Positions 1-64,000 of a stretch of DNA of 64,000 nt are shown here, in pieces (positions within the stretch are counted from its first letter, which is position 1; the number at the start of each line of letters is the position of its first letter). The notes beneath the pieces are model-generated. The model saw only the letters and a list, made by a program, of their open reading frames with translations. It did no database searches and was not told where the DNA came from. The DNA lies in IMG/VR virus record IMGVR_UViG_3300030616_000016, positions 124,001 through 188,000 of that record. One strand, 5' to 3'. The position numbers and the translations under genes were made by a program.

Positions 1-962
1 GGAGACCAAAGCCTTGTGCCTTTGGGTCCGCTTTCAATATAAGCACTAGCACCGTCGTATTTTATTCTTACATCACCATCTTTACCAACAATTCTTTTGA
101 ACTTATCAATATCCTGGTCATATGTTAGATGGAGCCTGTCTTTAACAGCCGGCGCGTTTGGTTTCTTAACTCCAAGACTAATAATAGGCACACTTCTATT
201 ATCATTCTTATCCATGATTTTATATAGATAGAGTTTTCTATTATTGATAATATGAGGCGCGCTTATCTCTAGTGAGTTCTCACTACCATGCATATATATT
301 GTCTTAGATGAAACTACCTGTCTGGATTCGCCTGCTCCATAGCCTGTAGGCCCATTCTCTTCTCCTATCCAGGATGTTTCTGCATCCTTAGGAGAATGAT
401 CAAGATTTTGTGCCAGCCAGGCATTACCTTCAAATTCAGACCTGACAAGCTGCATGATTCTATCTTTAGTTGCTTCAGTAATAGAACCATCAGTATTTTT
501 GCTTATCTTAAAATCTTGTGGAAGACGCTTCACAATACTAATGTTACCAATGTGTATATCTACATGGTTACCTGCCTTATTTGCTTCATGTAATATAATG
601 ACCATTTTGGTAAATTGCGCCTTAGCCTTAGTAAATTCATTTGTTCTTCCTGCAGATAGATTGTTAGCAGAAGTAGGACGGCTTGTGTTTACAATTGATG
701 TTAGCATTCTTGCACAAGACTTTGCACATGGTTTTCTTACTGCTTTATTGAACAACATATTACCAATATGCTCAGGAAGCCTGTCTTTCTTGTATGCATC
801 ATACAACTTGTAAGCACTTCTGAATCTTCTGGCTCTACTAATTACTTTTGCAAGTCTTCTGCTCTTGAAAATGAGCGGACCTACAATTAGCTCTTCTGCT
901 ACTTCTCTATATAGAAATTCAGCGTCATGAGTTTTCTTCTCAACTCTCGCTAGAATGTTCAT
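1..962 (-). CDS. ATP-dependent ligase with N-terminal LigD-type 3'-phosphoesterase (PE) domain; partial, C-terminus beyond the left edge
   Basis: Hand translation from ATG 962 is open to position 1 (absent from the ORF track because no stop). PE-like motifs: IILHEANKAGNHVDIHIG (H..HxD, nt 599-546), WLAQNLDHSP and GPTGYGAGES. Ligase motif I KYDG at nt 62-51. Confidence 0.7.
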   Translation of the reverse strand, partial: MNILARVEKKTHDAEFLYREVAEELIVGPLIFKSRRLAKVISRARRFRSAYKLYDAYKKDRLPEHIGNMLFNKAVRKPCAKSCARMLTSIVNTSRPTSANNLSAGRTNEFTKAKAQFTKMVIILHEANKAGNHVDIHIGNISIVKRLPQDFKISKNTDGSITEATKDRIMQLVRSEFEGNAWLAQNLDHSPKDAETSWIGEENGPTGYGAGESRQVVSSKTIYMHGSENSLEISAPHIINNRKLYLYKIMDKNDNRSVPIISLGVKKPNAPAVKDRLHLTYDQDIDKFKRIVGKDGDVRIKYDGASAYIESGPKGTRLWS

Positions 963-974
963 GGTCTTTCTCCG

Positions 975-1307
975 TTAGTGTTGTGAGCCACAGCTTGAAC
1001 ACACGCGTGTATCTACTGAAACATCTCCCCCACAAAATTTGCATATAAAGTTCTTTGTATCTTTTATGTTTTTGACACTGCACGACTCACATACGTTACT
1101 ATATTTCGCTATTGTTTCTATATCTATGTTCTGTGGAACAAGGAATGCGACTATTTGTTCGTATTTCCCAGCAGTGTAGTAATCTTGACAGGTTATGCAA
1201 ACGCATTCCTCGATGAACTGATATACATCATACTTATATGTATCAGGGTCTACCCATTTTTTGATTTTAATTAAGTCTCCTTGTATGAACTTTAGGTATG
1301 TCCTCAT
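975..1307 (-). CDS. Accessory protein with C-terminal zinc ribbon
   Basis: Ends CKFCGGDVSVDTRVCSSCGSQH; GGAG SD upstream. Confidence 0.75.
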   Translation of the reverse strand: MRTYLKFIQGDLIKIKKWVDPDTYKYDVYQFIEECVCITCQDYYTAGKYEQIVAFLVPQNIDIETIAKYSNVCESCSVKNIKDTKNFICKFCGGDVSVDTRVCSSCGSQH

Positions 1308-1316
1308 CTGAATCTC

Positions 1317-1661
1317 CTAAATACTTGTCTCACATCCGCAGTTCTTACAAACACCTTTTTGTATTTCATCGCTGCCACAGAATTCACAAATTGCTAATTT
1401 CGCATATCTAATCGATTCGGATATTAAAAAATATTTTGAACCATTTGATACTATAAAGCAATCGGTAGGAAATAGTGCATCAACAGACTGTATGGTACAA
1501 ATTTTATCTCTTATTAAGTCTTCCACAAGTACATCAAATAGTTCTGTGCTTCTAATTCCTTTTGCATCAGTAAGTGTTGTTTTCATAGGATATGAACGAG
1601 GTATATCGAATACGATTTTTAGCTTATGTTTTATGGCATGCATTGCTTCTTCTATGGTCAT
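1317..1661 (-). CDS. Accessory protein with C-terminal zinc ribbon (start re-assigned to MTIEEAM)
   Basis: Ends CEFCGSDEIQKGVCKNCGCETSI. ATG 1661 has an AAGGA SD and removes the overlap with 1685-1891. Confidence 0.7.
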   Translation of the reverse strand: MTIEEAMHAIKHKLKIVFDIPRSYPMKTTLTDAKGIRSTELFDVLVEDLIRDKICTIQSVDALFPTDCFIVSNGSKYFLISESIRYAKLAICEFCGSDEIQKGVCKNCGCETSI

Positions 1662-1684
1662 AATATTATCCTTTGGAAATGATA

Positions 1685-1891
1685 TTAGGCAGCAAGCTTC
1701 CATACTCCAGCTGAGGCGCCTGCTAATGCCCATGTAGAAGAAATGCCCATATATGTCAATATACTTGCTCCTCCAAGAGTGGAGAGGCATAGCAATGAGA
1801 ATCCTTTCCAGTGATTAGCTATTCCTAAAAAGAAATTTTTTGCTGATGACACGAATGAGTTTGTAGTTCTTGTAATAAAGTCTTTCATCAA
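1685..1891 (-). CDS. Small membrane protein
   Basis: Two hydrophobic Gly/Ala-rich segments; GAGG SD. Confidence 0.55.
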   Translation of the reverse strand: MMKDFITRTTNSFVSSAKNFFLGIANHWKGFSLLCLSTLGGASILTYMGISSTWALAGASAGVWKLAA

Positions 1892-1915
1892 TATACCTCT
1901 GATAAAATGTTAGTT

Positions 1916-2104
1916 TTAGTAATTTGCTATCTGACATAGTGTCACTGCAATAAGAGTTGTTACGACTATGGCGAAGCTTATTGACGCAAGTGAGCCGCAT
2001 CCCATTAGATTTGTAAAGAAATATATGGCCGCGCCGCATCCTCCTCCAATAGCTCCATTCATAAACTTCTGCATTTTTGTTAGTTTTCTTTTGTTATCGT
2101 ACAT
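1916..2104 (-). CDS. Small two-TM membrane protein (start MYDNKRK)
   Basis: AGGAG SD before ATG 2104; two hydrophobic helices. Confidence 0.6.
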   Translation of the reverse strand: MYDNKRKLTKMQKFMNGAIGGGCGAAIYFFTNLMGCGSLASISFAIVVTTLIAVTLCQIANY

Positions 2105-2114
2105 GTTGGTTCTC

Positions 2115-2426
2115 CTAAGTATTAGTTTCACATCCACAATTGCAGCATACTTCATCTTGAATCTCCTTACTGCCACAAAATTGACATTGTATTTCATAAG
2201 GAATTATATATCCTTCATCTACCCAGCGTCTGAGAGTAGTTGCTGTAATTGCGCTCCAGTTACTGCCACACCCTATTTCATTTAGATTACAATCTAGTCC
2301 AATCAGATAAAATGCAGCATCGCAAACGGAATGACGTTCTACTCTGAATATTTGTCCTGAATTGCGCTCAATTTTATCTGTCCATTGCCATAGCTCACCA
2401 ACTTGTGGCATTCTTGTTTCACTCAT
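2115..2426 (-). CDS. Accessory protein with C-terminal zinc ribbon
   Basis: N-terminal PQVGELW (SH3/KOW-like start); ends CQFCGSKEIQDEVCCNCGCETNT. Confidence 0.75.
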   Translation of the reverse strand: MSETRMPQVGELWQWTDKIERNSGQIFRVERHSVCDAAFYLIGLDCNLNEIGCGSNWSAITATTLRRWVDEGYIIPYEIQCQFCGSKEIQDEVCCNCGCETNT

Positions 2427-2598
2427 TTCTCCTCCTTAGATGACAGTGCGCAATATATGCCATATCTGCTATTACTCCTGCAAATAGTGAATTTGAGAAG
2501 TCGGCGCCAAGTGCCTTCATAAGAGAAAACATGATAAGTCCAATAACTGTTGCTATAAGAATTTCCTTACTAGCATTATATGTTTCTTTAGAGCTCAT
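2419..2598 (-). CDS. 59-aa membrane protein (below ORF-track cutoff)
   Basis: MSSKETYNASKEILIATVIGLIMFSLMKALGADFSNSLFAGVIADMAYIAHCHLRRRNE*; AGGAG SD; stop overlaps the next gene. Confidence 0.6.
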   Translation of the reverse strand: MSSKETYNASKEILIATVIGLIMFSLMKALGADFSNSLFAGVIADMAYIAHCHLRRRNE

Positions 2599-2633
2599 TA
2601 TTATATCTCCTATTATTTGCTATGCATTTCTTG

Positions 2634-2904
2634 TCAAAAGTTGCCAAAAACGTGTGCGTGCTTCTTGTTCCCATGCTATACGCCGGTCTTTTACGTCAGG
2701 GCCATCGCATTACACGTCTCAGATTTGTTCTGAGTGCGGCAAAAATGTCAAGAAATCGTTGTCCGCAAGAACCCACATATGCTCCTGCGGATTCGTTGCG
2801 AATCGAGATCACAACGCAGCGTTGAATATTTTGCGACTCGGGATGGAGTCGCTTGCAGCTTCGACTGCATAGATGCTCGGCAATTCATTGCCGAGAGCAT
2901 TCAC
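2634..2904 (+). mobile_element. tnpB: Internally deleted IS200/IS605-family element: 3' end of tnpB plus right-end hairpin
   Basis: YTSQICSECG...KSLSARTHICSCGFVANRDHNAALNILRLG* (2711-2872) matches the TnpB Zn finger/RuvC-III. Perfect hairpin CTCGGCAAT-TC-ATTGCCGAG (2876-2895), end TTCAC (2900-2904), no target duplication. Left boundary approximate. Confidence 0.8.
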
Positions 2905-3316
2905 TTTTGCGTTCTTCTATAGGCATTTCTGAATTGCAGCCGCAATTTAAACATACATCCTTAATCTCATTATGCCCGCAGAATTTGCATATGGCAATAG
3001 ACAGCTCACGTGGCTCGATAATTATATAGATATCTGATGTCCATTCTAAGATAACAAAGTCTATCTTCTCTCCATCATAACCCGTTTCTTTATAGACTCT
3101 TGCTATCTTCAATGGTTCGTGGTCTGCGCACTCAAGTGAGATACATAATAGCACGCCTTCTTCATCTACAATATAGCGTTCTTTATTATGTATTACATTT
3201 TGAGCCTTAAGCGCGGCAGGATTAAATGCATACCATGCATAATTATCATTAGGATCAACTATAACCATAACCTTTAGTCCATTCTTGTAGCACTGCCTTA
3301 CTTCTTTCAGTTTCAT
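2885..3316 (-). CDS. Accessory protein with C-terminal zinc ribbon; last codons supplied by the IS remnant
   Basis: CKFCGHNEIKDVCLNCGC; N-terminus similar to 11886-12305; stop lies inside the IS hairpin. Confidence 0.75.
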   Translation of the reverse strand: MKLKEVRQCYKNGLKVMVIVDPNDNYAWYAFNPAALKAQNVIHNKERYIVDEEGVLLCISLECADHEPLKIARVYKETGYDGEKIDFVILEWTSDIYIIIEPRELSIAICKFCGHNEIKDVCLNCGCNSEMPIEERKSECSRQ

Positions 3317-3346
3317 TATTTTTTCTCCAATATGGATTCACTTGTT

Positions 3347-3643
3347 CTAACTATCAATCGTAAAATCTATTGGATGGTGTATAGTATCGCCTCCTGGTTG
3401 TACTTTTGTGTCTTCTCTACTTTGTTGGTCTGTAAATTCGACATTGACCCATTTAAGAAAACGCATTGGCTCATATGTAAAATCACTAAATGACATTAAC
3501 TCCTGTGCCTCTTGAACTACTGTTACTCGTTCCAGCCATCGTGTTTCTTTAATGTTATTCTTACATATGGTTACTGGCAATAATGCAAACCATGATTTTA
3601 CACGTCTATTGCCTTCTTTCATTTCTTTCTTTTGGAATCTCAC
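3347..3643 (-). CDS. Hypothetical phage protein
   Basis: SWFALLPVTI...RWLERV pattern seen in small phage ORFs; GGAG SD. Confidence 0.55.
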   Translation of the reverse strand: MRFQKKEMKEGNRRVKSWFALLPVTICKNNIKETRWLERVTVVQEAQELMSFSDFTYEPMRFLKWVNVEFTDQQSREDTKVQPGGDTIHHPIDFTIDS

Positions 3644-3645
3644 GC

Positions 3646-3999
3646 TTAATCTCCTCTCATTTCCTCAAGTAGGATATTCAGTGCTTCCCTAGCACGGTCT
3701 GTAAGCCATTGTTGGTCACATGACATACGTAATAATGTGCATTTCATCGGCTTTTCTTCGCTATACATCCATTCAATAAGCTCCTCTGCTTGCTCCCTGT
3801 CTGCAACCTCGACAGTCAGGTAAACAATTTTCTTTCTTGTAAGCATATCTACTATGCCGTTAAAAGTTTTCTCTGCTTGTTCAGGGTTCATCTGTATCAC
3901 CGCCTTTCTTTGCCATAATCGATCTCCTATAGCGTTAATATAACAACTGTAGCGTATCCCCTTACATCTCCTTTCAATATACGATACCGTTAATGTCAA
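3646..3999 (-). CDS. Hypothetical protein
   Basis: Co-oriented, tightly packed ORF. Confidence 0.55.
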   Translation of the reverse strand: MTLTVSYIERRCKGIRYSCYINAIGDRLWQRKAVIQMNPEQAEKTFNGIVDMLTRKKIVYLTVEVADREQAEELIEWMYSEEKPMKCTLLRMSCDQQWLTDRAREALNILLEEMRGD

Positions 4000-4204
4000 A
4001 TTCTTCTATCTTATTTTCTACAGGCCCGATTTTATTACCTAATATGATTCCAGCTGCAAAACATTTTGCACATATAATACCTACATCCAAGTTACCTTGT
4101 GATCCATGTAGCTTGGAATAATTACTTTGATTTATTTCATGATGTGTTATTGTTAATCTTGATTTGCCTTCAGTTCTAACTAAATAAACATATGTTTTAT
4201 TCAT
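3974..4204 (-). CDS. Hypothetical protein
   Basis: Co-oriented ORF with AAGGA SD. Confidence 0.55.
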   Translation of the reverse strand: MNKTYVYLVRTEGKSRLTITHHEINQSNYSKLHGSQGNLDVGIICAKCFAAGIILGNKIGPVENKIEEFDINGIVY

Positions 4205-4229
4205 TGCTTATTCCTTTCATATTTTGGCA

Positions 4230-4607
4230 TTACAAAAGCATTGCGATTTCTTGAATAATAAATAGTTTGGGAGCAACGCATATTTTAACTAAGCATATTG
4301 TATTACAAATTATAAATGGTATAGAAACCAATCCGCAAGTAATTCCTGCTACCCAATAAAACACTTCTTTATTATCGCAAGAATCAAACTCCTTGGTAAT
4401 CAAGCAGTAAAAACAATAAATAGCTGTTGTCAATAATATAATGCCTGCTGTAACTCCAATTATAGACAACCAGAAATTATACCTTAGGAGCTGATTGACT
4501 ATATCTGGAGCCTGAGAAATAGCAAAATCCTTGGTTTTGACTATTGATTCCAGAATTTCCTTGACTAACGACATTGATTCTTTCTCCATATTAAATTTCC
4601 TTTCCAA
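4230..4607 (-). CDS. Two-TM membrane protein
   Basis: Two long hydrophobic segments. Confidence 0.65.
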   Translation of the reverse strand: MERKFNMEKESMSLVKEILESIVKTKDFAISQAPDIVNQLLRYNFWLSIIGVTAGIILLTTAIYCFYCLITKEFDSCDNKEVFYWVAGITCGLVSIPFIICNTICLVKICVAPKLFIIQEIAMLL

Positions 4608-4633
4608 TAAGGGTTAAATTGGCCTAATTCTTT

Positions 4634-4963
4634 TCACGATTGTTCACTTCCGCAGTTTGTGCATGTAGTACCACTAAGATTTGTATAGCCACAATATTTA
4701 CAACTGGCTGTTTCTACAACACTACTGTATGTCCAATAGTATCCTCCTGCAGATATGCATACCAATAAGTATTCGTCTATCTTTGATGCACTTGTTTTTA
4801 TAGTATCAATTATAAATGGAATGTTAAGCGGCGGCTGCATGGTCTCAGATAAGGAGTAATGGTCGTGCTGTGTTCCAAAACTTGGATATTCATTAGGTGT
4901 ATGCCTTCTAATAACACACTTGGTTTTATTCTCCTTGGCTATTTGAAGCTCTTGAATTGTCAT
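4634..4963 (-). CDS. Accessory protein with C-terminal zinc ribbon (HYS..QPP subfamily)
   Basis: HYSLSETMQPPLNIPF and YSSVVETASCKYCG...CTNCGSEQ; close to 12302-12622. Confidence 0.75.
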   Translation of the reverse strand: MTIQELQIAKENKTKCVIRRHTPNEYPSFGTQHDHYSLSETMQPPLNIPFIIDTIKTSASKIDEYLLVCISAGGYYWTYSSVVETASCKYCGYTNLSGTTCTNCGSEQS

Positions 4964-5036
4964 TTGATATTATCCTAACCATGGTAATATTCTTCAAGTT
5001 CTTCTACGAACTCATGCAATTCTTTAAAGACTGTTT

Positions 5037-5300
5037 CTACGCATTTGAGACTATGCCATCCGGCTTCTTTCCACTTTTGCAATTTCCTCTGTTGTAATAT
5101 CCACTGTTGTTTTTCTCATCTACAGCCACTTTAATATCCTCCTTTGACAGATTTTTAACAAGTTTTATTTTATTTGTACACGCCTTATCCGAACATACTA
5201 TACGGTCATTGTCAAATCCACATCCGTACACTGGCAACATGATTTCACCACAAATATCACACTTGATCTGCACCTCAATAGCCCTTATAAATTGGTTCAT
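5037..5300 (-). CDS. Cys-rich hypothetical protein (3' region possibly frameshifted)
   Basis: CDIC...CSDKAC; starts at an ATGA junction. Confidence 0.5.
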   Translation of the reverse strand: MNQFIRAIEVQIKCDICGEIMLPVYGCGFDNDRIVCSDKACTNKIKLVKNLSKEDIKVAVDEKNNSGYYNRGNCKSGKKPDGIVSNA

Positions 5301-5665
5301 TGTTCACCGTCCTTCAATAATTCCGGGTTCTCGTGGATGTTGCCGATAATTTTGCCACTTGTGGCACCATAAAAAATTTGCCCGTCTTCGGTTTCAATAT
5401 AAAAAGTTCCTCCCATCCATTTAACTACACCAATGAGGACGATTTCGAGATCGTATTTTATAATATCACCTTGATAAACATCTTTGTCATCCCTGTCTTT
5501 AATATCGGTGAAGAACTCAGCAATACAGCCCTTTGCCAGCCTCTGAAAATAAGTGTGTCTAAGGTCAGCAACACAAAGCTCGCCGTTTGGGTTGAGGTAA
5601 TATTCATCTTCGTCATGGTCATACTTGCCTTCGTTTTCATTCCATACCCTGAATTTACCAGTCAT
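5297..5665 (-). CDS. yopX: YopX-family protein
   Basis: KFRVWN...TDIKDRDDKDVYQGDII...IIGNIHENPELL. Confidence 0.85.
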   Translation of the reverse strand: MTGKFRVWNENEGKYDHDEDEYYLNPNGELCVADLRHTYFQRLAKGCIAEFFTDIKDRDDKDVYQGDIIKYDLEIVLIGVVKWMGGTFYIETEDGQIFYGATSGKIIGNIHENPELLKDGEQ

Positions 5666-5713
5666 TGTTCTCCGTCCTCCTGTTCTGGTTCTGGTTCCGG
5701 TCCACCGTCTGGA

Positions 5714-6175
5714 CTATTGCTCTGATCCCACCACCTCAAACCACCGACACCGATATTTATTTCCAGCTTGATGAATTTCAGATAATTTAGTTCGTACTTT
5801 AATAATCTCTACCTTATTGACACTGTATTCTTTCGCATGTCGCAAAGTGGGCCATAAATATAAGCCGGGATGACATTCTGTGGTGCATACTGAGAAAAAA
5901 TCAGCCGAGTAAAACCGACCATCTCTATATTTATCAATATGCCCAGCTTCCCGAGTTCGATAACCAATAGCATAACCTTCGTCAATTTCGGGCCAGTCCG
6001 TTGGCGTGTTTAATGTCGCGTTCGGATCTAAAACGGTGTTCGACAAATTGGCTCCGGACAGATTAGCTCCGGACAGGTTGGCTCTGTACAGATTAGCTCC
6101 GGACAAATAGGCTCCGGACAAAGATGTCCCTTCGATCTCTTTTAACAATATTCCATCTTTATTTTTGATTTTCAT
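5714..6175 (-). CDS. Pentapeptide-repeat protein
   Basis: GTSLS GAYLS GANLY RANLS GANLS GANLS, then a Cys/His domain. Confidence 0.75.
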   Translation of the reverse strand: MKIKNKDGILLKEIEGTSLSGAYLSGANLYRANLSGANLSGANLSNTVLDPNATLNTPTDWPEIDEGYAIGYRTREAGHIDKYRDGRFYSADFFSVCTTECHPGLYLWPTLRHAKEYSVNKVEIIKVRTKLSEIHQAGNKYRCRWFEVVGSEQ

Positions 6176-6395
6176 TTTTTATCTCCATCAGCCACTGCCT
6201 TTCCCGATAATAATCGTCCCATCTTTCCTTCCAATACGCATCGTTCTCTTTCCTGCAATCCGGGCAGAGTGTAACCCAATTTTTCTCTTCATCAGTAAAA
6301 AGCGTGTTCTGTCTATATCTTTCAGCGTCATTTGCACCGCACGCTTGACATTTATTCTCTTTTTTAATATCCTTTAACTGAGATTCTGTTTTCAT
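6159..6395 (-). CDS. Small zinc-binding protein
   Basis: CQAC...CPDC. Confidence 0.6.
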   Translation of the reverse strand: MKTESQLKDIKKENKCQACGANDAERYRQNTLFTDEEKNWVTLCPDCRKENDAYWKERWDDYYRERQWLMEIKNENQK

Positions 6396-6895
6396 TGTTC
6401 ACCGTCCTTCCAGACGATGCCGACGATTTTGGCACGCTTAATTTTTTTGTAATCTAAATGGTATAACGAATTGTACCAGCCGCCGCTGTTTGCCCCAAAC
6501 CAGCCATGAGTAGTGCTTATTATATAATTATCAGGACGGCCCGGTTCCACCTGTAGCAGGCCGAGGCATTGGTTGAGATCCATGAGTTTGGATTCTGTTT
6601 TTAAAAGACCGTATATTTTATATAGTCTTTTAGTTCCAAATCTTTCTTTGTGACGTTTTTTCTCCGGCTCAATTAATCTGTACCCCTCTGGCAACTGGTA
6701 AATAGGCTTCTCTGGCTCTAGCTCTTTGAGTTCCAAGCCGATTTCTTCTGGGTCGGTGTATCCCATTGGGCTGTTATAACCACAACAACATACTATATAG
6801 TTTGACATTGTACTTAGTGTAAGTTTATGGCCAAGCGAGGTTGCTGCTTTGTTTATCACATTCTCATACGGACATTTATAATCTTCAATCTTCAT
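6392..6895 (-). CDS. Hypothetical protein
   Basis: ATGA-coupled at both ends; ends KDGEQ*. Confidence 0.6.
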   Translation of the reverse strand: MKIEDYKCPYENVINKAATSLGHKLTLSTMSNYIVCCCGYNSPMGYTDPEEIGLELKELEPEKPIYQLPEGYRLIEPEKKRHKERFGTKRLYKIYGLLKTESKLMDLNQCLGLLQVEPGRPDNYIISTTHGWFGANSGGWYNSLYHLDYKKIKRAKIVGIVWKDGEQ

Positions 6896-7194
6896 TCACC
6901 ATCCTCCTGTGGTTTGATAGTTATTTTGCCATCTAAACAAAAGTGTTTGCAGTTTTTTCTTCTACCTTTTATTGATTTACATAGTATATTTTTATATGCG
7001 TAGCAAACTGCAAAATAAGAAATATTCCACGCTGAAATACCCCATGCTGAAATGTCCCATGCTGAAATATTCTCTGCTGAAATATTTCTTGCTGAAATAT
7101 CCCCTGCTGAAATACTAAAACTAATATCAATGTCACAGCATATGCACACATCATCATCAATAACAGCAGTATTAGTTTTATCAACGTATTTCAA
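6892..7194 (-). CDS. Pentapeptide-like (ISAxx) repeat protein; start either TTG 7194 or ATG 7223 via -1 shift
   Basis: ISAGD ISARN ISAEN ISAWD ISAWG ISAWN (15-bp repeat); ends PQEDGE*. Confidence 0.65.
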   Translation of the reverse strand: MKYVDKTNTAVIDDDVCICCDIDISFSISAGDISARNISAENISAWDISAWGISAWNISYFAVCYAYKNILCKSIKGRRKNCKHFCLDGKITIKPQEDGE

Positions 7195-7241
7195 TAACTC
7201 TTCCTGTTTTTTATTATAATCATTCTCCGTCCTCCTCTGGT

Positions 7242-7568
7242 TCAGTCAATAACGTTTCGTATTTCATTTTCAAATGGATCGACCTCACGTACAATTCCGA
7301 TTTTATATTTGCCGGGCGATAGTGTTACTGGTCCATGCTCCTGATGCATAACGATTGCCTCTTTATCAACATAGCAATAGTGTTCGCCAGTGGCATCTTC
7401 CATTAGCATAACTCCGTCTGCAACACACGAATGATGGTGCCCTGTGACTTTTCCTTCAGCAAAAGTAACAAGTCCTTTTCGTGTGTTTTTTACCGGCTTT
7501 AAATTCGCAGGTATGCTATCAACTTCCTTAAACAGTACATCTCCCTGCTGTATTAAACGTTTCTCCAT
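7242..7568 (-). CDS. QGDV...EGxxTGHxH phage protein, usual partner of DUF6745-like genes
   Basis: IQQGDVLF, FAEGKVTGHHH, HQEHGPVTLSPGKY. Confidence 0.7.
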   Translation of the reverse strand: MEKRLIQQGDVLFKEVDSIPANLKPVKNTRKGLVTFAEGKVTGHHHSCVADGVMLMEDATGEHYCYVDKEAIVMHQEHGPVTLSPGKYKIGIVREVDPFENEIRNVID

Positions 7569-7579
7569 TATTTAAACTC

Positions 7580-8800
7580 CTATGTCAATTGTTCTGGAAT
7601 AAGCTCGCTTTGATTTCTCCAATTTAGAGCTTGTTCCACTGTTTTGATATTTTGTGGTACGCATTCCATGTGCCATGTACCAATGCTTGGATTTAGCATT
7701 TTAAGATAAGGCCATTTGCCGGTCTCACCCTTCAGATCTACTACAACCAATTCATAATCTCCTTGCGTGTCCAGTGATTCAGCGCCCGTAGATTTGACAA
7801 TTCGTTCTATACCTACCTTTCTTATAAACTCCCTACGGACTTCTGCATTATCAAGTTCTGCGAATTTAGCAGGGTCAATGTCATGCTCATTCGTTTCTGC
7901 TAACCACTGCGGAACTCGTACATTATTCAAATGCCACAGTCCCCAACCGTCCGCAAATTTTACAGACATTCCTCCATCTTTATGCAGATGACTGGCTTTC
8001 CAGTTTATTTCGATTGGATTCCGACTTACAATAGCAACATTTTTATACAGTGCGCTTGAGGATATTTTTCTGTTGTAATTTAGAAATATATCATATTTTT
8101 CTTTCTCATATTTAACGCCTATATATTTCCCAAACTCGTAAACTCCGCACCAATCATTCCACCATATGTTTATATACTGCTCGGTTTTTAATTTGTTGGC
8201 ACTAAGCCTGTCACGAAGGCTGTCACGAAGGCTGTCACGAAGGCTGGCATCAAGACTGTTACGAAGACCGGCACTAAGACTATCATAAAAACTATTATGA
8301 AGACTGTCATAAAGACTGTTACGAATATTGTCATGAAGGCTGTTACGAAGACTTTTATGAAGACTGGCATAAAGACTGTCATAAAGACTGGCATAAAGTT
8401 TGTCATAAAGATTGTCATGGAGACTGTTACGAAGACTTTTACGAAGACTTTTACGAAGACTGGCATCAAGACTGTAATAAAGACTGTCATAAAGACTGGT
8501 ATAAAGTTTGTCATAAAGATTGTCATGGAGACTGTTACGAAGACTTTTATGAAGATTGTCATGAAGATTGTTATGAAGATTGTCACTAAGCAAATGTTCT
8601 GTTAGTGCTGTTGTTAATGGGCTATCACAGATTATAATTTTAATGGCATTATCTGCACCAGTCATTTTTACAATAGGCAATACTGCGTGTTTAATTTCTT
8701 CATCACTGTATTGCGCCGATATGAGGTTTAAACAGCGATTTATATGTCTTGGTATCATTTTTTCTTGTTCTTTTGTTAAACTCATAATTTCCTCTTTCAT
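7580..8800 (-). CDS. DUF6745-like protein with central tetrapeptide (LxxS/N) repeat
   Basis: LHKDGGMSVKFADGWGLWHLNNVRVP, EVRREF, YLKMLNPS, over 30 LxxS-type units. Confidence 0.7.
   Translation of the reverse strand: MKEEIMSLTKEQEKMIPRHINRCLNLISAQYSDEEIKHAVLPIVKMTGADNAIKIIICDSPLTTALTEHLLSDNLHNNLHDNLHKSLRNSLHDNLYDKLYTSLYDSLYYSLDASLRKSLRKSLRNSLHDNLYDKLYASLYDSLYASLHKSLRNSLHDNIRNSLYDSLHNSFYDSLSAGLRNSLDASLRDSLRDSLRDRLSANKLKTEQYINIWWNDWCGVYEFGKYIGVKYEKEKYDIFLNYNRKISSSALYKNVAIVSRNPIEINWKASHLHKDGGMSVKFADGWGLWHLNNVRVPQWLAETNEHDIDPAKFAELDNAEVRREFIRKVGIERIVKSTGAESLDTQGDYELVVVDLKGETGKWPYLKMLNPSIGTWHMECVPQNIKTVEQALNWRNQSELIPEQLT
8200..8590. repeat. Intragenic 12-bp tandem repeat with a higher-order 72-nt block duplicated at period 108
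   Basis: Units such as GAAGACTGTCAT/AAAGACTGTTAC; block at 8371 repeated at 8479. Confidence 0.95.
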
Positions 8801-9072
8801 TCTGCGTCCTCCTGTTCTGGTTCTGGTCTTGTTACTTTAAATCCCATGTTTTCAACTTCATCCAAAGTATAAGCATCCTTCCGTGGTTCTTTATATTTTC
8901 TGCTTAATTCTATCCATTTATTACAACTTGGACAACGGCTATACATGTTCCTGATTTCTGTAGGGTCAACCTTATTCAGCATGCACTCTCCATCTTTGCT
9001 TTGAAATGAATCAACAGTGGTTCCACAAAAAGGGCAATACATTTCAAAGTTTACATAGTCATACATTCCCAT
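8797..9072 (-). CDS. Small zinc-binding protein
   Basis: CPFCG...CPSC; ends RPEPEQEDAE*. Confidence 0.6.
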   Translation of the reverse strand: MGMYDYVNFEMYCPFCGTTVDSFQSKDGECMLNKVDPTEIRNMYSRCPSCNKWIELSRKYKEPRKDAYTLDEVENMGFKVTRPEPEQEDAE

Positions 9073-9197
9073 TCTACGTCCTCCTCAATTATTTTTTGAA
9101 GACTTTTGAAATCTGACTTTAAGTCAAAAATTGCTTTTATCATCCATCCTATCGATGTTAGTATAAATGTGATAAAGCAATAGAAAACTATATCCAT
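9051..9197 (-). CDS. 48-aa single-TM protein (below ORF-track cutoff)
   Basis: MDIVFYCFITFILTSIGWMIKAIFDLKSDFKSLQKIIEEDVEWECMTM*; AGGAG SD. Confidence 0.5.
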   Translation of the reverse strand: MDIVFYCFITFILTSIGWMIKAIFDLKSDFKSLQKIIEEDVEWECMTM

Positions 9198-9320
9198 TTG
9201 GTATTCTCCTGTATGTGTATCCGGCCATTTATTAGGCCAAAATGGCCTGATTGATAATTAAGTTTGTTCGATAGGCGCCGCTTAACCGCTTATCAAGGTG
9301 CATTCGTAAGACCCCTGGCT

Positions 9321-9584
9321 TTAGGCGTGGGGTAATGTCACTTCTAAATCTAGTTCATATTTAATTGTTTTTACTAGATCATTAATTAATTCTGGACGTG
9401 TAGCCATAGTTTCTACATTCCAATTTCTGTTGATGTATTGTGGTTTACATCTTAAATTAAAATTTCCTCCAATATCAGAGATAGATTCAATTATAGCTTT
9501 GATTCTTTCAGGAGTTAAACCAGCATTATGATAGTCTTCAAAACTCAAATGGATTATTGTTGTTGTATAATAATTAAGTTTCAT
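9321..9584 (-). CDS. Hypothetical protein
   Basis: Co-oriented ORF coupled to the upstream gene. Confidence 0.55.
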   Translation of the reverse strand: MKLNYYTTTIIHLSFEDYHNAGLTPERIKAIIESISDIGGNFNLRCKPQYINRNWNVETMATRPELINDLVKTIKYELDLEVTLPHA

Positions 9585-9834
9585 TGTTCAATTCCTTTAG
9601 TTTAGCTTTCCATTGTTTTTCTGAATACCATTTGCCATCGAGACACCAAGCCTTATCTCCACTAGCCCACTCAATTGAAGGTCCATCTTCTCTGTGATAT
9701 TTGTCATTAATACACCAATACTTACTTCCATTGAAACCCTCAATTGCTGGAGCACCTTTTCGATGTAAGATTTTGTTTTTATCATAATGATCAAGAATGC
9801 TACCATCTTTATAATAGAATTTACTTCTTCTCAC
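9574..9834 (-). CDS. LHRxDGPA-repeat protein
   Basis: LHRKGAPAIE...YHREDGPSIE...WCLDGK. Confidence 0.7.
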   Translation of the reverse strand: MRRSKFYYKDGSILDHYDKNKILHRKGAPAIEGFNGSKYWCINDKYHREDGPSIEWASGDKAWCLDGKWYSEKQWKAKLKELNNET

Positions 9835-9878
9835 GTTTAGCCCTTTCTCTTATTAAATAATTAATCTATTTTCAATAT

Positions 9879-10352
9879 TTAAGTGGTTTGTAACTCGGCA
9901 ATAAGTAATGTGTTTCGTAAGATACTGCGCACGCTCTCAAAACTAAGATACAAATCGCTGTAGCAATCATTACATGACTCATATGGATAGTTATTGTATA
10001 TATTATCACTCCCACAAAATGGACATGTTAATTTATATAAACTATCAGATACACATTTGTTAATATTGAATGTGAATAATTTTAATGTTAGTGCGTTGCC
10101 TTCATCGAGCGGGACTTTGAACAATAAACTATAGGTACATATATTGTCACTCCCCTTTTTTCCTATACTTTCTAGATAAAGCGGCAATTTTCTTTGTTGG
10201 CCTATGTTAAGTTCTTGAGATACAACAGTCTCCTCCTCATCTGTCATATGGAACCTATAGTTAGTCGTTTGAGTCTCGTTAAGTGTATATGGGTTAGCAA
10301 TATAAATAAGCGGCCATTTCTCTTTCATAGCCTTAAGTAAGTTCAATTCCAT
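9879..10352 (-). CDS. Accessory protein with near-terminal zinc ribbon
   Basis: CPFCGSDNIYNNYPYESCNDC; AGGAG SD. Confidence 0.7.
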   Translation of the reverse strand: MELNLLKAMKEKWPLIYIANPYTLNETQTTNYRFHMTDEEETVVSQELNIGQQRKLPLYLESIGKKGSDNICTYSLLFKVPLDEGNALTLKLFTFNINKCVSDSLYKLTCPFCGSDNIYNNYPYESCNDCYSDLYLSFESVRSILRNTLLIAELQTT

Positions 10353-10401
10353 ATTTGATTGCTCCTTCTTGCCATCAATGTTGTTTTATACATTGATTAT
10401 A

Positions 10402-10472
10402 TTAGTCACGAACCATGTTAATTTCTTTTTTGAATGGATCTACTTCTCTTACAATGTCTATCTTTTCTCCAT
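10402..10472 (-). pseudogene. Collapsed second copy of the QGDV gene (N-terminus joined out of frame to C-terminus)
   Basis: ATG GAG AAA AGA (MEKR, as in 7568) directly followed in another frame by IDIVREVDPFKKEINMVRD*, versus IGIVREVDPFENEIRNVID* of 7242-7568. Confidence 0.75.
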
Positions 10473-10482
10473 TGTTTGACTC

Positions 10483-11598
10483 CTATGTCAATTGTTCTGG
10501 AATAAGCTCGCTCCGATTTCTCCAATTTAGAGCTTGCCGCACTGTTTTGATATTTTGTGGCACGCATTCCATGTGCCATGTGCCAATGCTTGGATTTAGC
10601 ATTTTTAGGTACGGCCATTCGCCAGTTGTGCCTTTTAGATCAACAAGAAGTAGCTCATAATCGCCTTGTTTATCTAATGATTTAGCGCCCATAGATTTGA
10701 CAATTCTTTCAATACCTACCTTATAAATAAATTCTCTGCGAATCTCTGCATTCTTAAGCTTACTGAATTTAGCTGGATCAATATCATGTTCATTTTGCTC
10801 TGCTAACCACCGTGGTACATTTACGTTGTTAAGATGCCAAAGCCCCCAGTTATCTGCGAATCTTACGGACATCCCGCCATCTTTATGCAACTTATTGCCC
10901 TTTGAGTTTATTTCAATTGGATTACGACTTACTAATATGGTATCCCCCCATACATTACAAGAAAATATTTTTCTATTGTAATTCACGACTCGATCATATT
11001 CTTTCTGATCGTATTCTAATCCGAGGTGTTTAAATAGCTCATAACATCCAATCCCTTCAATGTTACTATAACTTATAGATGGTATTAGAGGTTCATCGCC
11101 ACGGACAATCTCTTGATAAAGATGAAATAGATCACCAGTAAAACAGGTATCCTCTTCATAATAAAGCTCAGCAAGAATCTGGAATTTGATGTTACTATGA
11201 ATATCTCTGTTAATACCATCGCTAAGTTTTGAAGACAGCATGTATTTAAGTTTGTTCATCAATGGTTCTTTCTCTTCAGCAGCCTTTTGTACTTCATACA
11301 TATTCTCAGTTATATGGCGGTATTTAATAACTAAAGCTTTTTCTCTTGGCAGCTTTGCTTCTTTGTTGCTGTTATTTTGAATATCAGGCATTTTATTCAC
11401 AATCGCCATTGGACTATCACATATAATGAGTTCAACGTCTTCAATGCTCGTATTTATTACTTCAAGCGCAACAGCCACGGCTTGTTTAATTTCATCATCA
11501 GGATATTGTTTCGTGAGCAAGCTTATGGATTTATTTGCCTGTTGTGATGCAAGTTCTAGCATTTGTTCTTCTGTAAGCTCAGACATTGAGAATTTCAT
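10483..11598 (-). CDS. DUF6745-like paralog with non-repetitive centre
   Basis: Shares IICDSP and the whole C-terminal domain with 7580-8800; last ~120 nt nearly identical. Confidence 0.75.
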   Translation of the reverse strand: MKFSMSELTEEQMLELASQQANKSISLLTKQYPDDEIKQAVAVALEVINTSIEDVELIICDSPMAIVNKMPDIQNNSNKEAKLPREKALVIKYRHITENMYEVQKAAEEKEPLMNKLKYMLSSKLSDGINRDIHSNIKFQILAELYYEEDTCFTGDLFHLYQEIVRGDEPLIPSISYSNIEGIGCYELFKHLGLEYDQKEYDRVVNYNRKIFSCNVWGDTILVSRNPIEINSKGNKLHKDGGMSVRFADNWGLWHLNNVNVPRWLAEQNEHDIDPAKFSKLKNAEIRREFIYKVGIERIVKSMGAKSLDKQGDYELLLVDLKGTTGEWPYLKMLNPSIGTWHMECVPQNIKTVRQALNWRNRSELIPEQLT

Positions 11599-11730
11599 GT
11601 ATTGTTTCCTTTATAAGCGTATTTGTTTTCCTATGTAGGCGGTTGGCCCCAAAGCCACAAACCGCCGCACTTATTCTTTCATATTCCCAGAGAGTGAATT
11701 ACCTTGTAGGAATAACCTTTGTGAGCCATA

Positions 11731-11905
11731 GAAACCTAGATTAGCCTGTAGGAAGCTGGATTGGCTTGTAAAAAGTATGTAATTACTAGATGAGCTTGTG
11801 GAAAGCTAGATTAATCTATAGAAAGTCAGATTAACTTATAAAAAGTCAGATTAACTTATAAAAAGTCAGATTAACTTATAAAAAGTCAGATTAACTTATA
11901 AAAAG
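11731..11905. repeat. 20-bp tandem repeat, perfect on the right and degenerate on the left
   Basis: AAAAGTCAGATTAACTTATA x3 plus one G-variant (11821-11900), preceded by degenerate units from 11731. Confidence 0.9.
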
Positions 11906-12305
11906 TATGGTCACTGGCTCTCTCGTGTTCAGGAATTGCTGTTTCACAACCACAATTATTACAAGTATTTGTCACATCATTGTATCCACAGAACTTACAC
12001 TTGGCATATGTCATATCTTTAAGCCCAGGACATATATATCTATCCTTTATCCACTCGGCAATAGCCAAGATAGTAGTTCCATCGTGTAGTGAGCTTACAG
12101 CAGTTAATGGCTCGTGTAGAACCTTTTGATGTAGCAGGCCCTGGATCTTGTCATCTATGATGATTTTATTTGATCTGTCCTGCGGTTTTTTGTATGTTAA
12201 GATTGCGGGGCCGTATACAAACCATTCAAATGATATTTCGTGCTCCCAGTCTATCATTATTCTTCTTCCACTCTTTATGCATTCATTAATCTCATCAAGA
12301 GTCAT
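11886..12305 (-). CDS. Accessory protein with C-terminal zinc ribbon
   Basis: CKFCGYNDVTNTCNNCGC; paralog of 2885-3316. Confidence 0.75.
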   Translation of the reverse strand: MTLDEINECIKSGRRIMIDWEHEISFEWFVYGPAILTYKKPQDRSNKIIIDDKIQGLLHQKVLHEPLTAVSSLHDGTTILAIAEWIKDRYICPGLKDMTYAKCKFCGYNDVTNTCNNCGCETAIPEHERASDHTFYKLI

Positions 12306-12622
12306 TGCTCACTCCCGCAGTTATTACATGTGTTATTGTTTAAGTCGGTGTAGCCGCAGTATTTACATTCAAATAACTCCACAACACTACTGTATGCATA
12401 ATATATGTTCCAAACGTTTGGTGTGTAGCATTGTATGACCAGCTCATCTAGTTTTGTCTTGCTGGGTGAAGTATGTATTATTGTGAATGGAGTATTGAGC
12501 GGCGGCTGGTCTGCTTTACCTATACTATAGTGTTGTCCAGGCATTGGCGTTAGAGGAGTATGCCTTCTAACAATGCATTTTGTTTTGTTAATCCTGGCAT
12601 TCTCAAGTTGTACATGAGTCAT
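12302..12622 (-). CDS. Accessory protein with C-terminal zinc ribbon (HYS..QPP subfamily)
   Basis: HYSIGKADQPPLNTPF; YSSVVELFECKYCG...CNNCGSEQ. Confidence 0.75.
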   Translation of the reverse strand: MTHVQLENARINKTKCIVRRHTPLTPMPGQHYSIGKADQPPLNTPFTIIHTSPSKTKLDELVIQCYTPNVWNIYYAYSSVVELFECKYCGYTDLNNNTCNNCGSEQ

Positions 12623-12627
12623 TGTTT

Positions 12628-12974
12628 CTATTCTCCTGTATATGAAGGAATCGCGGCGTTATACCATTCACAACCACAATAACTACATGCCCCATCATCA
12701 TTTATGTCACTTCCACAATACTGACAGATGGCCGGCACTACACACGAAACATATACATAATAGCCATCTCTCGTTCTAAGTACTTTTTCCCACATGTATT
12801 TGAGTTGTCTATAAGTTTTATTTGGAATCTTTTCCCTACTGGTGGTTGATGGTTTTCTCTCAAAGAGTAGTGTCCGCCTTCTTTGTGTTCAGTCTTTTTC
12901 TTGGTGTGTTGGGTGGTAATAAACCACGCATCTTTGTTCTTTCGCCAGATCTTACGTAACTGCTTCCATTTCAT
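12628..12974 (-). pseudogene. Zinc-ribbon paralog split by a -1 frameshift at G AAA AAG (programmed shift, phase variation or 1-nt deletion)
   Basis: Frame 0 gives HYSLRENHQPP and stops at 12738. The -1 frame from 12784-12789 gives EKVLRTRDGYYVYVSCVVPAICQYCGSDINDDGACSYCGCEWYNAAIPSYTGE*, ending 6 nt before the next ATG. Confidence 0.75.
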
Positions 12975-13299
12975 TGTTTATCTCCATATCTACTTTGCAT
13001 CCGCAATTGGTACATGTATCACTTCTAATATCCGCGCCACAATACGTACAATAAGCCAATTCTATTACAGACGAGTAAGCATTCTTCATGTCGTTGGTTA
13101 TTACTAGTATATCTGGATTGGATAATGAGGGGAATAGACTGGTTATTCGGAATGGCTCAAATGGTTCTGGTTGGTCGTCAGGATGGACTTCATAGGCTCC
13201 TGCGATTGGATGCTTTTCTCGTTCCTTTGTTTTTCTTGTGATTATGAATCGAGTGCTGTTGTTTTTGCTCCAAATATCACGTAAGTAGTTAAGATCCAT
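12952..13299 (-). CDS. Accessory protein with C-terminal zinc ribbon (start re-assigned to MDLNYL)
   Basis: YSSVIELAYCTYCGADIRSDTCTNCGC; GGAGA SD before ATG 13299. Confidence 0.75.
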   Translation of the reverse strand: MDLNYLRDIWSKNNSTRFIITRKTKEREKHPIAGAYEVHPDDQPEPFEPFRITSLFPSLSNPDILVITNDMKNAYSSVIELAYCTYCGADIRSDTCTNCGCKVDMEINNEMEAVT

Positions 13300-13329
13300 C
13301 AATTTATCTCCATTTATGCGCGTTTTTGC

Positions 13330-13378
13330 TAAGAAAGTGAAAGAAATAGGAGATTTGGTGCCCCCCAAACACCAAATC
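13330..13378 (-). terminator. Probable intrinsic terminator closing the middle module
   Basis: 9-bp stem 13352-13360/13370-13378 followed on the minus strand by TCCTATTTCTTTCACTTTCTT. Confidence 0.55.
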
Positions 13379-13468
13379 ACCCTAAATCAAACCACATTGG
13401 AGGAGTGTCTTCACGCCGCTCATTAATTCAATTGGCACACTCTTTGCAATTAGAGTATACTAGATAGT

Positions 13469-13604
13469 AATCTACAAGATAAGCAATCTACAAGATAACC
13501 TATCTACAAGGTAACATAGTAGTCTTCTAGTAACACACCTATATTTATATATAGGTGTGTAATCTACAAGTAACTAGTCTATCTACAAGGTTGCAACCTT
13601 GTAG
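13469..13604. repeat. ATCTACAAG direct-repeat cluster with two palindromes
   Basis: Copies at 13470, 13486, 13502, 13562, 13581; 12-bp stem 13533-13560; perfect 22-bp palindrome 13583-13604. Confidence 0.9.
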
Positions 13605-13634
13605 GTAACGTCACCTCAAATTCTTTCTCTCCTG

Positions 13635-13728
13635 GGAGCCCATCACGCTACGCGTAAATTTGGAGCCCATCACTCGGCGCGTAAATGTACGCGCCAAGGT
13701 AGAAAGACCCCGGCGCGAAGCGCCGGGG
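13635..13728. repeat. 27-bp tandem duplication and two GC-rich hairpins
   Basis: GGAGCCCATCAC at 13635/13662; CGCGTAAAT at 13651/13678; GGCGCGTA-AATG-TACGCGCC; CCCCGGCGC-GAA-GCGCCGGGG. Confidence 0.75.
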
Positions 13729-13906
13729 CTTAATTCTTCTTCTTGATGAGATAGTAGCCTAGAGCGATAAGAATGACTGGTCCTATTGGGCTTAGACACA
13801 ATAATGCGCCTATTCCACCTAGGACTAGCCATTTATAGCTATCGTCGGTTGGCTGGGACTGCTCGTCTGTAACCTCATCATCTCCAACGAGCTTCTCCCA
13901 GCGCAC

Positions 13907-14500
13907 TTATCCCTCCTGTGGGATGAAGTTTGCCACCATAGAATTCAGGAGGCTCTTCTTCCTCTCGATTTCACCCTTCTCTGTCTTATAGGCTTCTTCG
14001 AGTTCCTTCTCCTCTTCAGCAATCTCTTTAATTGCTTGAGAGTGGAGGGTTTGTGCGGTATTTGCGAAGTCGGCGGGGCCATCAAAACGGTTGACCAGGG
14101 ATTTGAACCGGTCATAGCTGATACTGTATCTCTGCTCAAATGTCTCTTTGCTGGATTTGACAGCTTTCTCCAGCGCGCTAACTTCGTCCTGAACTTCACT
14201 CAGGGGTATGTCACAAAGAGCGAGCTTCTTGCGCTTCTCTTTGTTGCTTTTGATTGTGTTGCTGATTTCCTCAGCGTCTCGATGCGCGGCGCCGACATTC
14301 TTAACATTTACCAATGAGAGTACAGCGCTCTGCTTTGCTGTCTCTTTGGTTGCGGCCTGGCCGTTCTCGATTCCTGCTTTTGCGCCTGAGTACATGGAAG
14401 AGGGTATTGTTGCGGCTACGCTAGCCGTCTCACCCAGAAAGCTTCCAAGTCTCGCCGAAATTCCACTGATTGTACTGGTCCGTTTCTTTAACAGATTCAT
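13907..14500 (-). CDS. Coiled-coil hypothetical protein
   Basis: Long charged helical ORF with GGAGG SD. Confidence 0.7.
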   Translation of the reverse strand: MNLLKKRTSTISGISARLGSFLGETASVAATIPSSMYSGAKAGIENGQAATKETAKQSAVLSLVNVKNVGAAHRDAEEISNTIKSNKEKRKKLALCDIPLSEVQDEVSALEKAVKSSKETFEQRYSISYDRFKSLVNRFDGPADFANTAQTLHSQAIKEIAEEEKELEEAYKTEKGEIERKKSLLNSMVANFIPQEG

Positions 14501-14771
14501 TTTTGTTCCTCCGAAAATGTGGTTTTGATATAATTAAACTTACACAAGGTCCTGCTATTAAACCAGCTATACCGCCTGTGACTCCGCCGCACAGACCACC
14601 GACCATAGCAAGACCGATACTTAATCCCCAGTCGACAACACATCGACTTATGGCTCTACATTTGGCTTTAAAGCCTCGCGCCTGACCTATGGCTACCACA
14701 CGGTAACCCAATATAATTAAGCCAATTGCGCCAATTATTGCCAGCATTAATTGTATCATTTCATTCGCCAT
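14430..14771 (-). CDS. Membrane protein
   Basis: N-terminal TM and Gly-rich hydrophobic hairpin; AAGGA SD. Confidence 0.6.
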   Translation of the reverse strand: MANEMIQLMLAIIGAIGLIILGYRVVAIGQARGFKAKCRAISRCVVDWGLSIGLAMVGGLCGGVTGGIAGLIAGPCVSLIISKPHFRRNKNESVKETDQYNQWNFGETWKLSG

Positions 14772-14794
14772 TCCTTTCGCAGAAGAGTAAAAGA

Positions 14795-14963
14795 GACTTG
14801 TGGACAGGATTTGAGGACGAGGTTGGGACCGGTCTTATAGAGACCGATTTATTGCCAGGTCCTTGCCTGCAACTTCCCCTGTGGCATTTCGTAGAGGGAA
14901 GTACTGTCAGCATTAAGTCCGACATGCTGTACGTTGCCACGACGCATTGAGCCACCACAAGTC
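14795..14963. other. Multi-branched structured intergenic element
   Basis: Closing stem GACTTGTGG/CCACAAGTC enclosing CAGG/CCTG, CGGTCT/AGACCG and ACTTCCC/GGGAAGT helices. Confidence 0.55.
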
Positions 14964-15165
14964 ATTAATAATGAACGACTAACGGTTATCGGGCGTCATT
15001 TCTTTCTCCTTTCATCAAAGATGTTATTGCTTTCTAAAGTAAAAATCAATCCACAATACCAATATAACTAGACCCTATGATGCCCTCGTATGCTTGCGAG
15101 AAGGGGTCTATTTGGCAAAGTTATTTAAAAAGAGTGTTGGTACAATTTATGACTTATTTTTGTTA

Positions 15166-15194
15166 TTGACAGAAAAGAGGACTAATAGTATAAT
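15166..15194 (+). promoter_or_regulatory. Perfect sigma70/sigmaA promoter
   Basis: TTGACA (15166-15171), N17, TATAAT (15189-15194), upstream of the HNH gene. Confidence 0.9.
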
Positions 15195-15257
15195 ACTATA
15201 TCATAGTTTCACATATGAACTTCATATACTATTAGCCCTTTTTACATAAGGAGTGGT

Positions 15258-15650
15258 ATGATGGCATGGCAATGTACTGTTTATTCGCGTAGGGGCGACG
15301 AGAATCCCTTGCCTGAAAACTGGCATGAAATTAAACTTAATGTTGTTTTCAGAGATAGATTCACTTGTCAAATGTGTGGCAAGAAGTTCAAGTTTGAAGA
15401 ACTTGATGCGCATCATTTGAAACCCCGTTCTGAAGGAGGTACTAATAACATCAAGAATCTAATAACATTGTGTGAAGATTGTCATGATGTTGTTGAGGTC
15501 AATGGAATTCGCTACCGGGATATTATCAGGAATAAGCATAGACTGCAGCGAGACAGGCAAGAAAAACTTTATGAACTTAAGCATGGGAGCAAGAAATGCA
15601 AGAGAATCAAGAAGAAACCAATAGCGAACAAAGAGAACTGGCAGACATAG
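15258..15650 (+). CDS. HNH endonuclease
   Basis: RDRFTCQMCG...AHHLKPRSEGGTNNIKNLITLCEDCH; AAGGAG SD. Confidence 0.9.
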   Translation: MMAWQCTVYSRRGDENPLPENWHEIKLNVVFRDRFTCQMCGKKFKFEELDAHHLKPRSEGGTNNIKNLITLCEDCHDVVEVNGIRYRDIIRNKHRLQRDRQEKLYELKHGSKKCKRIKKKPIANKENWQT

Positions 15651-15853
15651 GTATACGGCGGATACAACCCTCCGTCGTAGAGCCGCTGCATATTTTACTC
15701 AACAAAGGTGTTACTAAATGGGTTATATCCAAGCGCGTTGGTGTTACGTGGCGTACCGTAAGATACTGGGAGCAAGGGTTTTCTGAACCTAAAGAGTTCA
15801 ATATGAAAGCCTTGTGGGATCTTGTAGATGAGGTTAATGAAGCAGGTGGCTGA
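15596..15853 (+). CDS. Small HTH (XRE-like) DNA-binding protein
   Basis: VISKRVGVTWRTVRYWEQGFSEP helix-turn-helix pattern. Confidence 0.65.
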   Translation: MQENQEETNSEQRELADIGIRRIQPSVVEPLHILLNKGVTKWVISKRVGVTWRTVRYWEQGFSEPKEFNMKALWDLVDEVNEAGG

Positions 15854-15911
15854 CACATACCATCCAGCACTCTCAATTATGTCCTTGAGTGTATCAGAGT
15901 CGTAGAATACC

Positions 15912-15968
15912 CTATTTGCGTTTGCTCCGTTTGAAGCGGTTCCTGGTTCTGCTGTGCCTCTTCTTCAT
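15912..15968 (-). CDS. Candidate 18-aa Arg/Lys-rich peptide
   Basis: MKKRHSRTRNRFKRSKRK*; purine-rich GGAAAGG upstream, inside the last helix of the structured array. Confidence 0.3.
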   Translation of the reverse strand: MKKRHSRTRNRFKRSKRK

Positions 15969-16458
15969 ACCCTTTCCACTTGTAAAATGAGAGGGAAGAG
16001 GTTAGCCGCCATCCGCCTCCTACACCAATCCCCTGACATACCCTCTCAAGTTAATAAAGGGGAGAGGGCTTTCTTGCTCCACGTCAGCCTCCAATGTTAG
16101 AGTTGGCCCAGCTGTACGTACCCTCTCTGAGAGCTTGCTACCATATTGGTGACTGTTGTGGTCGTCACCTTACCGCCCCCGATTCTATTACGATCCAACG
16201 CCCAAGGGTAGCAATTGGAAAGGTGAGAGACTTTCTTCCCACCACGCAATTAGCGTATCTCTCTGGGTGTAGTCTCTGATGAGATAAATCTACGACTGTA
16301 GGTGGGGCTAATAGTCCTACCTTGAGACGTTTAACGAATCATTCCAGACGTTGTGAAATTCCCATCAGGTGAGAGGCTTTGTTCGCCACGTACAGCCACC
16401 GGCGTTTATTCCGGATGTACACCTCAGTTAGTACTGAGTACGCTGTCCGTATCCTCTC
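15968..16458. ncRNA. Candidate structured ncRNA made of tandem repeats of a two-helix motif with variable inserts (strand unresolved)
   Basis: Plus-strand junctions AGG(T/G)GAGAGR-CTTT-N5-7-CCACG at 16058, 16221, 16367 and (CG)TA-Y-CYCTC at 16039, 16117, 16254, 16448, with complementary helices around inserts of very different length. Confidence 0.6.
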
Positions 16459-16474
16459 GTAGGCTCTGAGTTAC

Positions 16475-16696
16475 CTACTCAGCCGTTTTCGAATCCAAAT
16501 CGCAAGCAGCGATCTCTTCATCGGGCTGAGTTTCGCTAAGCTGTTTCTTGAGTTCAGCGATGGTTTTGTGGCTGGTGTCCAGATTGCTCTGGAGCTCGGA
16601 GATGGTCTGGTTTCGCTCTGTCAACGCCTTCTCCTGGTCCTTGTTTGTTTTGACCAGACGCTGACACTTCTGATGCAACATTTCACGCTTTGTCAT
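16475..16696 (-). CDS. Small coiled-coil protein
   Basis: Heptad-rich; AGGAG SD. Confidence 0.65.
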   Translation of the reverse strand: MTKREMLHQKCQRLVKTNKDQEKALTERNQTISELQSNLDTSHKTIAELKKQLSETQPDEEIAACDLDSKTAE

Positions 16697-16793
16697 GCTT
16701 GTCTCCTGTTAAAATAAAGTTGGTGTGTGAACCCGTATACGAACGTAAGTACACACGGGAATATTACATATAACCTACTTATTATAAGTAATG

Positions 16794-17174
16794 TCACGAT
16801 ACTGATTCAAGCTTCTTCTGAAGCTCATCAATTGTTGCGTAGATGCCCTTGGCATCATCATCAAAGCGACTCATCAGTCGCCTGAAGATTCTGTAGTTGA
16901 TGTTGAAGTCGTCCTTGAACACCCTCACCATCTTGTTTATTGCGAAACTGAATTGGAGCCGCATTGCCTTGTCACCAGACTTCTCAGCTTCCTCCATGCG
17001 GTTTAGGGCGTTGTCTATCTGACTCATGGCCAGAGCCGCTACTTCCAGGTGGGGTACTATTGACAGACGAGCAGCGGCGTGCTCCTTCTTTCCTTTAGCT
17101 ACATCGAACAGATTCATGTTACTCTCCTTGTCAAATATTGCTGGTGTTCTCTCCAATTCCCGAGGGTATTGCAT
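16794..17174 (-). CDS. Helical hypothetical protein
   Basis: AAGGAG SD before an internal ATG (MNLFD), which may be the true start. Confidence 0.65.
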   Translation of the reverse strand: MQYPRELERTPAIFDKESNMNLFDVAKGKKEHAAARLSIVPHLEVAALAMSQIDNALNRMEEAEKSGDKAMRLQFSFAINKMVRVFKDDFNINYRIFRRLMSRFDDDAKGIYATIDELQKKLESVS

Positions 17175-17349
17175 TTTATCTTTGTCGATTATTGCTATAA
17201 AATACGTAGATGGTAACGATCACAAGTCATTACCACCTACGTACCAGGAGAGAGTATATGGGCACCCACTATGTGGATGGCTATATATTATCTCCAAATA
17301 AAGGCGTAGGGCGCCCCATTAGGAGCAACCCTACACCGAGGTAAGTGCT

Positions 17350-17826
17350 TTAGATTTCGTTAGATACGAAGTCACTGGCACCTGAAGGAACTTCACTGGT
17401 CTGACGACGGGAGCGCCGTGAGCTCACCTGAGTAGGTGTGCGGGGAGCGCGTCCCTTGTTTTCAGGGTCACCAGCAGAAGCGACGACATTGGGAGCTTCC
17501 CCGTTTGCTACCTCTTCCAGGTTATCCACCGCGAAGACCTCAACGCGTTTGATGTCGTACTGACGTTTACCGTCAACACCGACTTCATAATCGCTGTACG
17601 GAGCGACGTTATTCTTAACGAAGCCCCACAGCTCGTTGAGTTTCTTCTTGCGGGTGGCGTTACCACTGATGATTGCCAGACCCTTGATTTCATCGACTTT
17701 GTTCACATCGACGTAGATTGCGTGCCTTTCTCCTACAAGCTTAACAGGCACGGCGTCTTCCAGAACTTCATTAAATCCCTGCGTCATATCGATAATCGGG
17801 CGCATTTTAGCGTCCTTTCTGCCCAA
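17350..17826 (-). CDS. Hypothetical protein with disordered C-terminal tail (possibly nucleic-acid binding)
   Basis: Beta-rich N-terminal ~100 aa, then a Pro/Ser/Arg tail ending ASDFVSNEI. Confidence 0.6.
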   Translation of the reverse strand: MGRKDAKMRPIIDMTQGFNEVLEDAVPVKLVGERHAIYVDVNKVDEIKGLAIISGNATRKKKLNELWGFVKNNVAPYSDYEVGVDGKRQYDIKRVEVFAVDNLEEVANGEAPNVVASAGDPENKGRAPRTPTQVSSRRSRRQTSEVPSGASDFVSNEI

Positions 17827-17988
17827 TGAAGGGCGTTAAGTTAAGTTTGGGCACAGAATGGACTGTACCCGTTAAGTGTCTGTCTGTTATACTCTTAGCA
17901 CGTGTCGCTTACGTTTGGTTTTGCGCACACGGTACTGTAGGGTATAGCGTAGTAATGAAACCACGCAACAAACAAAACCCAAAACACA

Positions 17989-18174
17989 CTATCCCTGTAC
18001 TATCCGTAGCACAGCTTGGTCGTGTTCAGGGTCGTCTTTTCTGATTCCAAGGGCTGTCTTTACGTCTTCGAGCTTATCGCCCTTGTACTTGTCATCATTA
18101 CGACGGTTGGCGTTTGCTATGTTACACTCAATCGCCTCTTTGTACCTCTGGTCCCGCGACTTTCTTGTTCTCAT
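17989..18174 (-). CDS. Small basic hypothetical protein
   Basis: AAGGAG SD. Confidence 0.55.
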   Translation of the reverse strand: MRTRKSRDQRYKEAIECNIANANRRNDDKYKGDKLEDVKTALGIRKDDPEHDQAVLRIVQG

Positions 18175-18195
18175 AACATTTCTCCTTAAAATGGT

Positions 18196-18552
18196 TCATG
18201 CCATATGAGGCTGATTATCCTCAATAAATTTCACCACCTTATCAAAGTCCAATGGTATTTCAGGTCTTCTGAGAGGAATATAATATATTTCCTTTCTCTG
18301 GTTATCAGAAATAACACCATGGGCAATTTCCATGTGACATTCTTTGCACTGGTCTACAATTAAGTCATTGCAAAACCTGCACACGAACCCGAATATGCGG
18401 TCTTTGCAGTGCCTGCACCTGATGTTTAGTGTTGGTAGCCTGTCTGGTAATGTTGACCTCATAACATTCTCCTTCAAATGGGTTAAGTACAAAGACCTTC
18501 CCTGATCTATAAGGGATTGAGACAGGTAAGGTTGGAGCGAGCCCGCGCTCAC
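18196..18552 (-). CDS. Cys-rich zinc-binding protein
   Basis: CRHC, CRFC, CKECH. Confidence 0.6.
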   Translation of the reverse strand: MSAGSLQPYLSQSLIDQGRSLYLTHLKENVMRSTLPDRLPTLNIRCRHCKDRIFGFVCRFCNDLIVDQCKECHMEIAHGVISDNQRKEIYYIPLRRPEIPLDFDKVVKFIEDNQPHMA

Positions 18553-18731
18553 TCCAAACCATCAATACAATCATAGTGAACCCTGTAGTCCACTATGCAC
18601 TGCTCAGACTCTGTGAGCGAGCTCATTCCAAAGAAATCCGCCCGCTCAAACAAATCCCCATACTCCTCACGGATGACGCCTTTGTCATCATCTGAGAGTG
18701 GCTTACTACAAACCGCGCATATGTTATCCAT
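18549..18731 (-). CDS. Small zinc-binding protein
   Basis: CAVC...HYDC; coupled to its neighbours. Confidence 0.55.
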   Translation of the reverse strand: MDNICAVCSKPLSDDDKGVIREEYGDLFERADFFGMSSLTESEQCIVDYRVHYDCIDGLE

Positions 18732-19000
18732 TAGTTATCTCCTTTACAAAGGTTATCTTTGAAGAATTTGTTGAGGACTTCACACGCTTTGTCGAACTTA
18801 TGTGTGGCTTTATCCAGTTCAGCCTGTGCGTAGTCGAGAGCCAGGCTGTACTCGTGCCACACCCAGTAACCCTCAACGTAATCCCGCGCCACTTCCTCAT
18901 CAACACCACACATTGCCACTACTACCTTGGTGGCGGTTTCTGTATCTTCAACCAGCGCCCGGATTATTTCATCAATCTTCGGTTGGTCATGTTCATTCAT
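18731..19000 (-). CDS. Hypothetical protein
   Basis: AAGGAG SD. Confidence 0.65.
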   Translation of the reverse strand: MNEHDQPKIDEIIRALVEDTETATKVVVAMCGVDEEVARDYVEGYWVWHEYSLALDYAQAELDKATHKFDKACEVLNKFFKDNLCKGDN

Positions 19001-19156
19001 TAGATTACTCCTTAAAATATGGTTGTTGTGAACTGGCGCGCCATTTCTTTATTCACGCCATAGGGACTGTCAGTACAATCCCGTAAAAATTACCGTCATA
19101 TACTGTTAGCGTTAAGATTCATTATAAAAAGATATTAGAACGGAGTATACAACAAT

Positions 19157-19233
19157 GCTACGCGTAGTTTGCGTAGCGACCTTTGTCGGTGCGTAGTTTG
19201 CACCGCGAGCCGGCAGATGTAGTTACTGCCGGC
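19157..19233. promoter_or_regulatory. Three adjacent hairpins with different stems and the same GTAGTT loop
   Basis: GCTACGC-GTAGTTT-GCGTAGC; CGGTGC-GTAGTTT-GCACCG; GCCGGCAG-ATGTAGTTA-CTGCCGGC. Confidence 0.65.
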
Positions 19234-19294
19234 GCGGAGTCGGCTTGCTCATTGGTTTACTCTGCTTGGCATTGGAACCGGAGCTTGGGGTAGG

Positions 19295-19453
19295 TTACGG
19301 AGTACCTACCTTGAAATGGGTGGTCATCCCCCGGCACCTTGGGCACCGGGAGACTTCCTTTATGTATATCTTACCGCAATTACTACACAGGGATCCTATC
19401 TTCCCCGCGTTCTCCTTCATATAATCATTAAGCTCATCTCTGAAGGACTTCAT
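19295..19453 (-). CDS. 52-aa zinc-ribbon protein (below ORF-track cutoff)
   Basis: MKSFRDELNDYMKENAGKIGSLCSNCGKIYIKEVSRCPRCRGMTTHFKVGTP*; ATGA-coupled to 19450-20034. Confidence 0.6.
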   Translation of the reverse strand: MKSFRDELNDYMKENAGKIGSLCSNCGKIYIKEVSRCPRCRGMTTHFKVGTP

Positions 19454-20034
19454 TCAGCACCTCCTTCGAAAAGCTGGTGGATCTTCTCGCTTTTTACTCT
19501 CTTGCCTGTGGTACAAGAGAATACAAAGGGCGCGCCATTTATTTCTACCTTAACATAGTGATGCTTGTTAAAGTATTTGGCCACCCTCTTGGTCACTACC
19601 TTGTGCTTGCAGTATGGCAACGATACTCTGTTGCCTTCCTTATCCAGAAGTTTCATGGTATTACCCGCCATCTTATAAAGCAGGTAATACTCTCCATTTA
19701 CCAGCTGGATAACAGGTATCTGTTTATCACCAAGTCTCTCCCGGAACTTGGTGATGCCTTCCCTCTTCTTCCCTCTTGCAAACAACTCTCTAATGCATCT
19801 GCTCGGGTCGTCACCCATGTCTGTTAACTGCTTGCTGACACGCATCTTATCGTCAGCAGTAGGTGCGGCTTGTATGGATTTGATAAATCCACTGCACACC
19901 CCGTGGGGCATACTCATTGCTGAGTATACCCCGTATTCGTTGCTGTGACGGACAAATGCCTTCTGTCTTGACAGGCGACGTATTTCAATGCGAACATTAT
20001 CTATTGTAAGAATCATTTCTTTCTCTCCTTGCAT
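19450..20034 (-). CDS. Basic hypothetical protein immediately downstream of the RNAP-like gene
   Basis: Co-oriented ORF with AAGGAG SD. Confidence 0.65.
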   Translation of the reverse strand: MQGEKEMILTIDNVRIEIRRLSRQKAFVRHSNEYGVYSAMSMPHGVCSGFIKSIQAAPTADDKMRVSKQLTDMGDDPSRCIRELFARGKKREGITKFRERLGDKQIPVIQLVNGEYYLLYKMAGNTMKLLDKEGNRVSLPYCKHKVVTKRVAKYFNKHHYVKVEINGAPFVFSCTTGKRVKSEKIHQLFEGGAE

Positions 20035-20040
20035 AAATGG

Positions 20041-22332
20041 TTAGAGGACGACCTTCTGGCCGACCATATTGAGAACTGCTTCTTCTTTGCTGACATACCA
20101 GCCAGCCTGCTTGCCGTCCTTGTGCAGCTCCACACTGTACCAGTCGGACTTACGATAAATCCGTTCTGGCTTAGCATGCACTTCCAGTTCTACTCCTTGC
20201 AGGTCACTTACTTGACCCTTGAATCCCCTCACGTCAATAAATCCATCAGGCACATAGGACTCATCAACATCAACAGCAAAGCGTGACTGGATATCACCAA
20301 TATACCTACCAAGAATGGTGATAAAGAACGTATTGCGCGTTCTAACTCCTTCATCGTTCCACCATTTCACTTTACCCTTGTCAGGCTTCTCTGACCAGGC
20401 GATGCGCATCATAGACCCGATGACATCGAGAGGGTTGTCCAGCGCTTCAACATAATCCAAGATCTCATCAGTAAGTGCTCTGAACTCATTTCTGATTTCT
20501 TTATCCTTGTCATCCGAAGTTAGCTCAGGGTCTTTCTTGATCTCGATTACATTTCTGATGGTATTGGACCTGGATTCCCATATAAACGCCCAGAGATCTT
20601 CTCCTTCTGGAGTGATATCAAACGCGTTTACATCGAACGGTGGCTTGGCCTCCATGTTTGTATCAGTGTATTTGGCCAGCTCAAGCTCATCCTGAATCTT
20701 GTCGAAGCCATTCAGGAACTTTGTCAGCTTGCATTTCTCAGCCATTTCGTAGGCCAGAAGCTTTTTAGGGAAAACTTCCGGCTTGCCATACTTATCAATC
20801 AATTTGTAGCCATATGCGACCAGATCTTTCTCGTCTTTCGATACTGGTCTGTTATCAATGACCTTGTGTTTGATATAACCAAGATCCTTGATCAACTTTG
20901 GATCGTCAAACCCATTGGTCAAAGACAGGCACTGTTGCACAAGATCAACACCGCCAATTGTGAGACCAGAATGAATGTCGATAAGCTGATGTGCAAGCTC
21001 GCGCAAGGCTTCATTCTTTGGTTTCGACAAGTCGATCTCCAGCTTCATTGGATCTTCATCGTCCAATGTTCTTTCTGGAGTCTGAGAGATATCCTGAGTC
21101 CATGAGAATGGCTTATGTTTATTTCCGTTCTCGTCTATCACAGTTAGGCCCATGACTTCAGAACTAGAGCCTATTGGTACTCTGAATGCCGCAGCTCCAC
21201 ATTCGACATACTCAGGATCGATGCCCCATATTTTCTTGAGCATCTCTGCGTTACGCGCTTTCATCTCCTCTGTGATTACGTGGAGTGTAAGTGTGTCTCC
21301 ATCACAGTCCGATGAAGTCCATCGCTCTATATTATCTATGGTCTTCTTGCTTGCAAGACCAAGGGTATACTTGTGCGTTCCAACAACCAACGCCATAAAG
21401 TCTTTCTTGCATCCTGTGAACTTTATGTTGCGCTCGTCCACCACAATGGTATTTGGCGGCAGGGTCTCATCACATATCATCATACCCTTGATGCCTTTGC
21501 CTTCATGGGCCATAGCAACACCAATCGCCATGATTTCATCATCGGAAGACTCAAGCTTGAGCTCATTTTCTTCTAGAGTCTCAGCGTCTTCTCTCCAGGC
21601 AATTGGATATGATCCGAATGCTGTTGCATACTGATTCTTCTTGTACGGCGCATCCATAAGCCTGTTCATCTCCTTATTGAACTCATAGAAGGCCACTGCG
21701 TCGTCGACTGATATCTCGAATGGGAAATGAGCCAGATTCTTGGCTACCCATTCTGGCGTGAGCCGCATATTGTCTATCTTATGCGCCCACTCGCATGTTG
21801 AAAGAACGTATGCTTTATTGAACTCGTTCTTTGTCTCTGCGGAAAGGTCGCTGCCGTAAATAGCCGTTGGATACTGCATCGGCAGCATAGACTGCTTCTG
21901 CTTATTTAAGGTTGTCCTTGCCGCTTCCTTTTTTACCTTCTTCCATACGTCTTTGCTTCCATGAATCAACCCATCTACGGTTCTAGCAATGATGACGTTG
22001 ATCGTCTTGCTATCCCAGTACGCTAACCTCCTGAGACTTTCATTAAGCATCCAAAGTATCCTTCTAAGATGCTTAACTCTTATGCGACCATCAACCATCG
22101 CCTGAGATGACTCAAACCACTTAGGTTGAGTCTTAAGGCCGAGATTATTATCGGGAACAAGGTCCCATTTGACCATATTCCAGACGATATCGTTAATGAC
22201 TTTTTCTCTGAGGCCTTTTTCTCTGCCTCTACCCACTGTCTTAGTCGACAATGACACAGGGAAATCTGCAGGCATGTCTGTCCTGCCAAGATCTCCTGCA
22301 TAGACTGTTTTGCTGCTTAACTTACACTTCAT
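20041..22332 (-). CDS. Candidate single-subunit two-barrel RNA polymerase (YonO / cellular-RdRP / crAss-like superfamily)
   Basis: GIKGMMICDETLPPNTIVVDERNIKF (K282) resembles the GxKG...I...KF segment of cellular RdRP-like enzymes. SSDCDGDTLTLH (D342-D346, nt 21309-21295) matches the DxDGD Mg-binding loop. Confidence 0.55.
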   Translation of the reverse strand: MKCKLSSKTVYAGDLGRTDMPADFPVSLSTKTVGRGREKGLREKVINDIVWNMVKWDLVPDNNLGLKTQPKWFESSQAMVDGRIRVKHLRRILWMLNESLRRLAYWDSKTINVIIARTVDGLIHGSKDVWKKVKKEAARTTLNKQKQSMLPMQYPTAIYGSDLSAETKNEFNKAYVLSTCEWAHKIDNMRLTPEWVAKNLAHFPFEISVDDAVAFYEFNKEMNRLMDAPYKKNQYATAFGSYPIAWREDAETLEENELKLESSDDEIMAIGVAMAHEGKGIKGMMICDETLPPNTIVVDERNIKFTGCKKDFMALVVGTHKYTLGLASKKTIDNIERWTSSDCDGDTLTLHVITEEMKARNAEMLKKIWGIDPEYVECGAAAFRVPIGSSSEVMGLTVIDENGNKHKPFSWTQDISQTPERTLDDEDPMKLEIDLSKPKNEALRELAHQLIDIHSGLTIGGVDLVQQCLSLTNGFDDPKLIKDLGYIKHKVIDNRPVSKDEKDLVAYGYKLIDKYGKPEVFPKKLLAYEMAEKCKLTKFLNGFDKIQDELELAKYTDTNMEAKPPFDVNAFDITPEGEDLWAFIWESRSNTIRNVIEIKKDPELTSDDKDKEIRNEFRALTDEILDYVEALDNPLDVIGSMMRIAWSEKPDKGKVKWWNDEGVRTRNTFFITILGRYIGDIQSRFAVDVDESYVPDGFIDVRGFKGQVSDLQGVELEVHAKPERIYRKSDWYSVELHKDGKQAGWYVSKEEAVLNMVGQKVVL

Positions 22333-22368
22333 ACTAATTCTCCTTAAAAGGGTGGTCTTGTTATAAGA

Positions 22369-22406
22369 GACAGGCTATATAGCGACCACTAACCATATAG
22401 CCTGTC
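22369..22406. other. 12-bp hairpin upstream of the RNAP-like gene
   Basis: GACAGGCTATAT / ATATAGCCTGTC with a 14-nt loop. Confidence 0.7.
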
Positions 22407-22419
22407 ATTGAATTAAGAT

Positions 22420-22722
22420 CTAGCGTCCGAGGCGCTTCCTCAGACTATTGATCTCGTTCTTGGCCTTACCGATGTCCTTGCCGAGATCCTTAATGATCTC
22501 AACGTACTGGTCGATGAACTCCTTGGTCTCTTCGCTATAAACCTCGAAGTTTCTGACAAACTCCTGATGGTGTTTGCGCTCCCTCTGCATCTGGCGCAAG
22601 TCCTTCTCCTTTTTCTGGAGCTCTTCCTCCAACTTGAGCACGGTCTTAGCCATGCTCTGATTTTTGTTATCCATGCTGCTTATGATCGCTTCTTTGAACT
22701 GAGCCATGTCTCCCAATTTCAT
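22420..22722 (-). CDS. Coiled-coil protein (start MKLGDM)
   Basis: GGAGAG SD; heptads. Confidence 0.65.
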   Translation of the reverse strand: MKLGDMAQFKEAIISSMDNKNQSMAKTVLKLEEELQKKEKDLRQMQRERKHHQEFVRNFEVYSEETKEFIDQYVEIIKDLGKDIGKAKNEINSLRKRLGR

Positions 22723-22846
22723 ATCTAACTCTCCTTCTGCCCTATTGGGCAATAGCGTATATAGAAGGCCCTATATAGGCCCTTGCCTATATAAGGGGTA
22801 GTACATATACGCCCTATGTACTACCTGTTTACACTGCATATAAGGT

Positions 22847-23002
22847 CTACCTATTAGACCTTGTTGTATAAGTACCCACATTACCCTTAATAAGGGCTTC
22901 TACACCATACCCAATAGTGTCGGACTTACGCGCATAGTGTTTATTGAGCACGCGCATATTGTGCTCATCAACAATCCTCTTAATCTGTTCTGCTCTACTC
23001 AT
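22847..23002 (-). CDS. 51-aa protein (below ORF-track cutoff)
   Basis: MSRAEQIKRIVDEHNMRVLNKHYARKSDTIGYGVEALIKGNVGTYTTRSNR*; AAGGAG SD. Confidence 0.55.
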   Translation of the reverse strand: MSRAEQIKRIVDEHNMRVLNKHYARKSDTIGYGVEALIKGNVGTYTTRSNR

Positions 23003-23012
23003 AATACTCTCC

Positions 23013-23132
23013 TTAATTACTATGGATTAACGGATATACGTACTCCAGTAGTACGTATAGGAATATGCACGCACATATTCCAAACAGTAGTCCCTTACAT
23101 ACTTCCTTGAGCCACTCCTTTGGCTTGTTCAC
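23013..23132 (-). CDS. 39-aa single-TM protein (start GTG 23132)
   Basis: AAGGAGGTG SD; hydrophobic core. Confidence 0.55.
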   Translation of the reverse strand: MNKPKEWLKEVCKGLLFGICACIFLYVLLEYVYPLIHSN

Positions 23133-23143
23133 TATACACCTCC

Positions 23144-23341
23144 TTAGATAAATGTTCCTGCTGTGTTGCACACCCACTGCAGGGCAACAATTGCCCCAAA
23201 CAGCATAGCACCAACCCATGCTATCCTTTCTACGTATGCATGAATATCATCTATCACACTGCTGCCCCACTCACAATTCATTACGAACGTGCACAATACA
23301 CCTATGCACAGACACACCACAAACGCTATTATATACTCCAT
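23144..23341 (-). CDS. Two-TM membrane protein (start MEYIIAF)
   Basis: GGAGGTG SD; two hydrophobic segments. Confidence 0.6.
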   Translation of the reverse strand: MEYIIAFVVCLCIGVLCTFVMNCEWGSSVIDDIHAYVERIAWVGAMLFGAIVALQWVCNTAGTFI

Positions 23342-23516
23342 ATCACACCTCCATATAAGCACTATTAATATATACTAATGAGCAACACACCCATTAGTAC
23401 TGATGATACAGTGCTATATATCACCATTCACTATATAGACCGCCTTATATAAGGAAGCCTATATAGTAAAGGTATACTATTTATATATGCGCCATATACC
23501 AGGGCGCTCATACATA

Positions 23517-23846
23517 TCACATATACACTGTTGTTTCTGGTTTATTGTGCTTGGTAAATTCATTCATCCCACCAAGCACCCTCCTTATCTGTCTGTTTGT
23601 ACCATTGCTAATCACCAGGTATACATATGACTCATGGTAGAAATCACCGTCGTAATCGTCAATAATTCTTACCTTGTACTCAACTACACGCCCGTTGCAC
23701 CATATACATCTCTGATACACATGTTCCAAGGAAGGTATATCTCTTACTACATCACCAACCACCAACCCCGTGGAGCTGTCAAAAAACTTACCTTCTACTG
23801 CTACATTGTTGCTATCTTTCACTGCATTAAGATTTGTGATCAACAT
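23517..23846 (-). CDS. Hypothetical protein, first gene of the leftward unit
   Basis: AGGAG SD. Confidence 0.6.
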   Translation of the reverse strand: MLITNLNAVKDSNNVAVEGKFFDSSTGLVVGDVVRDIPSLEHVYQRCIWCNGRVVEYKVRIIDDYDGDFYHESYVYLVISNGTNRQIRRVLGGMNEFTKHNKPETTVYM

Positions 23847-23956
23847 AATGATCTCCTTTGCCCATCGGGCTAAAAGTTTTTATTTTCTTTCTCTATAAGC
23901 ACCCCGGTACCGTGCATCGACCAATGCACATCATAAGTACCGAGAAATATCAACCA

Positions 23957-24062
23957 TCATCCACCCTTGTGTCTTACAAATCTTCCACCCTTAAGACCTT
24001 ATATTTTCTTCCACTCTTGTGTTTCATGAATTATCCACCCTTGAAAATTATATATATAATAT
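23957..24062. repeat. Four 12-bp direct repeats resembling DnaA boxes/iterons, followed by an AT tract
   Basis: TCATCCACCCTT 23957, TCTTCCACCCTT 23981, TCTTCCACTCTT 24007, TTATCCACCCTT 24031, then AAAATTATATATATAATAT. Confidence 0.8.
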
Positions 24063-24329
24063 GCACATAGTGCTGCTGCAGCGTGTCAACAAGAGCTTGA
24101 CGGCAAGCCCGCCCCTCTTAAAAATAACACTCCAAGACGCCGCCGCCCCATTACATAAAAATGCAACCTAGTAGCTGAGCTACTGTTCATCATAGATAAA
24201 CTTCAAGAAAGACCCCCCGGTACCGCATATATACACTCCCGCATAACAACCTATTCATGCCCCCAAAAATATATATAATATACACTTCACACTCCCTGAG
24301 TGTTATTCTTGAATATTTTATTATTACAA

Positions 24330-24357
24330 TTGAATTCATAACCAATTATGCTATAAT
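24330..24357 (+). promoter_or_regulatory. Sigma70/sigmaA-type promoter with extended -10
   Basis: TTGAAT-N16-TATAAT with TG at -15/-14 (TGCTATAAT). Confidence 0.7.
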
Positions 24358-24391
24358 TACTACTGATTGATTTAACAGGAGGAATACAATA

Positions 24392-24949
24392 TTGGCTTGT
24401 TTATATATAGAAGCAGGAGCAAACAGAGGTAGGTCAGCAAAGCGGTTTTATAAGCAACACAAAGACATTAACTTCGAGTATCACCTTTTTGAGGCTAATC
24501 CTAATATCATTGCAGACCTTAACAGTTCAGTGGTATGTATTCAAGGCGAGCGCACTATTTATAACAAAGCCGTATGGACTGAAAATGATATTGAAATGGA
24601 AATCAAGATAGATAAGACGACCAAGGGGTCAACTATCTGTGAGAAGAGTGTTAGAGTGAATGAGACGGCGGTTACGTCCACAATAGACTTTGATGAATGG
24701 TTCAGGGCCTGTTGTAAAGAAGATGATTATATTGTCCTTGTTATTGATATAGAAGGCGCGGAATATGAAGTTCTTCCAAAGATGATTGATAACGGGTGCT
24801 TTGACATGGTAGACGAGCTTACAATCGAATTTCATGGTCATAAAATGAAGAATAAAAAATTCACATCCGATATGAATAAATTGTTTAGGGATTATTTTAA
24901 TACAATGAAGTTCAATAAGTGCGAATTGTATTTTATAGACAAAATTTGA
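24392..24949 (+). CDS. FkbM-family SAM-dependent methyltransferase
   Basis: YIEAGANRG, LFEANP, KAVW, LVIDIEGAEYEVL, ELTIEFH; AGGAGG SD, TTG start. Confidence 0.8.
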   Translation: MACLYIEAGANRGRSAKRFYKQHKDINFEYHLFEANPNIIADLNSSVVCIQGERTIYNKAVWTENDIEMEIKIDKTTKGSTICEKSVRVNETAVTSTIDFDEWFRACCKEDDYIVLVIDIEGAEYEVLPKMIDNGCFDMVDELTIEFHGHKMKNKKFTSDMNKLFRDYFNTMKFNKCELYFIDKI

Positions 24950-24961
24950 AGGAGCCTTACC

Positions 24962-25324
24962 ATGACCCGCCCTACTAATGATGATAAGTTTGTTACCCAA
25001 AAAGAATGCGGCTCGTATAATCGGGCCATTAACAGAAATCTTGTTGTTATTATTCTTTTTGTTGTTGGCGCGATAATTACTTTGTACAAGGCCAATGCCA
25101 GTACAAATGCCATTCTTAAAGATGGCTTTAATGAGAAGATGTCCGCTATAACTGATCACATTAATGACACTGAATTAACAAATGTTACTGAGATAACCAC
25201 CCTAAAGGGTGAAATAAGCCGCCTTATTGTTGTCATTGATAACACCAACAGCAATCTTAAGAGATTGGAACAGGAAATTAAGAAGCTAAAAGAAGAATTA
25301 CAGAGGTCGAGATCAGGCAAATGA
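24962..25324 (+). CDS. Single-TM plus coiled-coil protein (possible lysis/membrane protein)
   Basis: NLVVIILFVVGAIITLY followed by a long heptad region. Confidence 0.55.
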   Translation: MTRPTNDDKFVTQKECGSYNRAINRNLVVIILFVVGAIITLYKANASTNAILKDGFNEKMSAITDHINDTELTNVTEITTLKGEISRLIVVIDNTNSNLKRLEQEIKKLKEELQRSRSGK

Positions 25325-25518
25325 AAGATAAAACAGCAGACATATTCAGGCTTTTATGGTCAAACAACGATGATATAGCCAGGCTTCTTAGAGCCCACCG
25401 CCCCGATCTTCTTAACAGAGCACGTAAGAAGCCCACAAGCAGAGACTGTGAAGACTACATCACTTTATGCAAGGAAATAGCAGAGGCTGATATTCCTGGA
25501 TTGGATGAAATATTATGA
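25321..25518 (+). CDS. Hypothetical protein
   Basis: ATGA-coupled at both ends. Confidence 0.55.
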   Translation: MKDKTADIFRLLWSNNDDIARLLRAHRPDLLNRARKKPTSRDCEDYITLCKEIAEADIPGLDEIL

Positions 25519-26354
25519 AGAAATTTAATATGCAGGGCGCGCTTTATAAATCAGACAAAAATCCTGAAGAGATTAAAAAGGAGATATGTAAGAACAAACC
25601 GGCAGAAGAAGAATCCAAGCCTATAGAAATGATCGAAGTAGACAACAGCAGCGAGCTTCCCAAGGAACTCGCGCCGCTTCAATCACTCGTAGATAAAATA
25701 AGCCCTGATCGAACAGTAACTTTACCAGCTGAAACCTGGAAAACACTTGCTAAGTGGGCTGTGAAAGCACGGAAAGGAGCCTCCAGAGAAGCGCCCATGC
25801 TTTGCACAAGCGAGCAATGCCCATACGCTAAACAATGCCCTCTCATTAAATCCGGCGTTAATATTGAACCATTTACAGAATGTCCTCTTGAAAGCTACCT
25901 CATGGAAGAATGGGATGAGGATATGGCCGCCAGTATTGCAGATAAACCTGGCGATAAACTTTACGCTCCAGATCTGCGCACTATTTCTCATTCAACACTT
26001 CTTGAAATCCTTATGAGAAGAACAACCATGGAACTAGCTAATGATCCAGAGGTTGTAAAAGAAGTGGTTATTGGTATAGACGAAGAAGGTAAGCCAGTCA
26101 AAGCAGAGAAGCTTAATGATAAAATAACCGCCGTCCAAAATATGATCAAAACAGAAGAGAAACTTCACGACTCTCTTCTCGCCACAAGAAAAGCAAGAGC
26201 TGCTGCAGGTGATAAACTTTCAGGCGATTCTGAAGATTATATAGAGGGCGCCGCTTCTTTTGCTGAAACAGAGGTAGCTGATGAACAACCAGACAAGAAA
26301 CGTGATGAACATTCTGAAGCGGATGGGGATACTGAAGGATCCGCCGGGTCTTAA
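25515..26354 (+). CDS. Cys-cluster protein, candidate small terminase subunit
   Basis: CTSEQCPYAKQCP...CP cluster, helical C-terminus and acidic tail, upstream of TerL; function inferred from position. Confidence 0.45.
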   Translation: MKKFNMQGALYKSDKNPEEIKKEICKNKPAEEESKPIEMIEVDNSSELPKELAPLQSLVDKISPDRTVTLPAETWKTLAKWAVKARKGASREAPMLCTSEQCPYAKQCPLIKSGVNIEPFTECPLESYLMEEWDEDMAASIADKPGDKLYAPDLRTISHSTLLEILMRRTTMELANDPEVVKEVVIGIDEEGKPVKAEKLNDKITAVQNMIKTEEKLHDSLLATRKARAAAGDKLSGDSEDYIEGAASFAETEVADEQPDKKRDEHSEADGDTEGSAGS

Positions 26355-29300
26355 ACCAAGCAAGCTTGAGAATTACGGTATAGGCCTTGTTTCAGAGGGA
26401 ATTCACAGCACAATAAATCCGCACGATCTTAAAACCCCTTTCTCCACATTCCATGTTGGTTCAGGGTACAAAGGGATAGAGTTTGATAATGTTATCAAAG
26501 CTGTCCGTATGGGTACTTATCTTGACCTTGAAACCAGAGGCCTGGATCCAAGAAAGGATCCTCCTTGGCTGGGCGCCATAGTAAGCCCAGGCGTTTCAGA
26601 GCTCAGCGAAGAGGCATATCTTGAAACCATAGGTACTCCCCTATTCAGACAAAAGCTTGATGCCGAAGGGCGTGTAGATTATGATTATCTCTCTGAAAAG
26701 CTATTCAACATAAAACCATCCCGTCCAATATTACAACCAGGCTTATCTGAAGAGGATGCCATTAAGCAGGTTATAGACAGCATGGGTCAAAGAATCAAGC
26801 CCATGGTGTATGAAGGGCGTCCTGTAGACCTCCTGAAAAGTGAAACGTTGCGGCAATTTTTGAAAACTGCCCCTGAGGCAATTAGGAACGGGACGCCTGC
26901 GCAACAAATAGCCGCGTATTTTGATCCACAACTAAATCCTTCCAATAGAGCCCTAAATGAGTTTATGCATGGTGGGGAAGGTATTTTTACTCAGGCTTCA
27001 AAAGATGTGCTTGCTATGACTGGCCAGAAAATGAGCGCTGGTGACATTGACAGAATAAGAAAGAACCTTATGAATGAGCTTCACACCGGCAAGGGATTGA
27101 ATTGGGATGACTGGTTGAAGCAGTCTTTTGATGCAGCGGATCAATCAGGCAAGACAATAATCGTTCACAACCTTCAGTTTGAATCTAGAATGGCAGCCGG
27201 CCGAACCAGCCAAACTTTCTATAACGAACTGAAAGAACGATACTTGCATTCATACAGCCAGGCCAAATCAAAATCAGACGATATATTCACGCAAAGAATA
27301 TACACTACTTCCACCGCTCTTCACAATGCCAAGTTCGAAGCGATGAGAAATTGGTCTAATGATGCCTGGGGTAATGTTTTTGATGAGTGGGCAAGGCATG
27401 CTGATCTAAAGACAAATAAGGTGAAGGTTCTTGACAGTATGGATCTTGGTCGTTCCGTGTTTGGTATGGCGCAGGAACAGCTTGGAAGAAAAGGTTTATA
27501 TAAGTGGCGTAATACACAGAGCATGGCTGGTTTAAGCTTGTCTCACTATGCAGACGCTCTTACCAGATACCACGAATCAATAGGCGATCCTCTTCCTGAT
27601 TTCCTTCGGAAGGAGCTTCACAGATCACGCGCTGATGCTCTTCTTACAGAATCATATGTAGAAGACATGCTTCAGATAGGCAGGCTGCTTAGAGAAGGTA
27701 GAGGTGGCGAGCTTAATCTTGAAAGAAATAATAGATATAGAATGATATTGGAGAGATTGGGTGAGATTAATGCCGACCCTATGACTCGACTTAATGCTGC
27801 TAGAAAGCAAGCTCTCCAGGAATTTGGTACTATTATTGGTGGTGATGAGGTAGAGATTAGAGATTGGGATCCAGATAGACCTAGAGGTCCATATCATGAA
27901 GTTACTACCATGGAGTGGGTTCCTGACGACACCAGGGAAGGTGGCTCTTTCAAACGTATGAATAGGAAGGTAAGTGATTATAAGAGAAGAAAAACAAATA
28001 GGATGGAAGAGGTCGTAGATTACCACATCAAAGGTTTTAACAAGAATCTTCGTAAAGATCTTACAGATAAGCAGATACAAAGATTTAGAGAATCTCTACT
28101 TAGTGCCGGTAGGCAGATGAAGCAGGCTTACCACACTAGGAAGCCTGGAGCTGTACAGAAGGTAGCAGAACAGCTTGAGCAGGTAGATGCCTTTAATATG
28201 GATAAGGCATTCTCTCCGGATCAAGCGAAGAGGTTTATTGGAGATATAGAGCGCAAGACATTTGCTAAGGCTACATCTCATCAGTTGGGTATGACTGGTA
28301 AGATAGGGTGGCTTACTGCAGGTATGATGGGTGGCGCTGTGCTTATGAAGTCCATGATGGGCTCTGAGGCAGAGCACTATATGAACCAGATGTATTCGAA
28401 GTACACGAAGTATGAGCAAGATCAGGGTGTATTTGAACAGGTAGATGTTCTTGCTTCGATGGGCGCAGGAGCTTTTGGTGGAGCTGTATTAGCTTCTTCT
28501 TTTGGTCCAGGAATGGAAATGACCCTGTCCAAAAGTGCTCATGAGATGATGAAGCTTAAGAATGTTGGAAGGAATTTGCCTTATATGGCAGCTGCCGGCT
28601 TAGCCTTAACATCAACACTTTATTCTCTCAAGAGTAATGTTTCTGATGTAGTTGATGCCGAGCCTACAGAAGGACATCCCTTCCAGATGGGTAGTGCGTT
28701 TCTTGGGGCGGCTGCTATGACAGGAATGGCCTATGGTCAAAGATATGGCTTTGCTCAAGACGCATTTGCAAAAAGACTGGAAGGCGAACCAAGAGCGATA
28801 GACAAACTTGCTAATCTGACTGGCCTTAGACATGGATCCGATATGCTTAGCGGTGTATCTGATCTTGTACTTCACGGCGGACGCACAGCAAGCCCAAAGA
28901 TGGACTGGGCCAGGTCCAGTATTATAGACCCCGTCACAACCAAAATCAAATCCGTTACTTCCAGCAAAGGCTTCCAATCAGTAATGGATACAATGGGTAG
29001 ATATAAGATACCGGGAGTTATTGCAGCTGGTGTTGGTATGATGTTTGGAGCCGACTATCTTTTTGGTCAGGAAGACAACGTTATTCCAGCTCAGCATATT
29101 GACAATATGGAAATAGAGGGTATGGGCGAATATGGATATTCAGGTCCTATGCGCAAGGCCAATACTCCATTTGGATCCAGAAACAATCCAGCAAAAATTA
29201 TCAAAGATGCCTGGGGTCAATTCAATGTCAGCGCGGCCAGGGCCAAACCACAAAATTACTACGCTCCTCATATTATTGAAGAGCTATACAACGTAAGCAA

Positions 29301-29973
29301 GCATAAAGATCTTATTAAGATGGATATAGCTGCTCACATGAGCGTCAAACAAGCAGAGGTTGGTGCAGACTTTGTTGATGGTTCTTATAAGAAGTGGATG
29401 GATAATACCAGCAAGACAAATCCATTAGCTCTTGAAATGACATATTTACATGACGTCGGTCTTTCTGTTCCTCAGAAAAAGGTCGACTATGGTATTAATA
29501 GCTATATGCCTGTTGGAGATATGGGTCATAGATTTGGTCCTTTTACTGCAGAAGTACCTGAGTTCGAGATGCAACTTCCTCGCGGGAAGAAAATGATTGA
29601 CCCAGATCTTTTTGAAACAAAAGGGCCTAATGGTAATATCACAAGGGTTACTGAAGCGCATCTTGCCAATGCTTCGAATGCAAATAAAAATGCGCAAGTT
29701 ACTGCAAAATATAAAGATGCAGGCAGAAGAGCTGTCAATATGGAGAACGCAAGACCTGGAGATCATCTTGGCGCACAAAACATGATGCACACAGTTCCAA
29801 GAAGAAATCCGCCAATAAATTCTAAAAGAGGTCTTGAAAGACAAGTACTTAGCGTTATAATGGATAAGGACCATGCCATCAAATCCAATATACAGGGTTA
29901 TGGCGTAAGACACTCTCGCAGAAGACCCAGAATGAGAGCGAATAGGTCTAATGGACATTTGACTGGAGTATGA
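26281..29973 (+). CDS. 1230-aa protein: DEDDh (DnaQ-like) exonuclease domain fused to Gly/Ala/Met-rich membrane-like segments
   Basis: ExoI YLDLETRGL (26518), ExoII IIVHNLQFE (27166), VLDSMDL, ExoIII HRSRAD (27619); several hydrophobic segments after residue ~670. Confidence 0.7.
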   Translation: MNNQTRNVMNILKRMGILKDPPGLKPSKLENYGIGLVSEGIHSTINPHDLKTPFSTFHVGSGYKGIEFDNVIKAVRMGTYLDLETRGLDPRKDPPWLGAIVSPGVSELSEEAYLETIGTPLFRQKLDAEGRVDYDYLSEKLFNIKPSRPILQPGLSEEDAIKQVIDSMGQRIKPMVYEGRPVDLLKSETLRQFLKTAPEAIRNGTPAQQIAAYFDPQLNPSNRALNEFMHGGEGIFTQASKDVLAMTGQKMSAGDIDRIRKNLMNELHTGKGLNWDDWLKQSFDAADQSGKTIIVHNLQFESRMAAGRTSQTFYNELKERYLHSYSQAKSKSDDIFTQRIYTTSTALHNAKFEAMRNWSNDAWGNVFDEWARHADLKTNKVKVLDSMDLGRSVFGMAQEQLGRKGLYKWRNTQSMAGLSLSHYADALTRYHESIGDPLPDFLRKELHRSRADALLTESYVEDMLQIGRLLREGRGGELNLERNNRYRMILERLGEINADPMTRLNAARKQALQEFGTIIGGDEVEIRDWDPDRPRGPYHEVTTMEWVPDDTREGGSFKRMNRKVSDYKRRKTNRMEEVVDYHIKGFNKNLRKDLTDKQIQRFRESLLSAGRQMKQAYHTRKPGAVQKVAEQLEQVDAFNMDKAFSPDQAKRFIGDIERKTFAKATSHQLGMTGKIGWLTAGMMGGAVLMKSMMGSEAEHYMNQMYSKYTKYEQDQGVFEQVDVLASMGAGAFGGAVLASSFGPGMEMTLSKSAHEMMKLKNVGRNLPYMAAAGLALTSTLYSLKSNVSDVVDAEPTEGHPFQMGSAFLGAAAMTGMAYGQRYGFAQDAFAKRLEGEPRAIDKLANLTGLRHGSDMLSGVSDLVLHGGRTASPKMDWARSSIIDPVTTKIKSVTSSKGFQSVMDTMGRYKIPGVIAAGVGMMFGADYLFGQEDNVIPAQHIDNMEIEGMGEYGYSGPMRKANTPFGSRNNPAKIIKDAWGQFNVSAARAKPQNYYAPHIIEELYNVSKHKDLIKMDIAAHMSVKQAEVGADFVDGSYKKWMDNTSKTNPLALEMTYLHDVGLSVPQKKVDYGINSYMPVGDMGHRFGPFTAEVPEFEMQLPRGKKMIDPDLFETKGPNGNITRVTEAHLANASNANKNAQVTAKYKDAGRRAVNMENARPGDHLGAQNMMHTVPRRNPPINSKRGLERQVLSVIMDKDHAIKSNIQGYGVRHSRRRPRMRANRSNGHLTGV

Positions 29974-29974
29974 T

Positions 29975-30751
29975 ATGCCCGGTTTTGATTGGCAACAAGG
30001 CACATTTATGACTGAAGGTAGCAATCCTGTCACCGGGTTTATGCTCGATTATGTCACACAGGACGTTGTTAGAGACATCGGTGTAATTGGTGCAAGAGTT
30101 CCATTCGGCATAGGCTACAAAGGAGCTTATACTGGCCTAAGTGGGTTCTGGACAGGTAAGGGTGCTGAAGCAGCGGGCAGATTTCTTGGTCAAAACGTAG
30201 ACAGGTTTGGAGCTGAGTCTGCTGCTAGATATCTTGGACAACGTGGCGTTCTTGCTCAATTCTTCGAAAAGTCTATAGCAGGGATGGGTGGCGAAGCTTT
30301 CTGGGAGGTTGCTCCTAAGCTTGGCGAGAAAGGAGCTACGGGAGTTGCAGAATATGCGTCAGCCAGAGCAGCAGCCAAGATTGGTCGTGGTGTACTAAAT
30401 CCATGGAACCTTCTTACTGGTAGGACTCAAAAACTAGCCGCAGAGGTTGGATGGGGTAGAGTAGGTCTTCTAGCTGGTTCTACAGCTATGCGCGGACTCA
30501 TGCATATGACAATGAGTCGTGGCGCTGTTGGTTTCAATATAGGATTCAGTGCTCACCAAGGATTCATGAATTCCATGATAGAGAAGGGTCGTCAAGAAAT
30601 AACTAGTATGACAAGAGTAGACATGGCCCCGGCATTCTATGATACAAGTCAAGCAGCTACAATGAGACAAGCTGCTGTTCAGGAAATACAAAATACACAA
30701 TTAAACCTTAGAAGTGCATTTGGCCAAGAAGCCGCCGCATTTCATAGATAG
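29975..30751 (+). CDS. Gly/Ala-rich probable virion (ejection/internal) protein
   Basis: Composition and position in the late operon; ends TMRQAAVQEIQNTQLNLRSAFGQEAAAFHR. Confidence 0.55.
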   Translation: MPGFDWQQGTFMTEGSNPVTGFMLDYVTQDVVRDIGVIGARVPFGIGYKGAYTGLSGFWTGKGAEAAGRFLGQNVDRFGAESAARYLGQRGVLAQFFEKSIAGMGGEAFWEVAPKLGEKGATGVAEYASARAAAKIGRGVLNPWNLLTGRTQKLAAEVGWGRVGLLAGSTAMRGLMHMTMSRGAVGFNIGFSAHQGFMNSMIEKGRQEITSMTRVDMAPAFYDTSQAATMRQAAVQEIQNTQLNLRSAFGQEAAAFHR

Positions 30752-30763
30752 GAGGATTGTATC

Positions 30764-31333
30764 ATGCCAAGAGTTGGTAGTTTTATGAGCGGGTTAAGCG
30801 CCGCAACAGAAATGGGGCTTGGTAAAGCATTTAGCTCCAACTTGAGAACTGTTAGGAGTGGAATGCAGAGTGTTACCAATGGTGCTACGATGCGTGACTT
30901 AATGACATTTAGAAAAGGTATAGGCACTGCCGCGAAAGTTGGTGCTGGTTTCATGGGTGTTAGCGCTGCAGCTAATTTGTTTGACCAACAAAGCACTATG
31001 GTCAGTGGAGTTGCCTTACCTGCTGCAACTGCATATGCTTTATATAGAGGTAGTGGATTTAAATCACTCAGAGGAATTGGACCCAAAGGAGCTGGAAGAT
31101 TCAGTAGTGCTGGCGCTAGAGGCGGTATGGCTATGGGAGAAATGCTGGCAGAATTTGGCGCTAAGGGTGGTTCGTCTGGCTCTAGAGGCGGTATGGCTAT
31201 GGGAGAAATGCTGGCAGAAGCAGTTACACAGCTGCCGCCAGCAATCAAAAAACCACTCAGCACTGCAGCTACTAAGATTATGGAAGGTAATAGAATGAAA
31301 ATTATAAGAGCTAGAAGAAGATTTGGAGTTTGA
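30764..31333 (+). CDS. Gly/Ala-rich probable virion protein with internal 38-bp duplication
   Basis: RGGMAMGEMLAE twice (31116-31153, 31182-31219). Confidence 0.55.
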   Translation: MPRVGSFMSGLSAATEMGLGKAFSSNLRTVRSGMQSVTNGATMRDLMTFRKGIGTAAKVGAGFMGVSAAANLFDQQSTMVSGVALPAATAYALYRGSGFKSLRGIGPKGAGRFSSAGARGGMAMGEMLAEFGAKGGSSGSRGGMAMGEMLAEAVTQLPPAIKKPLSTAATKIMEGNRMKIIRARRRFGV

Positions 31334-31339
31334 TTTAAC

Positions 31340-31720
31340 ATGGCAAAATTAGCCAATGCTTTACATAACACAGTATATCCATTCGCCGTAGGCGCTGCTG
31401 GTCTTGCTGTCGGAGGCCTAGCCGGTGCTTATACTGGAATAACCACAGAAGATGCAGACATGCGCACTCGTGGCATGCTTGGAGCTGGTACAGCAGCTGC
31501 TATGGGCACTGGTGCTACTGGCGGCGCATTGATTGGCGCTGGTATAGGCTTGGCAAAGTATGGAGGGCGTGGAATAAAAGCCGGGTCTATTGCTGGTGGT
31601 CTCATTGGCGCGGCTCTTTCACATGGAATAACGAAGTCCGCCACTCAATATCATAGACCTCCCAAAAGACCAATTCCTTCCGACAATATGACTGGCCGTA
31701 TTAACGGACTTAACCGATGA
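31340..31720 (+). CDS. Gly-zipper hydrophobic protein
   Basis: GAAGLAVGGLAG and GGALIGAGIG segments. Confidence 0.55.
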   Translation: MAKLANALHNTVYPFAVGAAGLAVGGLAGAYTGITTEDADMRTRGMLGAGTAAAMGTGATGGALIGAGIGLAKYGGRGIKAGSIAGGLIGAALSHGITKSATQYHRPPKRPIPSDNMTGRINGLNR

Positions 31721-31775
31721 CAATTAAAATTAAAATAATAATACTAACATTAATACTCCTTGGAGCGTGATTTAA

Positions 31776-34700
31776 GTGCAGATTGAAAGACCCGACCCCT
31801 ATTCTTCGGATATGTGTAAAGAATGCAAAGCGATGTACAGAAAGCTGTATGATGAAGGTAAGATAAAGAACCCATTTCCTCCTTTGTGTCGTGGAGATAG
31901 AAGACTACAAGAAGGATATATATGTGATGGCATGTCTCCTCAAGAGAAAGCCTTAGCTGTTTTATCTAATCCTTCTACATGGGCTAAATATGAACTCAAC
32001 ATAGCACCCAGGTGGTATCAGGAGACCATGCTCGCATGCTCTGCCAGACAGACAGTACTGCGATGCGGTAGACGTATAGGAAAGAGTTTTATGTTGGTAT
32101 TAAGAGCTCTTCACAACATGTCTAGAAATAAACACTATCGCGTTCTTATTGTTGCTCCATACCAGAACCAAATCAATATTCTTTTTGGTTTTATAGACAA
32201 GTTTATTTCTGATTCTAAAACCATAAAGAACAAAGTTAAAAGAAGGGTTAAATCTCCTCAACTTCTTGAATTAACCAATGGCTCATTGATACAAGGCTTT
32301 CCATCAGGTATTAACTCTGGCGGTAAGAGTGATAAGGTTCGTGGTCAAGATGCCGATGAGATTCTTATTGACGAGATTGACTATCTGCCAGACGGAGATA
32401 TCGACGCTATTGTTGCTATTCTGGCTTCAAATAAAAACACCAAGATATCAGTTTCATCTACTCCTAGTGGTAGAAAAACCAAGTATTATAAATTCTGCAC
32501 TCACAAGCAAGACGGATGGAAAGAATGGCACTTCTCTTCCATGGTTTCTCCAGAGTGGACAGAGCAGACCGAGAACATGCTACGAGGTATGTATTCAACT
32601 CTGGCATGGGAACACGAAATATGTTTGAGCGGCGATACTTTAGTAAGAACTACGCTTGCAGATAAAAAAATAAAAGACATTACCTGCGAAGATTTTGTAT
32701 ATGATAGTAACTTTAATATAGTCGAAGTTGCTAAGGGCGCCACTTATACTGGTAGGAAACAAGTTGTGAAATACACTTTACCCAATGACAGACATATAGT
32801 TTCTACACCAGACCATAGCTTTCCTAATAGGAGTTTTACCAAAACACCCATTGAAAGCCTTGATGAATTACCAGTGTATAGAGATAAAAGATATAATTCG
32901 TCTGACAGAGATGTGGTTTTAGCTAGACTTGTTGGGTACAACTTGGGCGATGGATCTTGTTGTTCGACTAGATATCAGTCAAGTTTCTACTCATCATCTT
33001 ATTCTGATATGGACAAAATAGTTAAAGACTTACATACTATTTATCCTGGCTATAAAGGGAACGTTTTGGAAGATGTTATTAATAACTCAAACAAAAAAGC
33101 CTCACTAGTTCATGTCGACGGCAAAAGATGCTCTGTTAATGTTAGTAAAAAAATTACATTGGATTTAATAAGTCATGGCGTCGTAAGAGGTAAAAAGGTA
33201 GAACAAGAATTTAATATACCAGATTTTATTGCAAGTTCCAATGATTTAGAGGTTAAGAGAGAATTTATTGCTGCTTTGTTTGGAGCGGAAGGATCTATGC
33301 CAGCTAAGGCATGCGACGACGGATATATGCCGCACACTTTATCTTTATCTATGTCTAAGCGGCGTGGGGTGTCTGCAGATGTGTTTTTTGATGGGTTGGT
33401 GAGTATATTAAAAGAATTTGGCGTAAGATCTACATGGACTTCGCATCCAGCACAATTCAAATCTGCTAATAATGGTATATGTCATAACACTGTCTATGCG
33501 CTTTATGTTCATAATAGCTTTGATAATATTTATGCTTTTTTGAATAAGGTAGGCTATAGATATTGCGATGCAAAAGAACAAGCTGCGTTTAATATTAAAT
33601 GCTATCTTGAGTGCTATGATTATGCCTTAAAAGCCAAGAGGAATCGATTTGAGTATGCTCGAATATTAAAAGATAAGAAGTTGAGTCATAAAGAAATAAG
33701 CAAGAGAACGCGCTTAAGTCTTGCGCAAATCAGCAAAGCTATTGCGGGTCGCATTCCAAAGAGATTTTATAATGAATTTCCCAAATTGGATGACTGGCTG
33801 AAGTATAATGTCGTTGGCTCCGGTGTATTCATGCCAATAGTAAAACGCAGAAAATTACCTAAGCCTATTGATGTATACAATATAACAGTTGGATCACACG
33901 ACCATTCATACATATTGGGGAACGATACAAGGACTTTTAATTGCGCAGAATTTGGCCAGTTTGAAGAAGGTGCCTTTCCAACCAAAAAGCTTGTTGAAAG
34001 CATGCAGTCTTATACATATGCTCAATGTTCCAGGAAGCCAAATTGCATTTATTCAATGGGCGTTGACTGGAATGAGCATCCAATTGGCGTTCATATGGTT
34101 GTTGTTGAATATGATCCTGAATATGGCCAGTTTAAAGTTGTAGACAAAAAGATATCTAACGACAAGGAATTTACTCAAACTAAAGCAGTAGAAGACATCA
34201 TTACAACATATAGAACGTGGATGCCAGATTGGCTATGGGCTGATGCCGGCGCCGGTGGATATCAAATTGAAACTTTGAAGAGAGTTGCAAACGCTAAACC
34301 TGATCTTAGATTAAGAAAGAAGATACGTGGTGTGGTTATGCATGAGAAAGAGATAATCAAAGATCCTATAACAAAGCGTGATGTAAAGAAACAGGCGAAG
34401 GCATTGATGGTTGATTTATGTGTGCGACGAGTAGAGATTGGTCAGTGTATATTTCCAAGAATTGAAGATGATGAAAACATGTTAGTAGACCAAATCAGAA
34501 ACTTCAAGGTAGAGAGGTTTACTCCTAATGGTATTCCTGTCTACTCTCAGGGCAAAGACCATACTGCAGTTGCATGGATGGTCGCTATGTATGCCATACT
34601 TCTTAATCGCACGGATATTAAGAATGTCAAACATTGCAAGAATGTTGGTTCTGTTCCAATATACAATTCCATTACAGGAGCATCGACCACAACAAGATCC

Positions 34701-34877
34701 AGATCAATATCAAATGAGATTATAGGCTCAAGAGAAATTAAGACCAAACAGGATGTTCAGATAGAGAGTTTTCGTAAAGTATCGCAACCACAAAGAAGAA
34801 AGCACGTAGCTCATATTGAATTAAGACGCGGCGTTGTTTCATCAAAGCGTGCTATCGCAAACAGATCAAGGATATAA
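31776..34877 (+). CDS. terL: Terminase large subunit (with intein)
   Basis: Walker A CGRRIGKS, Walker B ILIDEID, SSTPSG, nuclease MGVDWN and GKDH; spliced length 593 aa. Confidence 0.95.
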   Translation: MQIERPDPYSSDMCKECKAMYRKLYDEGKIKNPFPPLCRGDRRLQEGYICDGMSPQEKALAVLSNPSTWAKYELNIAPRWYQETMLACSARQTVLRCGRRIGKSFMLVLRALHNMSRNKHYRVLIVAPYQNQINILFGFIDKFISDSKTIKNKVKRRVKSPQLLELTNGSLIQGFPSGINSGGKSDKVRGQDADEILIDEIDYLPDGDIDAIVAILASNKNTKISVSSTPSGRKTKYYKFCTHKQDGWKEWHFSSMVSPEWTEQTENMLRGMYSTLAWEHEICLSGDTLVRTTLADKKIKDITCEDFVYDSNFNIVEVAKGATYTGRKQVVKYTLPNDRHIVSTPDHSFPNRSFTKTPIESLDELPVYRDKRYNSSDRDVVLARLVGYNLGDGSCCSTRYQSSFYSSSYSDMDKIVKDLHTIYPGYKGNVLEDVINNSNKKASLVHVDGKRCSVNVSKKITLDLISHGVVRGKKVEQEFNIPDFIASSNDLEVKREFIAALFGAEGSMPAKACDDGYMPHTLSLSMSKRRGVSADVFFDGLVSILKEFGVRSTWTSHPAQFKSANNGICHNTVYALYVHNSFDNIYAFLNKVGYRYCDAKEQAAFNIKCYLECYDYALKAKRNRFEYARILKDKKLSHKEISKRTRLSLAQISKAIAGRIPKRFYNEFPKLDDWLKYNVVGSGVFMPIVKRRKLPKPIDVYNITVGSHDHSYILGNDTRTFNCAEFGQFEEGAFPTKKLVESMQSYTYAQCSRKPNCIYSMGVDWNEHPIGVHMVVVEYDPEYGQFKVVDKKISNDKEFTQTKAVEDIITTYRTWMPDWLWADAGAGGYQIETLKRVANAKPDLRLRKKIRGVVMHEKEIIKDPITKRDVKKQAKALMVDLCVRRVEIGQCIFPRIEDDENMLVDQIRNFKVERFTPNGIPVYSQGKDHTAVAWMVAMYAILLNRTDIKNVKHCKNVGSVPIYNSITGASTTTRSRSISNEIIGSREIKTKQDVQIESFRKVSQPQRRKHVAHIELRRGVVSSKRAIANRSRI
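32622..33941 (+). mobile_element. 440-aa intein with LAGLIDADG endonuclease in TerL
   Basis: HEI|CLSGDT, block B STPDH, LVGYNLGDGS and FIAALFGAEGS, ends TRTFN|C. Confidence 0.9.
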
Positions 34878-34878
34878 T

Positions 34879-37323
34879 ATGGCAGATATTAATAGGAAAC
34901 CAAAATTACAATATAAGAAAGAGCGTTCTGTTTCACCTTTTGCTGGTTATGGTGCTGATCCAGATGGCAAGGCCGAGACACCAGGTCAAAGCCAATATAA
35001 AGATGCAAGATTTGCAAAGCCGGCTGCTGGTGCAATACCTGAGGATCAAGATCCTAGACGCGCTGCCGATGAAGTGTTTCTGAATCTTGCAGGTGTCAAA
35101 GCAAAGACAGACTTTCTTATCGATGCAATAGATAATAACAATAGAGTTTTATCTATTCCTGTGTATGAAGACTCTGATGAAGTGCGTGAAGCAGTTGCAA
35201 GGAAAGATCCTCAAAACTCCCCGACTGGAGATAAAATATTTTGGGATCTATTTAAGCGTGCCATAAGAGACGCTGCTCATCAGTTTGATGGCATAACTCT
35301 TGATGTTATTGACAATCTTACAGGTGAGCCTTTTGCAGATAATAGAATCATAAATGGCAATATGCGACTATGGAATGACTCTACCATATCTCAAGTAGAT
35401 ATTGATTTCAATACTTCTAACGGAACAAGCACATCAGCCATAAGAGATAGAATCCGCAAAGAAGTTAAAGACAATGGACCAAGCATCCTTGAAAGATTAC
35501 TTGTTCAGGGAGGAACATTGGCTTTTGCTTTCTTTCTTCATAAGATAATGCATACAGAAGATGCTCCAGATAAGGCCGCTGTAGCTGCTCCTAAAATGCC
35601 TTCTGGAACTGAGCTAGGCCCTATGATAGCACAAATAGTTCTTGGTTTTGCAATGCAAATGCTTCTTAATAATCTTGCTGAACAAGATGCTAGAAGGATA
35701 ATGCGCGATTCATATGTCCTTCCAGCAGAGGCTGGAGTTGGTATAGATTCTATTGTTTCCCAGGCCGCTCAGCTGGTTAACCAAGCCAAGCAAAGCCCCA
35801 ATCCATATCAATCCCTAGCAAATCATCCAGCCATGCATGCAAGCGCCCCTTTTATTGAATTAGCATTGGACAGAATGGGCGAGGGCGACTATGAAATCAT
35901 AAGAGACTATTCTATACAGTGGCTTGCCACACATAATGAAGAAGGTTATGATGAGTGGCTAGCATACATTGACTTATATGATATATCATCAGATATCGAC
36001 AAGTCATTAGATATAGCCCCGCAATATTCTCCAGTATTTAGAGAGCATGCCAGAAAGGCTGGTAAAAGAAATATATCTGTACCTGCTATCAAGAAAGCCA
36101 AGTCTCATTATGCCAGCCGCAATGTCACAAGCCCTCCATCTTTACAAGTTGGTACATCCGCGCGCTATTCCTTTGCTGATATGACCAATGGTGATAACTA
36201 TGATGATTATGCACAAGAGATGGTAGGATTTATACAGGAAGATTTTCTAGACTCGCTTAGCTTCCAAGCATGTACATATAACAGAGCTACTAATAGACTT
36301 GCTGCTTTTATTACAGCTAATCCTTTTGTAGCAGATTTAGTTTGCTGTTTTGTTAGATTTATGGGTAGTGTGGATCCAGCAATACTACGCTCAATCCGCT
36401 CTCTCGTATCATTATTTGCCAATGGCATTAGCTTTGATCTTGGCGGCTTCCTTGCCAAGCTCCATAAAAGAGCTTGGGGTGACATGCAGCAGTCTGCGGC
36501 TTATGAGCTGCTTGGCCTTATAGATGAAATGTTTTACACAATCATCAATAGAATACTTGATTGGGCAGACAACATAGACGAAAGAATGCTTGTATGTCTA
36601 CCTATAGACGCAATGTTAAACATGACGATGAAGGGCATCGAAGATCTTCGCAATCAGTTTAAAGACCTGCTTATGACTTTGCTTGATAAGATTAAAACCA
36701 AAGGCTATACTTTTGACAAGAAGATATCCATTCTTACAGAACGTAAATGGGCAAGAAAGCTGTTAAAGATAATCGACGCAGTTATTTATGCCTTGCAGTC
36801 TGGTAAGATGTGTCATGCTGAAGAAAGGGTCTACAGCGTTGCGGTTAATAACTTTGTGAATGAGATCCTACAGGAAGATTCAACGCCTTCTAATTTGCAT
36901 CAGTATATTCGAACTGGTCTTGGTTTGGATGATCTACCTGCAGGAGACGACTCTTTATCTATTAATAGAGACGAAAAGCAAAGCCCTTCCAATCCTGAAG
37001 AGAACACTGGTTCGCCCTCATTTGAATCTGCCCAAGCTACTAGAGCAGCATCTAGACTAGACTCACTTAATGTATATGGCGAGCCTTTGGATGTTGACTC
37101 AAGTATAGTAGGAAGAAATTCTTTTAATACTTTTGATGACGATCAGCCATTAATTACAGAGAATGGTATTGACTTACCTTCTTTTATGGATATAATTAGA
37201 GACAAGAGTACCTGGGACTCAAGTCTTTCTGCTGAACAGAAACAAAGCTGTATTGATAAAATGACCGATGCAGAAATACAGAAATTTAAGCAAATCATGA
37301 ATAAATTTAGGAGCAGCAGATGA
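34879..37323 (+). CDS. Large helical protein between terminase and portal (probable virion protein)
   Basis: ATG 34879 directly follows the TerL stop; ATGA-coupled to the portal. Confidence 0.6.
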   Translation: MADINRKPKLQYKKERSVSPFAGYGADPDGKAETPGQSQYKDARFAKPAAGAIPEDQDPRRAADEVFLNLAGVKAKTDFLIDAIDNNNRVLSIPVYEDSDEVREAVARKDPQNSPTGDKIFWDLFKRAIRDAAHQFDGITLDVIDNLTGEPFADNRIINGNMRLWNDSTISQVDIDFNTSNGTSTSAIRDRIRKEVKDNGPSILERLLVQGGTLAFAFFLHKIMHTEDAPDKAAVAAPKMPSGTELGPMIAQIVLGFAMQMLLNNLAEQDARRIMRDSYVLPAEAGVGIDSIVSQAAQLVNQAKQSPNPYQSLANHPAMHASAPFIELALDRMGEGDYEIIRDYSIQWLATHNEEGYDEWLAYIDLYDISSDIDKSLDIAPQYSPVFREHARKAGKRNISVPAIKKAKSHYASRNVTSPPSLQVGTSARYSFADMTNGDNYDDYAQEMVGFIQEDFLDSLSFQACTYNRATNRLAAFITANPFVADLVCCFVRFMGSVDPAILRSIRSLVSLFANGISFDLGGFLAKLHKRAWGDMQQSAAYELLGLIDEMFYTIINRILDWADNIDERMLVCLPIDAMLNMTMKGIEDLRNQFKDLLMTLLDKIKTKGYTFDKKISILTERKWARKLLKIIDAVIYALQSGKMCHAEERVYSVAVNNFVNEILQEDSTPSNLHQYIRTGLGLDDLPAGDDSLSINRDEKQSPSNPEENTGSPSFESAQATRAASRLDSLNVYGEPLDVDSSIVGRNSFNTFDDDQPLITENGIDLPSFMDIIRDKSTWDSSLSAEQKQSCIDKMTDAEIQKFKQIMNKFRSSR

Positions 37324-40316
37324 GTGCGTTCGGTAATATGCGTAAATACATATCAAACATCATAAGCCCAGAAGTTCCTCCTTCCCAGCCTAAGCCAGAG
37401 AAAAAAGTTCCTCCAAGGATGCAACTGGTACATCTCAAGGTCAACAACAGAATCAGAAACAGCATGAAGGAGATTGGTAGCAGAAGTGTTAGTGATGGTT
37501 GGGCGGATGATCCGATATATGATTTCGAAGAAATTAGAAGGGCAGAAGATAAGGAATCTTTCCTAGCTATATCTTTTAGAAAACATATTGAAATGGTTGT
37601 CAAACGAGGCTGGACAATAAGAGGAAAGAACCAGGATTTTATTCAACACGTAAGAGAAAGGCTTTGGGAGATCTTTATTCTTACCGGCGTATCCACAAAA
37701 GGTATCATCAGAGATGTAGTCAAAGATATAGTAAGGTTCTCTAACGCATATATCATATTCAAAAGATCAGACAACTTTCCAATTAAAGGTCGTCCATACA
37801 AATGGCGTGGCCAAAGACTGAAACCAATAGTAGGCATGTTCAGAGCTGATCCAGCTAATATGAAGCCAGTTTTTAGAACTAGAAGTGGAAGAAAACAGCT
37901 TGTTGCATGGAAGCATTGCAGAGATGAAAGTAACTTTGGTGCAAAGTCACAAATATTTAAAAAAGATGATGTTATGCATATCAAGTGGACTGATAAAGGT
38001 CTTCTTATAGGCACGCCATTCGCCATTCCAGTTCTCGATGATATTAGAGCACTCAGAAGAGTAGAAGAATTCATAGAAATGCTTTGTTCGAAACACGCGT
38101 TTCCACTTATACATTATAAAGTAGGTACAGATAATGCACCAGCTGAGGTATATGAAGACGGCAGTGGTAGAACTGAAATTGATGATGTTAAGGATGATGT
38201 TGAGGCAATGCCAACAGAAGGTTGCTGGGTAACATCCGAGAGACATTCTATAGCCGCTATTGATGATACAGAAGGTGTAGATCTTGAGAAGTATTTAAAG
38301 CACTTCGAAGATAGAGTTATTTCTGGATGTGGTATGTCTGGCATTTCATTAGGTCGTGGTGGATCGGCGAACAGATCTTGCTATTCTGAAGACACACAAA
38401 CACTTACAGATTCTGGATGGAAATATTATTGGCAGGTTACTAGTTATGACAAGATAGCTACATTCAACCCAAATACTGGAAAGATAGAATATCATTATCC
38501 AGTAGGCGGATTAAAATTATACGATTACGAAGGTGATATGTATAATTTTAAAGGTAAGCATGTAGATGCTTGTGTCACACCTGATCATGATATGTGGGTT
38601 GGGTATCCTAAGTTAGACGGAACAAAATCTTGGGAGAAGGTACATGCGGACAGCATAAAAACAGACCAGTTTTACTTTCAGGCGACTGCAGATTGGTCTG
38701 GAGTAGAACCAGAAGATTTTAGATTGCCACACGTTTCGTATACAAGCAGACACGACTGTTTCGAGAACAAGGGACCATTTGACAGAATCAATGCAGCAGA
38801 CTGGTTTGAATTTCTTGGATATTGGGTATCCGAAGGTACTTTGGCCAAGGTACCTAACAAATACGCGCTATCTATATCGCAGAACTGTGTTGTCAATGAG
38901 AACAAAACACAAAAGATCAGAAAGTGTCTAGAAAGACTTCCGTTCAAGTTTAATGAATATACGGATCCAAAAGATAATACTACAAGATTTTGGATAAATT
39001 GTAAATCTCTTTTCTTATATTTGCAAGATGAATGTGGCACATATTCCTATAGCAAAAAATTCCCTGAATATGTACTGTCCGCAGATGCTACACATATTAA
39101 AATAGCATTTGAAGCTGCCATGCTAGGAGATGGTACTTCCGACAAAAGACAAGGAAGAACTTCTCGTGCTTATTATTCTACCTCAGACGTCTTGATCGAC
39201 CAAATACAAGAGATGGCCCTGAAGCTTGGTATAAGAGCCCATATTCTGCCTGGCAGTGGATGTAAAAGAGTTGTTATGTCTGAATATAAGCAAAACAAGA
39301 TCACTAAAGACAACATAGATATAGTAAAATATTCAGGTAAGGTTTATTGCTTCCACGTACCAAACCATCTTTTTGTAACCAGAAGAAATGGTAAAATTGG
39401 TATACACGGTAATACCGCAACAGTTATTGACAAAATTCTTATAGACAGAGCCTGGGACATTCAGGATGTTATTAGCGACGCGCTTGATACGTATCTATTA
39501 CTACACTTCCATTTAGATAGCGGTAAGCCTTTTGGTCCTGATGATATGGCCCACTTTAAATTCTATGCTCCTGACACAGAAGAAGAAAGAGCTAATGAAA
39601 ATCATTATCTCAACCAGTATCAAAGCGGTGCAATAACTGAAGAAGAGCTAAGAGAAGATATCAACAGACCTCCTCTAACAGAGAAGCAGCGTAGCCAGCT
39701 ATACTCAGAGAATACAGCTGTCTATACGCAGGAGCGCTATGCTCAGCTTGCTAAGAAGTATGGATATATGCATACATTTCCAGGCGTCAAGACTGCTCAG
39801 GCTGGAGCAGCTGGTGGTACAACCGCCAAAAAGGCCGCTAATAAGACAAGAAACAAAACACAGCCGACAAATCAATCAGGAACAAAAGCAACAAAAACAA
39901 GAGTTGCAGTTAACAATATTAAAGCAGAAATAAGAAATCTCAAACATACCTTTGTAAATCTTTCTGAAGAAAAATTTGATATTAATTTGCCTATGGCAAA
40001 ATCCTTTATTTTGAATAGCTTTGATAGGTTTATAAGTATCTTTAATCAAACCATTTACAACGATATGTCTATGCTCGCAGATGAGCTTAAAGACATAGGA
40101 TTAAGAGCAAGAATTTCTGACTGTTCAAATAAAGTTGAAGAAAAGTTCTTGAAATCGTTATATGATTCGATTATAATTAGACTTAGCGACGGCGAGGTAG
40201 ATCCCGTTGCCTTGTTCGATGGCCTGAGCAATGACTTAATCAGTTTATTAGATAAACTGCCTAGTATATATGACGAGTTTAAAACAGTTAGTGAAGAGGG
40301 AGACCAAAATGAGTGA
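37320..40316 (+). CDS. Portal protein (with intein)
   Basis: FSNAY, IGTPFAIPVLDDIRALRRVEE, FPLIHYKVG, FEDRVISGCGMSGISLGRGGSANR; position between TerL and protease. Confidence 0.85.
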   Translation: MSAFGNMRKYISNIISPEVPPSQPKPEKKVPPRMQLVHLKVNNRIRNSMKEIGSRSVSDGWADDPIYDFEEIRRAEDKESFLAISFRKHIEMVVKRGWTIRGKNQDFIQHVRERLWEIFILTGVSTKGIIRDVVKDIVRFSNAYIIFKRSDNFPIKGRPYKWRGQRLKPIVGMFRADPANMKPVFRTRSGRKQLVAWKHCRDESNFGAKSQIFKKDDVMHIKWTDKGLLIGTPFAIPVLDDIRALRRVEEFIEMLCSKHAFPLIHYKVGTDNAPAEVYEDGSGRTEIDDVKDDVEAMPTEGCWVTSERHSIAAIDDTEGVDLEKYLKHFEDRVISGCGMSGISLGRGGSANRSCYSEDTQTLTDSGWKYYWQVTSYDKIATFNPNTGKIEYHYPVGGLKLYDYEGDMYNFKGKHVDACVTPDHDMWVGYPKLDGTKSWEKVHADSIKTDQFYFQATADWSGVEPEDFRLPHVSYTSRHDCFENKGPFDRINAADWFEFLGYWVSEGTLAKVPNKYALSISQNCVVNENKTQKIRKCLERLPFKFNEYTDPKDNTTRFWINCKSLFLYLQDECGTYSYSKKFPEYVLSADATHIKIAFEAAMLGDGTSDKRQGRTSRAYYSTSDVLIDQIQEMALKLGIRAHILPGSGCKRVVMSEYKQNKITKDNIDIVKYSGKVYCFHVPNHLFVTRRNGKIGIHGNTATVIDKILIDRAWDIQDVISDALDTYLLLHFHLDSGKPFGPDDMAHFKFYAPDTEEERANENHYLNQYQSGAITEEELREDINRPPLTEKQRSQLYSENTAVYTQERYAQLAKKYGYMHTFPGVKTAQAGAAGGTTAKKAANKTRNKTQPTNQSGTKATKTRVAVNNIKAEIRNLKHTFVNLSEEKFDINLPMAKSFILNSFDRFISIFNQTIYNDMSMLADELKDIGLRARISDCSNKVEEKFLKSLYDSIIIRLSDGEVDPVALFDGLSNDLISLLDKLPSIYDEFKTVSEEGDQNE
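38379..39413 (+). mobile_element. 345-aa intein with LAGLIDADG-like domain in the portal
   Basis: NRS|CYSEDT, VTPDH, FLGYWVSEG and AMLGDG, VYCFHVPNHLFVTRRNGKIGIHGN|T. Confidence 0.9.
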
Positions 40317-42219
40317 TGGCAATGAAGGCTTCAGGCTTGTCGATCATGTTTCAATCAAACCGGAAATTATCGATAAGAATAAGTTCGATAAGTTTATGGA
40401 CAGCCGATCTCATGTTTTAAAGGATCAGGGTGTCAGTAAATCAAAGGCTATAATTAATCTCAAATCAAAAATCGATGCATCTAGAACTGGTTCTCTTGTA
40501 AATGGTAGAGTTTACAAAGCCAGAATGATGGATAAGTCTGTTGACAAATGGGTCACTCCTTATAAAAAGCCTGTGCTTCCTCATCATGACCAATATAGAG
40601 ACGCTATTGGAAGAGTAGATGCAGCTAGCTTTGATTCCTTTATCGAAGAAGATCAATGGGATTTTGATCATATTCTTATTGACCTTGCTAATGGCGAAAC
40701 TCAGGGTAAAGGCTCCGGAAGACTTCTTCTTGACGCTCGTATTATAGACACAGATGCTATCGACAAAGTTTTGGATGGAAGGTATTCTACTGTATCTATT
40801 GGGTTTATGACAGACTACATGAAATGTTCTATTTGTGGAGCTGACTGGAAAGGTGCTACGTTCCTCAGTCCTTGCGACCACAGAATTGGACAGTTCTATA
40901 AAATAGATGAGAATTCAATATTCTGGGATGGAAAGAAAACAAAAAGAAAATTCCCCGCATACTTACATTGCGGCGATATGGATCCAAGAGAAGTATCATT
41001 CGTAAATACTCCCGCCCAATCATATTCCAGTGTTATTGGCACTGAAATGTCTATGGACGAGAATTCACAAGTAGATGAACATGAGTTTGCTGAAATTATG
41101 AATATGTTGTGTGTTGGGAAGCCAAGAGCCGACGCCATTAACTCGCTGGTGTTGACCGATGGATATACTTCCCAGGAACTGTTGATTGATGATCTTTCTG
41201 ATAAATCGCCTACTGGTAAAATGACCGTCAGTGTGCCAGCCATTGATGCTCAGGATATCGATAAGGATGATAAACCAGAAGATCAAACAGACGACAGTAT
41301 TGGAGATTCTGATAATAAAGATTATTATACTGACGAGGAATTTGCGTGTCTAAATATCCTTAGAAGCATGCAGGATTGTGGCACCATTGAACCTACAGTA
41401 GAAGAGTCTTTGGCTATCGACAGTTTCTCCGATGCGAAGCTGAGTACGAAGCAGAGAGAGTCATTAAAGTCCAGCACTTTTTGTGGACCAGACAGGTCTT
41501 TCCCTGTGCCTGATTGCGCTCACGTTACTGCGGCTCTACGTCTTCTTGGAAGATATAAGGGCTCTGGTGATAAGAGCAAAATTAAGGCGTGTGTGATGCG
41601 TAAAGCAAAGCAGATGGACTGCAAAGTTTCGACGAAGAACGGTGACGATAGCCAAATTGTTAATCCTAACTCAGGAGATAGTGATATGGCCGACAAAGAC
41701 ACAAGTGTAAAAGATCAGACTCCAGATAAGAAAGATGGAGGCGATCAGACAAGGTCAAGCAGCGATCAAGTCACTATTCAGACTCTAACTGATAAGATCC
41801 AGGATCTCAGCGGTAGTGTTACCGTGAAAGATGCTAAGATCGAAGAGCTCGAAGGTAAACTGCAGGATGCTAATAAAGCTTCTGAAGATACCCAGAAAGA
41901 GCTTACGGATGCTCTAGTCCTTCAGTATATTTCCATGAGACGCGTTCTCAAAGGAGATATTCCTGAAGACGAAGAAGCATACAAAAAGTTCGAAGACGAA
42001 CTCAAGGTTAGATCTGTAGATTCGCTGCGCGATTCCATTAAGGATATGACCAAGGATTTCAACAACAAAGTTGAAGAAATCCAAAAGAGCAATGTTGCTG
42101 ACAGTGCTGGTTCTGTTCAAGATCCTACGAACGACGGAGATAACCCCGGAGATCAGGATCCTGACAAGAAAGACGATGCAGACAATAAAGCTCCCAAGTC
42201 TGTCAAAGACAGACTGTAA
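40309..42219 (+). CDS. Prohead protease fused to scaffold region
   Basis: PVLPHHD, YSTVSIGF, CSICG...CDH, EVSFVNTPA; C-terminal acidic coiled coil; start moved to ATG 40309. Confidence 0.85.
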   Translation: MSDGNEGFRLVDHVSIKPEIIDKNKFDKFMDSRSHVLKDQGVSKSKAIINLKSKIDASRTGSLVNGRVYKARMMDKSVDKWVTPYKKPVLPHHDQYRDAIGRVDAASFDSFIEEDQWDFDHILIDLANGETQGKGSGRLLLDARIIDTDAIDKVLDGRYSTVSIGFMTDYMKCSICGADWKGATFLSPCDHRIGQFYKIDENSIFWDGKKTKRKFPAYLHCGDMDPREVSFVNTPAQSYSSVIGTEMSMDENSQVDEHEFAEIMNMLCVGKPRADAINSLVLTDGYTSQELLIDDLSDKSPTGKMTVSVPAIDAQDIDKDDKPEDQTDDSIGDSDNKDYYTDEEFACLNILRSMQDCGTIEPTVEESLAIDSFSDAKLSTKQRESLKSSTFCGPDRSFPVPDCAHVTAALRLLGRYKGSGDKSKIKACVMRKAKQMDCKVSTKNGDDSQIVNPNSGDSDMADKDTSVKDQTPDKKDGGDQTRSSSDQVTIQTLTDKIQDLSGSVTVKDAKIEELEGKLQDANKASEDTQKELTDALVLQYISMRRVLKGDIPEDEEAYKKFEDELKVRSVDSLRDSIKDMTKDFNNKVEEIQKSNVADSAGSVQDPTNDGDNPGDQDPDKKDDADNKAPKSVKDRL

Positions 42220-42260
42220 TTGTGAGTAATTTAACAAACATCAAAGCAGGAGGCGCTTAA

Positions 42261-43085
42261 ATGGCTACTCTAAGAAACGCATATGGGTACACAGTACGCA
42301 GAAAGCAGATGCAGGAAATCTCCAAAGGAGAACGCCCTGCTCTAAGCTTGAAGCCTGCTCCGTACCTACCTATCCAGGAAACGATAGGCATCGAAGGTGA
42401 TCCTATTGTTATCAAGGCTGGAGAGCTAATCGCCCTTGACGCATGGAATAACATTGTTCCTGCTAATTGTGGCGCGACAGCTACTGTTTCTTATAGCGAA
42501 ACTGACTACACCTATGGTACACCTCAGTACGATGCAAGTGGTACAGAAGGTGCAGGTGATGCAGTTGCTACAGGACCAGATCCAGCTAATTTTACCCTTG
42601 CAGCTAACTACTGCATCGGTTATGCTGCTTTTGATATGATTCAGAATATGGAACTGAATGCTCAGTCCGGAAATCTGAACTATCAGCCGCAGACAAATCA
42701 GAAGGGCATTGTAACGGATTATCTCGTTGAGTTTCCGATTACACATGCAAATCAGCTTGACGCTACTCAGGGTGACCTTGTTGTTCCTGATAACGCAAGT
42801 CCTGGCCGTTGGATGCCGCTTAAGGCTGCTGATTGGACGGCTACAGTTGTTAGAGCAGATTGTTACAAACTGCTTAACAATGTTGTTGGTAAGATTATGC
42901 GCATCGATGAAATCGCTGCGATTGATAATCTTGATAAGGTTGAAACTGTGCCTGGCCTTAACCTAACCGGTTCCGAAACAAGTGGTATCCCGCTACATCT
43001 TAGCGATGCCATTGCGGACGGCGGTGATGTTAGAGGCGGTGGTGCTACGGCTAAATATAAGGCTATGATTCTTATCAGAGTCTAA
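42261..43085 (+). CDS. Capsid decoration / minor head protein
   Basis: Between protease and MCP, strong AGGAGG SD, beta-rich. Confidence 0.7.
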   Translation: MATLRNAYGYTVRRKQMQEISKGERPALSLKPAPYLPIQETIGIEGDPIVIKAGELIALDAWNNIVPANCGATATVSYSETDYTYGTPQYDASGTEGAGDAVATGPDPANFTLAANYCIGYAAFDMIQNMELNAQSGNLNYQPQTNQKGIVTDYLVEFPITHANQLDATQGDLVVPDNASPGRWMPLKAADWTATVVRADCYKLLNNVVGKIMRIDEIAAIDNLDKVETVPGLNLTGSETSGIPLHLSDAIADGGDVRGGGATAKYKAMILIRV

Positions 43086-43120
43086 GTCTTTTGAACTGAG
43101 CAAATTTGGAGGTAACAAAA

Positions 43121-44461
43121 ATGCCTGATACTAATATTGAATTACTTCAGGATCTTATAAGCGATCCTAAAGAGTTCGTGCTCAAAGCCGTTAAGGAAGC
43201 AGGTAATGTTGATCAGCCTGACGGACCTAGTCCTGCCGCTAAGCTTGAAGATAGAGCGAACAAGTGGAAATCGGTTTGGGACAATAACGGTTATCTGCCT
43301 GAAGAACCTACAACCCGTATCACATATGCTGATATGGTTGAGAAGGACAAGCAGGTAAGAAACGAACTGTTGAAAGATACTGCTACATCCGCAGATCAGA
43401 TGCCATTTCTCATTCAGAGAGTGGTAGACAAAACTGTCAAAGAACCCATGGAATGGAATCAGGTTCTGACCGGTCTTCTTCAGAAGGCTTCCTTCCAGAA
43501 TGGTCAGCAAGTAGTTATGCCGGCTGTTGGTGCTCTTGGCGGCTTAAATCTTGATATGGCTGAAGGTGATGAATATCCGGAAGCTACTCTTGATTTCGCT
43601 GGTAGCGTTGTGGCAAAAATCGGCAAGGTCGGTATTGCATGTCGTCTGACTGAAGAAATCATTCGTTATTCTCAGTTTGACATTATGAACCTGCACATCC
43701 GTGCTTGCGGTCGTGCTCTTGCACGTCACAAAGAAACAAAGGTTGCTAATCACATTCGTAGTCTCGGTGTGACATCCTTTGATAACTCGGACAATGCCTA
43801 TCAGAACACAAGTGGTCGTGATACGGCAGGCGCAGCCAATGGTGCTTTCACCCTTGACGACCTGCTAACAATGTACGGTCAGCTTGTAAACGCCGGCTTT
43901 GTTCCCAATACCCTTATCATGAATCCTCTCGCATGGCTGATCTTTGCTAAAGATCCTGTTATGCGTCATATGTTCATGACAGGTAATGGTGGACAGTTCT
44001 TCCAGAACTTCCAGGGTGGCGTTGGTTATGTATCTGAGTTCGAGAACAAGTCTTTTGGTGCCGGCAATGTTGGCCATAGCGCAGGTCTTGGCAAAAACGT
44101 TGCTACAACATACACCAATGTTCCGACTCTGGTTGGTGTTCCTTTTAACATCGTTGTTAGCCCTGCAATTCCGTACAACACAAGCGATAATACGACAGAT
44201 ATTATTATGTGTGATCGGAATAACCTGGGTCTCATGATTGTTGACGAAACAGTTCAGTCCGACCGTTGGAATGATCCGTCATTTGATATCATGAAGATCA
44301 AGTTCCGCGAAAGATACGCTATCGCGATTCTTAACCAGGGACAGGCAGTCCGCGTTGCTAAGAATGTTAAGGTCACGAAACATTATGACCTTGAAAACAT
44401 GCTTACATGGCAGGCTGGATCTGGCGAGCTGGCAGACCCTGGAACAACAGCTCTGTACTAA
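43121..44461 (+). CDS. Major capsid protein (HK97 fold)
   Basis: MAEGDEYPE, KVGIACRLTEEIIRYSQFDIMNLHIRACGRALARHKE, IKFRERY; followed by a terminator. Confidence 0.9.
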   Translation: MPDTNIELLQDLISDPKEFVLKAVKEAGNVDQPDGPSPAAKLEDRANKWKSVWDNNGYLPEEPTTRITYADMVEKDKQVRNELLKDTATSADQMPFLIQRVVDKTVKEPMEWNQVLTGLLQKASFQNGQQVVMPAVGALGGLNLDMAEGDEYPEATLDFAGSVVAKIGKVGIACRLTEEIIRYSQFDIMNLHIRACGRALARHKETKVANHIRSLGVTSFDNSDNAYQNTSGRDTAGAANGAFTLDDLLTMYGQLVNAGFVPNTLIMNPLAWLIFAKDPVMRHMFMTGNGGQFFQNFQGGVGYVSEFENKSFGAGNVGHSAGLGKNVATTYTNVPTLVGVPFNIVVSPAIPYNTSDNTTDIIMCDRNNLGLMIVDETVQSDRWNDPSFDIMKIKFRERYAIAILNQGQAVRVAKNVKVTKHYDLENMLTWQAGSGELADPGTTALY

Positions 44462-44482
44462 TCATTTGATTGGTGCCTCAAT

Positions 44483-44518
44483 AGCCCGCCCGCCAAACGG
44501 CGGGTGGGCTTTCTTTTT
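44483..44518 (+). terminator. Intrinsic terminator after the MCP gene
   Basis: AGCCCGCCCGCC-AAAC-GGCGGGTGGGCT then TTCTTTTT. Confidence 0.9.
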
Positions 44519-44542
44519 GTCAACAGATTGGAGCTATCTAAT

Positions 44543-44968
44543 ATGAACAGCAATGAAAATGAAATTCCGATTAGCGACATTGATCCAACGCCATATTTTC
44601 AACAAACTATGAATGTTTCAGATGTTCTCGCTTTACCTTTGGTTCATTTTATAGATGCAGTGAATGATGGGAATTGGACAGACTTTGCATTGTCGAGATT
44701 AAAAGAAGAAGAGATTTCTAATCAGAATAGAGAAAGATACATTAATATTATTAATGAAAGAATAAAAACCACTCAGTCAGATGAGGGTCCTACTGAGGCT
44801 TATGATGAAGCTTCTGATGAGCTTTTACTTAAGGATGGCAAGGCCTTTATAAAGAAAGACGGTGAATTGGTTCCGTATACTACTCCTGGTCTTCAAAAGA
44901 GAATGGAGAGCCTGGAAGAGGAACTGAACTGTGAAGAAAGAAAACGCAGAGCTATGGAGCTTCTATAA
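44543..44968 (+). CDS. Hypothetical virion-module protein
   Basis: GGAG SD before ATG 44543. Confidence 0.6.
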   Translation: MNSNENEIPISDIDPTPYFQQTMNVSDVLALPLVHFIDAVNDGNWTDFALSRLKEEEISNQNRERYINIINERIKTTQSDEGPTEAYDEASDELLLKDGKAFIKKDGELVPYTTPGLQKRMESLEEELNCEERKRRAMELL

Positions 44969-46477
44969 ATGGATATAATAAGATCTGTACCCAGCAATGG
45001 TTCTAATGATGTTTCTCCTAACATAACTCTTTATGTATCATTAAGTAAGAACCTTGATTCTTCTACGGTTAACGCTGGTACGGTTCTGCTCACTAATCTT
45101 GATACCAATGAAGTTCTTAGGTCAGAAATAACACTTAATAAAAATACTATCAGCATTCTTCCGTCCATTGTCATGGACGAATTTACATCATATCGTTTGG
45201 ATCTTATAGGAGCGGATGCAGATTCTCCAGGTGGTTGTATAGTAGCTGCAGATTCTACATACTTGGATGAAACTCTTTCTATATCCTTCCAGACATCTGA
45301 ATATGTAGCTTCAGCTCAGACTATTGTTCCAGAGACAACAACGTTTTCTGGCGGATCCACATCTGGATCTGGTTCAGAATCAAGTGGCTCTGGTTGTTCT
45401 TACGCACCAACTGCAACAACTCCTAACAACGACGCAGATGGTGATGGAGTCACAGATGGTTATCAGGTAGTAGAAGATGCCTCAAATGACATGACATACG
45501 CATATGAGAATGATCTTTATGTTGTGGATGCTACTCCTTGTGATGGTGCTTCTGATATTCTTCCTGAAGATGTTAATGCTGAATCATCTATTGTAATACA
45601 GTTTAGTAGACCAATAGATGAAGAGACTGTTGCGTCTGCTTTAACTATTAAACAACATCCCATAGGCGGATTAAGGTTTGCAGGCACATCAGAAGAAGAT
45701 ATAGCGGAAAGAGCTGCTTCCACTTCCAATGACCTATTTTGCATTACTAATAGGCGGGATTATATCAATCCATCATATGACATATCTGTTTCAAATGAGT
45801 ATCTGACAATTGATTTGACAGACGATCCTGTTAGACTCAATTCTGAAGTCAATGTCACAATATCACGTAAGCTTCAGTCTACAGCCGGCGACTCTGGTAA
45901 TCAGGTATTCTTAAAAGAAACTTCGCACATTGACTTTACGACTGTGTTATTCCCTCTGTATGTTGATGTTGAAGAAATTAGACTAGAGCTTGCCGAACTA
46001 AGCGTTACTGCAACAGATGAAATTATTAATAGGCTTGTTCTTGTTAATAGTATTGCTGCATGGAATACAGCATGCCAGGGATTCGAATTCTGCAATCCAC
46101 CTGGTGCTGCTATCGGCTATGCAAAAGCCAAAACGGCTCTTGACATATTTGATATGTCGCAGACTCGTGGTATTATGAACCCAGGTATATCTAAGTCATT
46201 AGGTGATTTTAGTATATCCTACAAAGGCAATGCTAGATATAGGACTCCTAAAGAAGATGAACTTGCACAAGATGTTAAAGATGCAGCTAGCTGGCTTAAA
46301 AGGACTTACTGCACTAAACGAGCTAGCAGCACTGCCGTTAAAGGCAGAACAGCTGCTACAACACAAGGTGATTTTAGACGTAGAACATGGCGCAAGACTG
46401 GATGGACGCCCAATAGGGCAAATACTAAATCTGAGAGGCAATATAGATTGCCAGGCTCAGGAGACTACTGGTCATAA
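44969..46477 (+). CDS. Two Ig-like (Big_5-type) domains fused to a head-tail adaptor-like domain
   Basis: IIRSVPSNGSNDVS...SKNLDSSTV and VVDATPCDGA...IQFSRPIDEETV; C-terminal YVDVEEIRLEL...SKSLGDFSISY. Confidence 0.7.
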   Translation: MDIIRSVPSNGSNDVSPNITLYVSLSKNLDSSTVNAGTVLLTNLDTNEVLRSEITLNKNTISILPSIVMDEFTSYRLDLIGADADSPGGCIVAADSTYLDETLSISFQTSEYVASAQTIVPETTTFSGGSTSGSGSESSGSGCSYAPTATTPNNDADGDGVTDGYQVVEDASNDMTYAYENDLYVVDATPCDGASDILPEDVNAESSIVIQFSRPIDEETVASALTIKQHPIGGLRFAGTSEEDIAERAASTSNDLFCITNRRDYINPSYDISVSNEYLTIDLTDDPVRLNSEVNVTISRKLQSTAGDSGNQVFLKETSHIDFTTVLFPLYVDVEEIRLELAELSVTATDEIINRLVLVNSIAAWNTACQGFEFCNPPGAAIGYAKAKTALDIFDMSQTRGIMNPGISKSLGDFSISYKGNARYRTPKEDELAQDVKDAASWLKRTYCTKRASSTAVKGRTAATTQGDFRRRTWRKTGWTPNRANTKSERQYRLPGSGDYWS

Positions 46478-46488
46478 GGAATATTAAT

Positions 46489-46845
46489 ATGAATGATGAA
46501 GTTAAGAAAATTGCAGAGCAAAAGCAGCCGGATATGGATATTTATTCTACACCTGATCTCAATCAGGCAGTTGTCTTAATGGAGAAAGGCCACGCGCTTT
46601 TTGACATAGACAAAAAGTCCATAAGACCAAGGAAGACAGCAAGAAAGGTCCAGAAGTATAAAATCGTATTCTTGTTTGAGAATACTGATAAGCTCAGAAA
46701 AGATATCTGCGCATATGTTTCTGGTAACTGTATGATAGACGCTCAGTCTTTGCTTGGAAGGTTAAGATCCACAAGAGCTATGGTCGAGTCGGCATCGTCC
46801 AGTATGATGTCCTTATCGGAGATGGATAATGCAGAAACCAATTGA
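46489..46845 (+). CDS. DUF5659-like small protein
   Basis: YSTPDLNQAVVLMEKG...IVFLFE...YVSG...AQSLLGRLR pattern. Confidence 0.55.
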   Translation: MNDEVKKIAEQKQPDMDIYSTPDLNQAVVLMEKGHALFDIDKKSIRPRKTARKVQKYKIVFLFENTDKLRKDICAYVSGNCMIDAQSLLGRLRSTRAMVESASSSMMSLSEMDNAETN

Positions 46846-47881
46846 TGGATTTGTGCCGACTAGAGTTGGTCGGAAGAACTCTATCGACAATATTCATTTT
46901 ATAGATACTCCTTTCTATCGCCCTTACTGGAGCCATATAGAAAAGACTGGGCCTGCACCAAGAGCCAGAGCTCAAAGACAGGCTACAGTTGATGATTTTC
47001 TTGATTTTATTTATATTGGACTCAAGACTTATCAGGGTTATTGGGAAAGCCATGGTACAAATCCATACATGGTCTACTTTCCTTTTGCTTTATCTCTTGA
47101 CAAAGGCGATAAAGTGTTTAATATTAAACAGAGATGCAATTATTCAAACAGTGACAATATTGTTGCGTATACAATTAAGTCTCTGGTTAGAAGCGCAGGA
47201 CAAAATGTTGTCTTACTTGATGGCAATGAAGCGCCCCATAAAGATGACACTTTGATTCTAGATGAATCCTCGAATAAGATAGCCGACTTTCATGTTGGCT
47301 ATCCTAATTCTGAGATCGGTCATCAGTATTTTACTGAAGACCAGCTAAGTGAGAATGCGGCGAATCCTTGGGTCGACACTATCACTTATAGAATCCTTAA
47401 AACAGAACCAGCTGGCGCTAGGGATCTGTTTCAAGGAAGACGCGAGTATAAACCAAGGGTGATGGAAACTCAATATGAATCATTGCAGGGCAGAAATGTT
47501 GAGTATCGTGTCCAGTCATTCGATAGCAATATTCAATTCGATTGCTGGGCCGAGACTAATGAACGTGCCGAAAACCTCGCGAGTTGGTTCAGGTACTTCA
47601 TGAATCTGTATATTCCTATCTTCCAGGAGAATGGCGTTATTCAATGCATATTCCTTGGAAAGATGGAGGATATACATGTTACAAGATGGCGCGACGACAT
47701 TATAGCAAGATCTCTTGTATATGGTGTCAGAACCCAAGAAGTAACAGCTTATGACGTTGGAGTGTTTCATTCACTAAGAGCTGGCTTTGATCTTGGTATT
47801 GATGGAAACCTCGAAACTATAAGCATTCTGAAAGACGATCTGCCTTCGCCATCTAATGAATTAAGTGGAGTAATAATATGA
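46829..47881 (+). CDS. Tail completion / neck protein
   Basis: Immediately before the sheath; KPRVME...FDSNIQFDCWAETNERAENLASWF. Confidence 0.6.
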   Translation: MQKPIDGFVPTRVGRKNSIDNIHFIDTPFYRPYWSHIEKTGPAPRARAQRQATVDDFLDFIYIGLKTYQGYWESHGTNPYMVYFPFALSLDKGDKVFNIKQRCNYSNSDNIVAYTIKSLVRSAGQNVVLLDGNEAPHKDDTLILDESSNKIADFHVGYPNSEIGHQYFTEDQLSENAANPWVDTITYRILKTEPAGARDLFQGRREYKPRVMETQYESLQGRNVEYRVQSFDSNIQFDCWAETNERAENLASWFRYFMNLYIPIFQENGVIQCIFLGKMEDIHVTRWRDDIIARSLVYGVRTQEVTAYDVGVFHSLRAGFDLGIDGNLETISILKDDLPSPSNELSGVII

Positions 47882-47945
47882 ATATAACCGTGTTCTTAGT
47901 GACGCGTGAGTAAAACAACCCTCAAACATACTGGAGGCTAATAAT

Positions 47946-49295
47946 ATGGCTTTAGAAAATCTTCCAAGGGTTGACGTCACAGTTAATGATGGTGGACTAA
48001 GACTTTCAAGACCTATTGCAGGTCCGAAAGTTACTTTACTTGGTGTAACAACATCAACCAATCTTGATCTTTTTGAACCTTACCTGGTTCCTGATATCGA
48101 GACTGGGTTTACTGCTGCGGCAGAATCTACTGGTCGTCCTTCAGAGCTTAGTAAAGCTCTTGAGGAAGCCTATGCTGGTGGAGCGCGCGCTGTAGAGCTT
48201 GTTAAGATTGCTGATACTTCTAACGAAGCATGCACTCTTGATCAACGTTATGCAGCTCTTGATAGCGCGTATGATGTTCTTGCTAATACGGAAGTTGACG
48301 TAGTTGTTCCGGTTAGTGCTTACATTGACAATCCAGCTGCAAGCGGTGATTTTGCTTATCAGCTAGCAGATTTCTGCTACAATACTACTGCTGTTAATCG
48401 TTCTGCAATTGGCGTTATCGATCATAGAAACGCTGCTCAAATTGCTAGCGATGAAGATGGTTCTGGTATTGATGTTGACCAAGGTACACCTACACTGACC
48501 CAGATTGAAACCTGGGTTTCTGCGCTCGAAAACTTTACGTATTGTTCGAGCTTTGATGGCGTTACCGACAGCAACAGTGATAACTTGCCTGACGCTTACA
48601 AGTACTGGGCTACGACAGATCATCTGCCAGCCCTTTCTGGTGCCGGCACAGTTATCACAGATAACAGAAACAACCCGATTGACATCGGTGCTTATATTAG
48701 TGTGACAGCTATGAACGCACGCTATTATAACTCTTCTGCTCAATATCTATATCCATCAACGTCTTATTACAATGGAAATGGTGCTGCGTACTATGCAGGA
48801 AAGATTACATCTCTTGTACCACACAGTGCTACAACCAATAAGACGCTTGAGAATATTCTTGAGCAGAGAACTATGTCCTTAAGTCAGGTGAATAGAATTG
48901 TGGGAGCGAGATTCGTTACCACAGCTCTGAAACCTAAGGGCATTGTGGTAGCTAGAGGCATTACTGGCGCTTATAATATCTCTTCATATGCCAGATCAGA
49001 CTTTGTTAATCTGACCACTGTACGTATAACTCATGAATCTATACGTGTAACCAGAGAGACAGCTGATCCGTTCCTTGGCGAACCAAACACAGCTACAAAC
49101 AGAGCATCGCTTGAACAGGCTCTTGATGTTGCTTATGGTAAGCTACAGGAAAATGGCGCACTGCAGAGATATCAGTTCAGTCTGACAGCGACACCAAGCC
49201 AGCAGGTACTTGGTGAGGCCAGCCTTAGCTTAACTCTTGTTCCTGCATTTGAACTGGTCAAGGTTACGACTGTAATCAGCCTTGCACCCGCATAA
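47946..49295 (+). CDS. Tail sheath protein
   Basis: N-terminal LPRVDVTVNDGG; C-terminal FLGEPN...SLTLVPAFELVKVTTVISL. Confidence 0.9.
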   Translation: MALENLPRVDVTVNDGGLRLSRPIAGPKVTLLGVTTSTNLDLFEPYLVPDIETGFTAAAESTGRPSELSKALEEAYAGGARAVELVKIADTSNEACTLDQRYAALDSAYDVLANTEVDVVVPVSAYIDNPAASGDFAYQLADFCYNTTAVNRSAIGVIDHRNAAQIASDEDGSGIDVDQGTPTLTQIETWVSALENFTYCSSFDGVTDSNSDNLPDAYKYWATTDHLPALSGAGTVITDNRNNPIDIGAYISVTAMNARYYNSSAQYLYPSTSYYNGNGAAYYAGKITSLVPHSATTNKTLENILEQRTMSLSQVNRIVGARFVTTALKPKGIVVARGITGAYNISSYARSDFVNLTTVRITHESIRVTRETADPFLGEPNTATNRASLEQALDVAYGKLQENGALQRYQFSLTATPSQQVLGEASLSLTLVPAFELVKVTTVISLAPA

Positions 49296-49314
49296 TTCAT
49301 AGGAGGTAATCAAT

Positions 49315-50007
49315 ATGCCACTTACAGAAGGCAACCTTCCTCGTGAAAACAGCATCTACACCAGAAGCTATAACAGTTTTGGTGGAGTTGATATGCTGGT
49401 AACGTTTGCGGGAAAGGTAATCGGCGAATTACAGGGTATTTCATACTCTGTAACCAGAGAAAAGGCTCCTCTTTATACTATGGGTAGTGCGGATCCTAGA
49501 AGTTTTAGTCGTGGCAAGCGTGGTATTGCTGGCTCACTGATCTTCTTAGTATTTGACCGCGATGCTCTACAGTGGGGTCTTCGTGAGTCTGGTAAGTTCT
49601 TGGCCAATAGATGGGAAGTACAGCAGGCTCAGAGCCTTGCTACTGGTGAAGGATATTCCTTCTCCAATACAGGCACAGTTGCTGCTGGTCTGAATACCAC
49701 AAATGATCTGGAATCTGGTCTGTACGACAAGGTTCCGTCAAGAGCATGGTATGCTGACCAGGTACCGCCATTTGACATTGTCATCTTGGCGGCCAACGAA
49801 TATGGTCATCTGGCAAGAATGGAAATCCGTGGTGTTGAAGTTCTTAACTCCGGTTCCGGAATGTCAATTGACGATATTACAACTGATCAGAGTTGTACTT
49901 TCGTGGCCAGGTCTATCGTTCCTTGGTTTGGTCAGAAGTATGTTAACCCAGCCACAGGACAGGTGTCTGAATCTCAGGGTGCAAACCCGAGTTCATTCTC
50001 CAATTAA
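49315..50007 (+). CDS. Tail tube protein
   Basis: ELQGISYSVTREKAPLYTMG...PRSFSRGKRGIAGSLIF; directly after the sheath. Confidence 0.85.
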   Translation: MPLTEGNLPRENSIYTRSYNSFGGVDMLVTFAGKVIGELQGISYSVTREKAPLYTMGSADPRSFSRGKRGIAGSLIFLVFDRDALQWGLRESGKFLANRWEVQQAQSLATGEGYSFSNTGTVAAGLNTTNDLESGLYDKVPSRAWYADQVPPFDIVILAANEYGHLARMEIRGVEVLNSGSGMSIDDITTDQSCTFVARSIVPWFGQKYVNPATGQVSESQGANPSSFSN

Positions 50008-50018
50008 GATGTATCCTT

Positions 50019-50053
50019 CCATCCGTGGCATATAGCCACGGATGGATCCTTTT
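50019..50053 (+). terminator. Hairpin after the tube gene (probable terminator)
   Basis: CCATCCGTGGC-ATATA-GCCACGGATGG then ATCCTTTT. Confidence 0.7.
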
Positions 50054-50063
50054 ATCATGAGTA

Positions 50064-51047
50064 TTGAATATGGCAAACATAGCTGACTGGATAGCATATA
50101 GCGGAAGACCTGGAATAACAGCAGATAGCCAAAGAGCTATAAATCAAGCTCTTGCAACAGGCAACAATACCCAGTTAAATACCGTCCAAAAGACATTCCT
50201 AAGTCCATCTGAATTCTGGGCTGGTTCCGACCACTATAAAATCAACACAGAATATAGGCCTGATTGGGCATTGCGCGCAGCAGAAATAAACAATGTTCAA
50301 AGGTCAGATACAGTGTCATTTAGTGGGTCAGATATTACCGGTGTCATATGGTTTCCTATATTTGGTCAAGGCGCCGGCTTTGAAATACAAACATTACAGA
50401 CAGTAACCGTAAATACTTTTAGAGATCTTATTCCTGGCAGAACGCTTGGGAGAGCTTCTGCTTCTGGCTACGCCAGAGGAACACGTACATGTGCAGGTTC
50501 TTTGGTTATGATTATGGCTGAACAAGAACCCTTTGTGCAGTTTGCCCCAGTTATTGAAGCCAATAGAAATAGTACTGATGCAGGCGACAACCCGATACTG
50601 ATAGATAGAATTCCTCCATTCTATCTTATCCTGAATGCTACCTCTGAAGTTCCTCAGGCTTACAACAATAACGGAACTCAAAAAGTTCAGTCAGACGGAT
50701 CCTATACTGCTCATAGCGGTATCACAGTGCTCAAGAATGTTCACTTTGTGAGTACCGGCACAACTTACAGCGTCAACGATTTATACACAGAAACAATGTA
50801 TCAGTTTGTATGTGAAGATGTGATGCCTTTTGCTACTAAAGACGTTGTTGGTGTTTTGAGAAAGCTTAAGACTAGATTAAACAGCCAGCGCGACAATAAT
50901 CCAAAAGCATCTCAGAAGGCTAGAGAGGCAATGATTAAACTGCAGGGCAAAGACAAGATTGATCCTTATTATGAAATAGAAACCTTTTTGACGAGAAATA
51001 CTGGTGGCCGTGGAGAATTTACTTCTGACGCCGCTAGAGGGTTATAA
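50064..51047 (+). CDS. Tube-fold paralog (tube initiator / hub-like)
   Basis: SFSGSDI, LQTVTVNTFR, RTLGRASASGYARGTRTCAGSLVM parallels the tube motif. Confidence 0.7.
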   Translation: MNMANIADWIAYSGRPGITADSQRAINQALATGNNTQLNTVQKTFLSPSEFWAGSDHYKINTEYRPDWALRAAEINNVQRSDTVSFSGSDITGVIWFPIFGQGAGFEIQTLQTVTVNTFRDLIPGRTLGRASASGYARGTRTCAGSLVMIMAEQEPFVQFAPVIEANRNSTDAGDNPILIDRIPPFYLILNATSEVPQAYNNNGTQKVQSDGSYTAHSGITVLKNVHFVSTGTTYSVNDLYTETMYQFVCEDVMPFATKDVVGVLRKLKTRLNSQRDNNPKASQKAREAMIKLQGKDKIDPYYEIETFLTRNTGGRGEFTSDAARGL

Positions 51048-51049
51048 AT

Positions 51050-51916
51050 ATGTCTCAATATTTTTGTGGTCCTAATTGTAAAGTTATTATGAGCGTTCCT
51101 GGTCGCAATGCCAGTTCAATTGAGCTCGACAACGCTTATTCCATAGACTACAATAATCAATCAGACAAGCATCCTTTATACGGGTTTAGAGACACAGAAT
51201 TCTCCGGCATAGCTCTCGGTCGAACCATAGTTACTGGCATGCTAGTTCTCAATAGAGAATTTAAGAACGAGCTCAGCATTGCTATTAAAGGCGATCTTGG
51301 TGCTAATGAAAGACCAGAATCAAGACCTTATGGTAATTATGTTTGGTTAACTGGGCTTTCCACCGAGCTGCAAAAGGCAAAAGATTTATTGCTCGATCTA
51401 AGTTCTACTAATGAGGAAATTAAAAATGAGATAGTGAGTCTTTCTTATGCAGCTAAAGAGTTTGGTGTCAATATCAATTTTGCAGATTTCAAATCTATCC
51501 TCGCAAGACAACAGCTGGACGAGTTGATAAAAGATATTGAATCTCGCGATTTAGATGATACAATTAATAATAATACCAATCAGACCGTTAGAGTTATTTC
51601 AGAGAAATTAAGGAAAGGATCCTATGGCTTTACTGAAGCCCTTAAGAATAAATACTGGAGAAAAGAATCCGACGTAAATAATACTCAAAGGCTAACAAGA
51701 CCTTCTTCTGAAGATGTTTTTGAATATCTTAGAAAGCATGGTTATGATGCTAATCTTGAAATACACTTTGGAGAAGATCAAGAACAATCAAATTATGCTG
51801 ATCATAAAGAAGTTATTAAAGGCGTTTACTTTACTGGAGACAGAGGCCAGGCCAACATAGACTCCAGAGAGATAAACAAAGTATATTATTCATTTATTGC
51901 TAGAAGCATTGTATAG
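51050..51916 (+). CDS. Tube-fold paralog (baseplate hub-like)
   Basis: YFCGPNCKV, KHPLYGFRDTEFSGIALGRTIVTGMLVLN. Confidence 0.65.
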   Translation: MSQYFCGPNCKVIMSVPGRNASSIELDNAYSIDYNNQSDKHPLYGFRDTEFSGIALGRTIVTGMLVLNREFKNELSIAIKGDLGANERPESRPYGNYVWLTGLSTELQKAKDLLLDLSSTNEEIKNEIVSLSYAAKEFGVNINFADFKSILARQQLDELIKDIESRDLDDTINNNTNQTVRVISEKLRKGSYGFTEALKNKYWRKESDVNNTQRLTRPSSEDVFEYLRKHGYDANLEIHFGEDQEQSNYADHKEVIKGVYFTGDRGQANIDSREINKVYYSFIARSIV

Positions 51917-51928
51917 GAGGTGATTAAC

Positions 51929-52048
51929 ATGCCAGGTGGTGATGGAAGAGGCCCAAGACAAGGCTCATACCAGAGATCTAAAACAGGCAGCAAGGGCAAA
52001 CGACAGCTTGCTGGACAGAGATGCCCTATGAAGAGCAAGAAGAAGTAA
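51929..52048 (+). CDS. 39-aa basic peptide (below ORF-track cutoff)
   Basis: MPGGDGRGPRQGSYQRSKTGSKGKRQLAGQRCPMKSKKK*; perfect AGGAGGTG SD. Confidence 0.6.
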   Translation: MPGGDGRGPRQGSYQRSKTGSKGKRQLAGQRCPMKSKKK

Positions 52049-52102
52049 CACAAATATTAATATCCAAATTAAGATGAACAATTATTATTAAGGAGCATCA
52101 AG

Positions 52103-52666
52103 ATGGCAGAAAAGCAAGTAGATAAAATTCCAGGTGAAATGCCTCCAGTCGAAATGCCTGTTCCGGAAGGAACACAGCAGCTTGCAGAAGATGAAGGCAC
52201 AGGTCTTCCCAAAGGATTTGGCACCCCAGGTGCATCTGGCGCCCCAGGGGTACATCGGCCAGAACCATCTCTAAACCCAGAAGAAAAACCAGTAGACACA
52301 CCTGATGTCAGTCGCGGAGATATTCCAGCCGAGATTCTTGGTCTTGAGCAATTTCTTCCAGCCGGGCTTACTGTAGAAATGGTTTGGCAATATAAACAGC
52401 AGTATGGAAATGTTTATATTGTTGAGGTCTGTGATCAGATCTATCTATATCGTGCAATGGCCAAGCCTGAATACAAGAGCATCATGCAGATGGAAGGCGC
52501 TACAAGAGAAATGCAGGAAGAAAAGATTGCTGAGAAATGCGTTCTCTTCCCTGCGCTTGGTATTGAAGGCCTTAGAGTTGGACTGGCTGGTTTGGCATCG
52601 ACTCTCACAGAGTATATTATGAGAGCCAGTGGATTTGGAGCGATGTCCACACCAACAAAATTATAG
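52103..52666 (+). CDS. Tail assembly chaperone
   Basis: QYKQQYGNVY...YLYRAM...CVLFP...GLASTLTEYIMRASGF; precedes the large tail genes. Confidence 0.75.
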   Translation: MAEKQVDKIPGEMPPVEMPVPEGTQQLAEDEGTGLPKGFGTPGASGAPGVHRPEPSLNPEEKPVDTPDVSRGDIPAEILGLEQFLPAGLTVEMVWQYKQQYGNVYIVEVCDQIYLYRAMAKPEYKSIMQMEGATREMQEEKIAEKCVLFPALGIEGLRVGLAGLASTLTEYIMRASGFGAMSTPTKL

Positions 52667-52675
52667 AGGATATAA

Positions 52676-53440
52676 ATGGGAGAATTATGCGAGGCCTATC
52701 TAGGTCCAGAATATCTTCCAGGTCCTCTTATATCGGGTGAATATTTAAAAGGTGAGGTGGCAGAAGATCCAATTTTGTCACCTCATCTTGCACCTTATAT
52801 CGCCGCTCTATTAAAGAAGTACGACGATATATTTCATGTTAAGTATAATGATCAGGATTTTATAATCCGGCCATTGACTTCAAATGAATATAAGATACTG
52901 TGTAAGCTTAGGTTATACTTCGATCCTCAATTAGGGTTCGAAAAGACAAGGCCTAGGTTTAGTGTTGTAAGCCTAGAAGATATATTTATAGACTGTATTC
53001 TTTATCCTGAGAATGTACTTGATATGGATTTAGATGCATATGTTGTTGATATGCTTATAGAGACTGCAATACAATATTCGGGATGGGATTCACAGGAGGA
53101 TATATTTGTAACAAAAGCTCAAATGCAAGCTCATGTAACATCAGATCTATTAGAGGGCATGTTTACATTTATTAGACGAGCACACCCAGGTCTTGGTGAT
53201 CGCGATCTTGAAAACAAGAATATTATTGATATAATGAAGTTAATAGCAAGTGCTGAATTGATATTGGATAAGCCATTCGAGATAGTCACCAAAGATGATA
53301 AATCAGATGCTTCTAAAATATCAACCGAAGTTATGATCAAAGAAGACTTGGCAGGTCTTAATAAGCTTAATATGCAAGGCTTAAATAAGCCGGAGCTAGA
53401 ATATGCCCGTAACGCCCAGAGAAGAACAGGAAAGAAGTAG
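52676..53440 (+). CDS. Second tail assembly chaperone
   Basis: KKYDDIF...FIIRPLT...CILYP...LIETAIQYSGW, a similar pattern; has its own GAGGA SD. Confidence 0.65.
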   Translation: MGELCEAYLGPEYLPGPLISGEYLKGEVAEDPILSPHLAPYIAALLKKYDDIFHVKYNDQDFIIRPLTSNEYKILCKLRLYFDPQLGFEKTRPRFSVVSLEDIFIDCILYPENVLDMDLDAYVVDMLIETAIQYSGWDSQEDIFVTKAQMQAHVTSDLLEGMFTFIRRAHPGLGDRDLENKNIIDIMKLIASAELILDKPFEIVTKDDKSDASKISTEVMIKEDLAGLNKLNMQGLNKPELEYARNAQRRTGKK

Positions 53441-56400
53441 TGGATGGCTTGGTTATGGCGCGGGATCATTAGCTGTTCTAGCTGGCGCATATATGCTTGG
53501 GAAGAATCCAAAGACGCTATACGCAATGGGCGAAACTTTGGACACCGCAGTATCAGCTATATCAGATGTAACCACCTTTGGTAAGCAACACATAGTAGAA
53601 AATCTTAGTAGAATCACTGGCAAGTTCGGTTCTTCCATAGAGACAGCTGCCAGAAGCCCTTCATCTACAAAAGCACTTAATCCAGAAATATTCAATTCCC
53701 TGCAAGGCGCTCTAAGCGCCTGGGAATCTGGCGCCGCAACTACACAGACACTTAGAGACGCTCTTGCTGCCAAGTTCTCTAACGTAACGACGGTTAGACC
53801 GGGTGTACGTAATCTTCAAGTAAAAGAGATAACACAAGCATTCAGTGATATCACTCCTGACGACCCTTTCACTTTATTTGGAAGATCTATAGATAAGAAG
53901 GGCGCTGGTCTTCTTAAACAGGCTCAAGAGATAGGAATTGTAGACAAAGACTGGGTTGCTGACAAAGGCATGTTTATTGATGGTCAGAGATTGGTTGACG
54001 CCAATATATTCAGGCCTGAGAAGTGGGGAGAATCTCTTGTAAAAACATTACGTGGTGCTACTGGCGGATTCCTTACCGACTCATTACTGCCAAGTACCCA
54101 TCTTCTTCGAGAGATTCCAGATATAGCTGAGATCTCAACAAAAGGGTTGGGCAAGCATATAAAAGAGGGAACACTAGATAAAGCCTTTAAGATTGGCGAT
54201 CAACTTGTTGGTATAACAAAAGATAATTTTGTTGTTGACTTGCCTAAGCTTCGTGTTGGCCCAGTAGGAAATGCTATTTCTAAGGCACACGCTATAAGAA
54301 AGGGGCTTGTAAGACATAGAACAGTTGATGAGATGAAGGAGCTTCTCGCTTCCAGGGGGCAAGATCTTAATCCGCGTCAAGAAAAGCTATATAGAGCATT
54401 AGAAAATAGATTCCTTAGCGAGTATGTTGGCATTGGTCCTCAATACGCAAGTGAAACGGCGCTTCCAAAGATGCTGCATGGCTGGCTGGCAAAGTTCTAC
54501 CAGACGGACCTTAAGCCAATATCGATGATTCCAGGCAAGTCATTCGATGAGGTATGGGAAAATCTAAGCATTGGTCAAAGAGTCAAGGTTATGGCCAAAG
54601 GAGATGTTGATAGCGTCGCCTGGGCCAGAACTTCGATTGCTGGCGATCAAGACATTCGATCTTTTGAACAGATACAAGAGATAAAAAGAGCTATCCATGG
54701 AGAAAGCTGGGAAGCTGCGCTGGATCCGAGTGGTGAAATATCTAAAACAACATCGGTGTTTGGAAGAAGATCAGTAACCAATGCAGAGCAGTTTATGGCA
54801 GAAATGCTTGATGAAGAATTCAAGCACACTATGTCACACAACTACTATGCCTATGATACTGCTGAACTTGCTGGTAACTGGGCACATACTGTCTTCACGA
54901 CTCCATTTAGAATAGCATCCAACATGTTTGGATTTGGACTCAAGCATGACTCGTTAGGAAAGACTGCGCTCAGAGCCACGGTTGGCATTCCTATGGCCGG
55001 ATATCTCGCATGGCAGGGAGCAAACTATTTAGATTTTCTTACTGAGCAGACAACGACATTTAGTCCAATCAAAGGTGTTGCCAGAACATATGCAGAAGCT
55101 CAGATAGCCAAACAAAGCATGGCTAATCTTATAGGCATATCATATGCATCTAAAACAGCAGAAAGTATGATTGGAATAGATATCGATTCTCCTATTTCCG
55201 TTGCGCTTAGAAGCATAGGACTGCCTATACTTGGAGCTAAGATTGGACAAAAGATAAATCCTGGAATGGGACGACCTGGTATGTATGTCGGTATTGGGCT
55301 AGCCGCGCTTACTTTATCAGACGACCTATCTAGAGATGCAGATGAATTAAGAGATATATATGAAGGAAGAAAAGAAGTTCCTGTTAGAAAGTCTCGCTGG
55401 TGGATGCTTGGATGTTTTGACCCTCACCAAAGCGTAATGCTTGAAGATGGAAGCCTTGTCCATGCAGAAGATGTAGACAGTGGAATGGTAGTCATTAACG
55501 ATATAGGAGAATATACAGAGGTGACTAATGTCTCTGTAAGAATTACCGATAAAGACGAGGAGCTAATTTCTATTCTGCCTCATGGATTTCCTTATCCAAC
55601 AAAAATAACAGGCAATCATGAAGTTCTTGTCCACAGACGTCCTTGTATCAAGCCATATACATATAAAACTGGATGTCATCCAAGACGAATCACGAATAGT
55701 TCGTGTAGATCTTGTCCGAATGCCTCGCCGGATCTTAATCTGTCATATGTCAGAGCCGATGAGCTGAGGCCGGACGACTTTCTTATTCTGCCTAGGCTAA
55801 AATGCAACACCTCTATTGGGCTTATCGACCTGTCTGATTACCATGATCTATTTGTCATCGATAAAGAAAAAATAGCAGCAGGTCAAAGATTGCATGGTGG
55901 TGTTCGGCGTGCTCCAAAAAGCAAATATACTAATAGAATTATACATCCCGATAAAGATCTCGGTATGCTTTTAGGTTGGGTTTTAGCAGAAGGAAGTAAG
56001 CATAGCGACAACTCTATTGAATGTGTGTATAATATTAGTGAAAGCGATTTTGCCTTGCAAATGGGTAAAATAGCGCATGCCAAGTTTGGAGCTAGTTATA
56101 GCCTATCTGAAAGAGATGGTAGTACTGGGAGAATTGTTATAGGTAGTAAATTTTTACTCGGTTTTTGTACCAGTGTTGGCATACTGCCAAATAAAACTCC
56201 GAACATACGCAGAATGCTAGATTATGGTGAGTGTTTTGTTAAAGGGTTTGTCATAGGTGCTGTATATGGAGATGGAAGCTATACCGACGGCCATTGGAGA
56301 TTCAAGGCGAAAAGACTACAGACATGTATTTTCTTGAGAGATATGATCCATGCAGTCGGAGGAGCTGCTTCTATATGTCGAAACTCGTCTATGCTTGAAG

Positions 56401-58841
56401 GCAAGAGGTTTGATGCGTATTCAGTCACAATAATAGAATTAGATTTTGCTCTTATTAAGCATTATTATAAAGGAATACCAAAAACCAAGCAGTTAAAATC
56501 TGCAATTGGCTGTAAAGACTATGTTTTATATACAATCAGAAGCATAGTCGCCTCCGATCCTCCTGAAATTGTTTATGACTTCCATGTTAGAGACAGGAAT
56601 AGCATCTGTTTGCCTGGGCATGTTGTTCACAACTCAGATCCCTTTGAAGGTGGAGACACTGATTATTACAGGCCTCACCTTATAGCCACAATGCTTTCTG
56701 ATACCTCTGCCATGGAAGCAAAGTATGGTTCCAAGTCCGCATATTGGTCTCATGGCACAATGTTCCCTACGCCTCATAATGTATTTGGCTTGAGTATACT
56801 GGCTGACCCATACTATGTAGAAAGAAAGCATTACTATGATAGGCCGTATCCAATAACAGGAAGATCTAATCTTGCAGAATTTCCTATCTGGGGCAACATA
56901 CTTGATGCTACTCTTGGAGAGGTTATTAAGCCTACCAAGGTAATGCATGAAAATGAACTGGCGCATTATATAACTCAAACCCCTGAGTTCTCTGGAGACA
57001 AAGGACTGCAGAGTGTAGCTCAGCAGCTGTCTCTAGCACAAATTAGGCCTGGTAAGGTGCTGCCAAGAGTAGAAGGAACGCAGGATGACATTGGTCATGC
57101 AATATATGACATGACTGAATTTGCTGGATTAAAGGGATTTCTATTTACGTCTCTCAAGAAGCAAGTCACTGGAAGCCCTGACTTCTCTGACCAAGGCGCA
57201 AGATGGGCTAGTGCAGATGATATTTATAATAAATCTGATGCATACTATGATCTACAGCTTGGTGGTATGCTAGGTGCAACCGAGTTCTTCAGAAGATTTT
57301 TACCACATAGACAAAACCAAATAGACTATGTTAATCCTCTAAGCAATGAAGCTCCGGCATGGCTCCCTGGTAAAAGGTCTGTTTTTGGCGATACAGACTT
57401 TATAGATTTCCATAGCTCAGATCCATACACTCGTATCAAGGAGGGGTCTAAGCGTCTTCCAGGTGCTCAGTATGAAGCTATACACGAACTACATTCTGGT
57501 AAAAAAGGCGAATATGATGCTTTTGATAGAATGAAGATATTGGCTGATGTCAGCCCATATTCTAATGCCTTCAAGTACTATAAGAACATAGTGGATAAGA
57601 TGGCTCAGGACGGCCAGCTAGACGGCTATTGGATGGATGAATACCTTGAAATAGACAGGAGAATTAAAGGAGAAGGACTGCCCGACTTTGAAGCAGAGAC
57701 AGCAAGTAAAGAGCTTGGTATTTCTGGTGCAGCTGCTGGGACTGCTGGCCTACTAAATAATCACCTTAGAATACCATGGGTAGGTACTAAGTTAATGAGC
57801 ATGGATCAAGATCCGCTGGTAGACTATCAAGAGAAGATTTCATTCAATAATGACTTCAATGATTGGACTAAACCAATAGACACTATGTTGATGCCATACA
57901 TGCGCGCACAAAGTGCAAGAGGAGCTATCTCTGGAGCTTTTGGTGGTGCAACACTAGGTGTTCTTAGCTCAGCTGCTGGAGGTTCATACGCCGGTACTGT
58001 AGGAGCTATCGGAGCAGGCGTTGGAACAGTGATGGGATTGGCCGGCGTTAATGCTCCTGAAAATGAAATCAGAAGAAGGTCTATGGAAGAATACTTCGAT
58101 AGCTTAGAATATCTGAAGTACAATAAACTAGCTGACAAGGCTGGCGAACAAGGCAATATTGCTCTTGCAAATAGATTAAGAAGAATGTCTAAGAGAACCA
58201 TGGTAGGACTCGACTATTCTCAAGACACAACCTCTTTCTATAAAGCAGCTTACAGCGCTCTCCCAAAACCGGACAGGCAGTATCTGCAGGCTTTTATCCA
58301 GGTTGATCCGGGTAAAAGACCTGAAGTCCTTGACAAAGTTCCAGATTATATGCAGCCTATTCTTATGCGTCTATGGAAAGATCCAAAGTCCGAAGCTGAT
58401 GCCGGCAAGCTATCAAGAGTAGACCAAAACAATAGAGCCCATCAGGCTGCTTTATCGTATGTAAACAGTCACGGCGGCGTCCCAGATGATGATTCTATGG
58501 TATGGCATCCAGATATTAGCATTGAAGATGTCAAACTAAAGACCATTAAAAATCTTGGTGCTGACATACATAACTTTGGGTTTTGGGGAACTGATGAGCG
58601 AGATCTTGAAAGAACGCGGCCTTATATCAAACCCCTTCCATTCTCATATAATACAAACACTTACCAATCTAATAGGTTGAATTTTACTAATAATATGTTA
58701 CAATATGGTTTTAGCAATGTGTATGTTGATTTGATAAGAAATCCTAGCAGGCAGCCAGAAAATGTATATTCAATTAATATTCAGAGAAATAGACTTGGTG
58801 ACATTGCAGGGTTTGACAGCAGGTCTGAGGGAAGGTTCTAA
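53403..58841 (+). CDS. 1812-aa tail tape-measure-like / ejection protein (with intein)
   Basis: Follows the chaperones; Gly/Ala-rich hydrophobic segments; VPVRKSRWWMLG/SDPFEGG...YYRP and DPYTRI..G..RLPG motifs. Confidence 0.7.
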   Translation: MPVTPREEQERSSGWLGYGAGSLAVLAGAYMLGKNPKTLYAMGETLDTAVSAISDVTTFGKQHIVENLSRITGKFGSSIETAARSPSSTKALNPEIFNSLQGALSAWESGAATTQTLRDALAAKFSNVTTVRPGVRNLQVKEITQAFSDITPDDPFTLFGRSIDKKGAGLLKQAQEIGIVDKDWVADKGMFIDGQRLVDANIFRPEKWGESLVKTLRGATGGFLTDSLLPSTHLLREIPDIAEISTKGLGKHIKEGTLDKAFKIGDQLVGITKDNFVVDLPKLRVGPVGNAISKAHAIRKGLVRHRTVDEMKELLASRGQDLNPRQEKLYRALENRFLSEYVGIGPQYASETALPKMLHGWLAKFYQTDLKPISMIPGKSFDEVWENLSIGQRVKVMAKGDVDSVAWARTSIAGDQDIRSFEQIQEIKRAIHGESWEAALDPSGEISKTTSVFGRRSVTNAEQFMAEMLDEEFKHTMSHNYYAYDTAELAGNWAHTVFTTPFRIASNMFGFGLKHDSLGKTALRATVGIPMAGYLAWQGANYLDFLTEQTTTFSPIKGVARTYAEAQIAKQSMANLIGISYASKTAESMIGIDIDSPISVALRSIGLPILGAKIGQKINPGMGRPGMYVGIGLAALTLSDDLSRDADELRDIYEGRKEVPVRKSRWWMLGCFDPHQSVMLEDGSLVHAEDVDSGMVVINDIGEYTEVTNVSVRITDKDEELISILPHGFPYPTKITGNHEVLVHRRPCIKPYTYKTGCHPRRITNSSCRSCPNASPDLNLSYVRADELRPDDFLILPRLKCNTSIGLIDLSDYHDLFVIDKEKIAAGQRLHGGVRRAPKSKYTNRIIHPDKDLGMLLGWVLAEGSKHSDNSIECVYNISESDFALQMGKIAHAKFGASYSLSERDGSTGRIVIGSKFLLGFCTSVGILPNKTPNIRRMLDYGECFVKGFVIGAVYGDGSYTDGHWRFKAKRLQTCIFLRDMIHAVGGAASICRNSSMLEGKRFDAYSVTIIELDFALIKHYYKGIPKTKQLKSAIGCKDYVLYTIRSIVASDPPEIVYDFHVRDRNSICLPGHVVHNSDPFEGGDTDYYRPHLIATMLSDTSAMEAKYGSKSAYWSHGTMFPTPHNVFGLSILADPYYVERKHYYDRPYPITGRSNLAEFPIWGNILDATLGEVIKPTKVMHENELAHYITQTPEFSGDKGLQSVAQQLSLAQIRPGKVLPRVEGTQDDIGHAIYDMTEFAGLKGFLFTSLKKQVTGSPDFSDQGARWASADDIYNKSDAYYDLQLGGMLGATEFFRRFLPHRQNQIDYVNPLSNEAPAWLPGKRSVFGDTDFIDFHSSDPYTRIKEGSKRLPGAQYEAIHELHSGKKGEYDAFDRMKILADVSPYSNAFKYYKNIVDKMAQDGQLDGYWMDEYLEIDRRIKGEGLPDFEAETASKELGISGAAAGTAGLLNNHLRIPWVGTKLMSMDQDPLVDYQEKISFNNDFNDWTKPIDTMLMPYMRAQSARGAISGAFGGATLGVLSSAAGGSYAGTVGAIGAGVGTVMGLAGVNAPENEIRRRSMEEYFDSLEYLKYNKLADKAGEQGNIALANRLRRMSKRTMVGLDYSQDTTSFYKAAYSALPKPDRQYLQAFIQVDPGKRPEVLDKVPDYMQPILMRLWKDPKSEADAGKLSRVDQNNRAHQAALSYVNSHGGVPDDDSMVWHPDISIEDVKLKTIKNLGADIHNFGFWGTDERDLERTRPYIKPLPFSYNTNTYQSNRLNFTNNMLQYGFSNVYVDLIRNPSRQPENVYSINIQRNRLGDIAGFDSRSEGRF
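55413..56633 (+). mobile_element. 407-aa intein with LAGLIDADG endonuclease in the tail protein
   Basis: MLG|CFDPHQ, ITGNH, LLGWVLAEGS and AVYGDGS, VYDFHV...VVHN|S (canonical). Confidence 0.9.
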
Positions 58842-61800
58842 TGCCTGACAAGCCAGAACAAAGAAGTGGATCAGTAGCGCCTTGGTTGGTTGGCGGAGGG
58901 CTATTAGCTTTTGGTGGGTATCAGGGATATAAGCACTTCGGCCAGAAGCACTTAGGAAATATGGCAAATAATCTAGGCGATGAGATTAAAGCTGTTGTGC
59001 CATCAGTAGAACAAACCGAACAAATAATCAAACCAAGTTCTTCCACAGAATTCTGGCATAAGTTTGACAGAGCAGGAACTCCTGCAGCTGGCATTGGAGC
59101 CACAAATTCATTTATGCATGATATAGTTGATGTCGAAGATGCACACTATAAAGGATTCGATGAGATTTTAACTCCTAAGAGAGCTGCTGCTTATAACAAA
59201 ATTGTGACAGCTCAGCTTACCGACTTTCAGTCTGTTATGAATAATACACACGGAACCAATCTTCTTAATATAGAAGCAATCAACGAGTCTATAAATAGTG
59301 CAAATACTGGTTTTATTGATGGCATCAGCGAAAGAGCAAAGAGAAATACAGAAACAGCTGGCTTAATAGGAAGGTCTGATGTAGAAGATATATTTTTTGC
59401 TCATTATGGAAGAAAGGGTAAAAGAGCTCAAGAGTTCATTGCAAGAGAGCAGGCTGCTGTATCACAACTGGAAGATATAGCAAGCCGGCTTACAGCATCA
59501 ACTGGGCATCAAGTTAAAATACAGGCCATTAACCGCAGCGGTGTAGCTCCAGAAATAGGGCTCAGAGTAGGTGGCGAGTTTATTTCTATGGGCGCCGCCA
59601 CTGGAACAAGGCTTCAGTTTGGTTCAAATGTATATCAGGGGCCTCAAGCCATTCTTGGCAGAACAGCTGAAGGCAGGCTAAAGACCATGACCTTTCATGA
59701 AGCTTCTGTAAATGTTCTTGAACAAAAAATGGGCGAGCTAAAAGGCATCAAGTCTTCAAGTCAGCTTAGATCCAAGATATCCGGTATATTATCCGAGCCT
59801 AGAGAGGCCGCAATCTTTTCTAGTCCTGAAGATAAGATGAGAGCTATAGCTGGTGTTCCTGGACAACCTATGAGCGCTGCCGATGTCGCTAGAAGTGGTA
59901 ACATTGTAACTATGCCGAGTATAGTTAAAGAATCAGGCGCACAAGCTTCAAGAGATGCTGCTGAAACTCTTAGAAGAATAACTGAATGGGCAGGCAAAGA
60001 GGATTGGGACGAGACTACTCGCGCAAGAATGTTTCATATAAAACCTGGACAAAGGATTACTCCAGAGCGCGTGCTAAGGCATTTCGTTACAGCTGTTAAA
60101 GGAGATAAGGTAGACAGACTGACTTTCTCTGCTTTTACTTCTTTGAAAGCTCTTACGGTTGGAGGGATGCTCACTCCGTTTCAAAACATAGCCAAGGAAG
60201 GCGGCGAGGAACTACGCACAGGATTGCTTAGAAAATCTCAATCCGCCAAATATAAATATAATAAGTATTATGGCTATGGAAGGGAAATGAGACGGCAGAA
60301 TCTTGCTGGGCTTCTTGCAGGTGAGGGTTCTGAGCGTTTGGCTGGAAGCGTAAGTGGCAAGGTTCATGCTATAGATAAAGTTCAGAAATTAATTGATGGT
60401 GAATGGGTAGACGTTCCAGACAAACTAGTTGGCGCGTTAGGTGGTAAATTTTCAGGTGGTTCTGGTGTTATGGCTATTAGTGAGGAATTCGGCGATTTAT
60501 CTCACGAGTCATCTGGAGATTATATGCTCAAAAAGATAAGCGGCTCTCCTAACAAGAAAATCAAAGATACAATTAATGAACTTGCAAGAAAGGGCAAGCT
60601 AGATGTAAGGAATCTAAAAGCAGCGGGTATTACAGTTCGCAAAAAAGATGCTCAGGGGCTATTGCGAACTGAAACAGGAAGCCTGGAATTTAGCCAGGCT
60701 GCTTTAAAGCAAGCAAGCGAGACAGAAAACTCTCTGGTTATACCCGGTAAAAGACTTAGAAAAATAAGTGAATCTGGCTATGCTTTTAGGCTTGGGCCTA
60801 CTAGTGTTTCAGCTACAAGAGGTACTCGATTTATAGGCAAAGGCTCAGAGGGAGTTCTTGGTGCTTTGTGGTCAACGAATATTAAACCGGAAGTAAGATC
60901 TCAAATGGCTTATGCCACAATACAGAGCCTAATGGAAGAATCAGATATCAAATATTCTCGCAATTTAGACGAGTTTGCAGCTACTATATCTGGTGAACTA
61001 GATAGAGCCGATCCTAATGCCAGATATTTTAAAGGCGTAGAAGGCAATCAAAAAAGATGGCAGCAGCTTACAGATCTAATGACTGAAAGAATGCAGAAAG
61101 AAGGAGTAGATAAACGTAGCCTGGATAAGTTTAGAGCATCTATGGAAGGATATGGTCCTGGTAAGACCATAGAATTTGCTGCTGAGGGTCAACACTACAG
61201 AGCTAGAGCTACGACACTAACTGGTACTGCGTTTCCTAGAATGTATCCTCTTGAAGAGGAGACAGCATTGCATGGTACAGTAGGCAGATATAAATCTGAG
61301 TATACAAAGAAGCTGGATGATTTTAATAAAGCATTGGCTGGACATGAGGACCTTCCTGGTGTTCAAAGATTCATGGAAGCTCAAACAAAGAAACATAGTA
61401 TTCTTGAAGATGTTTTACGCCACGAATCTGTGCCAGATACACTGATAAGAAACTTCAATGAAGCTGAAACTCAACAGCTAGAGGCCATAAGAGAAATACA
61501 AAGAATGGAAGGCGGTCCAATAAAAGGCATAGAGAAGAAGTTTATTGCACTCAAAACAAGCGAAGAACAGTTTATGTCCAAGCTTACACAGAGAGCGCAA
61601 AGTACTCCACGCAGATATAGACCACAAGACTTTATGATGATGGCTATAAAAGCTCATGCTGACCCTGAAAACAGAGACACAGGTGTGCTTGAGTATCTGC
61701 TTCGCATGCAGGAAGGTAGCCAGGCTCGCCGCAGCTTTCAAAACGTGGCTATGGCAGCTGAGCCTTTATTTGGAACAAGTACCAAACAGATTATTGAAGA

Positions 61801-64000
61801 AGTAGACAAGGGTATTCTATTTGGCAACAAGGCCTTTAGTTTATCAAATCCTGATGACGTCGAACAGCTTAAAGTTATTACCAATGTCATGGGTCAGATT
61901 AAAGATGCGGCAGATTCTGCAGACGACGAAGTTGTCAATGCCATGTCCATACAAGACATTCTTAGAAGATCTAAAGGCCAATTTGAAGCTGCTGGATTAG
62001 GAGATGTTAATCCAGAAGAGCTTCTAAGTAAAAATCTTGCTATTACAGGAATGCCAGAAGGCACGTTCATGGATCTGGAAATTGAACAGGCTCTTAAAAC
62101 AGGTACTGATAAGTTTCTTGTTTCTTCAAAGAATCAAAGAGAAATGATACTTCCATCTCTTGGAGCAACAGGAAGGCTGTTTGGCAAAGGTCCTAATGCT
62201 GAAATGATATCTTTGAATGAAATGCGCAGGTCTATACTTGGTGCACACCATGGGCTGTCTCTTATGTTAGAAGACGGAGAAAACATAGACGCTCTCAGAT
62301 CCTCATATGCTACATTTCTTAAATCGCTTGCAGAGGAAAGCCATAAAACCGGTTTGTTTGGTAGAGCAGGCGAATTGCAGTGGACTAAAAGCGCGTATCC
62401 AAACATCAGACAGTTTGATTTCTCAGATATGAGAAGAATGGATTATCTTCGTCAGGCTAAGGATTGGGCTGGATACCAGGCAGAAGCTGCTACTGTTCAT
62501 ATAAGCAGAGAAATGGCTGAAGAGTTTGGTGCGCTCGACAAGCTTACCAAAAAGGGCGCCGATGATCTTTATGCTCATATGCAGTCTTATCCCGGCCTTA
62601 CTCCTGGAATGCAGAGGACGGTTAAGCTTAGACTAGATGAAAACCTCAGAGGCAGGCAAATGAAGGTTGGATATGGAATTGCAATAGCCGGAGCCAGAGA
62701 CTTTGATGCTGACCGTGTTGCTTTGATGTATCTAGGTGATGAGCATGAAGTTGTTAGAAATCTTTTGAACAACGATCCTAATTTATCCAAAAGCGATGCC
62801 AAGGCTATGGCTCGTAAATTTGTTTCTAGCATGAAGCAAGATTTTAGAGCAGATGCAGAGTCTATAGCATATCTACAACATTCTGAGATGAAGCTTGCAC
62901 AGCGCGTTGCAGACGCAAACTTTTTATCAGCAACAAACAAGTTACATAAAGATGCTAATGTTAATGCTGTTAGAGATATCGTCAATTATATGGGAAGGAT
63001 TGATGATGTAGAAATTAAGTCTGGTGCTTACGACGATGAGATTCAGCGAATTCTATCTAAGCACGATATATCTGGTACAGCCGCAGATACGATGATCGAC
63101 GTATTTAAAAAGAAGCTTGTAGCATCTAAAGAACTTGGTGTAACTACAAACAAGCTTATGATGATGCGTAATACTCTTGCCGATAATATGATTAGAGACA
63201 AAGGAAGCAGGCAAGCTACTGATTTCGCGATACAATACTTTCATCAAATAACACAGTCTCTTATTAGCGCTAGAAAGCATGGAGAAAAAGGTGATGCTTC
63301 TAGAGAATTAATCGAACTTCTGCAAGGTAGATCTGTTGATGGTGATTTCAAGAACCTTACAAGAGCACACAAGGATAAAATAGGCGAGCTGTTAGGAGAA
63401 TCTCTTGTTGAAGGCGGTCTTGCTGGAGAGGTAAAAGACAGATGGTTGTGGAGAAGTGTTGATGAAGGCGTGTATGATTCTAACCAAGTTAAGTGGATAA
63501 TAGATGAGCAAGCACAAAAGCTAAACGTAAAATCATTCAATGAATTAAAAGAAACCTTTGTTAACTTGGCAGAAGAAAATCTTAGAAGAAGAAATGAATG
63601 GGACGAGTCTAATTTCTTGTTTGAAACAACCATGAAGAAGTCTGGGCTTGGTAGATTTGCAGAGAGAGGTCAATGGTCTGTTAGACAGTTTATTGAACAG
63701 GCTCCTAAGCATATGAAGAAGCTTGGTGCCTTTGTTAAGAAGCAAGCAGATCTTCCTGAGTTTGCTCGTCTTGTTTCTCATATAACTGGAATCAATGCTA
63801 TTGCAGCTTATGCTGACGACGCATCAAGGGCTACTATAAGAGAGGCTGAGAAGACAGCTTCAGATGCTTTAAATTATGCAAAGGCTGGCGATGCAGCTGC
63901 TGACATAGCAACTTCCAAAGGTAAATCATGGCTTACCAGACTGTTTGATAAGTCAGACGAATACTTGGCTGGATCACCAAAAGCTAAGTACGCACTTGCT
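58841..64000 (+). CDS. >1720-aa virion protein with an RNA polymerase beta-prime-like catalytic barrel (partial, no stop in window)
   Basis: Open frame from ATG 58841 to the window end (frame spot-checked). GLFGRAG...VHISREMAEEF...HMQSYPGL...GRQMKVGYGIAIAGARDFDADRVALM (62351-62730), DFDAD at 62699-62713. Confidence 0.65.
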   Translation, partial: MPDKPEQRSGSVAPWLVGGGLLAFGGYQGYKHFGQKHLGNMANNLGDEIKAVVPSVEQTEQIIKPSSSTEFWHKFDRAGTPAAGIGATNSFMHDIVDVEDAHYKGFDEILTPKRAAAYNKIVTAQLTDFQSVMNNTHGTNLLNIEAINESINSANTGFIDGISERAKRNTETAGLIGRSDVEDIFFAHYGRKGKRAQEFIAREQAAVSQLEDIASRLTASTGHQVKIQAINRSGVAPEIGLRVGGEFISMGAATGTRLQFGSNVYQGPQAILGRTAEGRLKTMTFHEASVNVLEQKMGELKGIKSSSQLRSKISGILSEPREAAIFSSPEDKMRAIAGVPGQPMSAADVARSGNIVTMPSIVKESGAQASRDAAETLRRITEWAGKEDWDETTRARMFHIKPGQRITPERVLRHFVTAVKGDKVDRLTFSAFTSLKALTVGGMLTPFQNIAKEGGEELRTGLLRKSQSAKYKYNKYYGYGREMRRQNLAGLLAGEGSERLAGSVSGKVHAIDKVQKLIDGEWVDVPDKLVGALGGKFSGGSGVMAISEEFGDLSHESSGDYMLKKISGSPNKKIKDTINELARKGKLDVRNLKAAGITVRKKDAQGLLRTETGSLEFSQAALKQASETENSLVIPGKRLRKISESGYAFRLGPTSVSATRGTRFIGKGSEGVLGALWSTNIKPEVRSQMAYATIQSLMEESDIKYSRNLDEFAATISGELDRADPNARYFKGVEGNQKRWQQLTDLMTERMQKEGVDKRSLDKFRASMEGYGPGKTIEFAAEGQHYRARATTLTGTAFPRMYPLEEETALHGTVGRYKSEYTKKLDDFNKALAGHEDLPGVQRFMEAQTKKHSILEDVLRHESVPDTLIRNFNEAETQQLEAIREIQRMEGGPIKGIEKKFIALKTSEEQFMSKLTQRAQSTPRRYRPQDFMMMAIKAHADPENRDTGVLEYLLRMQEGSQARRSFQNVAMAAEPLFGTSTKQIIEEVDKGILFGNKAFSLSNPDDVEQLKVITNVMGQIKDAADSADDEVVNAMSIQDILRRSKGQFEAAGLGDVNPEELLSKNLAITGMPEGTFMDLEIEQALKTGTDKFLVSSKNQREMILPSLGATGRLFGKGPNAEMISLNEMRRSILGAHHGLSLMLEDGENIDALRSSYATFLKSLAEESHKTGLFGRAGELQWTKSAYPNIRQFDFSDMRRMDYLRQAKDWAGYQAEAATVHISREMAEEFGALDKLTKKGADDLYAHMQSYPGLTPGMQRTVKLRLDENLRGRQMKVGYGIAIAGARDFDADRVALMYLGDEHEVVRNLLNNDPNLSKSDAKAMARKFVSSMKQDFRADAESIAYLQHSEMKLAQRVADANFLSATNKLHKDANVNAVRDIVNYMGRIDDVEIKSGAYDDEIQRILSKHDISGTAADTMIDVFKKKLVASKELGVTTNKLMMMRNTLADNMIRDKGSRQATDFAIQYFHQITQSLISARKHGEKGDASRELIELLQGRSVDGDFKNLTRAHKDKIGELLGESLVEGGLAGEVKDRWLWRSVDEGVYDSNQVKWIIDEQAQKLNVKSFNELKETFVNLAEENLRRRNEWDESNFLFETTMKKSGLGRFAERGQWSVRQFIEQAPKHMKKLGAFVKKQADLPEFARLVSHITGINAIAAYADDASRATIREAEKTASDALNYAKAGDAAADIATSKGKSWLTRLFDKSDEYLAGSPKAKYALA

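What the first reader, a model, noticed from the sequence alone, without database searches (positions are those of the whole stretch)
5297..9086. Cassette block: unrelated genes joined by one conserved SD-plus-overlap junction
Seen (coding strand): GAAGGACGGTGAACAATGA identical at 5297-5315 and 6392-6410; CAGGAGGACGGAGAACAATGA 5662; CAGGAGGATGGTGAATGA 6892; GAGGAGGACGGAGAATGA 7220; CAGGAGGACGCAGAATGA 8797; GAGGAGGACGTAGAATG 9070. Upstream genes therefore end in (K/E)D(G/A/V)E(Q)* tails and the next ATG overlaps the stop. A 23-nt stretch is identical between 5673-5695 and 8805-8827. The motif is not seen at junctions elsewhere in the window. Inference: junctions act as micro-homology crossover points that let accessory genes be swapped while keeping translational coupling, i.e. 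an integrase-free gene-cassette array.
Basis: partly seen in the sequence, partly recalled or inferred. Interest (0 to 1): 0.7.

Follow-up and report, generated by a model that had tools for sequence, protein, structure and literature searches.

The report
Shared linker between phage gene cassettes
A short ribosome-binding "linker" is repeated seven times between unrelated small genes of an uncultured giant phage from marine sediment. The same linker borders the only DNA this phage shares with two unrelated phages from the same project, so it probably acts as both a translation coupler and a seam where genes are swapped.

Summary
Seven minus-strand copies of AGGA(C/T)GNNGA(ACA)ATG lie in window 5297-9086 (4 and 3 matches to the two forms; 0.09 and 0.00 expected) and nowhere else in the 231,647-bp jumbo myovirus genome.

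The genes between the copies are unrelated: zinc ribbons, a DUF6745 plus 108-aa pair, pentapeptide-repeat proteins, an orphan and YopX.

One upstream gene reads through its stop, and two end 18 and 48 nt earlier in another frame. The same 28-nt DNA is therefore a coding tail at one junction and a non-coding spacer at another. This makes it a DNA/RNA element, not a peptide tag.

Two unrelated phage contigs from the same sediment project (43 kb, 50% GC; 29 kb, 43% GC) carry two copies each. They share only small segments that end in or beside the linker, with different neighbours.

Elsewhere the 19-mer occurs only once per contig: 39 metagenome contigs and 12 in 596 Gb of genomes.

No integrase, hairpin, promoter or terminator is associated with it. 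The phage encodes a RecA-family recombinase.

Best reading: a portable translational-coupling linker that also serves as short homology for cassette exchange, analogous to T4 PeSLs. That crossing-over occurs inside the linker is inferred, not shown.

The parts
9070..9086 (-). Linker copy 1 (g1>g2). It has GAGGAGGACGTAGA + ATG, but the stop position reads TGG, so g1 reads on 22 nt to 9051.
8797..8827 (-). Linker copy 2 (g2>g3), medium form: (CCAGAA)2-CAG-GAGGACGCAGA-ATGA. It is translated in frame as the g2 tail PEPEQEDAE*. It matches copy 6 at 27 of 28 nt.
   Evidence: D7
7220..7241 (-). Linker copy 3 (g4>g5). An 18-nt untranslated spacer, ACCAGAGGAGGACGGAGA, follows the native g4 stop, then ATGA.
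   Evidence: (all 20 aligned g4 homologues end ..V.D*, as g4 does)
7191..7223 (-). A 10-codon ORF (MIIIKNRKSY*) opened by the ATG of linker copy 3. Its TGA overlaps the TTG start of g5 (TTGA). It contains the heptamer A_AAA_AAC, where a -1 shift would enter the g5 frame.
   Evidence: A Logan contig of run X2 matches 7346 down to 7223 and then diverges (record 11).
6892..6912 (-). Linker copy 4 (g5>g6): ACCACAGGAGGATGGTGA-ATGA, translated in frame as the tail KPQEDGE*.
6392..6410 (-). Linker copy 5 (g6>g7): GAAGGACGGTGAACAATGA, tail KDGEQ*. Together with base 6391 it is a 20-nt stretch identical to copy 7.
   Evidence: (D6)
5662..5713 (-). Linker copy 6 (g8>g9), long form. A 48-nt untranslated spacer with (CCRGAA)3 and GGAGGACGGAGAACA, then ATGA. 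Window 5662-5733 is 93% identical to G001 31781-31849.
   Evidence: (the g8 C-terminus is native to its family)
5297..5315 (-). Linker copy 7 (g9>g10): GAAGGACGGTGAACAATGA. The tail KDGEQ* is appended after the YopX domain ends at residue 118 of 122.
9051..9197 (-). g1, a 48-aa predicted membrane peptide and first gene of the block.
8797..9072 (-). g2, a 91-aa zinc-ribbon protein (CPFC...CPSC).
7580..8800 (-). g3, a 406-aa DUF6745 protein with a 12-nt tandem-repeat array at 8161-8616.
   Evidence: D1
7242..7568 (-). g4, 108 aa (phrog_27831). It forms a conserved two-gene module with DUF6745 in other phages. There is no linker between g3 and g4.
6892..7194 (-). g5, a 100-aa protein with pentapeptide-like repeats (ISAxx) and a TTG start.
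   Evidence: (D2)
6392..6895 (-). g6, a 167-aa orphan. It has no homologue among 5.8 billion proteins other than itself.
6159..6395 (-). g7, a 78-aa zinc ribbon (phrog_35853). It is 96% nt-identical over 193 nt to a gene of the unrelated 43-kb phage G001. Sister strains carry the G001 alleles at 6271, 6309 and 6315.
6172..6205 (-). The g7>g8 junction, possibly a degenerate linker. GGGAAAGGCAGTG aligns to GGGAAGGACGGTG of G001, followed by a 13-nt insert that carries an ordinary GGAGAT SD.
   Evidence: alignment; weak
5714..6175 (-). g8, a 153-aa pentapeptide-repeat protein with a conserved C-terminal domain. Its C-terminus ..RCRWFEVVGSEQ* is native to the family.
5297..5665 (-). g9, a 122-aa YopX-family protein.
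5037..5300 (-). g10, an 87-aa cysteine-rich protein and last gene preceded by the linker.

Best explanation
The seven motifs are copies of one portable linker of 17-52 nt. It consists of an optional run of CCAGAA units, then GGAGGACGNNGAA, then (CA)ATGA. The linker separates unrelated accessory-gene modules in a same-strand, polycistronic array of small genes in an uncultured 232-kb jumbo myovirus from marine sediment.

At the RNA level it is a strong, unstructured Shine-Dalgarno site placed 5-8 nt before an ATG that overlaps or closely follows the upstream stop. Each incoming module is therefore translated by coupling or re-initiation without its own promoter or native RBS. This step is inferred from the anatomy.

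At the DNA level the copies are short direct repeats, 20-28 nt identical within the genome. They are shared with at least two unrelated co-occurring phages. Recombination in or next to the linker, by RecA-type or relaxed homologous recombination and helped by occasional illegitimate joins, moves modules in, out and between phages. This step is inferred from where shared segments end.

Where the upstream reading frame happens to run into the linker, it adds an acidic tail (..EDGE(Q)*). Otherwise the linker stays untranslated.
For: Shown:
- The motif is non-random and confined to 3.8 kb of 231 kb.
- The flanked genes are unrelated families.
- The same DNA is a coding tail at g2>g3 and a non-coding spacer at g8>g9 and g4>g5. 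The g4 and g8 families end at their own native C-termini.
- YopX homology stops at residue 118, so KDGEQ is appended.
- Synonymous positions (GAG, GAC, GAA, CAA) are fixed while the one variable codon changes the residue (G/A/V).
- The junction RNAs are no more structured than shuffles; z is positive in 6 of 7.
- There is no Rfam hit and no promoter or terminator excess.
- The 19-mer GRAGGACGGWGAACAATGA occurs more than once per contig only in G000 (3 copies), G001 (2) and G002 (2). These come from IMG metagenomes with adjacent contig prefixes (Ga0272441 and Ga0272442). There are 39 single-copy metagenome contigs, and 12 single-copy contigs in 596 Gb of genomes against about 17 expected by chance.
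- G000, G001 and G002 share nothing else by tblastx at 1e-6 and differ in GC (38, 50 and 43%).
- G000 and G001 agree up to the ATGA of the g8 linker and then carry different genes, YopX versus a 78-aa zinc ribbon.
- G001 and G002 share that zinc-ribbon gene plus 16 nt of linker, with different upstream genes.
- In G001 the low-GC genes (36-42% against 50-57% in the flanks) lie between two perfect 17-nt linker copies. A 431-nt two-gene insert is flanked by a 42-nt direct repeat that includes the junction.
- An X2 contig diverges from G000 at the linker ATG at 7223.
- The DUF6745 + g4 pair is a module in other phages. It lacks the linker internally, and g4 homologues elsewhere lack it downstream.
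- Sister strains of G000 carry a 45-136-nt patch of G001 alleles inside g7, which points to homologous exchange between the two lineages.
- G000 encodes a RecA-family protein.
Against: - Only three contigs carry the linker in multiple copies, and all come from one sediment project. The sample of boundaries is small (7).
- Surviving mosaic breakpoints are expected at gene boundaries anyway.
- One G001 boundary is an illegitimate join 70 nt upstream, inside g8.
- No deletion, circle or alternative order between linker copies was seen in Logan contigs of two runs, but contigs drop rare variants.
- The only alternative arrangement of the G000 block seen is one short X2 contig that diverges after g4 (record 11). 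Every longer assembly has the same order.
- No recombinase was found in G001.
- Translational coupling is untested.
- The same 19-mer works as an ordinary single RBS in many unrelated organisms.
Confidence: 0.55

Rival explanations
1. Passenger junction. The linker copies descend from one ancestral junction through local segmental duplication and gene replacement. The sharing with G001 and G002 reflects ordinary transfer of small multi-gene fragments by illegitimate recombination. The linker then marks gene boundaries but is not itself the crossover site.
For: - The region shows duplication and decay: a DUF6745 paralogue 80% identical over 477 nt, followed by an internally deleted g4 remnant.
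- One G001 boundary is an illegitimate join inside g8.
- The 431-nt insert in G001 duplicates 25 nt of the next gene, not just the linker.
- No excision products were seen.
Against: - Modules of clearly different origin sit between linker copies that their homologues elsewhere lack. Examples are the DUF6745 + g4 pair, YopX and the g8 family with native ends.
- Shared segments stop at the ATGA or at the 5' edge of the linker in several independent comparisons.
- A patch of G001 alleles in g7 shows that homologous exchange does occur.
Confidence: 0.25
2. Favoured RBS context only. The similarity is convergent and imposed by an SD (GGAGG), an A-rich spacer, an ATGA overlap and the acidic codons these force on the upstream frame.
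For: - Other phages show look-alike junctions such as GGAGGAYGARGAATGA (EEDEE* tails), several per contig.
- The exact 19-mer occurs once per contig as a start context in 39 metagenome and 12 genome contigs.
Against: - None of about 295 other gene starts and about 27 other ATGA overlaps in the same genome uses it.
- The identities of 20-28 nt extend into CCAGAA repeats and spacer bases with no SD role.
- The occurrence in 596 Gb of genomes is at chance level, 12 against about 17 expected.
- Copies co-occur with shared flanking genes in three phages of one habitat.
Confidence: 0.1
3. Functional C-terminal peptide tag. The acidic tail ..(PE)n-Q-E-D-G-E-(Q) is selected as a degron, docking or targeting signal on several accessory proteins, and the DNA repeat is a by-product.
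For: Seven of the 11 copies in the three phages are read in the tail frame: five in G000 (one of them reading on past the stop position), one in G001 and one in G002.
Against: - The tail is untranslated after g4 and g8, in G001 g7, and upstream of the 64-aa G002 gene.
- g1 reads through it.
- Synonymous sites are invariant while the G/A/V position changes the residue.
- Tail length varies from 4 to more than 12 residues.
Confidence: 0.04
4. Cis-site for a trans-acting factor. This could be a translational repressor or SD-cleaving RNase (RegA/RegB-like), or a homing endonuclease target that promotes gene conversion.
For: - The linker holds two GGAG-like elements at an RBS.
- An HNH gene lies about 8 kb away.
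- g7 gives a weak HNH-like zinc-ribbon hit, E = 0.007.
Against: - The three phages share no other gene that could encode a common factor.
- g7 contains no histidine, so it is not an active HNH enzyme.
- There is no conserved structure.
- A host-encoded factor cannot be excluded.
Confidence: 0.05

Closest known systems
PeSL (promoter-early stem-loop) cassettes of T4-type phages (Arbiol et al. 2010, PMC2839356; Comeau et al. 2014, PMC4122927)
   Same: - Short conserved regulatory cassettes are repeated between small non-essential ORFs in a hyperplastic region of a large myovirus.
- Recombination between copies is proposed to cause insertions, deletions and replacements, and so to drive horizontal transfer without a site-specific recombinase.
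   Different: - PeSLs are a sigma-70-type promoter plus a terminator hairpin, so they are transcriptional units. This linker has neither. It is a translational unit: an SD plus a stop/start overlap, sometimes inside the upstream ORF.
- It is much shorter (17-52 nt).
- It is shared here between unrelated phages, not just between close relatives.
- Mini-circles have not been shown.
Short conserved boundary sequences as recombination points in mosaic phage genomes (the modular-evolution 'linker' idea for lambdoid phages, from my own knowledge) and relaxed homologous recombination by phage recombinases (De Paepe et al. 2014, PMC3945230)
   Same: - Short homology at gene boundaries is flanked by unrelated DNA in different phages.
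- A phage-encoded recombinase is available (RecA family in G000).
- There is a patchy allele exchange within a shared gene.
   Different: - Here one and the same sequence is reiterated at seven successive boundaries of one array.
- It has an evident translational role.
- The recombinases studied in that work are Rad52-like, and none was found here.
Integron gene-cassette arrays (IntI + attC)
   Same: Promoter-less, same-orientation, unrelated small genes are each separated by a copy of a repeated element. Cassette content varies between carriers.
   Different: - There is no tyrosine or serine recombinase in any of the three records.
- The linker has no imperfect inverted repeat or folded attC-like structure.
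- The linker overlaps coding sequence and carries the RBS.
Translationally coupled ATGA overlaps and the synthetic 'bicistronic design' leader (Mutalik et al. 2013, from my own knowledge)
   Same: - The SD is embedded in the 3' end of an upstream cistron, and its stop overlaps the next start.
- The g4>g5 junction, with a 10-codon leader ORF ending in TTGA, is literally a bicistronic leader.
- This design gives context-independent expression of whatever gene is placed downstream.
   Different: - Natural ATGA overlaps are normally idiosyncratic at each junction, as are about 27 others in this genome. Here one standard sequence is reused.
- Coupling has not been measured.

Membership tests
PeSL cassettes (T4-type phages) | Strong sigma-70-like early promoter within the cassette | tested here: not met
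   The linker contains no -35/-10 pair. Promoter-like sites in 4000-12000 number 34 against 30.9 expected, and none coincides with the copies.
PeSL cassettes (T4-type phages) | Stem-loop that acts as a terminator | tested here: not met
   There is no stable fold at any of the 7 junctions; z ranges from -1.0 to +1.7. Five terminator-like sites were found against 4.3 expected, none at a linker.
PeSL cassettes (T4-type phages) | Repeated between small non-essential ORFs of a hyperplastic region, with indels and replacements between phages bounded by the copies | tested here: inconclusive
   The location is met. Five to six of 7 boundaries between G000, G001, G002 and an X2 contig fall at the linker. 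No close relative with a different gene content was available.
PeSL cassettes (T4-type phages) | Mini-circles formed by recombination between neighbouring copies | not testable with these tools
   Only Logan contigs, not raw reads, were available for the two runs. No back-joining contig between linker copies was seen.
Integron cassette array | Adjacent IntI-type tyrosine recombinase | tested here: not met
   PF00589 and PF00239 are absent from G000, G001 and G002, while the controls were positive.
Integron cassette array | attC site: imperfect inverted repeats that fold as a hairpin | tested here: not met
   The linker copies fold no better than shuffled sequence, and the sequence is not palindromic on reading. 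No inverted-repeat search was run; one search looked for direct repeats only.
Integron cassette array | Promoter-less cassettes, one orientation, unrelated functions | tested here: met
   All ten genes lie on the minus strand, belong to unrelated families, and there is no promoter excess.
Translational-coupling junction | SD 5-10 nt upstream of the start, lying in or just after the upstream ORF | tested here: met
   GGAGGA or GAAGGA lies 6-9 nt before the ATG in all 7 copies.
Translational-coupling junction | Stop codon overlapping or within a few nt of the next start | tested here: inconclusive
   There is an ATGA overlap in 4 of 7. The others are a 22-nt overlap (g1) and 18- and 48-nt spacers (g4, g8).
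Translational-coupling junction | Downstream translation depends on upstream translation | not testable with these tools
   This needs reporter assays. No RNA or ribosome data exist for this uncultured phage (one search found DNA runs only).
Short-homology recombination seams of mosaic phages | The same short sequence at a gene boundary in different phages, with unrelated DNA on at least one side | tested here: met
   G000/G001 at the g8 linker, G001/G002 at the zinc-ribbon gene, and G000/G001 around g7.
Short-homology recombination seams of mosaic phages | A recombinase able to use short or diverged homology | tested here: inconclusive
   A RecA-family gene is present in G000. No RecT or ERF is present in any record, and none was found in G001. 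Host enzymes are unknown.

The most novel reading that the evidence does not exclude
The linker is a selected, promiscuous 'plug' standard. It would be a translational-coupling cassette boundary that lets promoter-less small genes hop between unrelated phages of one community (a 232-kb jumbo myovirus, a 43-kb phage and a third phage) by short-homology recombination, with no integrase. Any gene dropped behind it would be expressed at once. This would be a translational counterpart of T4 PeSL mini-circle shuffling and a natural version of the synthetic bicistronic design.
Probability: 0.3. Interest if true: 0.75.

Novelty: new variant of a known kind. Interest (0 to 1): 0.55.

Why it matters
How phages acquire and immediately express foreign small genes is a long-standing question in phage mosaicism. 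The alternatives are illegitimate recombination followed by selection, or recombination at conserved seams.

A reiterated RBS with a stop/start linker would be a concrete, testable seam of a new, translational type. Here the same linker borders the only DNA shared by three otherwise unrelated phages of one habitat.

It would also explain why accessory proteins in such arrays carry odd acidic tails: they are read-through of linker DNA, not functional domains. That matters for annotation.

The linker may also be useful as a natural, context-independent expression linker.

Tried and rejected
- **Close relatives with a different gene order.** None were found.
  - The phage collection by megablast gave nothing.
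  - IMG/VR by the g3 protein gave nothing.
  - IMG/VR by the major capsid protein gave only a 38% relative. GenBank phages gave at most 31%, Bacillus phage 0305phi8-36.
  - g6 has no homologue among 5.8 billion proteins.
  - Contigs carrying g6 are 99.6-100% identical strains with the same order.
- **The medium-form 17-mer in IMG/VR.** It gave five unrelated chance hits.
- **Other loci hit by the degenerate motif scans.** They share no DNA or protein with the block, apart from a conserved YopX C-terminus and two distant g7 homologues.
- **More distant g7 and g4 homologues.** They do not carry the linker, so it does not travel with those families in general.
- **Relatives of the G001/G002 zinc-ribbon gene in IMG/VR.** Only those two and one 31% hit were found. 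Exact-protein look-ups gave only re-assemblies of G001.
- **Extra scans for the G001 junction and the g8 3' end.** Only G001 itself was found.
- **RNA structure, Rfam family, tRNA, promoter or terminator.** Nothing was found.
- **Extended anti-SD pairing.** Beyond AGGAGG the linker does not match the canonical 16S 3' end. This is my own reading of the sequence.
- **Assembly chimera.** Rejected. Independent JGI, ENA and Logan assemblies bridge the junctions in the same order.
- **My first idea that g8 and g4 carry frameshifted tails.** Rejected. Both families end at the same native C-terminus.
- **My first whole-genome pattern.** It was mis-specified and found one copy. It was replaced.

Full report
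**Setting.** The window is bases 124,001-188,000 of a 231,647-bp virus record that CheckV rates 95% complete. It has a terminase, portal, major head protein and tail sheath. Its capsid protein is only 31% identical to that of Bacillus jumbo phage 0305phi8-36. The samples are marine-sediment metagenomes. Almost all genes below window position ~23,850 lie on the minus strand. The finding sits in a long run of small minus-strand genes. I call the ten genes from 9197 down to 5037 g1 to g10.

- The two IUPAC forms of the motif match 4 and 3 times in the window, against 0.09 and 0.00 expected from shuffles. All seven matches fall in 5297-9086.
- In the whole genome the 11-mer core with at most one mismatch occurs eight times. 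Six are block junctions. The other two are not followed by a start codon. The seventh block copy has two mismatches.
- I made a rough gene call of 305 genes. No other start, including about 27 other ATGA-type overlaps, carries the motif.
- The genome's ordinary context is AAGGAGAWA, and the most similar pair of upstream regions in the genome is the g7/g10 pair.
- The repeat finder gives a 20-nt perfect pair (5296-5315 and 6391-6410) and a 28-nt pair with one mismatch (5668-5695 and 8800-8827).
- Independent JGI, ENA and Logan assemblies bridge the junctions in the same order, so this is not an assembly chimera.

**What lies between the copies.** The genes are unrelated:
- a 48-aa membrane peptide;
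- three different cysteine-rich or zinc-ribbon proteins;
- a 406-aa DUF6745 protein;
- a 108-aa protein of phrog_27831;
- two pentapeptide-repeat proteins;
- a 167-aa orphan with no homologue among 5.8 billion proteins;
- a YopX protein.

There is no Rfam family, tRNA, or excess of promoter-like or terminator-like sites. The block therefore looks like one polycistronic unit.

**The tails are not a property of the proteins.** That is true at four junctions.
- At 9070 the stop position reads TGG, and g1 runs on for 22 nt.
- g4 stops 18 nt, and g8 stops 48 nt, before the linker ATG, in a different frame.
- Twenty aligned g4 homologues all end ..V.D*, exactly where g4 does.
- Eleven aligned g8 homologues share its C-terminus ..RCRWFxVxG...
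- So the DNA after these two stops is untranslated linker. The same 28 nt encodes the tail PEPEQEDAE* of g2.
- YopX homology ends at residue 118 of 122, so KDGEQ is an appendage.
- Across copies the synonymous positions are fixed (GAG, GAC, GAA, CAA). The one variable codon changes the residue (G, A or V).

Together these points argue for conservation or recency at the DNA/RNA level, not for a peptide tag. The junction RNAs fold no better than shuffled sequence, with positive z in six of seven. This fits an open ribosome-binding site.

**The g4>g5 junction.** The linker ATG at 7223 opens only a 10-codon ORF. Its TGA overlaps the TTG start of g5 (TTGA). The ORF contains A_AAA_AAC, where a -1 shift would also enter the g5 frame. 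Either way the linker acts as a leader for a gene that brought its own 5' end. A Logan contig of run X2 follows g4 and the linker down to 7223 and then diverges (record 11).

**The linker outside this genome.**
- A scan of IMG/VR with a degenerate 18-mer gave 60 loci. Only two had two copies. Both come from one IMG/VR sample (3300028920), whose metagenome contig prefix (Ga0272441) is adjacent to that of the window's own contig (Ga0272442).
- A scan of 241 million metagenome records with the 19-mer GRAGGACGGWGAACAATGA gave 42 contigs. Only the window's genome (3 copies), G001 (43,281 bp, 100% complete, 2 copies) and G002 (a 28,880-bp fragment, 2 copies) have more than one.
- In 596 Gb of prokaryotic genomes there are 12 contigs with one copy each. 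My estimate of the chance expectation is about 17.
- So the sequence is not a generally favoured RBS. The multi-copy state is specific to these phages.

**What the three phages share.**
- By tblastx at 1e-6 and by blastn, G000 and G001 share only g7 (193 nt, 96%) and 72 nt that comprise the last 20 nt of g8 plus the 48-nt linker and ATGA (93%).
- G001 and G002 share only a 78-aa zinc-ribbon gene plus 16 nt of linker.
- G000 and G002 share nothing beyond the linker itself.
- Their GC contents are 38, 50 and 43%.

**Where the shared segments end.**
- (a) G000 and G001 are identical through the g8 linker up to ATGA. G000 then continues with YopX and G001 with the zinc-ribbon gene.
- (b) G001 and G002 agree from the 5' edge of the linker into the zinc-ribbon gene, but have different upstream genes.
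- (c) Around g7, high identity starts 12 nt after G000's linker ATG. It ends at the 5' edge of G001's perfect linker copy.
  - At each end, the other genome has only a diverged, still alignable junction. This alignment is weak.
- (d) The X2 contig breaks at the ATG at 7223.
- (e) In G001, a 431-nt insert (a 63-aa gene plus g7) is flanked by a 42-nt direct repeat, 83% identical with 25 nt exact. The repeat spans the junction and the first codons of a 32-aa membrane-peptide gene. It leaves a 9-codon stump of that gene.
- (f) The right end of the G001 segment is an illegitimate join inside the g8 3' end, 70 nt from the ATG. This boundary is not at a linker.

In G001 the three low-GC genes (36-42%) sit between GC-rich flanks (50-57%) and between two perfect 17-nt linker copies.

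**Modules.** In other phages the DUF6745 gene is followed directly by a g4 homologue. In the window this pair has no linker between its genes and one on each side. The g4 homologues elsewhere have unrelated downstream DNA. The linker is therefore a feature of the array, not of the genes placed in it.

**Evidence for homologous exchange.** Sister strains of G000 (L010 and L011) have, over the 2.1-5.9 kb compared, only two SNP clusters plus three scattered single differences in L010.
- One cluster has three sites in g7 (6271, 6309, 6315). These are exactly the G001 alleles at three consecutive of the eight sites that distinguish G000 from G001.
- The other cluster has five sites in g4.
- This is a conversion patch of 45-136 nt between the jumbo phage and the 43-kb phage lineage.
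- G000 encodes a RecA-family protein. No RecT or ERF gene, and no tyrosine or serine recombinase, is present in any of the three records.

**Interpretation.**
- Shown:
  - one short sequence is reiterated at module boundaries of this array;
  - it acts at the nucleic-acid level;
  - it recurs in unrelated co-occurring phages;
  - shared segments mostly end at it.
- Inferred:
  - it couples translation of successive modules;
  - its copies are the homology at which modules are exchanged.
- The closest described system is the PeSL cassette of T4-type phages (PMC2839356, PMC4122927). That cassette is transcriptional (a promoter plus a terminator hairpin), and this element fails both features.
- It resembles an integron array in layout but lacks an integrase and an attC structure.
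- It fits the general picture of relaxed homologous recombination at short homologies in mosaic phages (PMC3945230).
- Functionally it resembles the synthetic bicistronic-design leader (my own knowledge).

**Limits.**
- There are three multi-copy contigs from one project and seven informative boundaries.
- Only contigs, not reads, were available, so rare excision products cannot be excluded or shown.
- The host is unknown and there are no RNA data.
- Surviving mosaic joints are expected at gene boundaries in any case. The passenger model, in which the linker marks but does not mediate the joints, therefore remains a serious rival.

I rate the finding a new variant of a known kind, of moderate interest.

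Noticed in passing
window 8161-8616 (inside g3): A 12-nt tandem array of about 38 units encodes a four-residue repeat (SLxD/N-like) in the DUF6745 protein. Logan contigs from two runs show copy-number variants that skip 108 and 252 nt.
   Followed up: partly
window 10353-11598: A second DUF6745 gene (371 aa) has a 3' 477 nt that is 80% identical to g3, with the last ~100 nt and the following SD nearly identical. It is followed by an internally deleted g4 remnant: MEKR*, then ..IVREVDPFKKEINMVRD*. This is a decayed duplicate of the g3-g4 module.
   Followed up: partly
window 7191-7223: A 10-codon leader ORF contains the canonical -1 slippery heptamer A_AAA_AAC. One extra A in the A6 run would fuse the linker ATG to g5. 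All independent assemblies call the same 100-aa TTG-start gene.
   Followed up: partly
window 6271, 6309, 6315 and 7296-7372: SNPs between 99.6-99.8% identical strains are clustered in g7 (3 sites, all matching the G001 allele) and g4 (5 sites). L011 has no other differences in 2.1 kb. L010 has three further single differences (5343, 5473, 7612) in 5.9 kb. This looks like short gene-conversion patches.
   Followed up: yes
G001 (L192) 11094-11135 and 11525-11566: A 42-nt direct repeat flanks a 431-nt two-gene insert in the 43-kb phage. It leaves a 9-codon stump (MTYYHAIFF*) of a 32-aa membrane-peptide gene that is intact after the second copy.
   Followed up: yes
window 9581-9600: The junction before the 87-aa gene at 9321-9584 reads AAAGGAATTGAACAATGAAAC.
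   Followed up: no
window 5244-5404: Contig depth spikes about five-fold in both runs. Several other contigs match only the conserved YopX C-terminus (..GNIHENPELL) and break at 5310-5318, inside the linker. One carries a variant junction, GAAGGACGGTGACTGATGA.
   Followed up: partly
L008 vs L009 (second 231,593-bp assembly of the same phage): The ENA assembly differs from the JGI record by a single ~40-nt indel, and gene calls differ around window ~12,300-13,000, outside the block.
   Followed up: no
window 5714-6175 (g8): The g8 family (pentapeptide repeats plus a conserved ~100-aa C-terminal domain containing TECHPG) is very large. There are 4,055 cluster representatives at E<=1e-10, and many are small proteins of 110-290 aa. 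The C-terminal domain matched no Pfam family.
   Followed up: no

What the first reader, a model, noticed from the sequence alone, without database searches (positions are those of the whole stretch)
13330..24390. A compositionally distinct ~11-kb module bracketed by repeat clusters: terminal repeat or first-injected segment?
Seen: spot-counted lines are about 50% GC here versus roughly 35-40% in the left arm. Genes are separated by structured gaps rather than overlaps. The block starts at the strand switch (repeats at 23901-24285) and ends at a repeat/palindrome cluster (13469-13728) plus a terminator. Known: T5 and SPO1 carry host-takeover genes in long terminal repeats, and the T5 injection-stop region is rich in direct repeats and palindromes. 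Inference: this may be a collapsed long terminal repeat carrying the early RNAP.
Basis: inference. Interest (0 to 1): 0.6.

Follow-up and report, generated by a model that had tools for sequence, protein, structure and literature searches.

The report
GC-rich early-gene module of jumbo phage
This is the first ~10 kb of the leftward gene arm of a new, uncultured 232-kb phage distantly related to Bacillus phage 0305phi8-36: a block of tiny unknown genes separated by RNA hairpins, with unusually GC-rich synonymous sites, lying where the relative carries its terminal repeat; whether it is itself a collapsed terminal repeat could not be tested.

Summary
Window 13.3-24.4 kb is the most GC-rich 11-kb stretch of a 231,647-bp phage contig, at 0.448 against 0.381 (not ~50%). 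The excess sits at synonymous sites: GC3 is 0.51 against 0.30. The left edge is sharp (~13,630), inside a repeat and terminator cluster. The right edge is soft (~22,660). Coding density is 67%, and most gaps fold into strong hairpins.

The phage is a distant relative of Bacillus phage 0305phi8-36. That phage's 6.5-kb terminal repeat, putative RNA polymerase gene and 'host-takeover-like' small ORFs lie in the same position, against the strand switch into the virion genes. I read the block as that kind of early module.

Position and terminase kinship favour it. However, raised GC3 is not a repeat hallmark in 0305phi8-36, and similar repeat clusters occur elsewhere nearby.

The 'early RNAP' (763 aa) belongs to a three-member orphan family. 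It has a DxDGD motif and a weak language-model lead to RdRP/YonO-type enzymes. It has no profile support, the R-x-P motif is misplaced, and the triad is broken in one member.

The parts
23847..24391 (.). Divergent control region between the first leftward gene (start codon at 23846) and the first rightward gene (24392)
   Evidence: ORF layout and sequence. The alignment with relative L006 shows conserved non-coding footprints.
24330..24357 (+). Sigma-70-type promoter facing the virion-gene arm: TTGAAT, a 16-nt spacer, then TATAAT with a TG extension. The AT-rich box at 24269-24285 lies upstream.
   Evidence: Promoter scan. The -10 box, the -35 box and the upstream box are conserved in L006 and L007.
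23900..23930 (-). Conserved ~30-nt element TGTGCATTGGTCGATGCACGGTACCGGGGTG (a small hairpin plus a GGTACC palindrome), ~55-85 nt upstream of the first leftward gene
   Evidence: Nearly identical in L006 and L007. CCCCGGTACCG occurs only twice in the genome.
24213..24225 (-). Second copy of the CGGTACCGGGGGG element, 313 bp from the first
   Evidence: L006 also has two copies, 272 bp apart.
23956..24043 (+). Four direct TCCACCCTTG-like repeats spaced ~24-25 nt apart. Likely binding sites for a regulator.
   Evidence: At the same place L006 has different short repeats (CTATGGAAA twice).
22420..23846 (-). Five small promoter-proximal ORFs of 109, 65, 68, 51 and 100 aa, separated by hairpin spacers
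   Evidence: ORFs with Shine-Dalgarno sites. No Pfam or PHROG match. GC3 0.42-0.74.
22333..23516 (-). Three spacers (22333-22419, 22723-22846, 23342-23516) made of tandem perfect hairpins carrying (C/T)TATATAG(G/C)C
   Evidence: Folding z-scores of -4.4, -3.2 and -5.3. The motif is enriched: 5 of 14 genomic copies lie in the block, against 0.7 expected.
20041..22332 (-). P0001, a 763-aa protein of an orphan family with invariant D342/D344/D346 (SDCDGDTLTLH), GTH 318-320 and R384-x-P386. Candidate, not shown, for a very divergent two-barrel RNA polymerase.
   Evidence: Only two relatives among 1.84 billion representative proteins. Alignment A1. Atlas lead to RdRP/PF05183 clusters at 0.89. Negative tests. 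Fold failed with pLDDT 35.
16475..20016 (-). Ten short ORFs (188, 52, 89, 60, 88, 61, 151, 107 and 73 aa among them), mostly separated by structured gaps. Two are small zinc-ribbon-like proteins.
   Evidence: The 151-aa ORF (17350-17805) has a homologue in L008 and L009. The 52-aa and 60-aa ORFs have homologues in L006. Gap folding z-scores are -4.0 and -8.0.
15258..15650 (+). Free-standing HNH endonuclease on the opposite strand, with a perfect TTGACA-17-TATAAT promoter at 15166-15194. It lies in a local low-GC pocket.
   Evidence: PF01844 at E 1e-14 and many PHROG HNH families. Promoter. GC 0.397 in 15-16 kb.
15877..16474 (-). ~600 nt with no credible ORF, next to the HNH gene. Possibly a gene remnant or an insertion scar.
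   Evidence: ORF list. No Rfam match. Folding z is only -1.5.
13730..14759 (-). The last three genes of the block: a 109-aa small membrane protein, a 197-aa Gly/Ser-rich and coiled-coil-like protein, and a 58-aa ORF
   Evidence: The 109-aa and 197-aa ORFs have collinear homologues in L008 and L009. No family match.
13708..13728 (.). 9-bp all-GC hairpin (CCCCGGCGC-GAA-GCGCCGGGG), an intrinsic terminator closing the block's transcription unit
   Evidence: Terminator scan. Fold energy -23.8 kcal/mol, z -2.5. The composition change-point at ~13,630 lies next to it.
13466..13686 (.). Repeat cluster: five direct copies and one inverted copy of (A/T)TCTACAAG (13466-13607), a 26-nt palindrome (13535-13560), and a 25-nt tandem pair GGAGCCCATCAC..GCGCGTAAAT (13635-13686)
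   Evidence: It is among the ~16 densest short-repeat clusters of the genome.

Best explanation
The block is the promoter-proximal ~10.5 kb of the leftward gene arm of a new 0305phi8-36-like jumbo phage. I read it as an early, host-takeover-type module.

SHOWN
- It begins at a divergent control region that is partly conserved in a relative.
- It consists of ~18 very short orphan genes plus one 763-aa gene, all on the minus strand.
- Most genes are separated by strong RNA hairpins.
- A mobile HNH endonuclease gene interrupts it.
- It ends at a strong intrinsic terminator followed by an iteron-like repeat cluster.
- It carries a regional rise in G+C at synonymous sites, and the same contrast is seen in a relative.

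INFERRED
- By analogy with 0305phi8-36 and SPO1, these genes are the first to be expressed after DNA entry.
- The hairpins would cut the arm into short transcripts, acting as terminators or processing sites.
- The terminator and repeat cluster at 13.4-13.7 kb would mark the end of the early unit. It may also be a regulatory, replication or repeat-boundary site.
- The 763-aa protein may be the counterpart of the relative's YonO-like RNA polymerase.

A long terminal repeat, if this phage has one like its relative, would be expected to start in the divergent region and cover some or all of this block.
For: KINSHIP AND SYNTENY
- The major capsid protein is ~31% identical to that of 0305phi8-36.
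- gp112, gp115, TerL, portal, protease and the capsid protein are collinear.
- In 0305phi8-36 the leftward genes next to the same strand switch are the terminal repeat (ORF101-107), then gp100, then the gp99 RNA polymerase, then small ORFs.
- PMC2147016 describes these as monocistronic, compares them with the SPO1 host-takeover region, and infers that this end enters the cell first.

ANATOMY
- Short ORFs with Shine-Dalgarno sites.
- 67.5% coding.
- Hairpin excess: 33 against 10.1 expected.
- Gap folding z of -3.2 to -8.0.
- A terminator at 13,708-13,728, beside the composition change-point at 13,630.

MODULE CONSERVATION
- L006 and L007 show the same order: strand switch, tiny genes, P0002, then a small gene.
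- L008 and L009 carry P0003 followed by homologues of the 151-aa, 109-aa and 197-aa ORFs in the same order.

COMPOSITION
- GC3 is 0.51 against 0.30.
- L006 shows the same contrast, 0.49-0.59 against 0.24-0.38.
Against: - No expression data exist, so timing is inferred only from position and organisation.
- Sigma-70-type promoters are not enriched in the block (32 found, 30.8 expected). The SPO1 model would predict enrichment.
- No gene in the block matches a known host-takeover protein or any known family, apart from HNH.
- No 0305phi8-36 repeat gene or gp99 has a detectable homologue here.
- The GC3 shift is unexplained. It is a plain rise in both C3 and G3, with no within-class resemblance to the capsid gene's codon choice (r = -0.06). 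It also touches intergenic DNA (0.42 against 0.36). Codon-level selection for early translation is therefore not specifically supported.
Confidence: 0.6

Rival explanations
1. Collapsed long direct terminal repeat. The virion DNA would be linear with a multi-kb repeat that starts in the divergent region near 23.9-24.3 kb and extends leftward. The assembler would have merged the two copies. The strict version puts the edges at ~13.5 and ~24.3 kb. The looser version is a shorter repeat, such as ~6 kb as in 0305phi8-36, covering only the switch-proximal part. This does not exclude the early-module reading.
For: - The 0305phi8-36 repeat lies at exactly the syntenic place, all leftward genes, ending 84 bp upstream of the first leftward gene.
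- Its distal edge lies in a 775-bp gap rich in repeats, much like 13.4-13.7 kb here.
- TerL's only relatives are in the 0305phi8-36 group. The one member with mapped ends has a non-permuted genome with a 6.479-kb repeat (PMC3357382).
- The contig begins and ends in one 24-nt tandem repeat. The assembly is therefore a closed circle broken at a repeat, as expected for a collapsed repeat, although also for a permuted genome.
Against: - No read depth or read-start data.
- The GC3 anomaly is not a repeat feature in 0305phi8-36.
- Three similar repeat arrays lie within 7 kb (7.0, 11.8 and 13.5 kb), so the boundary choice is arbitrary.
- TerL identity is only ~30%.
- The two mapped ends of 0305phi8-36 share no motif that could be transferred to this genome.
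- In 0305phi8-36 the polymerase gene is outside the repeat.
Confidence: 0.35
2. Horizontally acquired island. The block would be foreign DNA from a higher-GC phage, and its composition would be a leftover of that origin.
For: - The GC excess is at synonymous sites and also in spacers.
- Homologues of four block genes lie on GC-53% contigs (L008, L009), one of them from the same metagenome.
- The P0001 tree disagrees with virion-gene kinship. P0002 and P0003 are 37% identical, but P0001 is 23-24% identical to both. L006's virion proteins are 54-70% identical to this phage's.
- A mobile HNH gene sits inside the block.
Against: - L006 shows the same GC3 contrast at the same place.
- Protein identities are so low (23-46%) that synonymous sites are long saturated. 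A transferred composition would have decayed, so something must maintain it.
- The module sits at the same position in the relative.
Confidence: 0.15
3. Short terminal repeat. The physical ends would lie in the divergent region. The ~313 bp between the two CCCCGGTACCG elements (23,902 and 24,215) would be a T7- or N4-sized direct terminal repeat. The block would then simply be the first-entering early arm.
For: - The element occurs exactly twice in 231 kb, in direct orientation.
- It occurs twice again, 272 bp apart, in L006 and L007, with conserved flanks.
- The 0305phi8-36 repeat end lies in the equivalent intergenic region.
Against: - The only mapped relative has a 6.5-kb repeat.
- The elements may equally be operators or promoter parts.
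- No read data.
- The element is absent from 0305phi8-36 and the other fetched relatives.
Confidence: 0.1
4. T5-like first-step-transfer segment. Only this block would enter the cell first, and injection would pause at the repeat and palindrome cluster at 13.4-13.7 kb until block-encoded proteins are made.
For:
- Small membrane proteins are encoded at the distal end.
Against: - No homologue of any T5 pre-early protein or any known family.
- The phage is a 0305phi8-36-like myovirus, not T5-like.
- Similar repeat arrays occur elsewhere.
- It is not testable in silico.
Confidence: 0.05

Closest known systems
Right-end region of Bacillus phage 0305phi8-36 (NC_009760): the 6,479-bp terminal repeat (ORF101-107), gp100, gp99 (YonO/RdRP-like putative RNA polymerase) and the small monocistronic ORFs at 202-208 kb
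   Same: - Same position relative to a collinear virion module (gp112, TerL, portal, protease, capsid protein).
- All genes are leftward from the same strand switch.
- Many short orphan ORFs with promoter-sized or structured spacers.
- One large gene among them.
- A repeat-rich non-coding gap at the distal repeat edge (PMC2147016).
   Different: - No detectable sequence homology for any gene of the block.
- The large gene is 763 aa here, against 1,218 aa, and is not recognisably PF05183.
- It lies ~2 kb from the switch rather than beyond a 6.5-kb repeat.
- 0305phi8-36 shows no GC3 rise there.
- A repeat is proven there and untested here.
SPO1 host-takeover module in its terminal redundancy, and the T5 pre-early region in its long terminal repeat
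   Same: A cluster of short early-type genes at or next to a genome end, with many intergenic signals.
   Different: - No homology.
- The strong sigma-A-type promoters in front of each gene that are typical of SPO1 are not enriched here.
- Terminal location is unproven.
- It belongs to a different phage lineage.
Two-barrel single-chain RNA polymerases (YonO of SPbeta, 0305phi8-36 gp99, QDE-1/RdRP family PF05183)
   Same: - P0001 has SDCDGDTLTLH, which resembles the beta-prime motif ADFDGDQMAVH.
- The three Asp are invariant in alignment A1.
- The nearest language-model clusters are RdRP/PF05183 clusters, one of them viral.
- It has a comparable genomic position to gp99.
   Different: - No significant match to PF05183, to PDB chains, or to a gp99 plus YonO-like profile.
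- The invariant R-x-P lies ~40 residues after the triad, rather than ~33 before it as PMC2919709 describes.
- P0002 reads ADGDD.
- The fold could not be obtained.

Membership tests
Long direct terminal repeat collapsed in an assembly | About twofold read depth over the repeat, with sharp edges | not testable with these tools
Long direct terminal repeat collapsed in an assembly | Fixed read starts or ends at the two boundaries | not testable with these tools
   Same reason.
Long direct terminal repeat collapsed in an assembly | Large terminase related to those of phages that package fixed-end genomes with long repeats | tested here: met
   TerL's only relatives are in the 0305phi8-36 group (~30% identity in both exteins). 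0305phi8-36 is non-permuted with a 6.479-kb repeat (PMC3357382). This is weak, because only one relative has mapped ends.
Long direct terminal repeat collapsed in an assembly | Assembly closes on itself, so the contig ends are not physical ends | tested here: met
   Both contig ends lie in the same 24-nt tandem repeat. IMG/VR finds no end repeats. This is also expected for a permuted genome.
Two-barrel RNA polymerase (YonO / gp99 / QDE-1, PF05183) | Invariant DxDxD triad in the beta-prime-like barrel | tested here: inconclusive
   P0001 has DCDGD and P0003 has DMDGD, but P0002 has ADGDD.
Two-barrel RNA polymerase (YonO / gp99 / QDE-1, PF05183) | Invariant R-x-P about 33 residues upstream of the triad (PMC2919709) | tested here: not met
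   The family's invariant R384-x-P386 lies ~40 residues downstream of D342-D346. Upstream there is only an invariant GTH.
Two-barrel RNA polymerase (YonO / gp99 / QDE-1, PF05183) | Second barrel with an invariant Asp and two Lys | tested here: inconclusive
   An invariant GKGxK (278-282) lies 60 residues before the triad. Its equivalence cannot be judged without a structure.
Two-barrel RNA polymerase (YonO / gp99 / QDE-1, PF05183) | Significant sequence or profile similarity to the family | tested here: not met
   - Pfam at E up to 10: none.
- PF05183 against this genome alone: none.
- hhalign against gp99 plus the YonO-like protein: probability 0.8%.
- BLASTP against gp99: only E 2.2 at the motif.
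- Atlas score 0.89, a lead only.
T7-type single-subunit RNA polymerase (PF00940) | Match to the polymerase domain | tested here: not met
   No Pfam or PHROG match for P0001.
SPO1 / 0305phi8-36-type host-takeover early module | Cluster of short ORFs, each with its own spacer, next to the genome end or strand switch | tested here: met
   Precedent in PMC2147016.
SPO1 / 0305phi8-36-type host-takeover early module | Strong host-type promoters in front of the genes (SPO1) | tested here: not met
   32 sigma-70-like sites against 30.8 expected. None lies in front of the leftward genes.
SPO1 / 0305phi8-36-type host-takeover early module | Expression immediately after infection | not testable with these tools
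   The phage is uncultured and comes from a metagenome. No RNA data could be reached.
T5 first-step-transfer region | Homologues of T5 pre-early proteins | tested here: not met
   No PHROG or Pfam match for any block protein except HNH.
Group I intron carrying a homing endonuclease | Intron RNA core next to the HNH gene, splitting a host gene | tested here: not met
   No Rfam match even at E <= 1. Fold z is -1.5. The HNH gene is on the opposite strand with its own promoter.

The most novel reading that the evidence does not exclude
The block would be the terminally repeated, first-entering segment of a new jumbo-phage lineage, and P0001 would found a new, very compact branch of two-barrel RNA polymerases. 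In that branch the order of the catalytic motifs would be rearranged (triad before R-x-P). The enzyme would transcribe the hairpin-punctuated early genes. The maintained synonymous-site GC rise would be a DNA-level adaptation of the segment that meets the host first, for example to evade AT-targeted silencing or nucleases, or as a result of recombination-driven GC bias in the repeat.
Probability: 0.08. Interest if true: 0.8.

Novelty: new member of a known kind. Interest (0 to 1): 0.4.

Why it matters
The 0305phi8-36 lineage of jumbo phages is sparsely sampled, and only one member has mapped genome ends. This uncultured relative shows that the layout next to the virion genes is conserved even though every gene in it has changed beyond recognition. 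That layout is a strand switch followed by a run of tiny genes with one large enzyme-sized gene.

Two features could be worth follow-up:
- A synonymous-site GC island that is maintained in two phages whose early proteins are only ~24% identical. That implies a local force acting on the DNA or RNA of early genes.
- An orphan 750-aa protein family (three members among 1.84 billion representatives) that may or may not be a new kind of RNA polymerase.

Neither is established here. The terminal-repeat question is ordinary and would be settled at once by read mapping.

Tried and rejected
1. tRNA or ncRNA cluster as the cause of high GC and 'structured gaps'. There are no tRNAs or Rfam families in the window. 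The phage's 21 tRNAs lie at genome 23-36 kb.
2. T7-type RNA polymerase: no match.
3. Fold of P0001: pLDDT 35 from a 3-sequence alignment. It is unusable, so no fold search was run.
4. Enlarging the P0001 family. The word search with P0001 and with A1 found nothing. The viral and metagenome scans returned only the genome itself and an identical 4.5-kb fragment.
5. hhalign, PF05183 and PDB profile tests of the polymerase idea: all negative.
6. Group I intron around the HNH gene: rejected.
7. Contig ends of the relatives as physical ends. L006 and L007 stop at the same place, but in a low-complexity AACACTA-type repeat, so this is an assembly break.
8. A transferable cut-site motif from the mapped 0305phi8-36 ends: none is shared between its two boundaries.
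9. The conserved control-region element in other viral contigs: none found.
10. Solitary CRISPR-repeat-like 37-mer as a host clue. The exact search found nothing. The degenerate search hit eight Lachnospiraceae genomes, but each hit is single-copy with period-3 variation. That is one conserved coding gene, not arrays, so the lead was rejected.
11. Translational selection as the cause of the GC3 rise: no within-class agreement with the capsid gene.
12. KLEB27-3 gp277 (746 aa) as a P0001 or gp99 relative: no similarity.
14. Further relatives through the conserved 1,230-aa neighbour gene: none in IMG/VR.
15. Atlas search for the 197-aa partner protein: no usable hit.

Full report
WHAT THE WINDOW IS

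The window is bases 124,001-188,000 of a single 231,647-bp contig. This is an IMG/VR virus record (Ga0272442_10000021), classed 'linear' with no end repeats and an estimated 95% completeness. Mean GC is 0.381.

Both contig ends lie inside the same 24-nt tandem repeat, (AAGTAGTAGTTCATCTAATTCTTC)n. The ends are therefore assembly breakpoints in a closed circle, not physical termini. The genome has no repeat longer than ~550 bp.

The major capsid protein is ~31% identical to that of Bacillus jumbo phage 0305phi8-36. Homologues of gp112, gp115, TerL, portal, protease and the capsid protein are collinear with that phage. TerL and portal each carry large insertions here. TerL has relatives only in the 0305phi8-36 group.

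CHECKING THE OBSERVATION

Composition:
- The block (13,330-24,390) has GC 0.448. The left arm of the window has 0.374 and the right arm 0.415.
- It is the highest of all equal-sized windows of the genome, but it is not ~50%.
- The excess is concentrated at third codon positions. GC3 is 0.51 for 18 block genes, against 0.30, 0.34 and 0.29 for the left arm, the virion genes and the rest. GC1 and GC2 are ordinary. Eight of the ten highest-GC3 genes of the genome are in the block.
- Gene by gene, the island runs from 13,730 to ~23,340.
- A likelihood change-point puts the left edge at ~13,630 (strong) and the right edge at ~22,660 (weak).

Gaps:
- The block is 67.5% coding, against ~90% for the genome.
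- Terminator-like hairpins are three times more frequent than in shuffles (33 against 10.1 +/- 2.9). Sigma-70-type promoters are not enriched (32 against 30.8).
- Five of eight inter-gene gaps tested fold far better than shuffles (z -3.2 to -8.0), with tandem perfect hairpins of 11-20 bp. The stretch around the terminator folds with z -2.5. Two gaps do not differ from shuffles.
- The gaps between the first small genes carry (C/T)TATATAG(G/C)C in their stems. Five of the 14 genomic copies lie in the block, against 0.7 expected.

Bracketing clusters:
- At 13,466-13,728 there are about six (A/T)TCTACAAG copies, a palindrome, a 25-nt tandem pair and a 9-bp all-GC hairpin terminator.
- At 23,900-24,285 there are four TCCACCCTTG-like repeats, two CCCCGGTACCG copies (the only two in the genome) and two AT-rich boxes.
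- The left cluster is not unique. Arrays of 15-nt and 20-nt units lie at 7,019-7,123 and 11,700-11,930.

WHAT IS IN THE BLOCK

There are no tRNAs and no Rfam families. All credible genes but one are on the minus strand. They comprise about 18 short ORFs of 51-197 aa and one of 763 aa (P0001), most with Shine-Dalgarno sites.

None matches Pfam or PHROGs, apart from weak zinc-ribbon and coiled-coil signals. The exception is a plus-strand HNH endonuclease (15,258-15,650; PF01844 at 1e-14) with a perfect TTGACA-17-TATAAT promoter. It lies beside ~600 nt without an ORF. That stretch is neither an intron nor significantly structured.

RELATIVES OF THE MODULE

An exhaustive search of 1.84 billion representative proteins found only two relatives of P0001: P0002 (750 aa, E 6e-15) and P0003 (736 aa, E 4e-9).

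P0002 lies in a relative whose virion-side proteins are 54-70% identical to this phage's. The layout there is the same: TerL, then the 1,209-, 283-, 65- and 119-aa genes, the strand switch, three tiny genes, P0002, then a 68-aa gene.

The divergent regions of the two phages share several footprints:
- A sigma-70-type promoter facing the virion genes.
- Two CGGTACCGGGG elements. One of them sits inside a 30-nt nearly identical hairpin element, 55-85 nt upstream of the first leftward gene.
- The short direct repeats between these elements differ between the phages, as co-evolving regulator sites would.

P0003 lies on GC-53% contigs, one of them from the same metagenome. It is followed in the same order by homologues of the 151-, 109- and 197-aa ORFs of the block. 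The block is therefore a conserved collinear module.

It evolves fast or is exchanged. P0002 and P0003 are 37% identical, but P0001 is only 23-24% identical to either.

THE COMPOSITION ANOMALY

L006 shows the same GC3 contrast, 0.49-0.59 in its leftward genes against 0.24-0.38 in its virion genes. At ~24% protein identity, synonymous sites are saturated. The bias must therefore be maintained and cannot be a leftover of a recent transfer.

It is not a terminal-repeat property in this lineage. The 0305phi8-36 repeat genes have GC3 of 0.30-0.40, like the rest of that genome, and WH1 shows nothing either.

Block genes avoid the A-ending codons served by the phage's own 21 tRNAs. However, the shift is a plain rise of both C3 and G3. 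Once GC3 is factored out it has no resemblance to the capsid gene's codon choice (r = -0.06). It also reaches the spacers (0.42 against 0.36). It looks like a regional DNA-level effect, and its cause remains unexplained.

THE 'EARLY RNAP'

In favour:
- P0001 contains SDCDGDTLTLH, which resembles the beta-prime motif ADFDGDQMAVH. D342, D344 and D346 are invariant in the three-member alignment.
- The language-model atlas places it nearest to clusters named RNA-dependent RNA polymerase, including a viral cluster with PF05183. The score of 0.89 is below the tool's own line.

Against:
- No Pfam, PHROG, PDB or profile match, even at permissive thresholds or against this genome alone.
- hhalign against gp99 plus a YonO-like protein gives 0.8% probability.
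- The invariant R-x-P lies after the triad, whereas the family definition puts it ~33 residues before (PMC2919709).
- P0002 reads ADGDD.
- The fold failed, with pLDDT 35.

I put the polymerase reading at about one in three.

THE TERMINAL-REPEAT HYPOTHESIS

In 0305phi8-36 the 6,479-bp repeat holds ORF101-107, all leftward. It ends 84 bp upstream of the first leftward gene, next to the same strand switch. Beyond it lie gp100, gp99 (a putative RNA polymerase) and small ORFs.

The authors of PMC2147016 describe those small ORFs as monocistronic and compare them with the 11.5-kb SPO1 host-takeover region. They conclude that this end must enter the cell first. The distal repeat edge of 0305phi8-36 lies in a repeat-rich 775-bp gap.

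By position and by terminase kinship, a long repeat overlapping the block is therefore plausible. I put it at about 0.35. An exact fit to 13.5-24.3 kb is nearer 0.1.

The decisive test is read depth and read starts.

Other routes gave nothing:
- The two mapped ends of 0305phi8-36 share no motif.
- The relatives' contig ends are repeat-induced breaks.
- Other relatives' records carry no repeat annotation.
- No further relatives exist in the viral collection.

An alternative worth testing with the same reads is a short ~313-bp repeat bounded by the two CCCCGGTACCG copies.

VERDICT

The block is best read as the early, host-takeover-type module of a new 0305phi8-36-like jumbo phage. That makes it a new member of a known kind of region. 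Its extras are a maintained synonymous-site GC island and an orphan enzyme-sized protein family.

Its general interpretation has a precedent in this lineage. Its specific claims remain untested (a collapsed repeat with these edges) or unsupported (an RNA polymerase).

Noticed in passing
window 18487-18523 (-): A single 37-nt sequence, GUCUCAAUCCCUUAUAGAUCAGGGAAGGUCUUUGUAC, resembles Rfam CRISPR-DR54 (25.7 bits against a gathering score of 39; E 0.12). It lies in the gap between two small ORFs and could be a solitary repeat unit. A search of bacterial genomes gave no arrays. The eight Lachnospiraceae hits were one conserved coding gene.
   Followed up: yes
window 31776-34877 (TerL) and 37320-40316 (portal): Compared with their 0305phi8-36 homologues, both genes carry large in-frame insertions: ~1.4 kb at 32,513-33,942 and ~1.1 kb at 38,381-39,444. 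The portal insertion has a LAGLIDADG domain, so these are probably inteins.
   Followed up: partly
window 7019-7123 and 11700-11930: Non-coding tandem arrays, 15-nt units (..CTGCTGAAATA..) in about seven copies and 20-nt units (AGATTAACTTATAAAAAGTC) in about ten. They flank two paralogous DUF6745 genes (7580-8800 and 10483-11598) that share a 546-bp stretch at 78% identity.
   Followed up: partly
genome C1:1-126 and 231534-231647: The contig starts and ends in the same 24-nt tandem repeat, so the assembly is a circle broken at that repeat.
   Followed up: yes
genome C1:23384-35625 (-), outside the window: There are 21 tRNA genes, mostly with U34 anticodons for A-ending codons. Block genes avoid exactly those codons (TTA, CTA, CAA, AAA, AGA, GAA).
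   Followed up: partly
L008 and L009 (GC 53%); L009 is from the same metagenome as the window: A much more GC-rich phage contig carries P0003 and four further genes, collinear with the block ORFs at 17350-17805, 14430-14759 and 13907-14500 and with the left-arm ORF at 1317-1790. It lacks the ~12 kb that separates them here.
   Followed up: partly
window 22333-23516 (-): Hairpins whose stems contain (C/T)TATATAG(G/C)C recur between the first leftward genes. The motif is about 7-fold enriched in the block. Its role (terminator, processing site or phage-specific promoter) is unknown.
   Followed up: partly
window 15166-15650 (+) and 15877-16474: A free-standing HNH endonuclease with a consensus promoter sits in a low-GC pocket of the block, next to ~600 nt without an ORF. 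It looks like a mobile insertion and is absent from the collinear module in L008.
   Followed up: yes
window 5714-6175 (-): A 153-aa pentapeptide-repeat protein (PF00805, E 4e-12) in the left arm.
   Followed up: no
window 24392-24949 (+): The first gene of the rightward arm is an FkbM-type methyltransferase (PF05050, E 1e-7). It starts with TTG behind a strong AGGAGG site.
   Followed up: no

What the first reader, a model, noticed from the sequence alone, without database searches (positions are those of the whole stretch)
13330..64000. Possible two-polymerase programme: injected RNAP, hairpin-rich early module encoding a second RNAP, and late operon
Seen together: a beta-prime-like domain in a virion-type protein, a DxDGD protein in the early-type module, conserved-loop hairpins (19157-19233), palindromic CTATATAG sites upstream of the early RNAP gene, and a GTGAGTAA leader before the head-decoration and sheath genes. 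Known: N4 (virion RNAP on hairpin promoters, then a second phage RNAP) and P23-45 (virion plus non-virion crAss-like RNAPs) use this logic. Inference: a similar cascade in a myovirus lineage. Host-type promoters at 15166 and 24330 show host RNAP is still used.
Basis: inference. Interest (0 to 1): 0.85.

Follow-up and report, generated by a model that had tools for sequence, protein, structure and literature searches.

The report
Possible two-RNA-polymerase jumbo phage, unproven
A 231-kb uncultured contractile-tailed phage carries two orphan proteins with RNA-polymerase-type aspartate motifs, one in its early gene block and one among its giant tail proteins. This fits a known virion-plus-second-polymerase scheme, but neither fold could be confirmed.

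Summary
The window is bases 124001-188000 of IMG/VR contig 3300030616_000016 (231,647 bp). It comes from a jumbo myovirus whose tail module is collinear with that of Bacillus phage 0305phi8-36.

**Confirmed in the sequence:**
- A 763-aa early-strand protein (20041-22332, minus strand) carries DCDGD.
- An 1834-aa late-strand protein (58841 to past the window end) carries DFDAD.
- Three conserved-loop hairpins lie at 19157-19233.
- CTATATAG is enriched upstream of the early genes.
- Sigma70-type promoters lie at 15166 and 24330.

**Not supported:** GTGAGTAA occurs at chance frequency and is absent from the relative.

**Evidence that both proteins are two-barrel RNA polymerases is suggestive only:**
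- Language-model neighbours of both are almost all RdRP/YonO-like (PF05183).
- The orthologue of the 1834-aa protein gives a sub-threshold Pfam LEF-9 hit on the motif region.
- The best profile match of the 763-aa family to 0305phi8-36 gp99 aligns motif to motif.
- Both genes co-occur on the only related contig.
- Gene positions resemble P23-45 and crAss-like phages.

Both proteins are near-orphans, and both AlphaFold models failed (pLDDT 35 and 39), so the fold test is undecided. I put the full cascade at about 0.4. If real, it is a new variant of a known kind.

The parts
20041..22332 (-). p763, the candidate non-virion (second) two-barrel RNA polymerase, in the early block
   Evidence: ORF. 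Language-model neighbours are almost all RdRP PF05183 / YonO-like, top score 0.89. An exhaustive HMMER search found only 2 relatives, at 23-24% identity. There are no Pfam, PHROG, NCBIfam or PDB hits. The AlphaFold model had pLDDT 35.
21295..21309 (-). DCDGD motif of p763 (aa 342-346)
   Evidence: Motif located. The three Asp columns are invariant in alignment A1, but P0003 reads DGDD and needs a gap. The best hhalign match to 0305phi8-36 gp99 aligns this motif with gp99's GADTDGD, E = 0.011.
58841..64000 (+). p1834, the candidate virion RNA polymerase or tape-measure-position giant protein. It runs past the window end and is 1834 aa in full.
   Evidence: One relative, P0002, is 46-48% identical. 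P0002's motif region hits Pfam LEF-9 at E = 4.3e-5 and 22.7 bits, below the 27-bit cut-off. Of the 100 nearest named Atlas clusters for aa 900-1720, 86 are RdRP, top score 0.73. The AlphaFold model had pLDDT 39.
62699..62713 (+). DFDAD motif of p1834 (aa 1287-1291)
   Evidence: It is invariant in P0002, within a conserved block GYGI..ARDFDADR.A.MYLGD. A conserved Pro lies 36 residues upstream; the comparison with about 33 in bacterial beta-prime rests on a beta-prime segment recalled from memory (by eye). The DFDxD form is the crAss-like virion RNAP signature (bioRxiv 10.1101/2020.03.07.982082).
53403..58841 (+). p1812, giant tail or ejection protein, orthologue of 0305phi8-36 gp145. It contains an intein at about 55413-56633.
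   Evidence: Collinear BLASTP matches to gp145, best E = 1e-22. The match skips aa 671-1077. gp145 was found in virions by mass spectrometry according to its GenBank note. Weak Pfam Intein_splicing hit.
19157..19233 (.). Three tandem hairpins with a conserved loop (AAACUAC on the early-gene strand)
   Evidence: The first hairpin also scores as terminator-like. No Rfam match. No equivalent hairpins lie downstream of the homologous gene in L007/L008.
22369..22406 (.). Hairpin with a 12-bp stem that contains CTATATAG, 37-74 nt upstream of the p763 start codon
22758..22793 (.). Overlapping hairpins with CTATA in the stem, upstream of the 110-aa early ORF
23414..23466 (.). Cluster of TATATA-centred palindromes and a hairpin, with two CTATATAG copies and CCTTATATAAGG, upstream of the 72-aa early ORF
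   Evidence: The same type of hairpin occurs three times at L005:8661-8791 in the relative.
23902..23929 (-). Conserved element: the hairpin GTGCA-8 nt-TGCAC followed by GGTACCGGGG, 56 nt upstream of the first early ORF. Candidate early promoter.
   Evidence: Nearly identical in the relative at the same distance, 54 nt. CGGTACCGGGG occurs twice against 0.07 expected.
24215..24225 (-). Second copy of CGGTACCGGGG, same orientation, about 310 nt upstream of the first copy
   Evidence: Conserved in L005 and L006 with a spacing of 272 nt.
24330..24357 (+). Sigma70-type promoter with an extended -10 box (TTGAAT-16-TGcTATAAT) at the head of the rightward operon
   Evidence: Conserved in the relative as TTGAAA-16-TGaTATAAT.
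15166..15650 (+). Perfect sigma70 consensus promoter (15166-15194) followed by an HNH endonuclease gene (15258-15650), on the strand opposite the early genes
   Evidence: Pfam HNH hit at E = 1e-14.
24392..53440 (+). Rightward operon: FkbM methyltransferase, p1230, terminase (31776-34877), portal (37320-40316), protease/scaffold, major capsid protein (43106-44461), sheath (47946-49295), tube-like protein (49315-50007), probable tail chaperones
42222..42229 (+). GTGAGTAA, copy 1 of 2. Judged to be chance.
   Evidence: Two copies against 1.98 expected.
47906..47913 (+). GTGAGTAA, copy 2 of 2. Judged to be chance.
   Evidence: The segment carrying it is absent from the relative's region upstream of the sheath gene.

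Best explanation
This is a jumbo contractile-tailed phage of the 0305phi8-36 structural lineage that probably runs a P23-45-like or crAss-like transcription cascade.

**Proposed steps**
1. p1834 is the middle of three giant proteins encoded between the tail chaperones and the baseplate. It carries a C-terminal two-barrel RNA-polymerase module at about aa 900-1720, with catalytic DFDAD.
2. p1834 is built into the tail lumen and ejected with the DNA.
3. It starts leftward transcription of the early block from conserved non-sigma70 elements in the divergent region, the two GGTACCGGGG motifs.
4. That block encodes p763, a second YonO/RdRP-like single-subunit polymerase with DCDGD. p763 takes over later early or middle transcription.
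5. The rightward structural operon is read by host RNA polymerase from the conserved extended -10 promoter at 24330.

**Shown:** the genes, the motifs, the synteny, the co-occurrence and the conserved regulatory elements.

**Inferred:** both folds, virion packaging, which polymerase uses which element, and the timing.
For: **p763**
- All the nearest language-model clusters are RdRP/YonO-like, top score 0.89.
- D.DGD is expected in only 2.6% of shuffles.
- The Asp columns are invariant at 23-24% family identity.
- The best hhalign match to the YonO-like gp99 of 0305phi8-36 is catalytic motif to catalytic motif, E = 0.011.
- Its size is typical of YonO-like enzymes.
- It sits in the early block near the divergent control region, as P23-45 gp64 does (PMC10770324). 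0305phi8-36 gp99 is likewise near the genome end (PMC2147016).

**p1834**
- DFD.D is expected in 1.5% of shuffles.
- The motif lies in a fully conserved block.
- The orthologue hits Pfam LEF-9, the beta-prime-like baculovirus RNAP subunit, on exactly this stretch at E = 4.3e-5.
- Of 100 named neighbours of aa 900-1720, 86 are RdRP.
- Its flanking genes p1812 and p2283 are orthologues of 0305phi8-36 gp145 and gp147. gp145 was detected in virions by mass spectrometry; gp147 is annotated as the baseplate hub.
- The arrangement of three giant genes mirrors phi14:2 gp67-gp66(RNAP)-gp65 (bioRxiv 10.1101/2020.03.07.982082).
- P23-45 fuses its virion RNAP to the tape measure protein (PMC10770324).

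**Co-occurrence and regulation**
- The only related contig, Logan SRR17165158_47671, carries homologues of both genes in the same layout.
- The GGTACCGGGG pair and the sigma70 promoter are conserved between the two phages.
Against: - Neither protein has a significant hit in Pfam, PHROGs, NCBIfam or PDB sequences.
- The window's own p1834 gives no LEF-9 hit.
- hhalign finds nothing against P23-45 gp64, phi14:2 gp66 or a two-sequence YonO-like profile, and nothing between the two candidates themselves.
- Both AlphaFold models are unusable (pLDDT 35.5 and 38.9). The p1834 model is almost all helix, as a tape measure protein would be.
- The Atlas scores of 0.89 and 0.73 lie in the range the tool says shuffled proteins can reach.
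- P0003, the p763 homologue in the co-occurrence genome, has DGDD rather than DxDxD.
- 0305phi8-36 gp146, which occupies the same position as p1834, is called the tape measure protein and has no DxDxD.
- Virion presence is inferred from gene position only.
Confidence: 0.4

Rival explanations
1. There is no phage RNA polymerase. p1834 is simply the tape measure or ejection protein, p763 is an unrelated early protein, both Asp motifs are chance or ordinary metal-binding sites, and host RNA polymerase transcribes everything.
For: - About 30% of shuffles contain D.D.D, and 8 such motifs occur in the window's large frames. One is a DADGD in an Ig-like head protein.
- No significant family or PDB hit exists for either protein.
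- p1834 occupies the slot of 0305phi8-36 gp146, the putative tape measure protein, which lacks the motif.
- The low-confidence p1834 model is nearly all helical.
- Good sigma70-type promoters exist.
Against: - Two independent proteins both draw RdRP-family neighbours.
- The LEF-9 hit covers 62 residues, not just the 5-residue motif.
- The match to gp99 is motif to motif.
- The Asp residues are conserved across very diverged homologues.
- The leftward early block shows no strong sigma70 promoter at its head. Instead it has a conserved GC-rich element present twice.
Confidence: 0.25
2. Only p763 is a polymerase. As proposed for 0305phi8-36 gp99, it would be a single YonO-like non-virion enzyme made early by host RNA polymerase, and p1834 would be a structural tape measure protein.
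For: - 0305phi8-36 has the same tail-gene layout plus one YonO-like RNAP and no DxDxD in its middle giant protein (PMC2147016; PMC7824862).
- The evidence for p763 (Atlas score 0.89) is somewhat stronger than that for p1834 (0.73).
Against: - The DFDAD block and the LEF-9 sub-threshold hit in the p1834 family.
- The conserved non-sigma70 element at the head of the early block would still need an explanation.
Confidence: 0.2
3. Only p1834 is a polymerase, a crAss-like single virion RNAP. p763 would be something else, for example a nucleic-acid enzyme with an acidic metal site.
For: - crAss-like phages manage with one virion RNAP plus the host enzyme (bioRxiv 10.1101/2020.03.07.982082).
- P0003 carries the irregular DGDD motif.
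- No Pfam RdRP hit appears on any of the three family members.
Against: - The language-model neighbours of p763 are uniformly RdRP/YonO-like.
- The gp99 motif alignment.
- A known YonO-like control, the gp99 segment, itself scores only E = 0.026 against Pfam RdRP, so a missing hit says little.
Confidence: 0.1

Closest known systems
Thermus phage P23-45: gp96 (tape-measure-fused virion RNAP) plus gp64 (non-virion RNAP) (PMC10770324)
   Same: - It has two single-subunit two-barrel RNAP candidates, each with a DxDxD motif.
- One sits in the tape-measure position of the tail module.
- The other sits in a leftward early block that diverges from the rightward structural operon (one search compared).
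- Late genes are apparently left to host RNAP.
- Distinct conserved non-sigma70 motifs lie at the head of the early genes.
   Different: - P23-45 has a long non-contractile tail; this phage has a contractile one.
- The RNAP module is N-terminal in gp96 (DFDGD at aa 779 of 5002) but C-terminal here (aa 1287 of 1834).
- No sequence or profile similarity to gp64 was detected.
- The two candidates here show no similarity to each other, whereas gp96 and gp64 cluster together.
- Activity and virion location are not shown here.
crAss-like phage phi14:2 gp66 virion RNAP, with flanking gp65 and gp67 (bioRxiv 10.1101/2020.03.07.982082)
   Same: - The motif has the DFDxD form (DFDID there, DFDAD here) and lies about two-thirds of the way along a roughly 2000-aa protein.
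- That protein is the middle of three adjacent giant virion-module genes.
- Middle and late genes there are read by host sigma70-type RNAP.
   Different: - phi14:2 is a podovirus and has no second phage RNAP.
- hhalign finds no similarity.
- p1834's neighbours are homologous to the 0305phi8-36 gp145 and gp147 tail proteins, not to gp65 or gp67.
Bacillus phage 0305phi8-36: gp99 YonO-like RNAP and the gp145/gp146/gp147 tail giants (PMC2147016; PMC7824862)
   Same: - It is a jumbo myovirus.
- p1812 and p2283 are homologous to gp145 and gp147 in the same gene order.
- It has a single-subunit RdRP-family RNAP gene in the early arm.
- The catalytic-motif contexts are alike: GADTDGD in gp99, GADMDGD in P0004 and SSDCDGD in p763.
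   Different: - gp99 is 1218 aa and is recognised by Pfam PF05183; p763 is not.
- gp146, the middle giant protein, has no DxDxD and no similarity to p1834.
- No virion RNAP has been proposed for 0305phi8-36.
Coliphage N4: virion RNAP on DNA-hairpin promoters, then RNAP II
   Same: The logic is the same, an injected polymerase followed by a second phage polymerase. Hairpins are abundant in the early block.
   Different: - N4 enzymes are T7-like and not two-barrel (own knowledge).
- N4 promoter hairpins have 5-7-bp stems and 3-nt loops at separate promoters (own knowledge). Here the loops are 7-9 nt and the three hairpins are in tandem in the middle of the module.
- No T7-like domain was found.
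phiKZ-like jumbo phages: multisubunit virion and non-virion RNAPs (PMC7598289)
   Same: It is a jumbo phage with a virion plus non-virion polymerase scheme.
   Different: Those enzymes are split beta/beta-prime multisubunit enzymes that standard profiles recognise. Nothing of that kind was detected in this window.

Membership tests
YonO/RdRP-like single-subunit two-barrel RNAP (PF05183 clade), tested for p763 | DxDxD (usually DbDGD) metal-binding triad in the beta-prime-like barrel | tested here: met
   DCDGD is present in p763 and DMDGD in P0004. P0003 has the irregular DGDD.
YonO/RdRP-like single-subunit two-barrel RNAP (PF05183 clade), tested for p763 | Significant profile similarity to the family (Pfam PF05183 or a member) | tested here: not met
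   None of the three family members hits Pfam. hhalign to gp99 gives only E = 0.011 over 23 columns and nothing to a two-sequence profile. The language-model neighbours are RdRP, but at a score of 0.89.
YonO/RdRP-like single-subunit two-barrel RNAP (PF05183 clade), tested for p763 | Two double-psi beta-barrels forming one active site, with basic residues supplied by the second barrel | tested here: inconclusive
   AlphaFold2 on 3 sequences gave pLDDT 35.5 and pTM 0.27, so no fold search was justified. An invariant GKG.K lies 64 residues before the motif, but it could not be assigned to a barrel.
YonO/RdRP-like single-subunit two-barrel RNAP (PF05183 clade), tested for p763 | Template-dependent, rifampicin-resistant RNA synthesis | not testable with these tools
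   This needs biochemistry.
crAss-like / P23-45-like virion two-barrel RNAP, tested for p1834 | DFDxD/DFDGD motif conserved in orthologues | tested here: met
   DFDAD is identical in P0002, within a conserved 20-residue block.
crAss-like / P23-45-like virion two-barrel RNAP, tested for p1834 | Beta-prime-type barrel recognisable by profile or structure | tested here: inconclusive
   LEF-9 scores 22.7 bits (cut-off 27), E = 4.3e-5, on the orthologue only. No PDB or hhalign hit. The AlphaFold model had pLDDT 38.9.
crAss-like / P23-45-like virion two-barrel RNAP, tested for p1834 | Protein present in the virion and delivered to the cell | not testable with these tools
   There is positional evidence only. 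The gene lies between orthologues of 0305phi8-36 gp145, which mass spectrometry found in virions, and gp147, annotated as the baseplate hub.
P23-45-type two-polymerase cascade | Both polymerase genes present together in related genomes | tested here: met
   Both homologues lie on Logan contig SRR17165158_47671 in the same layout. That is only one relative, so n = 2 genomes.
P23-45-type two-polymerase cascade | Two distinct phage-specific promoter motifs that map to transcription start sites | tested here: inconclusive
   Candidates are the conserved GGTACCGGGG pair and the hairpins with CTATA in the stem, found in both phages. There are no transcript data.
N4-type hairpin-promoter system | T7-like virion RNAP, and promoter hairpins with short stems and 3-nt loops upstream of early genes | tested here: not met
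   No T7-like domain was found. The hairpins at 19157-19233 have 7-9-nt loops and are in tandem in the middle of the module.

The most novel reading that the evidence does not exclude
A sparsely sampled lineage of 0305phi8-36-like jumbo myoviruses carries two previously unrecognised, mutually unrelated families of single-subunit two-barrel RNA polymerases. One forms the C-terminal half of the giant protein in the tape-measure position of a contractile tail. If so, tail-lumen delivery of a virion RNAP is not a peculiarity of Thermus siphoviruses. A conserved hairpin-plus-GGTACCGGGG element would be its early promoter. The middle giant protein of Acinetobacter phage ME3, which carries GGDHDQD, could be a further case.
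Probability: 0.35. Interest if true: 0.75.

Novelty: new variant of a known kind. Interest (0 to 1): 0.55.

Why it matters
Virion-delivered and second phage RNA polymerases of the two-barrel type are known from only a few systems: crAss-like phages, P23-45 and phiKZ-like phages. They are so diverged that each new family adds information on how far this ancient fold can vary and on where eukaryotic RNAi polymerases came from.

A tape-measure-position polymerase in a contractile-tailed jumbo phage would extend the idea of transcription coupled to DNA ejection to a different tail architecture. It would also supply two new orphan RNAP families and a candidate promoter for biochemical study.

If both proteins turn out not to be polymerases, the finding becomes a caution that DxDxD motifs alone are poor evidence.

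Tried and rejected
**Searches that found nothing significant**
- Pfam, PHROGs and NCBIfam scans of both proteins, their homologues and sub-regions. The only result was the LEF-9 sub-threshold hit.
- PDB sequence searches with single sequences, full profiles and motif-region profiles.
- The word-index protein search returned none for p763 or its alignment and one relative for p1834.
- The exhaustive HMMER search for p763 returned two relatives.
- IMG/VR and JGI metagenome scans with proteins, alignments and a back-translated catalytic-block pattern returned only the contig itself.
- tblastn of both proteins against 50,697 GenBank phages gave no match.
- hhalign against P23-45 gp64, phi14:2 gp66, 0305phi8-36 gp146, ME3_36 and a YonO-like pair, and between the two candidates, found nothing.

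**Structure prediction**
- AlphaFold2 on both candidates gave pLDDT 35.5 and 38.9.
- I did not run fold search, because the tool itself warns that low-confidence models give meaningless matches.

**Readings rejected**
- GTGAGTAA as a late leader: chance frequency and not conserved.
- The N4 analogy for the hairpin trio.
- The noncoding stretch 15877-16474 as a structured RNA: z = -1.5.
- Known RNA families in the early block: Rfam found none.
- ME3_36's GGDHDQD as support: it has no homologues in GenBank phages against which to test conservation, and a D.D.D motif is expected by chance in about 30% of proteins this size.


Full report
**Origin and layout**

The window is bases 124001-188000 of IMG/VR contig IMGVR_UViG_3300030616_000016, which is 231,647 bp long. 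It has no tRNA genes. It has no near match among 50,697 GenBank phages.

Small ORFs on the minus strand fill bases 1 to about 23,850. From 24,392 a long plus-strand operon runs to the window end. That operon is a myovirus structural module, and it contains:
- terminase large subunit (31776-34877);
- portal (37320-40316);
- protease/scaffold;
- major capsid protein (43106-44461);
- sheath (47946-49295);
- a tube-like protein.

After two probable chaperone genes come three giant ORFs:
- p1812 (53403-58841);
- p1834 (58841 to 64345 in extended coordinates, L002:6839-12343);
- p2283 (L002:12343-19194).

A Baseplate_J protein follows them.

**The observation**

Both motifs are present. p763 (20041-22332, minus strand) has DCDGD at aa 342. 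p1834 has DFDAD at aa 1287.

The motif alone is weak evidence:
- D.D.D appears in about 30% of composition-matched shuffles of either protein.
- Eight D.D.D motifs occur in the large open frames of this window.
- The specific forms are rarer, DFD.D at 1.5% and D.DGD at 2.6%.

The three hairpins at 19157-19233 are real. They share a GTAGTT loop core, they are unique in the window, and they fold better than shuffles.

CTATATAG is enriched, 7 copies against 1.6 expected. Four copies lie in the gaps upstream of p763 and of the small ORFs before it.

GTGAGTAA is at chance, 2 copies against 1.98 expected. It is absent upstream of the sheath gene in the relative.

Both sigma70-type promoters exist. 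The perfect one at 15166 drives an HNH endonuclease gene on the opposite strand, so it belongs to a mobile cassette.

**Is p763 a polymerase?**

No curated family or PDB sequence matches it.

An exhaustive HMMER scan of 1.84 billion cluster representatives found only two relatives, P0003 and P0004, at 23-24% identity. The three Asp columns are invariant in their alignment. However, P0003 needs a gap and reads DGDD.

The ESM Atlas feature search places p763 among RdRP (PF05183) / YonO-like clusters almost exclusively, top score 0.89. The tool itself rates that level as a lead only.

The tail genes pointed to Bacillus phage 0305phi8-36. That phage encodes gp99, a YonO-like RNAP (PMC2147016; PMC7824862). 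The best hhalign match between the p763 family and gp99 aligns the two catalytic motifs, E = 0.011 over 23 columns. The local contexts resemble each other by eye.

As a control, a gp99 segment around its own motif scores only E = 0.026 against Pfam RdRP. The lack of a Pfam hit for p763 therefore says little.

AlphaFold2 with the three-sequence alignment failed, with pLDDT 35.5.

**Is p1834 a polymerase?**

It has one relative, P0002, at 46-48% identity. DFDAD sits in a block that is fully conserved between the two.

P0002's motif region hits Pfam LEF-9, the beta-prime-like subunit of the baculovirus RNAP:
- E = 4.3e-5 and 22.7 bits over 62 residues;
- this is below the 27-bit cut-off;
- the window's own protein gives no hit.

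For aa 900-1720, 86 of the 100 nearest named Atlas clusters are RdRP, but the top score is only 0.73.

AlphaFold2 failed here too, with pLDDT 38.9. The model is mostly helical.

No similarity to phi14:2 gp66, P23-45 gp64 or p763 was detectable.

**Context**

p1812 is collinear with 0305phi8-36 gp145, best E = 1e-22. Its GenBank note says gp145 was identified in virions by mass spectrometry.

p2283 shares domains with the baseplate hub gp147.

p1834 therefore occupies the slot of gp146, the putative tape measure protein. It shares no sequence with gp146, and gp146 has no DxDxD.

Two characterised systems offer a parallel:
- P23-45 fuses its virion RNAP to the tape measure protein and encodes a second RNAP in its pre-early genes (PMC10770324).
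- In crAss-like phages the DFDxD polymerase is the middle of three giant virion genes (bioRxiv 10.1101/2020.03.07.982082).

The published survey of genomes with two RNAPs does not list 0305phi8-36 or ME3.

**Co-occurrence**

P0003 (the p763 homologue) and P0002 (the p1834 homologue) lie on the same 78.7-kb Logan contig with the same divergent layout. It was passed, but with only one relative.

P0004 comes from a 5.8-kb contig of the same metagenome as the window. It shows no wider context.

**Regulatory elements**

The divergent region (23847-24391) is conserved in blocks between the two phages.

Pointing rightward is an extended -10 sigma70 promoter:
- TTGAAT-16-TGcTATAAT in the window;
- TTGAAA-16-TGaTATAAT in the relative.

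Pointing leftward are two copies of CGGTACCGGGG, against 0.07 expected. The downstream copy is preceded by a conserved 5-bp hairpin. It lies 56 nt (window) or 54 nt (relative) before the first early ORF. This is the best candidate for a phage-specific early promoter.

The CTATATAG sites are mostly halves of hairpin stems. The same type of hairpin, with CTATA in the stem, occurs three times in the relative's early intergenic region. They could be promoters, terminators, processing sites or operators.

The hairpin trio at 19157-19233 could not be checked for conservation, because the relative's contig ends before that point. The P0004 contigs have nothing similar.

**Verdict**

The two-polymerase reading is coherent. 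Several independent weak signals support it, together with synteny and one co-occurrence. The decisive fold test remains open, because both families are nearly orphans.

| Claim | Estimated probability |
|---|---|
| p763 is a two-barrel RNAP | about 0.65 |
| p1834 contains a two-barrel RNAP | about 0.6 |
| The full cascade is real | about 0.4 |

The concept is already known from P23-45, crAss-like, N4 and phiKZ-like phages. If true, this would be a new variant: a contractile-tailed jumbo phage, two new RNAP families, and a polymerase in the tape-measure position.

Noticed in passing
window 31776-34877, 37320-40316, 53403-58841: Three late genes each carry an intein: terminase large subunit, portal (LAGLIDADG_3 hit at aa 602-645) and p1812. 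In p1812 the intein spans aa 671-1077. It is bounded by RWWMLG|C and HN|S, and the intein-less 0305phi8-36 gp145 aligns straight across the gap. The relative's p1812 homologue is 1395 aa, which is consistent with it having no intein.
   Followed up: partly
window 11599-11885: An iteron-like tandem array with a period of about 20 bp: CTTTTTATAAGTTAATCTGA three times, then about five degenerate copies. It could be a replication origin or a regulator-binding array.
   Followed up: no
window 13381-13729: A complex noncoding boundary where G+C rises from about 0.35 to about 0.45. CTTGTAGAT occurs five times on the minus strand here; the whole window has 6 copies against 0.72 expected. The copies flank a hairpin with a 12-bp stem (13533-13560). 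There is also a 25-nt direct repeat and a strong plus-strand terminator-like hairpin at 13708-13728.
   Followed up: partly
window 15166-15853: A cassette on the strand opposite the early genes: a perfect sigma70 consensus promoter, an HNH endonuclease (Pfam E = 1e-14) and a small HTH-like ORF. It is probably a mobile element.
   Followed up: partly
window 24392-24949: An FkbM-family methyltransferase is the first gene of the rightward operon. It is absent from the related phage (L005), where the 119-aa homologue of the next gene comes first.
   Followed up: partly
window 26281-29973: p1230 has N-terminal motifs that resemble a DEDDh 3'-5' exonuclease (LDLETRGL, HNLQFE, HRSRAD by eye). No Pfam, PHROG or PDB hit backs this. 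A 1209-aa homologue is conserved in the relative.
   Followed up: partly
L002:12343-19194 (just beyond the window end): p2283 combines a staphylococcal-nuclease domain (Pfam SNase, E = 1.4e-8, aa 251-372) with a C-terminal region homologous to the baseplate hub or lysin proteins of the jumbo phages 0305phi8-36 and ME3.
   Followed up: partly
L017:9717-14528 (Acinetobacter phage ME3, ME3_36): The middle giant tail gene of ME3, in the same position as p1834, has GGDHDQD at aa 1217 of 1603. It has no detectable similarity to p1834 and no homologues in GenBank phages, so this may be chance.
   Followed up: partly
L005:10001-12253 (P0003): The p763 homologue in the related phage reads ADGDD where the others have DxDGD. 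The identical protein was seen on three contigs from two sequencing runs, so a sequencing error is unlikely.
   Followed up: partly
window 15877-16474: A 598-nt G+C-rich stretch without an ORF has loosely repeated units with spacings of 71-80 and 146 nt. It does not fold significantly better than shuffles (z = -1.5) and has no Rfam match.
   Followed up: yes
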